Shown here: positions 1-64,000 of the stretch, in pieces | How the letters are laid out: each line of letters begins with the position of its first letter | How positions within the stretch are numbered: position 1 is the stretch's first letter | NCBI RefSeq assembly: GCF_021028975.2 | Contig: NC_059430.1 | Span: forward strand, 33,480,001 to 33,544,000 | DNA length: 64,000 nt | Source of the DNA: Sphaerodactylus townsendi | Lineage: Eukaryota | Reading direction: 5' to 3' | Made by a program: the position numbers and the translations under genes | The notes under the pieces: model-generated | The model's database searches: none | What the model was told of the DNA's origin: nothing | Seen by the model: the letters and a program-made list of their open reading frames with translations, nothing else

Positions 1-375
1 AGTGGGAGACCGGAGGTCCGTGTTCCTAGCGAGTCTCCCGCCTGCCGGTTCCTGGCACCTTTTATTGTTATCCTATTGGGGGCGTGTAGGAGGGAGGACC
101 GGGGGGAGTTCCGGGAGAGCGGGAGGTCGGGAGATCATCATGTGATGCATGATCTCATCTGGCTACGTGCGGAGAGGAGCGTACGCGTCTGAGCCTAATC
201 CTCACCTGGGGGCAAGACCATTGTCCCTGCGCCCGGTGATTGAGCCAGACAGTTCATGACCCGTGACTCATGGGGGGATGAGGAGTGGGGGTGCGATGCG
301 ACCGGCAAGGCCGCAGGTCCGTTGGCGTCCCAACGTTCTACTACGGCACTGCTGGGTCGGCAGTGCACTACTACA
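1..375 (-). mobile_element. LTR fragment (Gypsy/ERV-like), truncated by window edge
   Basis: CpG-rich block with a sharp boundary at 375. The minus strand begins TGTAGT (LTR-type TG start) and has AATAAA at 61-66. Confidence 0.5.
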
Positions 376-489
376 GGCCTTCATATTGCTGGAAGGTTGG
401 AACTTATCACTTGAACATGTGGTATTCCTGGACCTGGTATCCACTCATATTTGTCAACACTCAAGCTGTCATGAGAGCCCTGACACAAA

Positions 490-835
490 CCAAAACTCTG
501 GAACGTTGTTTCCAGGGAGATTTGTCTGTTATCTTCTGCTGTTATCTTCTCTCAGCTGGTGAAAAACAATTGGTTTGCTTGGCATCCCCTCAGAGATCCC
601 TCCTTCCTGCAGCTAATTCCTGACCAATGTTTTAGTTATAGTTTTCGTGTCTTTTCATATATATTTAGCCCTGTGTTTAACTGTTTAAATGCTTTTAATG
701 ATAATTTTGGTTGTTTTTAATGGTTTTTTAAAAGTTATTTTATTAAATATGTTTTAATTTGTTGGCCACCTGGGTGGCTCTTTTGAGGTCAGAAAATCAG
801 GGTATAAATTTTATGATGGAAAATTTAAAAAATAA
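490..835 (+). mobile_element. Degraded L2 LINE 3' end
   Basis: T-rich 3'UTR followed by an L2-like terminal motif (ggccacctgggtggctcttttgaggtcagaaaatcagggtataaat). Confidence 0.35.
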
Positions 836-1974
836 ACAAACAGAGCAGCAATGAAACACTTAACAGAGCAGCAATGAAACACTTACTGGGCCAATGGTGA
901 AAGAAGATTTAAATATAGCAAGGAAAGAAGTGATGCAACCATGACAACGAATATTCTCCCAACGCAAACAGTAGGATGCTTTCACCACTCCCAGGTGTGT
1001 GATAATGCATGCTTGTTTCATTTTTCTGGATACGGTGTTCTTTCATTTTTCAAAAGCCAAAAGCCAAAATTTTACTTATTGACTGTCAACTCCCAAGCAT
1101 GTTCAGGGCTGCTGCACATATCAGGGATCAGAATCAAGTAGCCTTAACCTCGTCTAAACAGAACTGCATACATTAATTAGGAATTTCTAGCAAGTCCCAT
1201 TATAGGTACTTTAATGTCATATTAGTTCTTCACAATTAATGACCTGGCACTTGGTACCCAATGAATAAATAATGATTGGACATGTCAGTTTAAGTGGAGA
1301 CAGCTGCCCTCCTTGGAGAACTGTGTACTTGTCTAGGTCAAAACTGGCTTGCTGGAACCAGCTAACCAACCAGCTTTCCTGCCCAACCATATATCATCCA
1401 TTTCATGGATGAAATGTGCCACGTTTGGTTAACAAAATGAATCTTCACAAGCACATCTGACACTATAGTGGAGATCTTCCAAAATTACTACTGATTTTCA
1501 GACAACAAATATCAGTTGGAAGGTAGACTCTATGGTATTATACTCCACTGAGTATACTCCACTAATTATATCCCTCCCCAGACTTTACCCCCAAAATCTC
1601 CAGGAAATTTCCCAACCCATTGCTGGCAACTATCACTGCTTCTTAACTTCCAACTTGCTCTCTTTAAAAGGCAGAGTACCATTTTCCCCCACTGCAGCTA
1701 ATTGCTTTGGTAGGTACTGAGGCTGTACCCATTTAAACTAGATCTCCCCTACCACCAATATCTATTTTGAATAGTACAGGTCTGACTTTTTCTTTATTTG
1801 GAAAGTGGATCTGATAATATTGTTAGCTCACATTGGATTTTGCAGTTCTAAAAACATTAGCATATTGTGAGTGAGACCTTATGTAACAAAAAGTGCTGAT
1901 TTGCAACATCTAACTTTCCCTTCTAGTGTGACCTACAGTGGGCATTGAAGCATAGCTTCTTCTTTGAATTCTCA

Positions 1975-2430
1975 GTAGGATCATCAAGCATTGCTGGCTT
2001 GGGGCCAGAGTACTTAAAAGGACAACCACTCCCAGAATGTCCAACCCACCAGTTAGGATCTTTCTCTCAAGCCCTGCTATCTCTTCTGCTGCCTTCAGAA
2101 GCAAAACAAGTGGAAACTAAATACCATTTCCTGTTGTGGCGCTTCTGCATTGGAATACCCTCCCCTCTTGAAGATTGGCTAGCACCTACCACACTCGTCT
2201 TGTGCCAGAACATTTTTTAACCCTGCCTTTTAAGGTAGTTTATATTGACTGCCATCTGCTCTGAGATCTGTTTTATGGATATTTATTAAGGTACTGAATG
2301 GTTGTTTTATGTGACTTTATGCCAAATATCTTGTTTTGTATTTATATCAATACTTCATGTAGTTTCATTATTTTTAAGCCACCCTGATCCTGTCTTGATT
2401 AAGAAATAGCAGGCTATAATTTTAATTTAA
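1975..2430 (+). mobile_element. Degraded L2 LINE ORF2 C-terminus and 3'UTR
   Basis: Translates GLGPEYLK..., later resembling the L2 LWNxLP region. Ends in tttaagccaccctga...ggctataattttaa. Confidence 0.55.
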
Positions 2431-2569
2431 TTAATTATTGGCACCCTGAGCCCTTTCCTATATTGCAGCAGAAATGTACATAGGATACTGTTTTATTTCA
2501 AATTTTGGAATACATACCATCTATATGGTGTTATGCAAGTAGGTCATTTATTTTTGCTGTGAAGTTACA

Positions 2570-2818
2570 GCTGCCTTATGGAGACCCCATAGCATTTTCA
2601 AGGCAAGAGACACTGGCAGGTAATTTGCCATTCCCTGTCTCTGCATCACAACCCTGGTATTCCTTGGAGATCTCCCATTCAAATACCAGCCAAGGTCAGG
2701 GGTGAGAGTGTGCGACTGCCCCAAGACTCAACAAGCTTCTATGGCTCGAGTTGGGATTTCAACTTGGGTTTCCAAGGTCCTAGTCCTACACCTTACCCAC
2801 TACACCACCCTAGCTCTC
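2570..2818 (-). mobile_element. Composite SINE: tRNA-derived head, 5S-like segment and Sauria/BovB-type tail
   Basis: Minus strand reads gagagctagggtggtgtagtgggtaag (A box) ... gttgaaatccc (B box), then 5S-like tatttgaatgggagatc...gaataccaggg, then tcttgccttgaaaat tail. Confidence 0.65.
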
Positions 2819-3149
2819 TGGTCATTCTGTTACTCCCTACAAAAGTTGTGACAGATATAGGTAGTTTTCAGATACTGTTAACACATTCAGGATTTTAATT
2901 TTTTTCAGATGCTTCACCAAATTTGGTTAATTCCTAATAGGGACTGGCAAATTACATAGACTGATGTTCAGCTTATACACCATGGAGAGTATGGATGGTA
3001 AGGTGCCTGGGCTGCAGTTCAACCCACTCCTTATCCTACCTGCCTTCTTGGCTGCATCTGTACGAAGCAATCAAGAAGAACAAAAAGAATATTGGAAATA
3101 AATAAATGTTGAAATAAATATGTGCTGAAATAAAAAAAATCTCAAAATT

Positions 3150-3950
3150 AAATTTGCTATGGAAGTGAAAAGTATGTTATTAGGTGTCTACACCCCACCC
3201 CATTTTTTCCAGAAATCTTGGAAGAACTTGATACTTGGTAACGGTGGCCAGAATCATATTTGCAGCAAAATGAAAAGCATGAAAAGCACGGGGCCGGGTC
3301 AACTGTCCATCTGAAAAGGCTGTGAAAGCAAACTAACTGAATATGCAATAATGGCAAAACTGATGAACGATGTGAATAAAAGAACAATTAAAGAATTTCA
3401 AGATAAGTGAAAATAATATTACTCGTATTATTATTTTACAATGGGGAATATAAAATGAGGTTGTTGAAATGATATATATGAATTAATAATAATCTTTAAA
3501 TGTATTGAAAAGTTGTCAAAGGGGGAAACATGTAAATATATTATGAATAGATAACAATAATATGTGGATTTAATTTTCAATGTTTGGGAAGTTTTTTAGA
3601 AATTTACAATTGTAGTCATTGCAAACTTTTTTCATCTATTTTATTATAATAAATCTTACAATAATGTTTTACATCATTATTGGGATTTTTCAAATTCTGG
3701 TTAGGGTATCATGATTTATACTAAGATTATTATGATAATTACTATTTAATGTTCATTATTAGACCACTATTTATTGTTCCTAACTGCCATTATCACTTAT
3801 TGTCTATGGGTTATTATATCATTATTTATATAAATGCATGTATGAGTGCATGCATATTCTTTCTTTTCCTTGTCTATTGATTTAACAGTTGTTCTGATAT
3901 TTTTTCTGTTCTGTTTATATCTATATCTTTATTTTTTAAAATGTCACTCT
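3150..3950 (+). mobile_element. Old L1/Tx1-like 3' fragment
   Basis: YLVTVARIIFAAK*K at ~3230-3275 resembles the L1 C-terminal IIAARLVFAKHWK seen at 15.9 kb. Followed by a very AT-rich 3'UTR. Confidence 0.45.
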
Positions 3951-4416
3951 ATTCCTTTCATCTGAGTTGAAAAATACTTGTTAGTGACACAGTATCATCA
4001 CACACATGGGGTTTATTTCTTCAAATAAAAAATAAGCCAATCAGGGAGAAGGCTACTAGTTTTCCAGTTATAGGGAATTTATTAATATAACACACTTTTG
4101 AAAAATGATGCAACTCATTTTACTATCTCAATGCTACCACCTCATTCTACATTCACGGATTAGGACAATGAGGAGGCATAGCTAGGGAAAATGGAGCGCG
4201 GTGCAAAATCTGAGTTTTCCCCACCCCCATTCCCCCATGTTGGTGTTTTTTGTATTTTTTAGTATTGTTTCAGTTTTTGGCCTGTAGGGGGTGCAGGCTT
4301 TAGGCTAGCAGCACCAAAATTGCAGGGTATCTTTAAGAGACTCTTCTGATGACACCACCCAGGTTTGGTTCAGGGTGTAGCCCCTCAAAGGTGTAGCCCC
4401 CAACTCCTATTAGTCC

Positions 4417-4552
4417 CAGTGGTGGGACTCAAATAATTTAACAACCAGTTCCAGAGGTGGGATTTAAATAATTTAACAACTGGCTGTTTACAAGCACCAT
4501 TTTAACAACCACTTCTGCCTAAGTGGTGCAAACCTGCTGAATCCCACCACAG
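4417..4552. mobile_element. Non-autonomous hAT-type DNA transposon (cagtggtgggattc TIR class), adjoining another DNA-element fragment at ~4171-4416
   Basis: Ends cagtggtgggactc ... gaatcccaccacag form an imperfect TIR. No clear TSD. Confidence 0.5.
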
Positions 4553-4573
4553 TCTACAACTCAAGATGCCAGG

Positions 4574-7087
4574 CCACTCTTCCCAACAAAGGGCCATACT
4601 CAGCTGCAGGACAGAAAATATCCAGGTGGTTTGACGAAGAGTGCTATCAAATGAAAGCACACCTCAGAGCCCTTCATCGTACTTTCCTAGAAAATGCGAC
4701 TGCCAGATCATATGACGAATACCAACAATTCAAAACCCAGTTCCAGAAAGCCCTGATTATAAAGAAGAGGCAATTGGTGCAAAAAAACCTGGGCTGATCT
4801 GATTGCTACAATCAATGCCAAGAACACCAAACAATTTTGGAACCTCGTTTCCAAGGGCAGCTCTCACAACTCTACCGCATACACCTTGGCCTCCTCTATC
4901 ACCCCTTCAACATGGTGGGAGCACTACAATAAAATCTTCTCTGACCCAGATTCCAATCAACCCGATGTGGAGCTACTTGCTCTTGAAGACCTGCCCAGAT
5001 GGCCTCGAGTCACTTCCACCGAAATATTCTGGCTTATTAGAAAACTCAAACATGGAAAGGCCCCTGGTCCAGATGGCCTATTCCCTGAAATCTTTACCAA
5101 CTATGCCGGAAACTGGGCTCCTATATTGGTGAAACTTTTCTCATCAATTGATAATAGCAGCCAATTACCCCAAGATTGGACCAAGGCCACTGTTGTTCCA
5201 ATTTTTAAGAAAGGAAATTATGATACACCTTCCAATTACAGGCCAATCAGCCTCCTATCTATCCCAGGGAAACTGTACGCATGAATCACCTCCTTGAGAA
5301 ACTTCATGAATGGGCCATTCAGCTACCGCCAGTCCTGAGCAAATCGGTTTCATCAAGGGCCGCTTGCGGCTCCTGACCACTTTTAATGCGGTACTGAGGC
5401 ACCTAAAGCGATATGGAAAAACCAAGAGCGCTCTGGACTGCCATATGCTTTCGTTCCTGGAGCCTGAGGGAGTGCCTTTGATTCAATCCCCAGAGCAACT
5501 TCTTTGGAACAAACTAAAGTGCTCTGGGGATAGAGAAAACTTACTTCTCCTCATCCAAAGACTTTATACTGCCACCACTTGCGGCATACGTTACAATCCT
5601 ACTGCGAGCTCATGCACCCCCGAAATAATTTCTAATAAGAGTGTCAAGCAAGGCTGTGTCCTTGCTCCTCTACCGCCTCTTCAACCTGTTTCCTTACAGG
5701 ACAGCCAAATTCCCTTCCAACCGCTCGAGCTCACCCTCCCATCCTTAGCAACGCTCCCTTGACCACCCTTCCTATACGCCCGATGTGCGGTATTACTCCT
5801 AAGCGTGCCAAGATGGGCCTGGAAGCGTCTACTCCGCGCCCTTCGCATGAACTACTGCGAGATACAATCAACTTACAATAAACCTATGAGAAGACTAAAA
5901 TGCATTGACATTCTCAAAAGCGTGGAAACCAGCAGCATGGTCTATCAGTGGGAACAGAATTGACCAAGTCAAAAGTTTCAACTACTTGGGAATCCGTTTC
6001 CAATATAACCTGAATTGGACCGAGCAATACAAGCACATCTCCCTCTCCACCAATCAGTGCGCGGCAGCAATTAGGCGGTTCTTCTACTCCCAAGGGGGTC
6101 AATGCGTCCCAGCAGCAGTGAGAGCCTTTGAAGGCAAACTGATCCCAAAAACCTTGTATGGCGCTCCAATCTGGCTAAATCATAATCTAAAGCCTCTTGA
6201 GTCTATACAATCTAGCTTCTTTCGCAAACTACTTGGAATTTCGAACAGCGTGTCATCTCTCTCTTTATGTTCGGAATTAGGTCTAAATCTTCTCGAAACA
6301 TGTATATGGCTCTTCTCGCTTCGATACTGGCTGCGCCTCCATTTCCGATCAGGAGAACAGGACAGCCTAACCAGCGAAGATAGCACCAGATTCCTACCTC
6401 TCCACTTAAAGTCTTCTGATAAAGACAAAAATTAAGTCGTTAGACTGGCTTTGGGCTATTCATAGAAGCATGGACGAAGCGCCAAATAGTCAAACTTCTT
6501 ATCGCTAAACTGGAGCTGCTTGACACTGAAGAATTAATTGCTTTCTACTCAATACATGAAGGAGCAGTTTACCGGAATCCCACCCTCTTCCTTTGAGTAA
6601 AGGGCTACCAAATTGCGCTTTACAATATATCTTCACCATATCTCCGGTGATACCCTAAGGCTGAAACCGACTGAATGCCCTACCTTCAAGCAGTCCTGAG
6701 CGTGAGATTTCTCCAGATCCCATACCAACAAAGAGCGTGTCCCTGCTCACAAAAAGCCGGTGAAATGTCGAGCACATCCTCCTAGATTGCGAACTATATA
6801 CTTCATCTAGAAGACAATATATAGACCCATACACTGAGAACTATGCCAACTCACCAGATAAGGTTAAATCCTTCTTTCTGCTTTGTGATCAGTCTCCTCA
6901 GAGATCCCTAGACGTTGCCAAATTCCTGGCGCTGGCACAGCAGATTCGTCACAGATTTTAGTTTATTTATTTATTTATTGTTTTAACTGCTGGAAATGTC
7001 CGAACCTACTTATTTTAACTTGATTCTCCTCAACCTCCCTGTTGTATTTTAAACTTATGCCAATAAAAAGGTTGATGATGATGATGA
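4574..7087 (+). mobile_element. 5'-truncated RTE-X-like non-LTR retrotransposon (frameshifted RT)
   Basis: WFDEECYQMK; KAPGPDG; VVPIFKKG...NYRPISLLSIPGKLY; VKQGCVLAP; FNYLGI; C-terminal C-P-C...EHILLDC zinc knuckle; aataaa plus (GAT)n tail; imperfect TSD aactcaagatgccagg / aactcaaggtgcccagg. Confidence 0.8.
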
Positions 7088-7166
7088 ACTCAAGGTGCCC
7101 AGGACTGAACCTGGGACTTGCTGAATGCTAAGCCTCTGCTCTATCACTATCCCGCAGTTCCTCCCC
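7088..7166 (-). mobile_element. tRNA-derived SINE head (target of the RTE-X insertion); related copies at ~11090-11215, 36022-36218 and 57168-57240
   Basis: Minus strand gatagtgatagagcagaggcttagcattcagcaagtcccaggttcagtcctggg, a tRNA-like A/B box layout. Confidence 0.55.
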
Positions 7167-8254
7167 AGTCATGAGAGCCCCAGCACATAGTTCTGGTCTA
7201 AATAAGTATACTGAACACTAATGTCTTGAAGAATAAAAATAAAATCTGCCAGTATCTTTAGGTGGCATTGCAATGCGCTAATCTATTTGCTCCCTGCATC
7301 AGGAAGGCTTATAAAGAACCCTTGAACTCTTTCTCAAATGAGGTCACAATCCTACTGTTTCCCTACAGTTATTTATTTTAAAGAAACATAGAAAGAAAAT
7401 ATCCTTTCTCAGAATAGCAGCAGTGACGATGGAGACACAGAGTATTTTCTCGGGATTAATGACTTCCCCGGGTTAATGGCTTTGAGCAATTTATTCCTCT
7501 GAGGCAATCATTAATCCCTCACAAATGTCACACACCTTCATTTGTTTGGCTTGTATATTGGCACAAATATGAAACCGTATGATATATCCTGCAGGGACCA
7601 ACTGTACACATTACAGCTGCCAGAACCAATATTCAAATCCATGCAAAATAGATTCATAGCTTCCTTCTGAACAAATTTGCAACAATCAGATGACTTTTCC
7701 ATTAATTACTTCAAGTGTTTCCTCAGGAGTGAATAAGAGCTCCTTGTGAAAGCATTTTATAATAATAAAAATGGCCAGCTCTTACAGAAAATGGTTGCAT
7801 TTGACCAATGGCTATTTAGAAAGAACCAATATCTTCCTAAAAGATATCTCTGTACATAGATTTAATTACACTGATAAGGCTAGGAAGAGCAAGAATCAAT
7901 TATTCATTGAAACAGATTAAAGGATCGTTCTTTTGCACCAAAGTATTTTCTTACAAGATCATTTACACTTAAGGTAGATTTAAAACAAAACAAAAAAAGT
8001 AACCATACTTTATTTTCTGGCAAAACAGGCGCTGGGTAAGTTGAAGAAGCCCATTAATATTGGAAACCATAATGCTATTCAAGCTGGAGAATCCAAAGAA
8101 TTGAAAACACATAATACCAGGGAAAAAGGCAGTCATGTGTTTGTTACTTGGAGAGAATGACTACATTTGCCTAAATTTTCCTCTTTTTGTTCCCAATTGG
8201 AGATTATTCACTTACGGTATTTTAATTTGTACTTCTTATTTTAATGTGTATTTA

Positions 8255-8460
8255 TTTGTACTCTGCTTTTCTCTCCAATCAGGATCCAAAGAAGTCTACA
8301 ACACTATTTCCCCCTCCTCCATTTTATCCTTACAATAATTTTTGAGGTAGGTTAGGCTGGGAGAACGTAACTGAGGCCCAAGGTCATCTAGGAAGCTTCC
8401 ATGGTAGAACAGGGATTTGAACTTGGTTCTCTTGGAACACTCTAACCACTATACTACTCT
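8255..8460 (-). mobile_element. tRNA/CORE-type SINE (Squam3-like), old copy
   Basis: cccaaggtcatctagg core, gatttgaactt B box, ctctaaccactatact A box. Confidence 0.6.
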
Positions 8461-9446
8461 AATTGTCCAGTGTAAACTCCTTGAATAAAGGGAACTATCT
8501 AATTTTTGCCTCCGTTCTGTATGCTGCCATATTCACAGATGGCACTAAACAAGCTGTTATATCAAAGCCACTTTCTTTCTCTGTGGAAAATTATCCTTGT
8601 TGGTCCTTTATATATTTTGGGTGTTCCTAACCATGACTTATCAATGTAAAAATTGAAATTACATTTCAATAATCCTCCAAGGTGGATGTTTCAACAGAAC
8701 AGTACTACCCTCAGCCACAATATTTAGTTTGGCAATTTGACACTGGCAATATTTGAAAAGGAATTTTTAGTTTTGTTTTCTTCTGGGTAGTAAAACTGAT
8801 ATCCTGAAGACTGATTTTTTTTTTAAAAAACATACTTTTGAATACATTTAGTTTTGCCATCTTGAAGAACACTGCATAGCTCATAACCCTTAGGGCTGTC
8901 AGTGTGCCTTACTGAATGCTCTCCAACGTTACACAGATGAAAATGGGTCATTGTTATAACACTTTGATTCTGGCAGCAAGGATCACTGCCTCGGAACTTT
9001 TTATTATATATTGCAAAAGGCTGTTTCTGTCTAATGTTTTGATTAACTGGGCAGTAGCCTATCATCCAACTCTCAAAAGCCTGACTTCACTAATGCTGAA
9101 CTAACATAATTGTCCCACACTGTATTATCAATAATCCTAAACACAGCACAGAAGCTGCAGGAGATGGAATGGCTGGACACTGCATGGAGCCTTAGTGTTC
9201 ATGCGCACACATTTGATACATCTACTTGAGAGGAGATGTATCAATATTAGGTCCAGAAATGTATGGTAACTAATGAAGACTCCGGGGAGGGAGCTGGACT
9301 TTGAAGGCTGACACCTCTAGCACTAACAATATTTTAATGCAACAACCATGAAGGGAAAATGCAAGGATAAAGATTTACTTGGGACAGGTGAAGAGAGCAG
9401 GGATTGACCCAAAGAAATTATTTCCAGATGGGTAGTTATGCTAAAC

Positions 9447-9594
9447 CAGGGGTAGGGAACCTGCGGCTCTCCAGATGTTCAGGAACTGCAATTCCCATCA
9501 GCCTCTGTCAGCATGGCCAATTGGTTATGCTGGTAGGGGCTGATGGGAATTGTAGTTCCTGAACATCTGAAGAGCTGCAGGTTCCCTACCCCTG
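9447..9594. mobile_element. Palindromic hAT (Charlie-like) MITE
   Basis: TIR caggggtagggaacc/ggttccctacccctg; whole element is a hairpin; perfect 8-bp TSD tgctaaac. Confidence 0.9.
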
Positions 9595-9791
9595 TGCTAA
9601 ACCCTAGCAGCAAAATAAAGCAGTAATCCAGCGGTACATCAGATGCCTGTGGATTCTGGTTTTATTTTCCCAAGGAAAGAGGGACTGACTTACTACAATT
9701 CCGTAAAGTGGCTCATATTACAATAAGGGGCTAGTGGCTAGTATGACAATGCAGAAGACACAAAGAGAGTGAGGATTTCCTAAAGCCATAT

Positions 9792-9880
9792 GCAATACCA
9801 ACCTAAGCAGAATTACATTCTTCTAAGACCACTGACTTCCATGGGCTTAGAAGATGTAACTCTGTTTAGGACTGCACTGT
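9792..9880. repeat. Short palindromic MITE-like repeat; related copies at ~9910-9970, 25520-25610 and 29500
   Basis: cctaagcagaattaca...ttctaag...cttagaa...tgtaactctgtttagg hairpin recurring several times in the window. Confidence 0.55.
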
Positions 9881-10873
9881 CTGAAGTCTTTTGTTGCGAC
9901 TTTAATCTTATACCTGCTTGAGTCCCTTAAAATTAATGGGATTAGAATGGTGTAACTGTGCTTAGGATAAAACTAACAGTGAATTTGTGGCTGAGATGAG
10001 ATGTGAGTCAATGATATCATTTTCTTAGTCCCTAAGTTATATCAGCCCCCTGCCTACTGATTTATTTAGAATATGTATACACCTACCTTTCTACTGAGCA
10101 TCGCAGGACCCACAGTGGGCCACGAACAACTTTGATCAGGAAGAGCTTAATTATTAAAAATGATATTTTGACAACAGAGGCTCTGAAAAACAAAAGTAAC
10201 AGCAGCAGTGGAGGAATGAGCTAACACCACATCTCACCTGCACCACGGGGACCTCCGTTCAGCTTGCATTTAGCAAGACGTTAAACTCTGGAGCCACTCC
10301 AAAGCCTTTTGCTTCCAGCGCACCAGTGCAATGCAAATGTTCTTTTTCTCCAGCTGCTCTGCCAATTATGAATATTTAATGCATTGAAATGAACTGAAAG
10401 CTACCACTGTGCATCTGCTCGAGCAATCTCGCCTTCCACTGACATCAAAGCTTTGCTCTTCTAAATATGATACTAAATCTTATTGCTGTATGAATGCTGG
10501 TCTGTCGAAGGAAGTTGCATAAAGTGCACTCATAGCAAATGTTGAGGTCTGCTTGAAGAGAAGAGGTGAAAAGGCTTCTCCCTGCTACACCTGTCAGTTT
10601 GTGCTTCAGCTACTTTGGCCAATTCCCCACAACAGCCTTCCATCCTCTCATTTTCCCTCCATTCTCTAATTGGATTAATGACTACTTTGTTTTACTCAAC
10701 CCTTTTACTACCATAATAGGAAACTTTCATGTTTGCAGGAATTGTGGGAAATGGCAACCTGCTTACTGCCAATATGAATGTGAAATGCTCACAATAACTA
10801 AACTCAATGGTCACTACATAACAGTCTGTCATACGGCAGGATGGCTGGCCGAGGAACTGTACTGGCCCTAGAC

Positions 10874-11040
10874 CAGTGGTTCTCAACCTTCCTAATGCCA
10901 CGACCCTTTAATACAGTTCCTCGTGTTGTGGCGACCCCCAACCCTAACATTTATCCATTTTACAGATGGAGAACACTGATGCAGAGAGTCTTAGGCAACC
11001 CCTGTGAAAGGGTTGTTCAACCCCAGGTTGAAAACCACTG
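10874..11040. mobile_element. SPIN-derived non-autonomous hAT element
   Basis: End cagtggttctcaaccttcctaatgccacgaccctttaatacagttcctc matches the recalled SPIN/URR1-type terminus; opposite end ggttgaaaaccactg; 8-bp TSD ccctagac. Confidence 0.8.
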
Positions 11041-11566
11041 CCCTAGACTATGTAGAAAGTGAGTGGCAAAGGGCAGACAAACACATAAAGCTGTTTTATA
11101 CCAAGTTGGGTGACTTCTTCACTCTGTATTGCCTCCTCTGACTGGCAGCAGGTGTTGATACTAGGGATTGAAGATGGAACCTTTGCCAGGCAATGCAAGT
11201 GCTATGCTGCTGAGGCAGGGCACAACTTTCAGGTGAAAATTCATGATATGGAAAGTCCTGTGCATATTCATTTTAAAAAATCAGTTCCACTGAACATAAT
11301 GCAACTTACCTCCAAACAAAAATGCATGGGACTTGGCTGTAGAATACTATGCTAAGCTACGTGTAGATTATTTATTACTGCTATTGTTATTTCAGAATGA
11401 TCAACATGTATGGAGTTTTACTGAAAAGATCTTTGCCTTGAAGAGTTTACAGTATTAAATTTGACTCAGAAGATTCAGGAAAGGAAGGAAAAGAGGACGG
11501 GTCTAGGCAGGGACAAGAATAGGAGAAATATAGTTTCCACAATGGAAGAAACTATAGGGTGGAGTT

Positions 11567-11731
11567 CAGGTTGCAGGCTCCAGGTTGGGAAATACCTGAA
11601 GATTTTGGGGATGGTGAATGAGGAAGGTGGAGCTTAAGAAAGAGAAGTACCTCAATGAACTGCTCTTTGTTGCCTGGAGATCAGATGTTATCCCAGAAAA
11701 TCTCTAGCTACTCCCTTGATGTTGGCAACCA
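11567..11731. repeat. Dispersed 'agggttgcca...ggagatttgggggtggag' repeat family, probably a non-autonomous DNA transposon; other copies at ~1500-1630, 11900-12070, 19100-19280, 25720-26010, 29760-29960, 40220-40360 and 50220-50460
   Basis: Recurrent shared motifs ggagatttgggg, ggagatcagttgtaattccaggagatctccagg and gttggcaacc across the window. Confidence 0.5.
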
Positions 11732-12984
11732 CAGGCTGAACCCAAGGTTCCATTAACAAAAATGGAATTTGAAAGAGGTGGGAGAGGTGGAACTATGCAG
11801 GTGTCCTGGGTGGATGTTCCAGGAATAAGAGGCAGCAAAGGAAATTGGAGGTGTTTGTTTAGAGATAGACTGACCTTTTTTACTTACCATGTAATCTCAC
11901 ACTGGGCTAGAAATTTGGGGGTGGAATCTGGGGAGGGTGGGATTTAGTGAGGGAGATCTCCGTGTGTCATAAAGTCTATTCCCAGTCATTTTATCCAGGA
12001 AAATTGGTTTCTGTCACCTGAAATTCAGCTGTAATTCCAAGAGATCAGCAGGCCCACCAGGAAGCTGACACTGGGTCAACAGAAGGCGTGTTCACTCCCA
12101 CTGGTGATATCAACAGGCAACGTTTTGCCTGTTGCTGCCTCCCAGCCCCATGGGGACTGATGGGTTCAACTTGTTTTAACTTTCCCGTTGGGTTTCCAGG
12201 GTCATCTGAGGGAGAAGACCTTCAGGCAGCAAAGAGTGGTGGAGCTGGATATTTACTTTTTGGATATTTGTTTAATGTTCATACCTTTCCAAATTTGCTG
12301 TCTGAGGCTAAGCAATGCCTTTCATACTAGTTTCATTTGAAAGAGCAGGCTCTGCCAATATTCATTTTTTAACTAAAGAAAGGGGTCTTAATCTTGCGTG
12401 TGAATGTTTTGATTCATGTTCTGCAATGTACTTCAGTACGTTGTGGTCTGAACATTGAGCAGATGTGATTTAAGAGTGGAAAGTAAGGAACACCCTTCTC
12501 TGGGTTTTTCCAAGCAGCAGAAATATAACATTGGCTTAAATACATTGTAAAAAAAAAAAGCCAGCTCTTTTTGATTTGGTGCTAATCCTCATAGCAGAGA
12601 GAAGTTGGGGGGATTGGGATTCATCTCAGCAACAGAATTATACTATTAAGATTCTTCTGATGCAGAAGTTTGCAGACTTTGACATAACAAGCCTACTTAA
12701 GGCAGCCTTACAACCTGAACGCCCATTCACATGCCAGATGCATACTGCTCATTTATTTCTTAACAGGCTGCAAATTTTCAAGGAATATACTGGGCATTGG
12801 GAGGGACAGCTGAATGATATACCCTGATTTCAGCTTGGAAGCTATGCGGGGTTAAACTGGGATGGGAGACCACCAAGGAAGATTCTGCAGAAGAAGGAAA
12901 AGGCAAACCACCTCTGCTTCTCACTGGTCTTTAGTCACTTACATATATTTGGCACACCAGGATTGTATGGAAGTCAGGCTATAT

Positions 12985-13195
12985 AGCCCTGATCTGGGTA
13001 GTTCAAGCTGGCCTAACTCATCAGATCTCAGATGCTAAGTAGTGTTGGCCTTGGTCAGTATTTGAATGGGAGATCATCAAAGAATACCAGGGTCTCTACC
13101 CAGACGCAGGCAAGGACAAACCATCTCTGAACACCTTTTGCCTTGAAAACTCTATATGGTCAGCACAAGTCATCTGTGACTTGATAGCCAAAAAA
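12985..13195 (+). mobile_element. 5S rRNA-derived SINE with Sauria/BovB-type tail; partial copy at ~12830-12930
   Basis: gatctcagatgctaagtagtgttggccttggtcagtatttgaatgggagatc...gaataccagggt aligns by eye to 5S rRNA boxes A/C; tail gccttgaaaact...gacttgatagc. Confidence 0.7.
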
Positions 13196-13578
13196 CAAGC
13201 ACATATCATTGGTTAATCCAACTTTTTGAAGATGCAGTAAACAATCCCAATCACTTAGCAATTCAACCACATATGATACAATACATCAGACAGTTCATGC
13301 TTGCCAGTGATTGTCATAAGCATAATCATACGTTTTAGACTTCATTAAATAACACAGTTGCAGGGAGACAAGAGTAAACCAATCAAACCCTACTGCCCAA
13401 AGGCAAGATCGTGGTTGAAATGATCAGTTTATGCTCTCCAGAACCTATCGAAAATACAGAACTTATTGGAGCTGCCAAATAACAATGATCATTATTAACA
13501 ATAAAGCATCTAATGCAGCACCAAGATGCCAGGAATCACTGTAGTTCTTGCACAGACATCTTTGTATACTTCACAATG

Positions 13579-14297
13579 ATAAGAACATAAGAACAAGCCA
13601 GCTGGATCAGACCAAAGTCCATCTAGTCCAGCTCTCTGCTACTCGCAGTGGCCCACCAGGTGCCTTTGGGAGCTCACATGTAGGATGTGAACGCAATGGC
13701 CTTCTGCGGCTGTTGCTCCCGATCACCTGTTCTGTTAAGGCATTTGCAATCTCAGATCAAGGAGGATCAAGATTGGTAGCCATAAATCGACTTCTCCTCC
13801 ATAAATCTGTCCAAGCCCCCTTTTAAAGCTATCCAGGTTAGTGGCCATCACCACCTCCTGTGGCAGCATATTCCAAACACCAATCACACGTTGCGTGAAG
13901 AAGTGTTTCCTTTTATTAGTTCTAATTCTTCCCCCCAGCATTTTCAGTGTATGCCCCCTGGTTCTAGTATTGTGAGAAAGAGAGAAAAAATTCTCTCTGT
14001 CAACATTTTCTACCCCATGCATAATTTTGTAGACTTCAATCATATCCCCCCTCAGCCGCCTCCTCTCCAAACTAAAGAGTCCCAAACGCTGCAGCCTCTC
14101 CTCATAGGGAAGGTGCTCCAGTCCCTCAATCATCCTTGTTGCCCTTCTCTGCACTTTTTCTATCTCCTCAATATCCTTTTTGAAATGCGGCGACCAGAAC
14201 TGGACACAGTACTCCAAGTGCGGTCGCACCACTGCTTTATATAAGGGCAACAGAACTGGACACAGTACTCCAAGTGCGGTCGCACCACTGCTTTATG
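13579..14297 (-). mobile_element. 5'-truncated young CR1 LINE
   Basis: ORF PLYKAVVRPHLEYCVQFWSP...LERRRLRGDMIEVYKI; (ttcttatg) tail; TSD tcacaatg at 13571-13578 and 14298-14305; near-identical to the 52-kb CR1. Confidence 0.95.
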
Positions 14298-14736
14298 TCA
14301 CAATGTTATGGAGATGTTCCCTATTAGATTTTCTTCCTGCCACTGGAGAGGGTAATTCTGCACCTATGAATAGGCTATAGTCCTTCCTGTCCCCTCCAAT
14401 CCTTCACTCATGATTATAATTCCACCCAAACCACTTTCGGTGAAAATGTTTCCATACAAAATGTAGGCTGATTATCTGTGAGATTCCCAGTCAAGATTCA
14501 GAATCAAAATCTATCACACATTTATCTGCCAAGGAGCTCAGGACAGAAGCTAGTTCTCCACTTGCCCCATTTTATTTTCAATATAGATTAGGCTGAGAGA
14601 GAAAGAGAGAGACTCAGTGAATGTCTTGGTTGTGGGAGATTTCAGCCAGGCTTCCTGTCTCCACCACCACCAGCTCAGTTCTGAGTGCTATTGGCTCTCT
14701 AGCTCTTTTTATGGAAAACAGAGCTGGAAGAAGGGA

Positions 14737-15032
14737 CAGGAAAACATTTCTGCATGCAACGTGTGATTGGTGTTTGGAATATGTTGCCACAGGAGGTGGT
14801 GATGGCCACTAACCAGGATAGCTTTAAAAGGGGCTTGGATAGATTTATGGAGGAGAAGTCGATCTTTGGCTACCAATCTTTATCCTCATTGATCTGAGAT
14901 TGTAAATGCCTTAGCAAACCAGGTGCTCGGGAGCAGCAGCAGCAGAAGCCATTGCTTTCACATCCTGCATGTCAGCTCCCCAAGGCATCTGGTGTTGGGA
15001 CCCACATACACGATAGCAGAGTTGGCATGAGA
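14737..15032 (+). mobile_element. CR1 3' fragment, first part (interrupted by L1; resumes at 16445-16503)
   Basis: Reverse complement of the 13.6-13.9 kb CR1 3' end. The remainder gatggactctggtctgatccag...ttcttatgttctta lies at 16445-16503. Confidence 0.85.
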
Positions 15033-16444
15033 CTTTTTTTAATGCTTTATTAAATTTAAACAAGAAAGTTACAGAAAAGACAAATAGAATGGTTAAAATA
15101 GGTAATTCGGTTGTAGTCTTTCAAACTGATAAATTTCTCAGGTCACATCGTATATTTAAAGGGTGAAAAAGGAGAAGAGAAGAAAGAGGAGAGAAATTTA
15201 CTATGAAGGTATCAAGTTGAGAGAAAGAAAATTGGAAAGTATAGAAATGGTTAAAAAGGAGATAATGAAACTTATATCTATTAGGTAAAATTAGAGGGAA
15301 ACACACTGATCGTGTTTCCTGTCCTTTTATCTTACATTATTAATTATAGGACTTCGCCTTCAAATTTAATTTCTTGTTTCTAATTCGTTATCAACTAACT
15401 ATCTGTTTCATGATAAAGACAATTTAGAGGTTATATTTACTATACATATCTTGTTACCATTCACCATTCATATTTATATAGTTCTATTATTATTATTAGT
15501 ATTATATTTATTTACTTATTTACTTATTTATTTAGATTTCATAGACCGCTTCATCCTCGGAGGGCTCTAGGCGGTTTACAACAATCATTTAAAACACAAT
15601 TACAAAACTTTAAAAACAGTAGCAGCGTACAGAGTCATAAAATAGAATCAACCCAGATTCCCTGTAATTGTGTTATTAGCTTCATAACATATGTAACCTC
15701 ATGTCATTAATAACATAAATGAGGATAGATAACAGTAAATAAATAAAATAACATTCTTTAGTAATCAACTGGAAGTATAATGACGTTGTTCTCTTTAGCA
15801 ATAAAGTTTGTCCATAGCTGCCAGTTTTTTCTCTATGTTTCAGCTTTACTTGATGTGCTTGTTTATCCATTACATAAAGCTGTTGCACTTTAAGCTTCCA
15901 TTCTTCCATTGTTGGGGTACAGTTCGATTTCCAGTGTTTGGCAAAGACAAGGCGGGCTGCTATAATCAAATGGAATATTAAATGTAATTGCGATTTCTCA
16001 ATTTTCGTGTCTATCATTGTTGGGCTCAGCAGGTAGATTAATGGATGTTTTTTTAATTGTTAATCTGTTATTGTTTCAATATGTTTATGAATTAATGTCC
16101 AAAAATTTTTTGTTTCCCTACAGGTCCACCAGGTATGGTAAAAGGTGCCTATTTCTTGATGGCATTTCCAACACTGAGGTGAGTTTTTTTTTTTGTTTAT
16201 TAGTGAGGTTGTCAGGGGAATCAAATAGGTTCTGTAGTACATTTTCAAACTCTGTTCCCACAAGTCTGTATTTGGGGTGAATCTATATATATATTTATAT
16301 AAATTCTCCCATTGTTTTAATGTAATTGTCGTGTTGATATTCTGGGCCCGCTTAACCATATTTTGCTTTACCTTTTCCGTTTCAGTTTTCTATTGCAGGA
16401 GGCAGTCATATAATCTGCTTATTAATTTCTTATTTTCCGCTTTT
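15033..16444 (-). mobile_element. 5'-truncated L1/Tx1-like LINE nested in CR1
   Basis: Zinc knuckle CWKCHQEIGTFYHTWWTC; IIAARLVFAKHWK; AT-rich 3'UTR ending aataaa...poly(A) at ~15033-15052. Confidence 0.85.
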
Positions 16445-17487
16445 CAGAGTGCTGAACTTGATGGACTCTGGTCTGATCCAGAAGGCTTGTTCTTATGTTC
16501 TTAATTTTATGGTTAATTCTGGACTTATTATGTCATATATTTTAAAAAAAAACAACAATCAATCATGTAAATAAGCTCCACTCAACTATACTGGTAAGCC
16601 TCAATTTTGAAAGCAGTCTGTCTTCCCACCATTAGGTGGCTGCAATTTTGAGCATACAATTTTTAAAGGTTTAAAAGCTTATACTTTTTTCTCTTTCTCC
16701 TAACAAGGCCATACAACTGTATTGATGATTAAACCAATCTCCCTCCCACCAGAAGTGCATAAAATAGCAAGACACTTGTCCGAAGTATCAGAAAACAGTT
16801 GGAGTCTACGATTCTGATAAACTGTCTTTCACATAACACTGCAAACATGCTAGCTGACAGTGGGGAGGGCTAAAAGTGAACCCCATATGTCGCATAATAA
16901 AATTTTGCCACTTGTGGGAATAAGATGACATTTCCCTGCCACACTCCTACTAGATGTGGAAATACATCCCAGCTGAACAACTGTGCATTCACTGCACACA
17001 AAAACATTGTCTACAAAACCCCTTAGAGTAAAATCAATTAATTCTTCTCCTGTTGGACTCCTGCTGCTTTAACAGGCAATAATTAGAGGTACTGATATAA
17101 TTTTTCAGTTGATTCTGAAAGCAGGATAAAATAACTAGGGGCTGACATTGTATATGAGGCTGTTTCTATTAACTCTGTTCTGTCACTTTATGCTTGATGA
17201 GCTTTTGTGCATGAGCAATCAATGCCTTCAAACACACTGATTAAGATTATGAGCTGCCAGAGTTTACTATTCACACAGATTTATCAGCCTCCAGAAATGG
17301 TCACAAGTGGGCTTCTGTCGATATTTAAAAAACACAGTTACACACTGCAGATTTTATACATGCAAAAAAGTGTGCATGTATACTTTTTAACATATTATAT
17401 ATATATATATAATTACTCAATTAGAATTATCGAACAATAATAATACTAAGAATATTAAATAATCATTCAAAGTTCATTATCATTAAT

Positions 17488-17780
17488 GCCCCATGGTGCA
17501 CAGTGATAAGTTCCAGTATTGCAGTCCAAGCTCTGCTCACAAACTGAGTTCGATCCTAATGGAAGTTGTTTTCAGGTAAGCTGGCTCAGGGTTGATTCAG
17601 CCTTCCATCCTTCTGAGGTCAGTAAAATGACTACCCAGCTTGCTGAGGGCAAAGTGTAGATGACTGGGAAAGGCTGTGGCAAACCACCCCATAAGCAAAG
17701 CCTGCCTAGTAAACACTGTGATGTGATGTCATCCGAAGGGTGCCCAGTGCCTGCAGAGAGGACTGCCTTAACTTTTTTAT
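17488..17780 (+). mobile_element. Sauria SINE
   Basis: tRNA head with gagttcgatcc B box; body ttgattcagccttccatccttctgaggtcagtaaaatgactacccagct; ggcaaaccacc tail region. Confidence 0.85.
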
Positions 17781-20700
17781 AATTACTGTAGTGCATGAAG
17801 GACATTGCAATGGATCAAGGGTCTAGTAATCTTAGTACAAGAATGGGACTAAATATTCAATCTATTTGCCACTGTTGTTGCCCCGCTTAAGATTTTAATC
17901 AGAGCCTATTTTTCTTCACTGGTACTCTCTACAGCTTTTCCTTCACATCATTCTCCCATCTATTCTTCACACAACACACTGCCAACAGCTTCTATTGAAC
18001 AACAATTATGTTTTCAACTTGTTCTGGCTTTCGTTACTTGCGAGCCATCACTTATTTTTTTTTATCAGGGAGTAACTAGCAAGCTTGTACAAACTAGCAC
18101 CAGTGCCTGAGGTCTGCCAGAAGATATGACTGTAGAAATTGAGGGCTGAAATATTATTTCAGAAACAGAAATGGTGATTCATAAGATCACAAGCAAACTG
18201 GACACTGAGCTCATGATCTCCTCCAGCACACGAGGTGCGTACTGAGTGGCCTCAGTACAGTCAACAAGTCATAGCAGGACAGAAAATATCCATCTCCAGA
18301 GAAAAATTATGCAGGCTTGTCTGGAATGTTATATACCGTTATCTACCGATGTTGTTCAGTCATTGGATGCCAGACGACTGGGACTTTCAGCAGATGAGGA
18401 GGATCATGGGCGATGTGATTCTCAGCTGTCCAGCTGCTTTCTTGTAACCATGTAACAGGATGTGGTTAAAATTCTGTTGACGTACATAGACTCTGGGCAT
18501 CAATCCCGAAGCAATAAAGTATCAAATGGTCTTAAGGTTTGACCTACAGCTACTGGGTCTATTTATCAATTCTCTCTGATGGCTATATGACCCCTTCAAC
18601 AAATAGGAAGCCTAGTAGCAATGTAGCTCAATAATGAGTGGGGAGCCTGTTTTGAAAGAAGCTTGTGAGCAAGCAGAAGGTGAACTGTAATAAACTGAAT
18701 ACTGGGGAACAAATAAAATGAACTCTTGGACAATCAAAGTGATTAGTTGCATTGCATAACAATTTTCATGGACTCTGCAGTCCACCTCTGCTGCCACACT
18801 GATCATGGGATGAACACTTGAAACTACCTTTTGGTCTCCGGTGTAGGCAGGCCTTCCCTTTATTATTTTATACTGCTCACCTCATCCTAAGGATAAACTC
18901 TCAGATAAACTCCCAGATAAACCTCTAGGCCCTTAAAAAGCAGAATACAACAAATAGAAATCAAACCTTACATTAATGTGTTGACTAATGGTTTTTATTG
19001 AATGTATTCTGATATCTGTGATCATCGACATATATCATAAACATATGGGCTTGTCAGCTGTTGGGGAGCTTTGATGGTTGGGGCAAGATATCATGTGGGG
19101 TCACACAATACTGTGACATTGCCACAATGTTCTAGCAATTGCTCATCTCGACGTTTTTCCATAGAGATTTGGGGGTTGCTAGAATGTGGTGGTGATGCAT
19201 GACATCATGTGACTGGTCGTGACATCAAAACAACACTGCTTCTGTACTCCCCCTATTTTACTCCCACTACTGGAAACCCCATAAACATACCAATACAAAT
19301 GGAGTGCCATTTTTATTTCCTAATTGTTGGGGGAGGGGAGGTTTTCTACAAAAATGTTGCATACTTGGTGGGCGGCAGTGAATTAAAAGTTAAGAACCAC
19401 TGGCAAAGATGTTACCTTGCACAGAAGCTGTGTACTAGGGTAAAGTCAATGTCAGCTGGATCAACTAGCCACATTTTGACCTGAATATCTGACTGGGTTA
19501 TTTTAAGTGGTGCATCACACCATTGCCTGTACAATCCACTACAAACCCAGGTTATGATTTACATATTACTGTCAGACAGTCTTTCATTCAGAGTCAGTGA
19601 TACCCACAGTCAGTCTGGCTGTACATAGAAGCCATAATGGATGTGAGGTGTGGGAATCTCCGCTCGTGTGAGCATGTCATTTTTGCAGTAGCAATAAGGT
19701 ATTTTATTTATTTATTTATTTACTTATTTATTTACACTGTAGTTCACCTTTCTCACTGGGACTGAAGGTAGAATTGACAGAATGAGTGAATACAATCAAC
19801 AAGATGGGACATTCAATAAACACTGAAATAGGCAAATTCAATGAATTATTGGCTGCGAGATATAGAATTGCCACTGATAACCCCCCACCCCACATTGCCC
19901 CTAAGCTATTCCTGAGAGCCTGGTGACACTCAGGAATAACATTTCAGGAGGTTTAGGGGGTTCCCATTAACCAAAGTCCACAGTTTGAATCTTTATGATC
20001 CACACATTACTATCAAAAGTTCATAGATGAAACTTCATGCAGCCCTAGACATTAGTCCGACATTGGAAGTAGTGGCAAACAGATGACGGTGAGAAGCTGT
20101 AAACACTGAAGGGCAAGCCCTGGGTGTGTACCAAGCGATCAATGGTGATGAATTGAACAAGTCTAGAGAGAATCACAGCAAAATATATCTACATACATTA
20201 AAATGGATATCCTAAATTGCTATGCAAAAGAAGCTTCCTTGGTATTTGATTAGGATTTTGCCTGCATCCGAGAACAGGATCAAGACCCTTTGGAGAGAAG
20301 AGATATAATTTCCTCTCCTGTTAGCCTGCCAAATCGTGTCTTTAATTGCTTATGATTTGGTGCCATGTCTGACTGCAATGAAGGGATCAGTGACACTCGC
20401 AGATGTGCTCCAGCCTCAAATATGTTGTTGGCAAATTTTGAACCTTGGTTGACTTAAGCTTTGCAGGCTGGTTGGTAATTAACTTATTTTTAGACCAGCG
20501 TGTCCATTCAAGGCCACACAAATTACAAGACACTGAAGTGTTGCTTGTCAAAGAATATCCTTTGCAAATACAAGTCTGCCCATTTTAAAAAAAAAGTTCT
20601 GAGGTCTGAAAATAAAGTAGCAATAAACAAAGAGAAGCTGGTTCTCTTTCATCCAGTCATCCCTGGTTTCTCTCTACCTCTGACAATTACCCATCCTTCT

Positions 20701-20919
20701 CTCTGAGACAGGGACAATATGAAGTGTTCCACCACAACATTAGGTAAGTGTTCCTATACATAGTGACTAAACAAGCAACTGAAAAAGCTTTGCTTTTAGA
20801 CAGGCCATGGTAATCTGTAGCATGTCCCACCCACCCTGCAAGGAGATTTTTACCTTTCCCTGCTGAGTTCAGCTGTAACTGTTACAGCAAGGCTTGGAAG
20901 AGAAAAGGAAAATGAGGAG

Positions 20920-21202
20920 CAGTGGCATGGGGGGAATGGTGCCCATGTCCTCCTGCGCCCACCCCCCCCCCCGTGCTTCCCCCCTGCCCCTTCACTTACC
21001 TTAGCTCAGCCAGCCGCAAAGAGTATCTGGCTGCAAAAGCAGCCTGTCTGGGCTGCCGCCCATCCCAGCCTGCCCCCGAAGCCTGGCCCGGCCTAGGGGG
21101 GAAATTGGGGAAGGGTGTGGGGACAATTTTCTTCCCCCCTACGTGACTCTAATGGCACACACCTGGGGCGCCCCCCCCCCCTCCATGGCAGCTATGCAAC
21201 TG
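20920..21202. mobile_element. GC-rich hAT (Tip100-like) MITE
   Basis: Ends cagtggcat.../...gctatgcaactg; 8-bp TSD atgaggag. Confidence 0.75.
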
Positions 21203-24200
21203 ATGAGGAGAAAAGGGAGAAGTGCCAGGAACAATGGCTGCTGAATCTGCCATTTTGCACAGGCATTACAGAGGGAAGAGAAAGAGTAAAAGGGGTCATT
21301 TGAAAACTGCCATTTTGGAGTATTCCCTCAACCAATAATTTGCAATATCTGGAACTTACTTGCCAATGGGGAAAAGTCTGTTTTTGTTGGAGTTTTGTTG
21401 CATCCACACCCATGCTCCCATGTAGAGAAGCACAGTTCAGGAAAATCTTTCCCAGTTCCCAAATTATTGGCTTTTTATGCAATATGTAAGTGTTTCTTAA
21501 GAATGTCTGTTTATATAGCACTTTGACAATTGTATTCCACCCGCCCATCCAAAATCCACATGACCCAGATAGATAGCACTGGTGGCTATCACGTGCTATC
21601 GTCCTGATGTAAAGGGTATAGGCTTGATGAAGCCAATTCCAACATTAAAGGGTAGGACAATTGGTGGGGATGCAATACAAGGTTAGTGGTATCCTGATTC
21701 GACCCCCTGCAAAAGCCTCTTTCCTGTGCCCTCTTTTCCATCTCCTCAGTAAAAGTGTGGAGGCAGATGTAGGAGAAAGGTGAAATATCAGCTTCTCTGT
21801 TTCAGCTTGTTTTCAGCTCAGGTACAGCAGCAGGAGACAATTTAGGGGAACGGGTTAGAAGGGATACCACACCTGAGTGCATCTAACTATGTAAGGAGGA
21901 TTTGCCCCCTGGTCCTGGGGGCATTCCTCAGCCAAGCAGTACTCATCACTGAATGGCAAACACCAGCAACAGGGCGCTCTTTTAATTTTTATCATCAAGC
22001 TTTCTTTTCAACATCTGCATTAAACTACATGAAAAAAGGAACAACGGGAGCATTCAAGATGACAGCCGGCAATCACCTCACTTCACCTCTCCCCTCCACC
22101 CACTGTCTCTTGCTATTTTCACCCCTTTGAGATGAACTGTGAATGTCAACAGTACAGCCTCTACCGAGATGCTGTTATGCCATGTCCTTTGTACATATAC
22201 AAATGCCATCCAAAAAAGCAACTGAGTGTTAAGCCAAGTATCTCTCCTCCCTCCTGCCCTTCCTTAATGCATTATGAACAGAAGATGCCAGTGTACTGAT
22301 GGAAATTCTTTATGTGTGAAAAACGTCATCTGCTTAGTTCAACACTGGCTGTGAGAAATTCTGGACTTATTCAAACATTGACTCTACTTGGCTCTCTCAA
22401 AGAGACAGACGCCGAAGGAATTCTAATGCTGAATGCTCAGACATGACATACCTCGAAAGAATAAGAAAGAAACTGTATTGCCTGCTGCTCACAGAAGGAC
22501 ATGACATTTTTCTGTCCACCAGGCTTAGAATGATTCTGTATATAAGGCCTCTTTAATAGTGGTACATGTTTTTATTTTACTTTGTGACCTTTGGCAACAG
22601 GAACAGAAAAGTAGCAATCGTGTACTGATTGGTTCTCAGCAAATCCAAGAGGCAATAAGTCAAAGAGGTTAGAGTTTTCTTTCCCTAATGAGTCATTCCC
22701 TAAAACCGTTTCAAAGCTTTATGATTTCCCCTTTTAGTAGGTGTAGTTTCTTCCTGTTCAAAATTTTATGCACCCTTCCCAGTTAGCAATATTAAGCCCA
22801 ATTTGCTCAGGTTAAAATTTTAATATTCAGAAATGTTGCTCTAATGTTCTCATGTAAAATGATAATTTATTTAGCAAGTTCATACAAGTAGCAGATCACA
22901 TTAGAAATGCATATTGAACATGCAAGTTTTGGCATCCCCACATACCAACCAACATGTGTCTGCCAACTGTCAACTGGTCCAGTGTAAATTTCTTTTTAAT
23001 CAGTCGGAACCCGTTTTGCAAGGAAAACAGTGATTCTTTCCATAATCAAGTAGCATTTGAAACATTTAGTGCCTTGTTAAATCTAATGAGTGAGATTTAT
23101 TATGAGTCACTTCCCTTAATAGCTGACAGTTTCACAAAATGTTATTCACCAAGGTGTAAATATATAATAGGCAGCTGTTAAACCTTAATAAATATGCTTA
23201 ATAGTTGGCTAGAAATTTTTTTTCCCTGAATGGCAGTATTTCCTCTCCACTACTGACAGGAAATGTTGCTCATGAGGTATGCCAAATAAGGATAAACTGT
23301 GGGAAACCTACCTGCAAAATGAAGCCTTGAAATGTTAATTCTTCAAACACACAAGAAGAGGATGTAGTTCACAGAAGAGGATGTAGTTCACAGAACAAGC
23401 CACAGCACTTCAGGTCATATTGAAAATATATTAATGTTCAAACTGAGGCAAAACTGGTCAAAGAAATCTGCTATCTTTGAAGTGACTTTCCACATCACTC
23501 AAACAGAAAGTACTATTCCAACACTAATGACACTAATTTGAATACTTGAGAATCACGTTATCAGGATCCCATAATCATACAGGAATGTTATCAAGGATTA
23601 GCATCTCCTTCATAATTTGTCAACAAATCAAGCAAATCTTGGATGTGACAAGTTTATCACAGATCAGATAGCACTTGTCACCAAGTAGCTATTTACACCA
23701 GACAAGCAAACCACAGCAAACATGACCAGTAATCCGAATACAATTAGTCAGTTGTGTTCCTTACCCTACAAAAGCATCTGGTACAGCTTCCACTACCTCC
23801 TTTCCTGGCCAGCCCTTTCTCACCAGTGCTTCCACTGAACCAGGTATTTTGTTCTTGATGTTAAAGTGACATGAATGATGGATGATGGCAATGTTTTCTG
23901 GCACAAACATTAAATGTGCAGACTCTTTTGAATGTTCAGCACTGAAGAGAGAGACAACTCTAGTTTCAGATGTTACAGGAAAAGACATTCATACAGCATG
24001 TCATTCATGCCTTTCATCTAACTTCTTGTTCCCTTTAACTAAAGTAGGAAAAACATGCAGAAAACCAGAGGCCAGTCACTTTTGTAAATACATGTTTGAA
24101 CAAGTTTGCCAGTCATGTGGTTAGGACCAACTGCAACATTTAGCCTAACACAAAGTTTTCTTAAATTTAAAAAAAAATCAAATTTTATTCATTGTGCATG

Positions 24201-24345
24201 TGTTTGATTGTTTCCCTATTTGGTAAAGATGGAAACAATATAAGACTATTCCTTCGAGATCAGATTAACAGTCCATTTAGCCCTGCATTGCTTTTTCCTT
24301 AAAAACCCTACAAGAAGAGCACAGAGGTCAGAAACTCCTCTGTTG

Positions 24346-24605
24346 GTTGTGGTGGGTTTTCTGGGCTGTGTGGCCATGGTCTGGTGGATCTTGTTCCTAA
24401 TGTTTCGCCTGCATCTGTGGCTGGCATCTTCAGAGGTGTATCACAGAGGGAAGTCTGTTACAAGACTTCCCTCTGTGATACACCTCTGAAGGTGCCAGCC
24501 ACAGATGCAGGTAAAACATTAGGAACAAGATCCACCAGACCACGGCCACACGGCCTGGAAAACTCACCACAACCAGTTGAATCCGGCCGTGAAAGCCTTC
24601 AACAT
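24346..24605. mobile_element. Palindromic Penelope-like (Poseidon-type) pLTR mini-element with two hammerhead motifs
   Basis: ~113-bp inverted arms (24344-24456 / 24463-24575), 3' tail ccggccgtgaaagccttc, 13-bp TSD aactcctctgttg (24333-24345; 24606-24618). Confidence 0.85.
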
Positions 24606-24619
24606 AACTCCTCTGTTGT

Positions 24620-24830
24620 TTCTCCTCACCAACTAGCATTCAGTGTACGCTGCCTCTGGATGTGTTTCACAGTTTCATCATAGGCACTGATGGACCTACC
24701 CTCCATGAATGTCTAATCTCCTTGTAAAGCCATCTAAGCTAGTAGCTGACATGTCACCTTGTGGCAGTGAATTCCATCATTATGTACTGTGTGAAGTATT
24801 GCCTTTCATCTGTCCTGAATCAACTGACCA
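24620..24830 (-). mobile_element. Old CR1/L3 3' fragment
   Basis: ctccatgaatgtctaatctccttgtaaagccatctaagctagt...tggcagtgaattcca is homologous to the young CR1 3' end. Confidence 0.6.
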
Positions 24831-25021
24831 GCAAATCTATCCTCTCCCCAATAATAATCCATTAGAGTTCAGAGCAAAGCAAATAATCTTTACCAGACAA
24901 GTGTACAGCTTGTTGTAAGTTTATGGTGTAGGAGAAGGAGATTCTCCAGACCAATAATGGAGAAGCAGCTATGAGATGTTTCCAGACTCTAAAACTATCA
25001 CTGCAGCACCGGGATACTCAC

Positions 25022-25107
25022 CTGGGTTGGATTGTACAGCTCCTGCAACGGGCTTCTTGATCCCTTCCGGCAACAGATGTCCATTCCAAATGGATTCCTA
25101 CGTATTA
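25022..25107 (-). CDS. Internal coding exon (86 nt, phase 1 to phase 0) of an unidentified large-intron gene: [29 protein letters not shown]
   Basis: Acceptor ttttcaatttttccccatcag| and consensus donor CAG|gtgagt; exactly one open frame; CpGs retained; non-repetitive context. Confidence 0.75.
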
Positions 25108-26009
25108 CTGATGGGGAAAAATTGAAAATCAGTGAGCATTTCCACAATTTTAATTAAACAAAAGTTTAAACAAAGAATTATGCTGGATTTCTTAAACCTC
25201 TACTTTATATTCTACAAAAATATTTAACCAGAAAGGTGGATTTGAAGTTTTTGGGTTTCAGATAACTAAATCATATTATCTTTCTGCTTAAATTCCTTTT
25301 CAATATGCTGCCTATACCACAAGCTACACAGGCAAACACACACACATATACACATCAAAGTGGAAAAGATCCAACTGAATACATCAACAGTTGAGTTGCT
25401 GTTTTAATGAATGCACTTTTACTGGGTTTTTTTTAATTAAATGAGTTTACAATCTCCAGAAAGCTAAATTTTCCAAATGGTTATCATTTCCAATTGCTTG
25501 AACTCTGATGCAAGGTCATGTACAAGTTAGGACTCAAACAGAGTCGTGCCCTTCTAAGACCAGTAAAGTCAGTGGCCTTAGAACAGTGTAACTGTTTAGG
25601 ATTGTACTGTAAGTCTCTGAATTTAACAATCTAACATTTCAATACATTATTTCTGAAATATGACACTGATCTCATGGATACTTTCAAACTGTAAGACCTC
25701 ATGGATACTTTCAAACTGTAAGCTGACCACTGGCAGTGGGAGACCTCCCATTCCCTGGAGCCTCTGTCCATTGCCACTTAGCTGGGTAGTAGGAGGGAAA
25801 TGGTGACCTAAATGGGGGGGTGGGGCACACAGTTGACATCCCTAGTGTGATGATGTCACTTCTGGTTCAACCTGGAAGAGGCATATCATATCAGGTGATG
25901 CTCTAACATTCATCTGAAAGTTTATGGTTAAACTATAGAGTTTTGAGTGAGTGCTAGAGCATTCCCTAAATGAGATGGTGTCACTTCTGAATCATGCTGG
26001 AAGTGATAT

Positions 26010-26556
26010 TGTAACCCCCATGCCCAGAATGGATTGGCTCAGAATGAGTTGACCCAGTAAGGGGGTGGAGACTCAGAGCAGCAAGAGGCTGCAGCAGAGA
26101 GCTCTTTGGAGAAGACAAGGGTACCAGACTCGGACCTTGATTTCTATAAGCCCTTAACACCTTGTTAAGGTAATTGCAATATTGTTGGGAACTACTGGGA
26201 AGGTAGTTGTTTGTTTTTGCTATGTTGTAAATGTTGGAGTTATTGTTTCAGGGTTTCTTTTGTGGTTGTAATGGGTGAGAGTTCTCCTGGAAACCTTCAT
26301 CATGTTGCAACCTGTTCATCAAGCCCTTGGAGTCTTCAGGAGCCAGCCAACTTGCAAAGAAGAATTTGGACTTGGCAATATCAGTAGACTGTAAATAGAA
26401 GGACTTGAAATGCAACCTGAACAGAACCTTGAATTGTAAATGTTAAATGTTTTTAAAGTGTTATTTGTAAAGAGAAGTAAACTGTTTTGTTTAAATTTGC
26501 TCCTTTGCAAACTCATTCCAAGTACTGCCCCACAGAACCCACAAGCTGAGGTTACA
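26010..26556 (+). mobile_element. Solo LTR (Gypsy/ERV-type)
   Basis: tgtaacc...ggttaca termini, 4-bp TSD atat (26006-26009; 26557-26560), agtaaa poly(A)-like signal near 26475. Confidence 0.85.
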
Positions 26557-27300
26557 ATATCATCATGCTGGGGTGCTTCGCCACTGTAAGTCTGCGTCCT
26601 CCCGTCAACAGGACAGCTTCCCTAATTAAAAGAGAAGTCTACTTATTATTGAATTGACATTTGAGTACCCTTAGGACAGTGTTCCAACTCTTAGATCTCT
26701 TGATGCCTTCTGCTCTATTCTGGGATGGGGAACAAGTGAACAATATTCAAATACTACTTTTGCAAAAGGCCTATAGGCTACAAAAATCATCTACAGGTTT
26801 GTCATGAAACACTACAGGGGTGCAGTTAAGGAAAGAGTGCAGTTTAATATTTTATTTTAAGAGATGGTTTCAAATACAACACTATTTTTAAATGTAAACC
26901 TTAAAAAACCATGATTTTCCATTTAAGTATTTATGGATTTCAAAAGAGCTGAAAAACTAATGGTGTTTGAGAAGGAAAAGACGAGAAGACGATAGTAACA
27001 TTATTTTCAAAGGTATCATATCCCACAGAATGAAAAAACACCTCACAACTTTATAAGGTACTGTGGAATAATCCTCAACATTATAACCAGGGAAAACAGA
27101 AATTCCATACAGTTCCCTGGAACTCTTGTTGCATCATCTTCCATGTTTTAACAGTGTGCTTTTTGTCAGGTTTGCAGCTATTTTGCAGCACTCTGATTTA
27201 GCAAACTTCACACACTACTTCCAGGCCATAAGCTGTTGCTGTTTTTATTTAGAGGACTCTGAAAGAGCTAGGCTGAAAAGCCAAGCAGAAGTAAAACCAA

Positions 27301-27590
27301 GGTGTTTTCCGCATGGACCATGTATCCTGGGATAAGAAGGTGAAACATCCCGATTTGGCCATGAATTCCGCATGGCTTCTGGGTCTGACTCGGGCCCTCC
27401 CCGCGAGATTTCCCTTACCCCGCGACTTTCAAAAAACAATAAATTGGTGGTTCTTTTATTTAAAAAAACCATGCTGATCCTGCCTCGCCACCTGCAGCCA
27501 ATCAGAATATCGGAAAAAGGGACAGTTCATGAATGCACGGCAACGTTGGTGAGAAAAATTAAAATAAACTGGGGGCCATGCGTAATCACC
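27301..27590. mobile_element. PIF/Harbinger-like MITE
   Basis: Imperfect TIR ggtgttttccgcatggacc / ggccatgcgtaatcacc, similar in style to the 60.9-kb MITE. CpG-rich interior; TSD not evident. Confidence 0.55.
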
Positions 27591-29555
27591 TGGAGTTCTT
27601 CCTCCTGGCCTGAACGCACTGATGGGCTGCCATGCGGAGGGAGAAACCAAGAAAGAATCATAGTATGTATAGTTTCTATACATAAATAATGCCTCATTAA
27701 GCTCTGAAGTGTCTCCATTTGTGCAAGTCACAACAGGATAAGACTTACACAAGATCATAGCCTTTCATTCCACAGTAATAAATCTAGAACACTGTAACGA
27801 CATCATTTCAGTATTCTCAATTACTGTGAATTTTACTGGTTGAACCCAAGTTCCAGTGCTACAAAATATATGAGCACTATAAGCTGATATACAGCTCAGA
27901 TACCAGCAATTGTACAAAATGCAGTCACCATGGCTGCAAACTATCCCCCCCACACACACACACAAACACACATATGGGTGCACAACTCACAATAAGTAGG
28001 ATAGTAGACTCAGGTTTCAAATTGGTTTCTTATTACTACACTAAACTAAAACCCCTCAAGTTAAAATAGTCTTTTACAGTGTTAAAGAGGTTTGTAGAAT
28101 GTTGTCTTGCATATTTATGTTTCCAAACACTGATGCTATACTAGGTTTTCTTACTGCCCTAAAGCAACAAATTATGATATATTACTTAGACAAATTGGGG
28201 TCTTATTTAATGGTTAGCATATTAAAATCTGACAGTTATATGAAAACTGCAAAACAAAAATCCTCTGAAGAAGTGAGATAGAACACATTCTTGCTTTCAA
28301 GACAGAAATGAAAATATTTCTCCCCCTCTTTTAAAACCAAAACATTAAAAAGGTAATTATCTTCAGAAAGAACACACTACTTTCCCCTCCGAGCAGAGAA
28401 AGACACCACAGTTTGGTAGTAAACAAACACATTAAGTATTCCAACTTTCCTTCACAATTAAACAATTGGATATTACCATGGGATGCAATTATAATTAAAT
28501 TCTGAAGATTTTTAGTTAAACAGCTAAATAGGAAAAATTGGTTCATTTTTGAGTGGTTAAACACCTGCAGGAGACCAATCATTAAGTTTTAGCAGGCGCA
28601 CACATACTTTGAATGGAAATGTTTCCCTGCAAAGAAAGAAAAGGTCAGCTTCCAAGCAGATAACAACTCTGAGCTTATATTGTTCACAAATGGATTTTGC
28701 TTCATGCAATCCCTCTATGGAAGAAATCACACCTCCAGAAATCTCACTGTGAAGGAGGCTACACACAGAGACAGCTGATGAGCTGCAGAACTGAGTATCA
28801 ACAAAGAAAAACTACTCAAAAAAGAACACTTGTATCATAAAGACAAGAAATAATAATTTTAAAAACCCTGAAGCTGCATCAAAAGAAAGAGCATAATAAA
28901 ATTAGAGGCAGAAGACAGCCGATTCTGTGAGAACCCAATGAGAAAAGACACTCAGAAATGGGGGCGGGCACTCAAGACTGCCACACTATTATTCATGAAG
29001 TGATCCATTTAAACGATACAGCAAAAAAGCCACAGCAAGACAAATTTCTTTAAAATTGCAACTGATGTTAAAATCACAGAAAGGAGGGGGATGATAAAAA
29101 AAAATCAGGTGGCTTGCAAAGACATTCAAAAACCTTTCTGAACAGTTAGGTCTGTACCATTTACGTAAGTAAAAGTGACGGAGATTAGCAGATTTTCCTG
29201 GGCATGGCTTTCCACATACATAATGCCACATTGAAGGTGGTGACTTGAAGATGGGAACCCAGAATCACTGCAAGGAGGGAAGGAGATCAAAAGAGTTGGT
29301 CTAGTCAGCACGCAGGGCTTGGCCAAGCGGACACTGCCTTCCCCACCGCCCCACAAGGAACAGGATCTGCATGAGATGAATTTGGCTGGGAAGGAGGCAC
29401 CTCCTTTCTCCCCATGCATTGAGGGGTTCACACAGTGAGAGTCTTTGCTGAGCACTGCCTCCCTCCAGTAGTTGGAACCCCTAAACCTAGCAGCAATTTG
29501 CAGTGCAATCATAAACAGAGTTCCACCATTCTAACTTCAATGCAGCAACTCTACA

Positions 29556-29760
29556 GGAGCCAGTGTGGTGCAGCAGTTAAGAACGGCAGATTCTAAACTG
29601 GAGAACCAGGTTTGATTCCCCATATTTCTGCATGAAGCCTAATCCGCCCCACCTACCTCAAAAGGTGCCTGTTGTGGGGAAAAAAGGTATTGTGATTGTA
29701 AGACACTTTGAGACTGCTTAAGGTAAACGAAACCGAGGTATAAAAATCAACTCTTCTTCT
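29556..29760 (+). mobile_element. Squam3-like tRNA SINE (internally deleted)
   Basis: ggagccagtgtggtgcagcagttaag head, ggtttgattcccc B box, L2-like tail ending (ttc)n. Confidence 0.8.
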
Positions 29761-32096
29761 ACAGATTGGGAAATTCCTGGAGATTTGGGGGAGGAGCTTG
29801 AGGAAGGCATGATTTGAGGAGGGGAGGAACATTAGTGGGATGTCATGCCTTAGAGTCCACCCTACAAAACAACCATTTTCTTCCGGGAAGGTGATCCCAG
29901 TAGTCAGGAGGTCAGTTGTAATTCCAGGAGATCTCCAGGCCCCATCTAGTGGTTAACAACCCACCTTCTAGTCAAGCATCTGTATATGAGAGCCTGTGAT
30001 ACCTTTAATTATTTCACAGGAAACAGCGCAACTGCCATGCTGACCTAAGCCAATAAGGGCATTCTTGTCCTCTACCTAGAACTCAACAATTTATCATACT
30101 TTGGTCCAAGTCCCATGGTAAATGGTCACATGCATGTCATCTAATATTCCTATTACTTGTTCATTATTAAAAAGGCAAAGATTATGTTGGAAAACCTTTT
30201 TATAAAAAGTAAAAGTAATTCACAACTGTACATGTTTAGGTACCAAGAAACTTGTTCCTTAGCAACAGCAACATTTTTATGTAGAACATTTCAGGCTGAC
30301 TTGCTTCTAAATGTAATACAGTACAATGCAATTTAAATTTGCTTATCATTATGACAAAGACGTTAAAGATGGTTTTGTAACAGTAACACAACAGCTTTCA
30401 AAGCAGTCTGTGGCCCCAATTGCATGTTTTAAGATAACTTTATTAGAGTTTATGTAAGAAGGTTTATTAGTAGTGTTGTGTAGACTTCCCAACTCTAATC
30501 TGGACTTGGGGGCTTTGATCCCAATTATGCCTCCTCTCACCAACAACTAAGATTGTTCAGTGGAATTCTGATAAAGGTTCCATCATATGTAGATGCTACT
30601 ATAATAACCTCTAGAAGAAAAGGTGCCTTTTTTGGTGAAAGAGTTGAATCTTTGATGCTTTGCAATTTCTCTTTGATTCTGTTGTCTCCAGAGGGGACAA
30701 AAGTGGCATCATGCCTCTCTAGGCAACACATCTTTCTAGGAATTGCTACAGTTGGCTGAAATCACTTCCAGGTTTTTACTGGAAGTGATGTCATGCCATA
30801 GCCTGGTGTTGATTTCATCTAAAATAATTTTTCTACTACTAGCTGAAGAAGTGGTGGCAGGAAACAAGAAAAAGAGGTAGAATATGCCCCACACCCAGTG
30901 GGAACATGGCAGTCCTAACTCAAACATTAATTCCCTATACAAGGAGCAGCATCAACCAAAGGTTGTACAACAAACATTCCTACAGTGTGAAAGTCAACCT
31001 CGTGATCTCTCATTGTGCTTTCTACGACCATTTTCCAGCATGGTCCAATATTACATCTACTACCTGTGAAGGGAGAAAGGTCAATACCTAGAGGATGAAA
31101 AGATTTAACCCTTCAACTTCTAACATGCAAAGTATGTTTTGTCCAAGAATAACTGATAAACAGAAGGAAGGGGCCACACCAATACAGAGTCCAGGATGAG
31201 AAGAAAACAGAGGTGCCGTGGGAAAAACATATTTTATTTGTATTAGTAGATCCCCATTCAGATCTACAGATACAAATAAAATGTATATTTTTACTTTTCT
31301 TCCAAGAATAGTTGATAATCAAGAGTCTACAGAAATACAGCTCAGAAGAGCAATCACAAAAGGACATTGAATGCCAGCTCTCCAGAAGGATAGCTAAATA
31401 TAAGCCCTGAGTCTGTCAAAAAGTCTTTGGCAGCTCATATATAGGCAGATACCACAAAAGAAGACAACATTGTAGTTTCTACCAACATAAGCATACAAAC
31501 AATAGTTTGATACATGAATTTTCAAGCTCTTACATTCCTCTTGTGTTTTCACTGAAGCAACAGCATAGCAAGTATTCACATTTCCCAGAATTCTGTGCCA
31601 ATAGCACCACCACCACTGGACAACTACTATTGGTGGTAGTAGCAGTAATAATACACCTGCTGAAGAGCAGTAGTCAAGAAGGTAGAGCCAACAATACAAG
31701 AGACCAGATGTTGTCCCAGCAAAGGCTGAGGGTGAAATGAGATCTTAAACAGTTCTGCAAAGGACGCTGAGATGCAAACCTTGCCTTTCAAGAGCAGGCC
31801 ACTAGTCCTTGAATGGTCTGTGCCTGGTTATGGTGGTGAGTATTCCAATGGGGTCAGTTGGGCTTTGTGAGGCTCAAGGGGTCAGTTGGAGGAGAGAACT
31901 CAAGTTCTGCAGTGGGCTCTGCGGTGGAGAGGACCCTGAAGCCCAAGACAAAGGGCTGTATCCCAGGGTAAGAGGGCTGATTCAGACTCCTCAAGCTCCT
32001 CAAATCTCAAGTGTCTCCTCTTGTGGTGGTGGTAGGTGCTCAGCCTCCTCTTCCAAGTCTTCAGTTTCTGTCTCATGAGAAGGAGTCTGTACTCTG

Positions 32097-32190
32097 GGGT
32101 GTTGTGGGGTTTCTGGGCTATATGGCCGTGTTCCAGTAGCATTTTCTCCAGACGTTTCACCTGCATCTGTGGTTGGTATCTTCAGAGGAC
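32097..32190 (-). mobile_element. 94-bp Penelope-like pLTR insertion consisting essentially of a hammerhead ribozyme
   Basis: Minus strand tcctCTGAAGAtaccaaccacagatgcaggtGAAAcgtctgga...; 13-bp TSD agtctgtactctg (32084-32096; 32191-32203). Confidence 0.85.
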
Positions 32191-33409
32191 AGTCTGTACT
32201 CTGTTTCACAACACTACTTGCATTTTATTCTTCCTTCATCATGTTTTATTTAGATTATTTATACAGTCCTAATGACTCCTGGTTTCCATTGAGCCAGGGA
32301 CTCTAGAGGACCCTCCTCTTAACAGTACTACAATACCTTGCTGGAGGAAAAATCGTCTCTGCTACCCTTCAGTACCACAACTGTAGCTGGTCAGAGGATG
32401 ATGTTATAGCTACCAACACAGCTGGAATCAGATGACACAAGAAATCAGCAGTATTCTGCTTCATCCTATAAAGCTGTTGACTCTAGACCAGTTCCTCAGT
32501 CTAAGCAGGAGCCTGAGTTCCCTCCCTATGTGACAATGCAGAGGAATCCAGCAGCCTTGACCACCAGCCTTGACCACCATGCAGAGGAATCCAGCAGCCT
32601 TGACCACCAGCCCTGATATCTAGCTGTCATCCACAAAGTACTTCCATCTTTCCACACAGTGCATTTAACTGTAGAAGTCTATGGATAGCTTTGTGGTCTC
32701 TTACATTTGGTTTAAGACTTCAGTTTCCCTATTTGATCTCTTTCTGAAAACTATACTTATCGGAATGTATTATTAAATCTTTGGCTAGCTGGCTGCTTTT
32801 GTTTTCATGTAATCAGCCTTGCAGCGACTTTAAAAAGATCAAGTGCCTTACCCATTATACAACAAGAAATGCAATATGCTTCTCCAGCAGTTTTGATACA
32901 GTTAATATCTTCCACTGCGCTATACTCTAAAAAGTGAGCAACCTGTTACAGCAGATGTAGGCAACCCCCAGCACGCATTTTGAAGTTGGGCATGCCAGAC
33001 CATTTTGCTTAGCACATGGGGAAGTTCTGATGCAACAAGTACAGATTTTTGAGGCACAGGAGCAGTGGCTTGGGAGAAGATTATGTCTATGCCTTATGGC
33101 TGTCATTGCCTGCCAGATTCATGCAGCCACCAGTTGGGTCAAGGTCAACCAAAGGACTGACAAAATTGTTGTACCATGCCTGGCTTCTACTGTTTGTGGT
33201 CAAGTATTCCCCCCAAAACATACATACACACACCTTTTTTTTGTCAGCACACTACTATCTTCACAGGTAGATTATGTGTTTTTCAGAGCATTCGGCCCAG
33301 AGAGATTGCCTACTTTAGTAATTCCCATCCTTTTTGATATGACCCACATATCCAAATTTACTCGGTATGGTGTTTTTTTTTAATGCCTGAGGCAAACTAC
33401 AACCTTTTA

Positions 33410-33645
33410 AGGTTCTAGGTACAGGAAAAGAGATTCATCCTAAACATTAGGAAGAACTTCTTGACAGTAAGAGCTGTTTGACAGAGGAATACACTGCCTT
33501 GGAGTGTGGTAGAATCTCCTCCTTTGGAGGTTTTTAAACAGAGACTGGATGGCCCGCTGTGAGGAATGCTTTGATTGTGTATTCCTGCATTGCAGGGGGT
33601 TAATGGCCCTTCTGGTCTTTTCCAACTCTATGATTCTATGATTCT
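33410..33645 (+). mobile_element. CR1 3' end (different subfamily)
   Basis: aacattaggaagaacttcttgacagtaagagctg...ttccaactctatgattctatgattct, an (attctatg)n tail. Confidence 0.85.
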
Positions 33646-34479
33646 TTGCACCCGCTTACGTCTGCATTCCATTTGCTACAGTGGCTCAGATGTTTTTGAG
33701 AAACCAGCAAACATCACACAATGGGTGCAGCTGCCCCACTATGAATCTCAGGCCAAATGGCATTCTGGCATACACACTATGCACACACAAAGACTTTGTC
33801 CAGCCTCTCTTTCACCATTGCACCTTCTAATCCCCCCTAAGATCCTAAGAAACTCATTCTAGTAACCAACTAAACACATTTTACTTGATCAACATGGATA
33901 TGCAGTAAAGAAAAAAACAACAACTAACATACAACATGAAAATACTATTTGCAGGGTCAGATCTTGTTTTCCAAAATACAAAACAGAGCAATGGAAAGGG
34001 CAAGAGTGGCCACTAGGAAGGGCTGACCTGCAACCTACTTTCAGAGGCTTCACAACTCATTTTTGGGACCCAGCACAAAGGTTGCGAAACCCTGGATTAC
34101 ATTTAAACAGCTGAGATTCACAAATGTGCAGATACACACAGAGACTTATGTGCCTGGGTAAGAAAACAGTGTGCTATCCTTTTGATTCCACTTTATTTAC
34201 AAGGACAAATACTGTAATTAAATGTTTTGGCACTTCCTATATCCAAGCAGATTGGTTTGAGAATGCTGGGAAAAAAGTCATCCAAAGGCTGTGTACTTTA
34301 TAGGTCATACAGATTAACAGCTAGAGTCTTAACCGTTCTCAATTACATCACAGCCAAACTAACTGATGGCAGTATTCCCAACTTCTGCATCCAGTCTAAA
34401 AACTGTGATGCACTAGATGATTATAATTTCTGCTATTCACATGACTACAAGAAGAATAGTCTGACTCAGTGAAAAAAAC

Positions 34480-35025
34480 AAATGAAAGTGAAATACCTAG
34501 GAGAGGTCTTGTAAAATATGAATAGCAAGTTACTTCAAAATAATTATGTCAAAATATAGAATGAAGTTAAAAGGATCTTTCAAGGTGGAATAAACTGACG
34601 TTGTCACTCTTAGGTAGAATTTTGGTGATTAAAATGAATGTTTTACCAAGAATGTTATTCTTATTTCAAACAGTTCTGATACCGTTAAGTGATACTTTCT
34701 TTAAACAGGGGTAAAAGGACATGTCAAGCATTATATGGCAGGGAAAGAGACTTCCGGTCAAACTAAAGATACTACAAGATGCAAAAGAAAAGGGGGGGGG
34801 GGGGATTAGGCCTACCTCACCTAAGGCTATATTTTGCATCCTGTTGTTTAGTTTGGTTGAAGGAATGGATCACATTAAGAAATAAAAGACTGCTGGATCT
34901 AGAAGGACATGACTTGAAATTTGGATGGCCTGCATATTTATGGTATGATAAGGTTGAAGTAAATATTTTACTAGCCATTATATTAGGCATGCCATACTGA
35001 GAATATGGACTAAATTTAAACCTAG
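34480..35025 (+). mobile_element. L1/Tx1-like ORF2 internal fragment
   Basis: KYLG; IKMNVLPRMLFLFQ; GGLGLPHLRLYFASCCLVWLKEW. Confidence 0.75.
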
Positions 35026-35220
35026 ATTATTTATTTATTTATTTATTCATTCATTCATTCATTCATTCATTCATTCTTTGGATTTTTATACCGCCCTATC
35101 CCCTAGGGGCTCCGGGCGGTGTACAACATATAGACATAATACAGTCATAAAATAGCTAAAACCTTTAAAAACAGCGATAGAAACAATAAAAGACTGAGTA
35201 TAGCAAATATAATAAACTAA
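35026..35220 (-). mobile_element. Short L2-type 3' tail with (ttta)/(ttca)n microsatellite; relatives at ~15510-15640, 19700-19830 and 58010-58100
   Basis: tttttataccgccctatcccctaggggctccgggcggtgtacaac terminal stem-loop next to the microsatellite. Confidence 0.6.
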
Positions 35221-36242
35221 AGAAATGACATAGAAGTCTACAAAAATGATGCAAAAAGGCCTGTCTAACCCATTTGTTTGTAGCATCTGGAATTCAAAAG
35301 CCTATGGCCTCTCTAACTGCCAGTTCTAAACATTTGCACCAGAGTATCTGTCTGTCATGATGTGAAGCTATAATCTCATTCTAATGGCAGCCTGACATCA
35401 TGCTTCAATAGGCTTGCCATTGGTTGGTGTCCCCAGATGAAACCCTTAAGACTGGAATCAAGACAGTAGACAAACCAAAAATACAGGGAACTGTTGAATA
35501 CATTCTCACTCTCTTGACATCACTGTTCTGGGAAAAAATATGAGTCAGCAATCTTTTTATATAGACATGACAGTTTTCTCTTGAGAATTTCTGAACTGGA
35601 CTAACAGTAACCTCTTCTTTTGAAAGAAGAAAGTACCACAAATCATTCATATACTTGGAAGCAGGGATACTTGGAAGCAGGGAGTCATTTATTCCTATTA
35701 AATAATGCTGAAATATTATACCCATCAGCAGTCCACCCTAAGCCTTAAGGGTGTCCTAAGTTTGGCCACCCAACCTGCCCCTCACCCAACCTTACTGTAG
35801 GGAGTGGGAAGATGATGACTATCCTCCTCCCCTGCACTGAAGTGAGGTGGCATGCATCATTCTTCTTAATTCAGCTATCAACATTTCCGGGCCACATCTG
35901 GATTCTTCCCTAGAAACATCCTCAGTCCCAGCCTTATTCAAGTTCTTCTGCCTATACCTTCCCTTCCCACATTTCCCAGTTTCACTATTTGCTTATCTTT
36001 CTGGCAGGGCGTTGGAATAGACAAGAACACATACGAAGCTGCCTTATACTGAATTAGACAATTGGTCTACTCAGACAGCACCGTCACTCCAGAGACTCAT
36101 TTAGTGGACTATTACATCACCTATTTTCTGGTCCTCTTAAGTGGAGATGCCAGGAATTGAACCTGGGATCATCTGCATGCAAAGCAGATGCTCTTCCACT
36201 GAGCCAGAGCCCCCTCCCGCTCAAACCTACTAAATGATATGT

Positions 36243-36447
36243 TGAAGAAGAAGAAGAAGTTGGATTTATATCCCTCCTTTCTCTCCTATAGGAGACTCAA
36301 ATGGGCTTACAAACTCCTTTCCCTTCTCCCCTCACAACAAACACCCTGTGTGGTGGGTGGGGCTGAGAGAGCTCTGAAGTACTGTGACTAGCCCAAGGTC
36401 ACCCAGCTGGCGTGTGTGGGAGATTACAGGCTAATCTGAATTCCCTA
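36243..36447 (-). mobile_element. Squam3-like SINE, 3' part
   Basis: (gaa)n tail, ttggatttatatcc, cccaaggtcacccagctgg core. Confidence 0.8.
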
Positions 36448-38773
36448 GTTTAATGCTTTGTACTGTATGAGGGGGGTCCCTATCCTGAATTTATATCTAT
36501 GGTATCTTTGAATCGACAGACTTTGCATCCATTAATAAAGTAACATTACTATAGTCATAGGTCCTTACACTGTGTAGTCCAGATTTCACTGATAGGTATC
36601 TCTTGGCTGGCTGGCTGGCTGGCTTTAGAAATCTGTCTGGAATTACACTGTAGACTTCTCAGTTCAGCCCTTGCCTGGTATCTGACTGCCTTTGGACCAG
36701 CTTCAAATCAAGCCAGGATTTCTACTTCACTTCCTAGAATGTTCAGATGCCCACTGCCCAGCACAGTCACGTGTACAACAAAGCTGCCTTGAACCATGAG
36801 GAAAAGTGTAGTATAAATGTTTTAATTAATAAATCAATAAAAACTTAGATATCAAGAGCCACAAGTTACCAAAAATTCATAATATTATTCATAAGAGATT
36901 CACAGAAGGTGATTTTCTCCCCCTCCTTATAACCTTCCTCCCCCTCCCTTTTTTTTAATTCAGTCACAGCAGACTAATTCCACATTACGCCTGGTTGTTT
37001 CTTAGCCCAGGGGAACCACACCGATCTAAGAAAGTACAACAGTCATTGGTTTCTTTCTAAACTATTAGCTGAATGTCTTAGTACTCAGAAGTAGCAGGGG
37101 AAGTTCACATAAAGTTTAAGACAAAAACAAAGGGAGCCTTGGGCAAATCATTATCTCCTAAATTAATCTGGGCCTCAGAGGATTTGTGAAGAAATAGATG
37201 AAATGAGGAAACAGAACACTGGATGTGCTAGATGCCCATGCAAGCACTATATTGATCGTGTTCAGTTCTTAAGCAATTTCAACTCTATGCTATCTACACA
37301 GAACATACAACAAAACTCTATAGAATCCCCGAAAATAATGAAGATGTCATCAATAAAATGTTTAAAAATAATAATGCATCAAAAAAGAATTGGCAGAAGA
37401 AGGGAAGAAAAAGTCCTTTTCAAAAAGCGTTCATAAATAATAAATAATGTAATTATGTTTGGGGCTACAACCAATCCCATAGCAGCCCCATTGGTTTTAT
37501 TGAAAAGTTGTTCACCAAACAGATTTTTTTTTCAAAATAATATCTAATAATTGCATAAGGGTTGTACAATAATTATACAATAATTGTATAAGGGTATTGT
37601 TTTTTTAATGTTTATATCAAATATTTTCAATTTCTATTTGAGTTTCATGCAGCAGGAATATTAGTGTATAGTGAATTAATGTCAAGGGTCACAAAAACCG
37701 CACCGTTGGGGATTGTCATCCCCTCAACCTTATTAATGAAGTCTGTACTGTCTCTAATGAAATTCCAGCTGCTCATTGAGGATGAAAAATGCCATGAATT
37801 GGGTGGGTGATAATAATGCAATACACCTTTATTTCAATAAATAATCTCATTTTAATACCACAGCCTGCCCAAATAGCTGTAAAGGTTTCAATGGTGTTGA
37901 TGGTAAAGTAACCTTGAGTGCATTCCACAGCCCGGGCGATGGGCCAGCTTCAACTGCGGAGACTTTATCTCTGCGCGGGAGATGAGGTCTCCGTTCCCAT
38001 GGGAAGCCGGGTGGGGGATGGGTTGGATAGAGTTATAACCTGTGCTTCTGGCGGGAAGTGTCATTCCTGCCACTGCGTGTACTTGAGCTTTCTAAGATGT
38101 CTGAATAAACGGTCTTTTTCACCAAAGAGCCTTTTATTTCTGCTTCTATGGAATTCCTTACAATAGCTATATAAATGTGATGCATGGCGCTCATTCAAAA
38201 AGATAAAGGGAAGAGGTGATTTCAAGAGAAGCGCTGCTTGGGTGAGCCACCGTTTCAAAAGCATCAATCCTGAACTGTGGTTAGAATGTGAAATATGGAT
38301 GCTGCAGCTGCATCCTGACTATCAACACTTCTGTCTTTCAACAGATGTGCATCCAAGATGAAACAGAGACATTCTGGAATGACTTTAGAACAAAGGGGGG
38401 GGGGAGGAAAAGGGCCTCTCACTGCAATTTTTAACCTTCCCCTCAGTCATCAAATGGAGTCATTTCTACCTGAATCACTCTCTGATATGTGGAGACCATA
38501 TGTGCTATGGCAAAGCACAAAGGAGAATGAAAAGAACTGTAGAGACCAATGGAGTAACATCAGATTTTCCAGAATCATGGAGAACCTAAGGAGGTTACCA
38601 AAAGTTCATTAACAATGGTATCAGTAATAGCAGACAACAGTCCTGTTTTCTCCAAGAGTCTCTATTTACCAATATTTTTAGTTTTTAGTTACTCACTAAT
38701 AAATCACTGCCCCAGTTTTTTTTTACTTGATGAGCTGCTACATTCATATTTTATTAGTATGAATTAATATGAG

Positions 38774-38990
38774 GAGAGCCAGCATGAGTGGTGCCCTCTA
38801 ATCTGGAGTGCTGGGTTCATTTCCCCACTCCTCCACATGAAGCCTGCTGGGTGACCTTGAACCAGTCACAGTTCTCTCAGAACTCTCCAAACCCACACAG
38901 AGACAGGCATTGGCAAGCCACCTCTGAAAGTCTCTTGTCTTGAAAACCCTATGGAGTCAGCATAAGTGATCTGTGACTTGACAGCAAAAA
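38774..38990 (+). mobile_element. tRNA/CORE head SINE with Sauria-type tail
   Basis: gagagccagc...ctctaatctggag...gctgggtgacctt core, then cacctctgaaagtctcttgtcttgaaaaccctatggagtc...gacttgacagc. Confidence 0.7.
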
Positions 38991-41228
38991 GAGAAAAAAG
39001 TATGAGTTGCCATCCTTCAGGGCTCAGCTTCCTTCCCATGTTCTTTAGAAGTTAAATCTCTGAGCAAGAAATAGATGCATTTCATCTCTAATTTACTTCT
39101 ATGAAAATATGCATGCATTAAAATTAAGGCACTAAGCAGCACACAGGCTTCCACTTTGTTCACTGTAGCTCCCAAAGAATACTCTTGAACTCTTGAAAGC
39201 ATATCATAGGACAACTACCTTTTCCCATAGGACAAACACCTTTTAGGCCTTTAAAGCAGTGCTGAGCAGGCAACTTCAAAGCAAGTGCCTTAAAGAAGGG
39301 GATCCAGGAGAGAGAAGAGAGAGCCTTCCACATTGACCAATGTGCACCAATGAAGTGATCCTTAGCATAAACTGTTACAAGTATGTCCCCTACTGCGTCA
39401 ATGAAATGCTGGAGGAAATGGCTTTGCCTGAAACATGACTTGTCTGTCGTTACCAATTCTCCCATTCAATGCCCAATCACAGTGCTGAACATAGTCTCAA
39501 ATTAACCGAGGTGATGGGGAGGCCTCCAGAAGTCTGTCCTGCCTAAACTATGTTCTGAAGTTGTCTCAGAAGACATCTCACAATCCTGTGAAATTCCACA
39601 GGTTTCCATACCTGAAGTCCATGAGTTCCTTAGCAAAAAAAAAAAAAATCAAGGCAGCAAGATCTTGCTTGAAAATGGACCCATGTAATGAGATCAGGAG
39701 AGAGGTGGAAGATGATTTATCGCCCAACAGTTTGAAGAGACACAACCCTTGTCATGAAAATGTTTGCTTCCTTTGAGGCAGTTACTCAACTGTTAACACT
39801 CCTTTTAAATAATTCACCCTAAGTCCTGATCACTTGGCATGTGATGACAAGATAAACTCTACTATGACTGAGCCATTTGGCAATGGTTATTTGGACTTTC
39901 CTTCACCTAGAGCTGAAATTAATCTAGCTGGGTTCAAATAAGGAATTTCATTATGGCTTATCAAAATACAGCCATGTTGAGGGAGTTGATCATAAACAGC
40001 TCTCCCCATATGTAATGATCAATTCTAATAATATTGCTGCAAATGATCTTTCTGTTGTGACTGAAGGTTTCACATCCCTAGTAGTTTTTTCCAAATTCTC
40101 AATTCTTCTGTCATCTTTATGTTGAAAAAGATACAGTTTGGTCCTTGGGGAGTGACTAAACAGAACTGGTTTTTAACTTTCTTATGTTTTCTGTTGTGTG
40201 TCTCTTCCCTAAAATGGCACCAACTCTGGGTTCAGAAATACTTGGAAATTTGAATGTAGAGCTAGGAGAGTGGAGTTTAGGATGGGGAGGGACCATAGTG
40301 GAGTACAATGTCATATAGTCCACCTTTCAAACCACACATTTTCTCCAGGAGAAGTGGACTCATTCATTCATCCAGCCATCCATCCCTTACTGGCATTTAA
40401 ATTACACAGTAACTGTGTCTAGAAAAATCTCACAATAGACTACTTTCTGACTGCCAATTTCTGAAAGAAATTTAGCAACCATTTCAGTAATCTCTGGAGT
40501 ACAATCATTTAGCAAGTATTGAACACTGCTATCCTTGTTGGAGAAATCTTTAGAATATAGTAAGGGACTTATAAAAATATTGCGTGAAATGACATGTAGC
40601 TGGCAATCCAGAATGACGTGATGAATTGTGTCAATAGAGCTTAGGGAACAGATATATGTTCTCTCCTGCTGTGAGATTTTCTGGTACCTCCCAAACAGTA
40701 CTCTTGAGGAAAGAATATTAAATCAAGCTAACATAAAAGCTCTAAGATGACAGGGATCATCTAAATTATATAAATATAGAGCCATTCTTTTGTAGGAAGT
40801 TGGTAATTTTAATATGGCAGGAGAACAAATAGGTGGTTGAGCCAAAACCCTTTTTTTTTGTATTTCAGATCTAATAATCTCTGGTTTAGAGTTGTGAATA
40901 TATGAAATTCAAGAAATGGAATACTGTAAATTAAATAAACAAATTATTTATGTAGTCTGGAGATCCGCTGTAATGTTGGGAGATCTCCAGCTCTCACTTC
41001 GAAATCAGCAACTCTGTCCACATGAGTTTTACAAAGCACTTTGCGCTAACTCTGTATGGTAAAGAGCTGTAAAAATGTCCATAAAATGAATAAGGTACAG
41101 CAAGAATGTTTTCTTTCTGAAGACAGGAAAGGAGAAGGGTATTACACAACTGATGGAGAAGTTGTGTAAAGTGCTGTCAAGTCGCTTCAAAATCATGGCG
41201 ACCCTATGAGACTCAGTGTGGTGTAGTT

Positions 41229-41480
41229 GGCCCTTTCCCCACTTACCGTTTGCTGTGCGCTACTGCCCCCAAATAGCACGTGGTCCAGCGGTGCTTCCCA
41301 CGAGTCCAGGCGGCGACAATGCAGCCGCCCCGACTCTGCGCTCCAACGTCCCTTCAGTGTGCGTCATTTCTGACGCTGGAAGAAACGGCACCTTCTGACT
41401 GCCCCGCGCGTGGGGAACACGACCCCGCGCCAGAAATCGCTGGGAGTGGCGCGCCGCAAATCGTAAGTGGGGAAAGGCCC
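41229..41480. mobile_element. CpG-rich PIF/Harbinger-like MITE inserted in a SINE head
   Basis: TIR ggccctttccccacttac / gtaagtggggaaaggccc; 3-bp TSD gtt; flanks rejoin into cagtgtggtgtagtt|gtcaaag, a tRNA-like head. Confidence 0.8.
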
Positions 41481-41994
41481 GTTGTCAAAGCAGGATCAGA
41501 GAGATCCTGGTTCATTCTCCCAGATTATATCTTGAAGCCACCCTGAGCCAGTCACTCACTCTCATTCAAGGCTACATCACAGCTTTGTTGAGAGAATAAA
41601 ATGGAAGAGAACCTTGAATGCATACTCCCATGCATACGATTGAGAGCATGACAGGGTGAATAACCTAAAGAAAAGATGGCAAACATCTTCTGCTTAAAGG
41701 GTCTACCCCTTCCCTGCAACTTAGGTGAGGAGAGTCTGAACACCTCTTGAAATGTTGCAGCCCTATCTAGTGAGTAAAGTTGGTTCTGGCAGCAGCACTA
41801 ACCACTGAAAAACAATCCTCCCCTCCCAGCAGGGGGAGTTCTTGCCTAGCAATAACCTCTGGATACTTCTGTGATAGCTTCGTAGTCAGTTGAAAAGCCT
41901 CCTTAGTTAAATATTTGTTTCAGGGACTTACAGTCCAACTCCTATATTTTAGTGTGATCATACTGTTTCCAACAATATACTCCAATTGGGCACA

Positions 41995-42290
41995 AGAGTG
42001 CATGGCGGTGCATTGCTTAAGCGTGGTTGGCTCTAATCTGGAGAACTGGGTTTGAGTTCCCACTCTTTCACATGATTGGTAGACTTTAATCTGGGGAACT
42101 GGGTTCGTTTCTCCATTCCTACACATGAAGTTTACTTGGTGACCTTGGGCCAGTCACAGTTCTCTCAGAACTCTCTCAATCCCATCTACCTCAGACCCAC
42201 CTACCTGTTGCGCGGAGGGGAACTGAAGGTAATTGTTGGCAACTTAAAGATAGAGAAAAGGGGGGATATAAAAACCAACTCATCTTCTTT
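41995..42290 (+). mobile_element. Squam3-like SINE with duplicated B-box segment
   Basis: Two ctctaatctggagaactggg-type segments, core and (ttc) tail. Confidence 0.75.
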
Positions 42291-43029
42291 TGCAGTAACA
42301 TTCTTCTTTAAAATCAAAACTCAAAGCATTCCATAAAAACAGGAAGATAAAATATTAAACTATCTGGTAATCATTTTCTAGACAACCATTTATTACATTT
42401 AAAAGGATCAGAACATGTCAGGTTAAGCAGCAAAAACAGAGGAAAGATTAAACAAAGTTTGGGTGCAAATACTGATAGAAAATGGACTGTATAATGAGCA
42501 AGATATTGGGAATGCACTGGAAAGCAGTCCTTAGAGATCTCACATGTATGTGGAAGTGGTTGTTAAACAGAGAAAGAGAGATTGGCTCTTGGCATCTCTA
42601 TTCAAAATTACAGATGCAGGGGGAGGGGTGGCCATTCTGAGGAACATGTTTTAGTAATTGGTTCAACTTTGGTCATGCAGACTCAGCATTTCTGTCAATT
42701 TTTTCAGAGTTGTCACTGTATGTATTATAAAGTGCAGTACTCACAGTACTTGGGTGGCAGCAAGTATTAGCATTTCTAATCAAAGCCCTTTACAAGGTAC
42801 TGTGGGAGGTCACTGTGCCAGTAAAACAGCCAAAAGACCTTCCATAGATAAGTAACTTATCCTAAGTAATAGCTGTTGCTAAAGAAAACTCCTGTCAGAA
42901 TGTTTCCTATTTGATTTAAATTCTGTTTTCTTCTTTGTTTTAGGGGTTAGCCTCCTGTTTCCCACCCTGTTATTAGAGGTTTCATTAAAACAAAGACAAA
43001 TCAGCAACCCAACACACAACTACCTTCAA

Positions 43030-43180
43030 GCTTAGTTCCAATTAAGACTCCACCAATTAAAACTGTCTAATTGGCTCATACACCAATTACATTGATTAAA
43101 GCTTACAGTTTTACTGTCAACTGAACCAGAGCGGTTTACTGAGGAGAGGAAGGGAGATAATTTTTAAGGGATCCTGTCAT
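43030..43180. promoter_or_regulatory. Candidate homeodomain-bound enhancer element
   Basis: Four CCAATTA/TAATTGG at 43038, 43053, 43068 and 43083, plus TGATTAA and CTGTCA, in TE-free sequence. Confidence 0.45.
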
Positions 43181-43959
43181 AAAAGCAGGCAGTATTGTGT
43201 ATGAAATCAGATGGGTAAAAATGAAACCATGTATTCACTTCAAGCTTCTCCTAAAACTTTTAAAGCAAATAGTTATACTCTTAATCACTGCAATGACTGT
43301 GGGTACTGAAATGCAATAAAGCAGCTTATATAAATCTTAAGATTAGCAAATTGATTGGATTATAACTTTAATACAAGTTTTAGCAGAAATAAGCCACGGA
43401 AAGAGTGAGGAAGAGTTCAACTAGCTCTAAATTAATTTCAAATTGAAGCTCTGCTGAGGAAGGCCAGCCATTATCTATCAAGTCTGGCTAAACAGCAGGA
43501 TGTGATAAACATTAAAGAATTGGGGGGGGGGGTGAGGGGGTGGGGGGGTGGAGGACAGATGGAGTAGGTATTCAGTCCATACACATCTCTTTCATTAGCC
43601 TTATGGGAATTACATATGAAGTTCCACTGGCAATATTCTATACACTGCCAGATACGTATTAAGCACAACCTGTAAATTAATCTCTAATAATGTAGCACTG
43701 AGACTGACCTGGCTGCTATTATATTCACAAAGTCATCTGCTTGCAGCAACCGTCGCCAGTACTGAAACACTGCATCCAAAATTATGGCAAACTGGAAGAG
43801 TTCAATGCATTAACACATTTCCTTTTTATAAAATGCCTCTGCTCTAAATGTAATGATCAGTTTCATCTATTTACTGAACCAATTTACTGACGCTTAGTCT
43901 CTGTCACTCCCCCTCCTCACAAGTCTTGTTCTCTGTGTTCCTACCTTCAGACATGAAGC

Positions 43960-44310
43960 AATTGATGATGCAGACACAGGGTATTTTCAGTGGTGGCATC
44001 TTACCTGTTATATGCCCTCCCCCTTGAATATCACCTGGCTAATACCCTACCATCTTTCAGGCACCAGGCAAAAAGATTTATTTTTACCCAGGCTCTTAAT
44101 TACCCAGGTTTACCTTTTCAACTTATTTTACAGCTGGAAAGTGGTTTGTGAGACTTGTGCTATGTTTTCAATTGGTTGTCCAACTTTTCAGTATTTTAAT
44201 GTTTCTTTTAATTGCTGCAAACTTTTATGATGGTTATGTTTTTATTATGCATAACTTTGTATACCACTTTGAGCAGGTTCTGGGAAAAGGCAGAATAAAA
44301 AATATATATT
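43960..44310 (+). mobile_element. L2 LINE 3' fragment
   Basis: ttttcagtggtggca...gccctcccc...ttcaggcaccaggcaaaa...tttttacccaggc; terminal ttgtataccactttgag...aaggcagaataaaaa. Confidence 0.6.
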
Positions 44311-44780
44311 CTTGCAAAGCTTCATCCATTCCCAAGTTTCTCCACTGCTAGTAAACATATGCTTTTGTTTGTTTGTCTGTCTGTTAATACTTGCCTCGGA
44401 CCCAGGTCTGTTCCTGGGACTGATCCCGCTTCAACAGTTGCTGCTTCTTCCTACTGCAACCTTACCAGCAAGTGTGACCTTGAGCAACTATGCTGCCAAT
44501 GTCCATGCCAAGGTAATCTAAGTTGTCACCTGCTTTCAGTCAGGAACAGAAGGGAAGACCCAGTCATCACAGGCTGTGAAGATTCCAGGCTTGACACCCA
44601 CAAAACCACCCTCCCCCCTTCCTCCTACTGCTGCTGCTGCTGCCTTTTAATTGCTTCCTCCCTGCCACATCCTCTTCAAAGCTCCTGAGAAGGAATTTGC
44701 TCCCAAGTAGGCTAGTACAAGCCCTCATCACTCTTTCTGCCCCTTAACTACCCTTAGATGCCTGCTTTGATTCTCTCTCA

Positions 44781-45090
44781 TGAGAGCCAGGATGGTGTAG
44801 TAGGTTAAGACTGGCAGACTCTAATCTGGAGAACTGGGTTTGATTCCCTGTTCCTCCACATGAGCAACAGACTCTAATCAGGAGAGCCAGGTCTGATTCC
44901 CCACTCCTTCACATGAAGCTTGCTGGGTGATCTCAGGCTAGTCACAGTTCTCTGAGAACACTCTCAGCCCCACCTACCTCCCAAGGTGCCTGTTGACTAG
45001 GGGGGTGGGGGGTTGGGGAAGGTGCTTGTAAGTTGTTTTGAGACTCCTTATGGTAGAGAAAAGTGGCATATTAAAACCAGCTCTTCTTCT
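44781..45090 (+). mobile_element. Squam3-like SINE, full length
   Basis: gagagccaggatggtgtagtaggttaag head, duplicated B-box segment, core, (ttc) tail. Confidence 0.85.
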
Positions 45091-46882
45091 CTCTATAGCT
45101 GATACGCTTCTTCTTTTAAAACTGTTCTCTTTTCCCCCATAATTGAGCCCTGATAATCTATAATTCCCTGTCACACCCTTATGTTTGCTGGAGCAGCAGC
45201 ATCTATCTGGTTTGCAAATGACAGCACCCTGCCCCCACACGCACACAGGGAGATCACATGCATTTGAAAGGTTCTTTGCTTCATATTAATTCTTTTTTAA
45301 AGGCAGTTCATAGCAGATTCTGCTGGCTGAGCCTCATGCCAGGAAAGTGAGAAAAACTCTTAACTTGATCTCAGGGCAGGTTAGATACATGAAGTACTTG
45401 GAGCATCACAATTTTCACCCCTGCATCTTGCCTGGGCTGCCACTCAAGCTGGAATTTTGCAAGGTTGTGCTAGAACAAAGCCAAAGGGGGGGGATCTTGA
45501 TGCAATTGCTCTCACAATTCTCAAAATTTGGGAACATCACTAGATGGACCCACCTGGCCGAGATTATACAGAGGTAAGCAACTGGGAAGACTGAACAAGG
45601 CATAGATCTCGCTTGAAAATAATCTGCAAGCATAACATTAAAGGGCTCTATTGTAGGTCTCAAGGAAGAAATGGAGAACGCTGAGAGGAAACTTCTTGAC
45701 AAGAACGACTGAGCTGTTGCAATTAAATAAACCTTCACTGATGGGGATGATGTGGCAAGCATGGAAAGTCCTTGTAATATCAAGCAACTCAGTACAATTT
45801 AGATCCTAAATGGCTACATAGCTGAGAGGTGGGGACTTTTTTTAAAAACGAAGCACAGCGGAGTAAAGCACTTCCTGGGCAGCTGTTCGCTCGCTCGTGG
45901 ATGCAGCCTGCATTAAAACCAAAGAATCACGGATAGTGTAATTCTCGAATAACCCATTTGGGGGGAAGCAGCACGGGGCAGCCTTGCTTTAGGGATTGGA
46001 GCCATGTGATCCCCCCCCCCGAAATGTGTTTTTTTGCCCGTCCCCAGCCTGGGTTTATTGGCCTGTGCAGAAGTGGCCTTAAAGAGACACAACTACTGCA
46101 GTGTGATTCAGAAAGGCATCTCAGTTAGGGCTGTCAGGTCTCCAGTCATGGCAGGAGACCTCCTGTCAACATCACGGTCCCCACTGCCACTGTGTTGGCT
46201 GGCAAGAGAAAAGTGAAGGAAACAAACTTTATTGGCATGATGACACACTGTTGTTTATAGCCAGTGCTATATCTAAGAACACCAGTAAGCCCAGCTCCAC
46301 CTGTCCCGCATTACAGCTTCAAAACACAAGAATCCCTGAATATGCAGGCACTGTGTCATGTTGCAGAATCTCTCCTGCACCACTCCATTTACTGGTCTAT
46401 TGAAGGTCACAAACCAGGCATATTTTGGATCATATCAGCTGTGACCCACTTGAGCATATTTTCTTGTAGTATTAATTCAGCAGAAAATTGTTTCCAGTAT
46501 AACTTAATTAGCATGCAGAACAGCAGCATCACCATCCTCTTACCCGCTTTATAACATGTGAAACACCATCTCAGCAGCAAAACATCAGTCAGTTTGCAAA
46601 CAATATTAACAGTTCTGTCGACTCATCTAACACCTTCCTCTAAGAACTTCAAGGCACTTTGATGGCAAGTAATTAAGTTAACTGCGTACCCCTGGTGAAA
46701 TGGAGAATTCTGATTTTTCCCGATTAATATTACCGCTTTGATTGAGAAAAACCAGAGTGCCATATGTTTGTTGTGACTGCTTAATGCTTTCACTTCAGCA
46801 ACAGCCCTCACAAGCCTTGTTAGGACTGTGTGATAAATTAAACCCATGCTGGAATTGTGTATATTCTCCATATTTCTAGAAC

Positions 46883-47001
46883 AGCAAGATTCAAGTCTGG
46901 GAGCATTTTAAAGACCAACAAGACTTCCAAGATACAACCTTTCAAAAGTCAATGCTCCAGGATACAACCTTTCAAAAGTCAATGCTCCCTTCATCATATG
47001 C
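46883..47001 (-). mobile_element. Old Penelope-like (probably Neptune-type) pLTR remnant with decayed hammerhead
   Basis: Minus strand aTGATGAagggagcattgacttttGAAAggttg...gttggtctttaaaatgct...gact; internal 30-bp tandem duplication at 46931-46988. Confidence 0.5.
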
Positions 47002-47862
47002 TCTGGTTTTTGTGTTTGGTTTTGCATTCAAAAGCAACCATCTGGTTGGGAGCGAGACCATTGTGTCTAGACCTGAAATGTTGTACAGAGTTACAAGGGA
47101 ATTTTTGATTAAACACCATGTGACATTTCTGAGAAAGTGTACACAAGTGGGATTAAAATCAGCAGGCAACAGTGTCTCTGAATGATGGATCCCTGAATGT
47201 TCTTCCTGAGATATTTAATCACCCTTTCATCTTTTCTGCAAACATGAGGACTCTTGTGGTGCTCTGCTTTCAGGGAATCTACTCTGGGCTCAACTTTCAA
47301 AATCTTCTCCTTCACTTTGAGAAAGAAAGATTTTAATTGGATTTTAATGCGGGTTGATTGCTGTAACTGGCACCTGCGTGGAAGAGATGCCCTAAAATAG
47401 TTCTTTCTTACAAATACAATACTGCTTGCGTTTTTATCATGCATCACTTTGAGTACTTCAGCCAAACTGCAGAATGGAGAAAATGAAGGGAACTGCACGA
47501 TGAAGATCGGTAACCTATTCACACATTGCAGTTTTGTATAAGAAGGTTCATGCTTATATCTGAAGATCTGTGTGCAGGCCATACAATTATTGTTGTGTCT
47601 CAATACATGGATCAGGAATCTAGTGTACAGACAAGCTTCCCACAGCCACCAAAGATGTCCAAACAAAAGTGCCCTCTGGGAACCTGACTCCTCACCGTAC
47701 ACTACCCAGACCCAAGCCAAACATTTTGGGTTTTTTAAAAAATCACATAACTTGCCCAGGTGTATGAGCCGCAGAAGAGCTAGGGTTCCCAGAATGCTGA
47801 TCTAGTCCACTTTTCCCAGCAGCTTTATGCACATATGTCAACATGCCAGACAGACAGTAGGG

Positions 47863-48345
47863 CAGTGATGGTGAACCTTTTCGAGACCGAGTGCCCAAAC
47901 TGCAACTCAAAACCCACTTATTTATTGCAAAGTGCGAACACGGCAATTTAACCTGAATACTGAGGTTTTAGTTTAGAAAAACCGGTTGGCTCCAAGGAGT
48001 GCATTACTCGGGAGTAAGCTTGGTGGTAGTTGGTAGCTTTGCTTTGAAGCAACCGCACAACTCTTCCAATGGGTGAATCACGACCCTAGGAGGATTTACT
48101 CAGAAGCAAGCCCCATTGCCAGCAACCGAGCTTACTTCCAGGTAAAGGACTGAGCTTCAGTTCTTCACATGAAAATCAGTGAGGTTTAACAGCACTTAAC
48201 AGGGTTACCTACGTTGCTTCCCCAAAACTAGGTCTTAGGTTTAATGTTAATAATCGAGCCCAGTGGCCCAGGCCAGCCTAGATATGTGTGTGTGTGGGGG
48301 GGACTCTGTGCATGCCCACAGAGAGGGCTCTGAGTGCCACCACTG
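47863..48345. mobile_element. OC1 (OposCharlie1)-like non-autonomous hAT element
   Basis: Left end cagtgatggtgaacct; right subterminal gcatgcccacagagagggctctgagtgcc with shortened TIR ...cactg; 8-bp TSD cagtaggg. Confidence 0.75.
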
Positions 48346-49807
48346 CAGTAGGGGATGTAAACACATATACATGCCTGTGCAGACACAGAGTCATTCTGCA
48401 TTTACAGAACACATAACAGTGCAAAAAAAATCCAGATGCGTACATGAAGCAGCAATATGTGCCGCCCTGAGCTCTTCTTGGGATGGGCGGAATACAAATA
48501 GAAATATAAATAAAAAATAAAATAAAATATTGCAATTGGCCCTTACAAAGAAATCAGGTAATTAGGTCAACTGTGGGGATTATGACAGACATGTCTATAC
48601 ACTATGTTTTGATTTCTAGTAGCCAATAACATTCCAATCCCTACCAGATTTGAAGAAGAAGAGAATGCAATGGGATATCTCTAAGAATCCTTTTAGTTCT
48701 TAGAAATATTTTTTTCCATATAACTATCCATCACCAAAATAGCTTCTCTAAGGAGGGAAACCGGTGACCGTGCATAATTTCATGTCTGATGCATGTTCTG
48801 AGTAGTCCCCAGATTTGTGGGAAATGCACAGAAGATGCAGGTGAAGACAAAAGAGACCCAAAGTGATGTATAATAAGTTAATTATAAGACGAGGACATGA
48901 GTCAGTGGCTTTATTTAGTTCCTCCGACATGCATGGGATTAATTCCACACTTCTAAGATGAGCTTTTGTCTTGGGCCAATACCACTGGGAAATTAACACA
49001 CAATGTGATTTCCTTTCTAAACAGTTTAATACATCACAACAGTTTCCCCCTTTTGAGTTCAGCTATAAATAAGCAGTACATAAATAAGTACAAAGCTTCA
49101 GAAAACCTGTTACACTCTTGACACAGGTAGAAGTATTTCACTGTTCTTTTGTTCAGTTATCTCACAGTGAAGCTTGCTGGGGGGTTTTTCTGCATCTTCA
49201 ACAATCAGTTCCACAATCTCTGTGCAGTCATTCAAAATACACATGTGGGCCTCCATGGACATATTATAATATCTTTTTTTCATGCCTTGAAGTTTGTAAT
49301 TCCAATGTGACTTTTTCTTCACAGAATCAGGAGGATTGGGTTTGTCTTAGAACTTTCTGAATCAAGTTTCTAGTTCACAGGAATTCAGCAGGGAGGCTTG
49401 AAGCTCAATTTGGGGTTATTTCAGAAATATTCGTGGAAAAGTGACACAGTTTAACCGCAAACCCTGACACATCACAGGGATAAGATGTTCTAATAAAGAT
49501 CTGAAAATGTTTTGAAGGACATGGAGTCATAGGGTCGCCATGAGTCAGAAGCAACTTGGTGGCACTTAGTACACACATTGCTGAGGCACAGAGAAGATGT
49601 TATTTTCTTAAGGTTTCATAATGTGTTTTTTATTTTGAAGCTTACTAGCAGAGGAGCCAGCCAGGGCAGCTTTTCTTTTTAGGTCAGCTAACAATTCCAT
49701 GACAGATCTTTTGGGGAGAGCTCAGGACAGTTTTGCTAAAATGAGAAGGGCAAGGAGAAGGGCAAGAAAGTAGGAAGGAGGATGAAAAGGAAATTGAACT
49801 TTAACAG

Positions 49808-50082
49808 CAGTGGTGTAGTGGTTAAAAGCAGGTGCATTCTAATCGGGAGGAACCGGGTTTGATTCCCCGCTCTGCTGCCTGAGCTGTGGAGGCTTATCTG
49901 GGGAATTCAGATTAGCCTGTGTACTCCCACACAAGCCAGCTGGGTGACCTTGGGCTAGTCACAGCTTCTCAGAGCTCTCTCAGCCCCACCTACCTCGCAA
50001 GGTATTTGTTGTGAGGGGGGAAGGGCAAGGAGATTGTAAGCCCCTTTGAGACTACTACAGGAGAGAAAGGGGGGATATAAAT
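49808..50082 (+). mobile_element. Squam3-like SINE, young
   Basis: cagtggtgtagtggttaa head, gggtttgattcccc B box, core, L2-like tail. Confidence 0.85.
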
Positions 50083-51579
50083 CTACCTTCCACAAAACTG
50101 AAATCTACCTTCCACAAAACAGAAGATGCCATGGGTTGCCACTTTTTATCTACCCTTCAGCACCCTTTATTTCCTTAATAAAATGCCAGTAAAAGGTACT
50201 ACATGGATTGTTTTCTTGGTAGGGCTGCCAAGCTCCCCTCCAAGTGAGGAATTCCCTGTCCCCAAGTTCCTGTTCCCTGCTGCCACTTGGAGCAGTAGCA
50301 GGAGAAGAATTCACTGGAGTTGACTGCACAGTGATATTATTTCCAGGGAATACTCAGAAGCTATGGCAGTAGATCCAGGGATCACCAGAAAATCTATGGT
50401 AAACCATAAAGTTTCTGGTGCTTCCTAGAGCTACCAATGTTGCTTTTGGATATTACATGGAAGTAGTGTTATCAGCTCACTCCATCTTCTCACCGTTTGC
50501 AAGGCTCTGGTTCTTGGGTTTTAAAATTTAATTTTGCTTTTGGACTAACACAGCTATAAGCAACTTCTTTCCAAATATGAACAGCTCGTGTTTACCTCCA
50601 TGTTCTAAGAGCATCTACAAGTTGAGTTCCCTAGCTAAAGCTGCTGTTAAATGTATAATAAGAGTGAGCCAGCTCAGTTGGGGTTTGACAGTGTGCAACC
50701 ATAGTGGTATTAAGGATTGAAAGAAAAAAAAACAGCAATCAGCAGTAATCTGCTCCAATTTAAACAGTTTCAGGAAGTAAATATCACACAAGGCACTCTG
50801 GAATGAAATTGTTTTCACAAATTTCTAGAAGGTCAAGAGAAAGGAAGCCTGTATCTCACCTACTAATCTTCAATTTGCTCACCAAGGCAGAGCAGGACAT
50901 CAGTAGATGACCTCAGGCTACTTGGCTCCTAATCCAAAAAGGCAGATTCCATTTAAATTTCAGGACTGGTTTACACAGAAAACCACCAAGTGTTGAAACT
51001 TAATTACATACTGCATTAGTCAGATATATAAAGCCTTGTGTGTTAGGGCCATTCAATTCAATTTCAAAATTAGCTTAAATGTTTGCAGGACCTACTCTTA
51101 GTAAATACCTGTTGTATTTCTACCTTTTAATGTGTCAGTAACAACCATAAAGCATGACTGGCAAGACTTTCAAAATTCATGAAGATAACAAAAGTAAAAT
51201 CAAATAAATATTTTAAAAATTTGCTCATGGAGATCAAATGATTTTACCACTTTTTCTCTGATGTCTTTAAATGAAAGAGAACAAAAACCTCCTTTTTCGA
51301 AAAAAAAGTAAATGATGGACGCACTGATCCCCAAACCCAAACAGATTTCATTCCAGCTGTCTGTGAAAACAATTCTAGTCATAACACTGTAACAGCTAAG
51401 CACCAGATATCAGTGCTCTGGAATCTCACTGCTTAACCAACACCCTTGAGTTCCATTAGTCTTCTATTTAAAAATAATTGAGATTCTTCTCTAGCAATTC
51501 CCAAAATACAAGAAGAAAACACACAGAGAAATGGATAGATTTACAAAAATCTCTGAATGGCCAGTCAGTGTGAAAGGGA

Positions 51580-51878
51580 TGATCTGATCTAGATGGCTCA
51601 GGTTAACCTGATCTCACCATATCTCAGAAACCAAACAGGATTGAATCTGGTTAGTACTTGGACAGGAGACCAACAACAAACACCCTGTGAGGTAGGTGGG
51701 GCTGAGAGAGCTCCGAGAAGCTGTGACTAGCCCAAGGTCACCCAGCTGGCCTGTGTGGGAGTGTACAGGCTAATCTGAATTTCCCAGATAAGACTCCACA
51801 GCTCAGGTGGCAGAGCTGGGAATCAAACCCAGTTCCTCCAGATTAGATACACGAGCTCTTAACCTCCTACGCCACTGC
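51580..51878. mobile_element. 5S-derived SINE head (+, ~51580-51672) abutting a Squam3-like SINE (-, ~51672-51878)
   Basis: ctggttagtacttggacaggagacc (5S box C), then cccaaggtcacccagctgg...cttaacctcctacgccactg. Confidence 0.7.
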
Positions 51879-52354
51879 AGGTTGATTTCTAATTCTGCTT
51901 TTTCAAACCAATGTTTATGGGGCAAATCATTGTCTGTTTTCTCTCTACTACTCCATATTAATCAGAACCAAGAGGATGATAGGTGCTGTGCAAAAATTAC
52001 TTCAGTCTTTATCCGGATGATTTATATACTGTTTTACATGGTCAGAACTGACAACAGAGGAAAGTCTGCTCAAAGAGCAGTCAAAAACAACAAGAGGGTT
52101 TTTTAACACCCCACTTTTCTCTACTTTTAAGAACATAAGAACATAAGAACATAAGAACATAAGAACATAAGAACATAAGAACAAGCCAGCTGGATCAGAC
52201 CAGAGTCCATCTAGTCCAGCTCTCTGCTACTCGCAGTGGCCCACCAGGTGCCTTTGGGAGTTCACATGTAGGATGTGAAAGCAATGGCCTTCTGTGGCTG
52301 TTGCTCCCGAGCACCTGGACTGTTAAGGCATTTGCAATCTCAGATCAAAGAGGA

Positions 52355-55165
52355 TCAAGATTGGTAGCCATAAATCGACTTCTCCTCCATAAATCTGTCC
52401 AAGCCCCTTTTAAAGCTATCCAGGTTAGTGGCCATCACCACCTCCTGTGGCAGCATATTCCAAACACCAATCACACGTTGCGTGAAGAAGTGTTTCCTTT
52501 TATTAGTTCTAATTCTTCCCCCCAGCATTTTCAATGAATGCCCCCTGGTTCTAGTATTGTGAGAAAGAGAGAAAAATTTCTCTCTGTCAACATTTTCTAC
52601 CCCATGCATAATTTTATAGACTTCAATCATATCCCCCCTCAGACGCCTCCTCTCCAAACTAAAGAGTCCCAAACGCTGCAGCCTTTCCTCATAAGGAAGG
52701 TGCTGCAGTCCCTCAATCATCCTCGTCGCCCTTCTCTGCACTTTTTCTATCTCTTCAATATCCTTTTTGAGATGTGGCGACCAGAACTGAACACAGTACT
52801 CCAAGTGCGGTCGCACCACAGCTTTATATAAGGGCATGACAATCTTTGCAGTTTTATTCTCAATTCCTTTCCTAATTATCCCCAGCATAGAGTTTGCCTT
52901 TTTCACAGCTGCCATACATTGAGTTGACATTCCCATGGAACTATCAACTAAGACTTAAATCCCTTTCCTGGTCTGTGACTGATAGCAAGGACCCCTGTAG
53001 CGTGTATGTGAAGTTTGGATTTTTTGCCCCTATGTGCATCACTTTGCATTTTGCTACATTGAACTGCATTTGCCATTTCTTAGCCCACTCACCTAATTTA
53101 TCAAGGTCCGCTTGGAGCTCCTCGTAATCCTTTGTGGTTCTCACCACCCTACATAATTTGGTATCATCTGCAAACTTGGCCACCACGCTACCCACCCCTA
53201 CTTCCAGGTCATTTATGAATAGGTTAAAGAGCACTGGTCCCAATACGGATCCTTGGGGGCAACCACTCACTACATCTCTCCATTGTGAGAATTTCCCATT
53301 TACACCCACTCTTTGCTTCCTGTTTCTCAACCAGTTTTTAATCCATAGGAGGACTTCCCCTCTTATTCCTTCATTGCTGAGTTTTCTCAATAGTCTCTGG
53401 TGAGGAACTTTGTCAAAAGCCTTTGGAAATCCAAGTAGACAATGTCCACTGGTTCCCCTTATCCACATGCCTGTTTACATCCCTCAAAGAACTCTAGTAA
53501 GTTTGTAAGACAGGATTTGCCTCTGCAAAAGCCATGCTGACTCTTTCTCAGCAGGTCTTGCTTTTCTACATGTTTTATAATTTTATCTTTAATGACAGAT
53601 TCTACTAATTTACCAGGAACAGATGTCAAACTGACTGGCCTGTAATTTCCTCCGGGTCCCCCTAGATCCTTTCTTAAAAGATTGGTGTGACATTGGCCAT
53701 CTTCCAGTCTTCAGGGATGGAGCCTGATTTCAAGGATAAGTTGCATATTAAAGTGAGAAGATCAGCAATTTCATGCTTGAGCTCTTTAAGAACTCTTGGG
53801 TGAATGCAATCTGGGCCAGGGGATTTGGTAACATTTAGTTTATCAATGGCTGCCAGAACTTCTTCCTTGTCTACCACTATCTTTGCTAGTTCCTCAGATT
53901 CGCCTCCTAAGAAGCTTGGTTCAGGTGCAGGAATTTTCCTCACCTCCTCTTGGGTGAAGACAGATGCAAAGAATTCATTCAGCTTCTCTGCAATCTCCCT
54001 GTCATCTTTTAGCACACCCTTTGTTCCTTTGTCATCTAACGGGCCTACCGCTTCCCTTGCTGGCTTCCTGCTTTTGATGTACTTGAAGAACTGTTTGTTG
54101 CTGGTTTTGATGTTCACAGCCATGTGTTCCCCATAATCCTTTTTTGCCTCCCTTACAGCTAACTTGCTTCTCTTTTGCCACCATTTGTGTTCTCTCTGGT
54201 ATTCTTATCAGTTAACTTGGACTTCCATTTTCTAAAAGACATCTTTTTTTTTCCTAATAATTTCCTCAACGTCCCTTGTTAACCATGGTGGCTTTCTTTT
54301 GGACTGTGGCGCTGCCTTTTCTAACCTTAAGTGAACACATTCCAGCTGAGCTTTTGTGACTGTGTTTTTAAATAACCTCCAAGCATCTTGGACATTTTGA
54401 CTCTCTTGATTTTCCCTTTCAGCTTCCCAAGACTATCCCCTCATCTTTGAGAAATTTCCCTTTCTGAAGGCAAATGTAACTACATTAGTAGTTGTCACTT
54501 GTTCGCATGCAGAGATACTGAATCTGACAGCATTGTGGTCGCTGTTCCCTATCGGCTCAACAACACTGACTTCCCCCACCAGGTCCTGGGTCCCATATAG
54601 AATTAGATCTAGGATCACATCTCCCCTGGTTGGTTCTACAACCATCTGCTCTAAGCCACAGTCATTTAGCATATCCAGGAATGTTCTCTCCTTACTATGA
54701 CCTGAACATGCATTTTTCCAGTTTATATGGGGATAGTTAAAATCGCCCATTACCCGCGACATTTTGCTTTTGTTGGCCTCTCTAATTTCTTTTTCCATCT
54801 CAGAATCCTCTTGTGCGCTTTGGTCAGGGGACTTATAATATATTCCTAATGTTAAACTATGCTTCACCCCTGGTATTGATATCCACAGTGCTTCTGTAGG
54901 GGAATCAGCTCCCCCTGCACTGTCTATTTTATGTGACACTATGCTCTCTTTGATGTAGAGGGCCACTCCACCCCCAATACGCCCTGTCCTATCCTTCCTG
55001 TAGAGCCTGTAACCTGGGATAACAGCATCCCACTGGTTCTCCTCATTCCACCATGTCTCTGTGATGCCCACTATATCAATGTCCTCCTTCAAAACTCTGT
55101 ACTCCAGCTCCCCCCCGTTTTAGGTCTAATGTTTCTACTATTAGCATAGAGACACTTGTATACTC
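52355..55165 (-). pseudogene. CR1 ORF2 (APE endonuclease + reverse transcriptase), broken by small indels
   Basis: IVGITETWW, MGDFN, GNSDH (EN); KSPGPDCIHP, KAFDKVPH, PQGSVLGP, KFADD (RT); VRPHLEYCVQFWSP. Confidence 0.93.
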
Positions 55166-55359
55166 TGCCCTCTGTCCCTAACCTGGGATTTATGTGTTTT
55201 GCCCTCTAGCCTTTGTAGACACTATCACTTATCACATTGCTGTGCTCTTCACTTGTATGTGGTTGATTTAAAAAAAACCTCCTTCTCTGTCTGCATCCCC
55301 ATGGACTCTGTATTCCGAACCGAAGTCACCTCAGCTCCTGTCGGCTTTCCCCAGGGATC

Positions 55360-56260
55360 AGTTTAAAAGCTGTTCTGCCACCTTTTTAATGTTGAGCGCC
55401 AGCAGCCTGGTTCCTCTTTGGTTAAGATGAAGCCCGTCCCTTTTGTACAGGCCTGCCTTATCCCAAAAAGGTTCCCCAGTTCCTGACAAATCTGAAACCC
55501 TCTGCCTTGCACCACCTTCTCATCCACGCATTGAGACCCTGTATCTCCGCTGCCTAGCTCGCCCTGCGCGTGGAACAGGTAGCATTTCAGAGAATGCCAC
55601 CTTGGGGGTCCTGGATTTTAACCTTTTTCCTAGCAGCCTAAATTTAGCTTCCAGAACCTCCCGGCTACATTTCCCAATGTCATTGGTACCAATGTGGACC
55701 ACAACTGCTGACTCCACCCCAGCACTGTCTAACAGCCTATCTAGACGTAGCGTGACATCCGCAACCTTCGCACCAGGCAGGCAAGTCACCATGTGGTCAT
55801 CACGCCTGTCACAAACCCAACTCTCTATATTCCTGATGATCGAATCACCCACTACAAGGAGCCCCCCACCTCCCCGAGGGGTATCCTCAGTGCGAGAGGA
55901 TATCTGACCACCAACTAAGGAAGGGGTCCCATCTAAGGGGACATCTTCCCCCACCGCAGACTGGCACCCTCTGTCACCCAGACTCTCATTCTCCATGACA
56001 TCTGAAGAGATGTCACCTTGGGAGTGGGACCCGGCTGCTGGGTCCCTGAAAGCCTTGTTTGTTGCCCTCTCTGCCTCTCTCAGCTCCTCCAGGTCTGCCA
56101 CCTTGGCTTCAAGAGAACGGACACGTTCCTTGTATGCCAGGAGCTCATTGCAGCGAGGGCACACCCACGACTTCTGGCCTAGTGGCAGATAGTCATACAT
56201 GTGACACTCAGTGCAAAACACTGGGAAGCCCCCATCCCCCTGCTGGCTTCCTGCCTTCAT
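55360..56260 (-). pseudogene. CR1 ORF1 (N-terminal zinc finger/coiled coil + SGNH esterase), frameshifted near the C-terminus
   Basis: CTEC...CPRC, coiled coil, VVGDSII, CLPGAKV, VHIGTND. Confidence 0.9.
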
Positions 56261-56385
56261 ATCTGCTTTTGTTTATATATTTAGATATTAAACTTTTAGT
56301 CAGTGCCCCTTTGAGCTATCTGTACCTACTATCCCTCAAAAAATGTCCTTATTAATTAATTAATTTATTTATTTTTTAAAAAAAG

Positions 56386-56837
56386 ACCTCCAGCAGTCTC
56401 AGCTCTTAGCAACCTTACAAGGAGAAAAAGAGAAAACCCCTGCAAACCCCTGTTAAAAATACACTGTTTTAAAAGATGTGGCTTTGAGAAAAGCCCTCCA
56501 AAATGAACACCAGCAGGTCACTCTGCTCTTCCTGGCCAGTTGCCTTGTCCACTGCTGCTCCTTTCTGCTGGTTCCAGAGACTGAACTAAAGACTGAATGA
56601 CTCACCTCAGGAGCCCCACCTTTAGCAGCCCAGGACAAAGAGTAACCTCTGTTAACCCCTGTTAAGCCCCACCTCCAGCAGTCTCAGCTCTTAGCAACCT
56701 TACAAGGAGAAAAGAGATAACCCCTGCAAACCCCTGTTAAAAATACACTGTTTTAAAAGATGTGGCTTTGAGAAAAGCCCTCCAAAATGAACACCAGCAG
56801 GTCACTCTGCTCTTCCTGGCCAGTTGCCTTGTCCACT
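56386..56837 (-). repeat. Tandem 5'UTR monomers of the CR1 (period 285 bp, ~1.6 copies)
   Basis: 56386-56553 is repeated almost exactly at 56671-56837. Confidence 0.9.
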
Positions 56838-57273
56838 CAATTTTTAAGGCATCTCAAAGCTGTTTACAATTCCCTTCCCTTCGCTACCCCCTCCACACAC
56901 AGAGATAACAGATGCCTTGTGAGGTAGGTGGGTCTGACAGAGCTCTGAGAGAACTGTGATTAGCCCAAGGTCACCCAGCAGGCTTCATGGGGGGAAGTGG
57001 AGAAACAAACCTGGCTCTCCAGTTCAGAGTCTGCTACTCATGTGGAAGAGTGGAAAATCAAACCCAGTTCTCCAGATAAAGAGTCCATCCCTCTTAATCA
57101 CTATGCCATGCAGAAATATTGCATCAATGGGATCCTTAATCCCAAAGTTATACACCAGCTCCAGTTGGGGAGGGGACATAGCTCAGTGAGAAAATATACA
57201 CTTTTAAAGGCATGAATTCAATCTCCACCATTTCCAGTTTTAAAAGATTTCTGGGGGCTTTGAAGGTCTAGTT

Positions 57274-57707
57274 CAGGGGTAGGGAACCTTTAACACTCAA
57301 AGAGCCACTTGGACCCGTTTTCCATGGGAAAAGAAAACACTTGGAGCCGCAAATAATTTTTGACATTTAAAATAAAGATAACACTGTATATATTGGGTTT
57401 TTTTTACCTTTTACTCTGCTCATTCTGAGAAACGCATGGATGCATCTGCCCTGCTGCCTAGAGGGCGGGCAAGGATGGGGCCAGTGGCTCGGCCTTGCCG
57501 GCCGCCAGGAAAGTGCCCGCCCCGCTCCAACGGGGCAGGCGAGAGGGGAAGCCCGCGGCATGGCCCAGCCGGCTGCGGGCAGTTGGTGCGCCCACCCTGC
57601 TGCCTGCAGGGCGGGCAAGGATGGGACCAGCTGCTCGGCTCGAGGAGCCATGGTGCAAGGGCAGAAGAGCCGCATGCGGCTCTCGAGCCGCAGGTTCCCT
57701 ACCCCTG
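57274..57707. mobile_element. hAT1-like non-autonomous DNA transposon with GC-rich interior
   Basis: TIR caggggtagggaacc/ggttccctacccctg; subterminal aagagccgcatgcggctctcgagccgc; 8-bp TSD gtctagtt. Confidence 0.88.
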
Positions 57708-59309
57708 GTCTAGTTCATAGGAAGAGACTACAAAATACATTTAGCTATGTCTCGTTCATAGGAAGAGACCACAAAATACTCATAAGCTTTATCAAAGTTT
57801 CTATTACCCAACAGCCATACTTTCTTGGGCTGCTATGATTCCCTGACATCCCTTCCAAACATGTTTCTTGTAACTAACGAGAAAACCGAAACAGACTTCT
57901 AATTATAAACGGATATGAATTCTCTATTCTGGCCAACAAATCACCAGTGCAGCAGCACAATCTCTAGATGTCAGTGGATATGCCCCCGCCCACTCCAGAC
58001 TGTTATTGTGATTATATTTATGTTTATTGAATTTCTAGACCGCTCGCCCCTGTTAACCAGGCTCAGAGTGGTTTACAACATTTAACACAATAAAAACAGC
58101 ATCGCTTACCTTCCCCATCTATTGTTAACTGTGCAGTCTCCTTAGAAACAGGCGATTACACATGTGACAAAATAAATGATTTAATTACTTTGCATGAACA
58201 AAACCCACTACCTCGCTTGAGAGGAACACGCCACAACAGAAAAGCTTTGGGAGACATAGAGCATCCCAAGTTGGGAGTTTTTTTACTTTTAAAAGAAGCA
58301 TTTGTTCAATTTTTTAAAAAGTTCTGCTGTCAGAATTGACAGTTTGATGAAGCAGAGAGAAATCCCCTGTCCATTAATCATCTTTCAATTTTTTTTCCAA
58401 AAATGCCGCTTCAGCCTTGGTGGAAATAAATTTTTAATACCTGAACTCCTGCAACCCACCCAAGCATTTGTTAAACGCACGGTGCTCCGTCAGCCTTATT
58501 TTGCTCTCTCCTGAGTTAGGGTCTTGAGAAAATGGATATGTAGCAGCTAGGATAACAGGAGCTGCGTAACTCCAGCCAAAGACCTTTGGAGATCTATCTG
58601 TCATGCAGTAGATCACTAGGCCATGGAGGGAGGGGAACCCACTCCGTTGCTTGAAGGTGACTCCAGAGAGCAGCAGTCAGCTATGAATCAGGTCTCCATT
58701 ACATCACCAACTTCTTATTTTAGATATTTTCTTCCTTTCTTACAGATTTGACTGTCTGCATAGCTGTTTTTCACAGTGAAGCAATTACTAGTTTTCTGGA
58801 AAGACGCCAGCCTTCAAACAGACATTTCCCCAAAGAGGCATTCTGTCCACATTCCTAATGATTTACTCCTTTTCTGCATACATGGCATTAATTGTTATTG
58901 CCAAACATCTCTGCACAACAGACAAAGGTCAGCCCTCAAAGGAAAGCAACAATATGAGGAATTCTCTACTTTTCACACCACACTCTCCCCCCATTATTGT
59001 GTGCATTATGTGCTACAGTTGTACAATCTTGGGCTTACAGAAATATACACATACCATTCCCATCTCTACATTCAGACAGCTTAACAACACCCACAATTTA
59101 AAGCCAATACAATAGAAAACACAAACAAAAATCATCAGACAATGACACACAGTCCAAAAAACACACCAAAAACAAAGCAACAGGATTAATCTGGGCATGT
59201 CTTGAGGAATATAAAAGGCTTCTGCGAACCTTCAAACTGCCTCTGCACCTCCTCCATGAAGCTATTCTGGTGAGAGAGAACACCAAGTCATCAACAACAA
59301 AGTATATAC

Positions 59310-59660
59310 ACTCACTGAAGAAGACGTCTGCACTTTTCTGTTAAAGGGCACAAGTAGCAGGGTCTACTGTCCAAGCTAAGGAAGCACACGGGTTCATACC
59401 AGGAGATGCAGTTCTTTAAGCATGCAGTTCCCAGGTCATGAAAGGCTTTAAACTTAACAATTTGAACTGAAATTGGAAGGAAATAGGCAGCCAAATCTAG
59501 TGCCAGATGAATGTGATACTGTCCATACACCAAAGACAGTTGGCTGCACTCAGCATGAACTGCCTTCAGCATGAACTGCCTTCAAGGCCAACCCTGCATG
59601 TAATGTGTTACAGTTATACAGTCTTGGGGTTACAGAAATATGAATCAGCCAGGGTCATGT
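59310..59660 (-). mobile_element. Degraded L2 ORF2 fragment
   Basis: Minus translation LPISVQIVKFKAFHDLGTACLKNCISWYEP resembles the L2 C-terminal region. Confidence 0.55.
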
Positions 59661-59754
59661 CAGATGAGTTTAAAAAAGAAGGATAACATATTAACTAATT
59701 GTAGGTCATAAGATAACAGTCCAAGCAATATCTCCAACCTGATGTTACAGAATA

Positions 59755-60050
59755 AGAGGAAGAAGGAAGAGGAGGAGAAGTTTGGATTTATACTCCCTTT
59801 CTCTCCTGTAAGGAGACTCAAGGCAGTTTGCAAATTCCTTTCACTTCCTCTCCCCATACCAGACCCCCTGTGAGGTAGGTGGGGCTGAGAGAGGTGGGGC
59901 CCAAGGTTACCCAGCAGGAATATAAGAATGGGGAAACAAATCTGGTTCACCTGATAAGAGTCCACTACTCATGTGGAGGAATGGGAAATCAAACCCAGTT
60001 CTCCAGATTACAGTCCACCTTCTGTTACCCACTGCACCACACCGGCTCTC
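59755..60050 (-). mobile_element. Squam3-like SINE, full length
   Basis: gag/gaa tail, core, duplicated B-box segment, cactgcaccacaccggctctc head. Confidence 0.8.
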
Positions 60051-60863
60051 TAGGATGTATATTGGGATGAATAGTTTTAGCTTTACCACACAAACTCCTG
60101 CAAACATATGCACACACATGATCACATGCTTATACTCTGGATCCAGAAATAGATGCTGCAAAATGACAAGCAGTCAGAAATATTTTAGTAGTCATTGATT
60201 CTCCTTACAAAACCTGGAAGCTGGGGGTTTGTGTGGACCAAATTAGAGGTTTAGTGTCAGACCTGAGTATAGGAATTTCAGTTGTCTGCCAAATAGCTAC
60301 AGAGTGTTGGAAAAGAAGTGTCAGCTGCAGCCAAGATAGCAGTGTATAACCCTTTCCCCACCCACTTGCTCTTGCAAGCTATGCTATTCCATGTACTTCC
60401 CCAAACCAGATCTAGAAGTGTACAGCATTGCTAGGAAATACTTTTTTCTTCTGGACCCCATTCTTGCCTTCCAACAATAACAGACATATAAATATAAAAT
60501 TTAAAACCTAGAATTTTAACCCATGAATTCTAGTTCATTTTCACAAAATGGCATTCTGTACTACTTGATGATCTCATGTAGACGGAGCAATTCTCAACAG
60601 GTAAAGATTGGTCCAAGGATGGCGATCAGGAGACTAACAGCAGCCAAGAAACTCAGGGGCACAAAGGAAAAGAGACAGGAGGGAAGGGAACATGAGGGTA
60701 AAAGGGGAAAGAGAGAAGAAGGTAGGGGTAGGAAAACACACTGTTGGGGGGTGGGGAAGGAAAATCTCTCCCTACTACAACTCGCAGTTTCCTACCCCCA
60801 AGCCCTTTGTAGTTGTTCACTATTGACCTAGATCCCTGATCAAGGTTGGCTGATGAACACTGA

Positions 60864-61004
60864 GGCTCATTCCGCACATGCAGAATAATGCACTTTCAAA
60901 CTGCTTTCAGTGCTCTTTGAAGCTGTGCGGAATGGCAAAGTCCACTTGCAAACAGTTGTGAAAGTGGTTTGAAAATGCATTATTTTGCGTGTGCGGAAGG
61001 GGCT
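60864..61004. mobile_element. PIF/Harbinger MITE
   Basis: TIR ggctcattccgcacatgcagaataatgca / tgcattattttgcgtgtgcggaaggggct; 3-bp TSD tga. Confidence 0.85.
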
Positions 61005-61677
61005 TGAGTTTGGATCAAAGAGGTACACTGACCATTTTCCATTAACTTCCCCCCATCTTCCAGCTCCTTCATAGATTGCTAATTCATAGGATTGTTTTAT
61101 TAGTTAGGCCCTATCACAGCTGCATCAGTCTGAAATTGATTCCAGTTTGTAGTGCAGAGATAAAGTACGAGTCATTTGTAATCAGGGTCAAAAGACTGAA
61201 AATGCAGTCTAAATACAGCAGATTTTAAGCACATTTGCTGGTTATGCTGAAAGATGGGAGTCTCATGGCAAAATGAAAGGAATTCTACAGCAGGGGAAAA
61301 TATCACAGATTATGGTCTCTGTGAGGGTGTAGTGTCCATTTTTATGTGATTGAAGGGAAGGGAGGAGGTAGAGGATTTTGGGATTTGTCATAAATTCATT
61401 ATGCGCAGCAAGGTTAAATGTGGCAGCTAACTATAAAACCTCCTAAGGTTTACGATAGTCTTAAAAATTCCAGCAAACGGCAGAAATTATTAGATTTACA
61501 AATTATAGTCAAGCCAGAAAAAAATCCTCAACTATCATACAAATTTATTGCAGAGTGGATTTTTTTTTTTGCCCACTGTGGAGTAATAAATATGATGAAA
61601 AGACTCAGCTGTTTGCTTTGTGGAAGCACAGTATGCACCTACTCCAAGAAAAAATGTAGCCTTGAGATGCTCTAAAC

Positions 61678-61826
61678 CAGGGGTCTGCAACCTGCGGTTC
61701 TCCAGATGTTCCTGGACTACAATTCCCATCAGCCCTTACCAGCATGGCCAAATTGGCCATGCTGGTAGGGGCTGATGGGAATTGTAGTCCATGAACATCT
61801 GGAGAGCCGCAGGTTGCAGACCCCTG
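61678..61826. mobile_element. Palindromic hAT MITE (same family as 9447-9594)
   Basis: TIR caggggtctgcaacc/ggttgcagacccctg; 8-bp TSD ctctaaac. Confidence 0.9.
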
Positions 61827-62728
61827 CTCTAAACCAAGGTTCTAACCTCAGATGCAATTGCATTTTGGTCTTCATGAAGTTTCTTTCACATAGAAATAGT
61901 TTCTGCACCTAGCAAATCAAGAAGTCAGTTATTTAGAATTCTTCTCTCAGCCATATAACTGTGTTTAATCAATGTGTTTTCAGCACAAGCGACTATTTTT
62001 TGTGCTGTAGTTCCATCCTGGCATTCTGAAATGGTACATTCCTGGTAGAGTTGAGTGATGCAGTTCTTCTGAATGCGTAGTTCACCCCTCAACTATTGCA
62101 TTCCAGAAGCTTATATTACTCAGCTAAGAGAATCTATTTGTTGGCAAGTCATATGAAGTAGATATATGTATATTAAAGATGCAATCAAAACCAGTTACAC
62201 TATAACAGAAGTGCTGCAATTCAGCAGGCGGTTCCATCTATCCTTCACCATTGCAGACTGCATAAAGTCTTTTGTTTTCCAAAGAAGGGGTGGGTTTTTA
62301 AAATTCTATTACGGGTGTTTTCAGTGATGTTTTTATTTTGTACTTGAGCATGTGCAACCTCTGCAATTTTAATGGAAAGCTGTATATAATGTACAAAATT
62401 AAAGTCTACAAGTTTATTGAAAGAGATGCAGCGTTGCTTAATCAAACTTCACATTATAGACTCAGGGACGTGGGTTTCCATGTTTTGGATTCTTACTGCA
62501 TCCAAAATAGTTGTACTCAAAAGGGTAATGGTTTCTCTAATCTATGTGCTATTGTGCCATCTAAGAATGTTTGAAGAGCAGCACCAATCACAGCTCTTCT
62601 TGCATAGCTTTTGCTTTTGTCAGTCTTACCAACTCAGTGTCAATGTATTGTCGAAGGCTTTCACGGCCGGAATCACTTGGGTGCTGTGTGGTTTCCGGGC
62701 TGTATGGCCGTGTTCTAGCAGCATTCTC

Positions 62729-62771
62729 TCCTGACGTTTCACCTGCATCTGTGGCTGGCATCTTCAGAGGA
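62729..62771 (-). ncRNA. Minimal type I hammerhead ribozyme (pLTR copy 1)
   Basis: ucCU-CUGAAGA-u-gccagc(cacagau)gcaggu-GAAA-CGUC-agga: core boxes, helix I uccu/agga, GUC cleavage triplet. Confidence 0.75.
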
Positions 62772-63046
62772 TCTGATGTTGGGAAAGCAAGTGGAGTATA
62801 TATCTGTTGGAGTGTCCAGGGTGGGTGGGGAAACCTTGTCTGTGAGTAACAAAGGCAGCAACCAGGTCAATAGTTGAGGGCATCTGAATAGAAGTATGAG
62901 TAACAATGAAGACTATAGCCTGGGAGTAACCCTGTAGATAGCAAGGTCACTGGTGGGAGCATCTGAATAGAAGTATCCTGGCCTTTGTTTCTTTTGTCTA
63001 TGGTCATCCTGTGTTTGTGTGGAGCTGGTTAGACACTGTCTTGACT

Positions 63047-63430
63047 CTAGTATTTTTTCAACACTGGCAGCCAAGTTCTGTTCATTTTCATAGTTTCTTC
63101 CTTCCTGTTAAAATTGTCCATGTGCTTATGGATTTCAATTGCTTCTCTGTGTAGTCTGACGTAGTGGCTTTCAGAGTGGTCCAGAATTTCTGTTTTTTCA
63201 AATAATATTCTATGTCCAGGTTGGTTTATCATGTGTTCTGCTATTGCTGATTTTTCTGGCTGAAATAGTCTGCAGTGCCTTTCGTGTTCTTTGATACGTG
63301 TCTGTGCGCTGCGTTTGGTGGTTCCTATGTAGACTTGTCCACAGCTGCATGGTATGCGATAGACTCATGCAGTAGCTAAAGGATCCCTCTTATCCTTTGC
63401 TAAATGTAGCATCTGTTGAATTTTCTTAGT
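63047..63430 (-). pseudogene. Penelope GIY-YIG endonuclease domain, truncated, with in-frame stop
   Basis: KDKRDPLATA*VYRIPCSCGQVYIGTTKRSAQTRIKEH...SAIAEH...REAIEIHKHMDNFNRKEE; TGA sits where the G of the GIY motif is expected. Confidence 0.9.
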
Positions 63431-63877
63431 TTAAATAATAAAAAAAACAAAAAAAACCAGAAATTCTGGACCACTCTGAAAGCCACTACGTCAGACTACA
63501 CAGAGAAGCAATTGAAATCCATAAGCACATGGACAATTTTAACAGGAAGGAAGAAACTATGAAAATGAACAGAACTTGGCTGCCAGTGTTGAAAAATACT
63601 AGAGTCAAGACAGTGTCTAACCAGCTCCACACAAACACAGGATGACCATAGACAAAAGAAACAAAGGCCAGGATACTTCTATTCAGATGCTCCCACCAGT
63701 GACCTTGCTATCTACAGGGTTACTCCCAGGCTATAGTCTTCATTGTTACTCATACTTCTATTCAGATGCCCTCAACTATTGACCTGGTTGCCGCCTTTGT
63801 TACTCACAGACAAGGTTTCCCCACCCACCCTGGACACTCCAACAGATATATACTCCACTTGCTTTCCCAACATCAGA

Positions 63878-63920
63878 TCCTCTGAAGATGCCAGCCACAG
63901 ATGCAGGTGAAACGTCAGGA
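63878..63920 (+). ncRNA. Minimal type I hammerhead ribozyme (pLTR copy 2)
   Basis: Identical motif in the inverted arm. Confidence 0.75.
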
Positions 63921-64000
63921 GAGAATGCTGCTAGAACACGGCCATACAGCCCGGAAACCACACAGCACCCAACTCAGTGTCAGTTTGAGGACATATCCAA

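Follow-up and report, generated by a model that had tools for sequence, protein, structure and literature searches.

Three 5′-truncated insertions of Poseidon-type Penelope-like elements lie in the window, the 64,000-nt stretch of the Sphaerodactylus townsendi genome analysed here, and each is flanked by a TSD pair (13, 13 and 14 bp; Table 1), within the 13–14 bp given by the earlier note. Insertion 1 has two arms joined head to head, with decayed hammerhead cores; insertion 2 is a single arm, the 5′ end of which falls in a family hot spot (-38 to -47); and insertion 3 has two long arms, the tail-less one identical to the tailed one at 519 of 521 bases. Counted from the predicted hammerhead cut, the tail-less arms end at +55 in insertion 1, when the CA shared with the TSD is included (tg on the forward strand, 24344–24345, as claimed before), at +57 in insertion 2 and at +56 in insertion 3. 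The fixed distance from the cleavage site reported earlier thus stands, with its value moved from about 50–55 nt to a measured +53 to +57. Sharing with the TSD likewise holds in insertion 2, where it covers three bases, ctg (+55 to +57), rather than the tg placed at 32095, and the ccaa noted at 63969 in insertion 3 is as described.

Table 1. Features of the three insertions in the window.
Feature	Coordinates	Strand	Remarks
Insertion 1, left TSD	24333..24345		13 bp, AACTCCTCTGTTG; final two bases common to arm end
Insertion 1, tail-less arm	24344..24456	-	Subfamily C; decayed hammerhead; predicted cut before 24398; end at +55
Insertion 1, head-to-head junction spacer	24457..24462		6 nt
Insertion 1, tailed arm, inverted	24463..24605	+	Tail 24576-24605; hammerhead core mutated
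Insertion 1, right TSD	24606..24618		13 bp
Insertion 2, left TSD	32084..32096		13 bp; 32094-32096 common to arm end
Insertion 2, single tail-less arm	32094..32190	-	-40 to +57; intact hammerhead core; predicted cut before 32150
Insertion 2, right TSD	32191..32203		13 bp
Insertion 3, left TSD	62629..62642		14 bp; 62640-62642 common to tail end
Insertion 3, tailed arm	62640..63430	-	Subfamily A; tail 62640-62676; hammerhead, predicted cut before 62732
Insertion 3, broken C-terminal endonuclease reading frame	63050..63430	-	GVY-RIPCSC-GQVYIG-type core, in-frame stop
Insertion 3, head-to-head junction filler	63431..63450		A-rich, ~20 nt
Insertion 3, tail-less arm	63451..63972	+	Hammerhead core 63882-63916; end at +56
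Insertion 3, right TSD	63969..63982		14 bp; CCAA 63969-63972 common to arm end

The tailed arm of insertion 3 runs from the end of a putative GIY-YIG endonuclease region through a 3′ UTR/pLTR, a TATA-like box, the hammerhead and the ORF start to the tail; of the protein region, the window holds the C-terminal part only. A long copy (L210), itself frameshifted, matches RVT_1 (E = 2e-13) and has a YVDD motif, downstream of which lies the endonuclease frame. That frame has no match in Pfam or PDB; its translation shows a putative GIY-YIG core in which two cysteines separate the motifs, GVYRIPCSCGQVYIG, and His residues farther downstream, as described for CCHH-type GIY-YIG domains (PMC8557442; this and the other PMC papers are cited from part of their text). 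Insertions 2 and 3 carry a minimal type I hammerhead core (CTGAAGA..GAAAC-GTC), predicted to cleave and identical in motif to that of PAc, the Anolis carolinensis Poseidon element (Frangieh et al. 2024, PMC11167929); a 34-mer from the hammerhead has 14,102 exact copies in the genome, and an Rfam search gave no hammerhead match. By its 85% identity to a stretch of PAc RNA (82 of 97 bases in subfamily A, ungapped, +1 to +97), we place the element among the EN+ Penelope-like elements, in the Penelope/Poseidon clade. An inverted truncated arm, a one-sided 30–40-bp tail and a variable TSD are all present in the genome sample described below, and such elements are known for an inverted 5′-truncated arm, a 30–40-bp tail often at one end, variable TSDs and TATA-like and Inr-like pLTR motifs (Arkhipova 2013, PMC3846280; Craig 2021, PMC8557442; Schostak 2008, PMC2377424). 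Neither the element nor its architecture is out of the ordinary.

Three observations from a sample of the genome support what the earlier note proposed from the letters, namely two priming events from opposite target nicks at two RNA positions: sharp breakpoints, one end of each kind per insertion, and excess microhomology. By pattern search we collected 469 element blocks from the same genome, mostly young copies and mostly from one contig (C1). Their ends form two classes, tail-less at +54 to +58 and tailed at +84 to +97; these two ranges hold 579 of 672 3′ ends. The tail-less breakpoint is as fixed as had been suggested, with 141 of 155 ends at +54 to +58 (SD 1.5 nt). Among 200 two-ended blocks, 196 have one tail-less and one tailed end, bearing out the inverted, tailed second arm; two have tail-less ends only and two have tailed ends only, and two of these four look like misclassified mixed blocks. 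Independent choice of end would give such pairing with a binomial p of 8e-53, and loci collected later are mixed in 59 of 59 cases. The pattern of the three insertions in the window is more than chance, because TSDs flank 157 of the 196 mixed blocks (39 have none) against 1 of 300 mismatched flank pairs. Single-arm insertions of either end type are also flanked by TSDs.

The constant distance from the cut site would equally be expected if hammerhead cleavage or RNA processing set the fixed end. This reading is largely refuted and, in our estimate, very improbable: 286 of 309 subfamily A arms, a set partly selected on hammerhead patterns, have sequence 5′ of the cut, no end lies at the cut itself, and ribozyme mutants left insertion unaltered in vitro (PMC11167929). 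The cut is a landmark only, through which the arms read. A MITE-like nature of the short fold-back units, with movement as preformed DNA, is scarcely credible: they are indeed palindromic, about 200–260 bp long, TSD-flanked and very abundant, but the central junction varies between copies, unit lengths range from 83 to 2066 bp, and the long arms carry reverse transcriptase and endonuclease sequence. A MITE would be a uniform unit, copied whole and bounded by symmetric terminal inverted repeats, unlike the asymmetric arms and ends here.

Taken alone, the three cases in the window are only suggestive of microhomology, as the permutation null gives P(overlap ≥ 2) = 0.15 and P(overlap ≥ 3) = 0.04. 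In the sample, overlap with the TSD is roughly double the null at both ends, averaging 1.40 nt against 0.74 at the tail-less end (n = 96) and 1.98 nt against 0.97 at the tail end (n = 112), and 0 of 4,000 permutations equalled the observed values; the test was calibrated (false positives 5% and 2.5%). The suspected microhomology excess is therefore above chance, and its presence at the tail-less arm is upheld; it is not confined to that arm, the tail end having the stronger excess. The tailed arm of insertion 3, too, has 3 nt in common with its TSD, which had been overlooked. The main permutation omitted junctions with negative overlap, that is, with extra or mutated bases (26 of 122 tail-less, 34 of 146 tail), and the excess stays significant with these set to 0. 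It recurs in the loci collected later, more weakly when negatives are set to 0 (p = 0.038 and 0.002). The microhomology is short and dispensable, 23 of the 122 tail-less junctions having 0 nt besides the negative ones. At zero-overlap junctions, TSD bases 2–4 match the RNA at 0.77 against 0.38 at the tail end (n = 23) and at 0.52 against 0.29 at the tail-less end (n = 23).

The target itself is symmetric, AAN/12–13 nt/NTT. Just outside the TSD, A occurs at -3/-2 with frequencies of 0.74/0.73 and 0.66/0.65 at the two ends, compared with 0.28–0.35 farther out, a signal that is sharpest with the shared bases assigned to the TSD. TSDs are 12–14 bp long in 90 of 112 cases, and a single 12-nt stagger is consistent with 63 of 69. 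Permutations that retained the real targets ruled out that the microhomology arises merely because the RNA end happens to match the A-rich motif, and an endonuclease motif at the tail-less nick alone was ruled out, the motif being at both nicks.

We compared arm lengths in 111 subfamily A insertions (16 of 127 were removed for library entries with inverted arms or for long gaps); subfamily C, the library entries of which held inverted arms, is excluded from inner-junction statistics. The arms overlap in most copies. The tail-less arm is longer in 46, the tailed arm in 20, and the two agree within 5 nt in 45. Their 5′ extents are coupled, with both short in 78, both long in 21 and discordant in 12 (OR 82), and the 5′ end lies downstream of the cut in 13 tailed but 2 tail-less arms. 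In subfamily A, 151 of 309 5′ ends lie at -47 to -38, with a TATA-like box at -70; in subfamily C, 51 of 161 lie at -85 to -70 and 6 at -47 to -38, with the box at -105. Subfamily C was partly selected through a -62 to -35 pattern, and its unselected subset has 1 of 33 ends at -47 to -38. The hot spot thus shifts with the TATA-like box, piling up about 30 nt past it. By eye, no cap-derived extra G was evident in single-arm stubs. Aborted tail pieces occur at the 5′ end of 9 of 29 single tail-less arms, weakly above a 14% null (p = 0.015). Short palindromes, which could capture joins, lie in both hot spots, and a GATC join recurs among the central junctions.

In a published proposal, self-priming or fold-back of the cDNA, perhaps with antisense RNA as the template, makes the inverted unit beforehand; endonuclease resolution then leaves a one-sided tail, and microhomology-mediated repair joins the unit to a staggered cut (PMC3846280; PMC8557442). 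Near-perfect central palindromes are common here, and microhomology is a repair signature too. Fold-back copying cannot, however, explain the arms, because either arm may be the longer, which is impossible for a single fold-back; TSDs flank single-arm insertions of both end types, both ends fall at RNA positions where reverse transcription starts in vitro, and the pairing register is kept despite a mismatched terminal base. We consider this route improbable. In the parts cited, the three papers on EN+ elements attribute the shape to self-priming or endonuclease resolution, with the steps undefined and no counts or junction statistics (PMC3846280; PMC8557442; PMC2377424).

We instead favour two target-primed reverse transcriptions, one per nicked strand, which would probably start at two fixed internal sites, likely on one RNA. 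Coupled 5′ ends and concordant variants fit a single template for both cDNAs, short of proof: insertions mixing subfamilies A and C number 0 of 157, and the +55 variant is the same in both arms in 69 of 73. Shared singleton variants number 5 in 11,106 sites (null mean 0.2, max 4), 3 of them in one insertion, and could alternatively come from conversion between arms; an A>G excess, as from A-to-G editing common to both arms, was absent (1 of the 5 shared singletons). Twin priming could also use two separate RNAs, one in each half of a dimer; a single locus might, for instance, supply them as a hammerhead RNA dimer. To give overlapping arms, one RNA would need strand displacement so as to be copied a second time, cleavage as dimers is reported for PLE hammerheads (PMC6765202), and +55 differs in 4 of the 73 pairs. 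We regard this as unlikely, as alone it leaves the use of different sites in 196 of 200 blocks unexplained, the 5′ extents are coupled, and the tailed arms stop early more often, as expected if they hit the first cDNA.

From the scars left by insertion, we infer the following course for the favoured double priming. A predicted dimeric protein would nick both strands of the symmetric target, giving 3′ overhangs. Each 3′ end would pair over 1–4 nt with the RNA, its last base often mismatched, at a predicted AC-rich loop (+46 to +56 or +83 to +89); the loop structures are energy predictions, and in 18 aligned copies the predicted start-site hairpins had no covariation support (covariation term +0.29). 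Each cDNA would be extended in the direction of the RNA 5′ end. It would usually run off where transcription starts, at a position predicted from TATA-like spacing alone, about 30 nt past the box, and run-off there would yield 100–260-bp stubs such as insertions 1 and 2; occasional continuation along read-through RNA would give long arms, as in insertion 3. End-joining repair would then unite the two cDNA 3′ ends, and failure of one primer would leave a single-arm insertion. More specifically, and tentatively, a symmetric dimer may cut the target and place each of its two active sites on one of two neighbouring loops of a single RNA, which would commit each strand to a different start; the register would be set by 1–4 nt of mismatch-tolerant, telomerase-like pairing, and strand displacement would allow the same RNA to be copied twice.

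In L1 twin priming, reportedly described by Ostertag and Kazazian in 2001, the second target strand is said to prime a second cDNA, giving an inversion within the TSD and microhomology; the first primer reportedly sits on the poly(A) end, with a variable second site upstream and non-overlapping arms. The elements here are similar in having the inversion inside the TSD and both 3′ ends at the target. They differ from L1 in that priming uses two fixed internal sites separated by about 33 nt, and in that one arm repeats the sequence of the other.

The closest comparison is PAc, for which both strands are nicked and extended in vitro, two internal reverse-transcription start sites bound the tail, the protein is predicted to be dimeric and ribozyme cleavage is dispensable (PMC11167929). 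Its main start site, ORF 111–118, corresponds to +82 to +89 here, where tail-end TSD starts peak at +87 to +89; in both systems the ORF begins in hammerhead stem II and the target is AT-rich. The two RNA positions identified here are the internal start sites reported for PAc, and both lie within the beginning of the ORF; the tail does not represent an RNA 3′ end. Earlier papers thus already describe this architecture, both internal start sites and the in vitro extension of the two strands (PMC11167929; PMC8557442). In the parts cited, the PAc paper describes initiation as not homologous to the target, with no strand difference found, and has no TSD length, inverted arms or one-each rule, whereas 1–4-nt pairing, the AAN/12–13 nt/NTT target and strict use of one site each are seen here in vivo. 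These last three features were not found in the literature searched.

The cited part of PMC8557442 calls it undefined how the inverted arms and one-sided tail form, and later steps are left open by the sole in vitro study, as cited. Our counts predict one site per strand, a 12–13-nt stagger, target bases that steer the start, and one RNA, and they qualify the published claim of homology-free priming. Thousands of hairpin stubs would be explained as by-products of priming about 100 nt from the front end of the RNA. If double priming is built in, the inverted pLTR and one-sided tail would be the normal product, and the attachment of neither end would require second-strand priming on cDNA.

At the 24.4, 32.1 and 62.6–64.0 kb positions given in an earlier note, we found all three Poseidon-type Penelope-like element (PLE) insertions, here numbered 1 to 3, each flanked by exact target site duplications (TSDs) of the 13–14 bp claimed. 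Their tail-less arms, which the note had stopping ~50–55 nt past the hammerhead cleavage site, end at +55, +57 and +56 from the predicted cut, and the second arm, where present (insertions 1 and 3), is inverted and tailed as described. The bases said to be common to the tail-less end and the TSD number two in insertion 1 and four in insertion 3, as stated, and three, not two, in insertion 2; the tailed end of insertion 3 also has three bases in common with its TSD. The hammerhead cores of insertion 1 are decayed, and the arms of insertion 3 are identical to each other at 519 of 521 bases. In insertion 3 there is a broken frame of GIY-YIG type whose core contains two cysteines, and a longer genomic copy (L210) has a reverse transcriptase domain (RVT_1, E 2e-13) upstream of such a frame. 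The signature is real and that of a known family: by our own count, 82 of 97 bases at +1 to +97 match the RNA of Poseidon from Anolis carolinensis (PAc) printed in PMC11167929. The family is very abundant: across the 1.81 Gb genome, a hammerhead 34-mer is matched exactly 14,102 times and a tail 21-mer 9,351 times.

Features of the window and of fetched genomic loci (L numbers)
Feature	Position
Insertion 1 TSD, 13 bp, exact copies	24333–24345 / 24606–24618
Insertion 2 TSD, 13 bp, exact copies	32084–32096 / 32191–32203
Insertion 3 TSD, 14 bp, exact copies	62629–62642 / 63969–63982
CAGGGG palindromic element, two copies	9441–9603, 61672–61835
tRNA-like sequence	36142–36213 (−)
Repeat, about 540 bp, two copies	13579–14116, 52167–52703
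Adjacent pair of Penelope insertions	L024:1283–1818
16-base-unit arrays	L016/L042, L034, L197/L347, L200, L239, L296, L415/L416

Further copies came from 420 loci fetched by element-internal patterns (30 by the tail, the others by hammerhead, upstream or −8 to +50 sequence), almost all on one contig. Merged together with the window, these loci make up 365 stretches, which contain 469 element blocks once duplicates are removed. Most 3′ ends (579 of 672) fall at +52 to +59 or +84 to +97. Two ends could be classified in 200 blocks: 196 have one tail-less and one tailed end, two have two tail-less ends (on inspection, two adjacent insertions and a damaged tail) and two have two tailed ends. In the 108 blocks fetched after the pattern was first noticed, all 59 two-ended blocks have one of each. 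A single recognised end is tail-less in 95 blocks (29 with a TSD) and tailed in 97 (25 with a TSD, several of them diverged two-arm copies). TSDs flank 157 of the 196 one-of-each blocks, compared with 1 of 300 mismatched flank pairs, and are 12–14 bp long in 90 of 112. Just 3 of 230 tailed arms run on into the ORF, where they continue as PAc does, so both end classes lie internal to the ORF start.

Three loci (L088, L093 and L240; also L258) hold independent-looking insertions at one shared position in another repeat, reflecting either a recurrent target or amplification within that repeat. The L024 pair has an A/T-rich duplicated site common to both members, which suggests re-insertion into an existing TSD, and L253 is a compound insertion of three direct pieces with its own TSD copy inside.

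The breakpoints are sharp: in subfamily A, 141 of 155 tail-less ends, for which the note had proposed a fixed breakpoint, lie at +54 to +58 (SD 1.5), and 121 of 146 tail ends at +87 to +91 (SD 2.5). Energy folding places +46 to +56 and +83 to +89 in predicted AC-rich loops in the references of both subfamilies (A and C); no covariation in favour of these loops emerged when 18 decayed copies were aligned. For PAc, too, an AC-rich stem loop is described at the main start site (PMC11167929).

The proposed microhomology excess was likewise borne out. Pre-insertion targets were reconstructed from the TSDs and compared with the element RNA at 154 junction pairs (clean anchors in 122 tail-less and 146 tail junctions, overlap of zero or more in 96 and 112), against break positions permuted 4,000 times among real targets (calibration false positives 5% and 2.5%). 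Mean overlap was 1.40 nt versus 0.74 permuted at tail-less junctions and 1.98 versus 0.97 at tail junctions, values reached by 0 of 4,000 permutations in each case. With negative junctions (26 and 34) set to zero the excess persists (1.10 and 1.52); in the replication set, treated likewise, it is weaker (p = 0.038 and 0.002). The excess is confined to the TSD, where it extends over the first three to five bases, and the TSD's first base follows the RNA base found at the breakpoint. At zero-overlap junctions (23 of each kind), TSD bases 2–4 match the RNA at 0.52 versus 0.29 (tail-less) and 0.77 versus 0.38 (tail), which we read as probable priming despite a mismatched last base.

The target itself is symmetric. 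A at −3/−2 outside the TSD reaches 0.74/0.73 at one end and 0.66/0.65 at the other, versus 0.28–0.35, sharpest when shared bases are counted as TSD. The AA-to-TT spacing peaks at 15, giving AAN/12–13 nt/NTT, and a 12-nt stagger fits 63 of 69 clean insertions. Under the established geometry of target-primed reverse transcription, such a target implies 3′ overhangs, with both 3′ ends able to prime.

At the insertion centre, 127 subfamily A cases were compared, 111 of them with sound alignments. The arm extending further 5′ is the tail-less one in 46 and the tailed one in 20; in the other 45 the two extents lie within 5 nt of each other. A single fold-back cannot yield both of the unequal classes. 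The extents of the two arms are coupled: both are short in 78 insertions and both long in 21, with 10 and 2 discordant. Early stops are commoner in tailed arms. At the centre the arms meet with a 2–5-nt overlap, bluntly, or across a short templated filler. The two subfamilies have the same hammerhead but TATA-like boxes whose positions differ by 35 nt, and in both the 5′ ends pile up 26–35 nt past the box, where single-arm stubs, insertion 2 included, also end; cDNA run-off at the predicted transcription start would set this pile-up. Arms of one insertion agree in subfamily in 157 of 157 cases and at +55 in 69 of 73. Singleton variants common to both arms are few, five over 11,106 sites, against a null mean of 0.2 and a null maximum of 4. 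From these sequence comparisons we favour both arms having been copied from one RNA.

Seven places hold arrays built from a 16-base unit of 15 C and a single A (or its complement), the longest reaching at least 6.8 kb; several begin in the middle of a palindrome, whether a Penelope one or another. An artefact of assembly or gap filling is the likeliest source, and reiterative synthesis a less probable one. Among other repeats in the window, the ~160-bp palindromic element starting CAGGGG, each copy flanked by an 8-bp direct repeat, is presumably a hAT-type MITE; its mir-5408 Rfam matches are weak and under the gathering score. The tRNA-like sequence (Rfam 56.4 bits) adjoins other repeats and may be a SINE head. 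The ~540-bp repeat, its copies 96–98% identical and the second lying among consecutive long reading frames on the minus strand at 52–56 kb, we take to be probably a young LINE.

The inverted arm, one-sided tail and variable TSDs have been reported before (PMC3846280, PMC8557442, PMC2377424), and for PAc an internal start site is demonstrated at each border of the tail, both strands are nicked and extended, a dimer is predicted and ribozyme independence is shown (PMC11167929). The one-each rule, junction pairing and a symmetric target for PLEs appeared in no paper found in the non-subscription literature. Our results are in tension with the 2024 in vitro study on one point, pairing; the target preference of PAc in vitro is ATT. 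The proposed mechanism would be a modest step past that study: PLE insertions resemble twin priming in their working, yet differ from twin priming of the L1 type.
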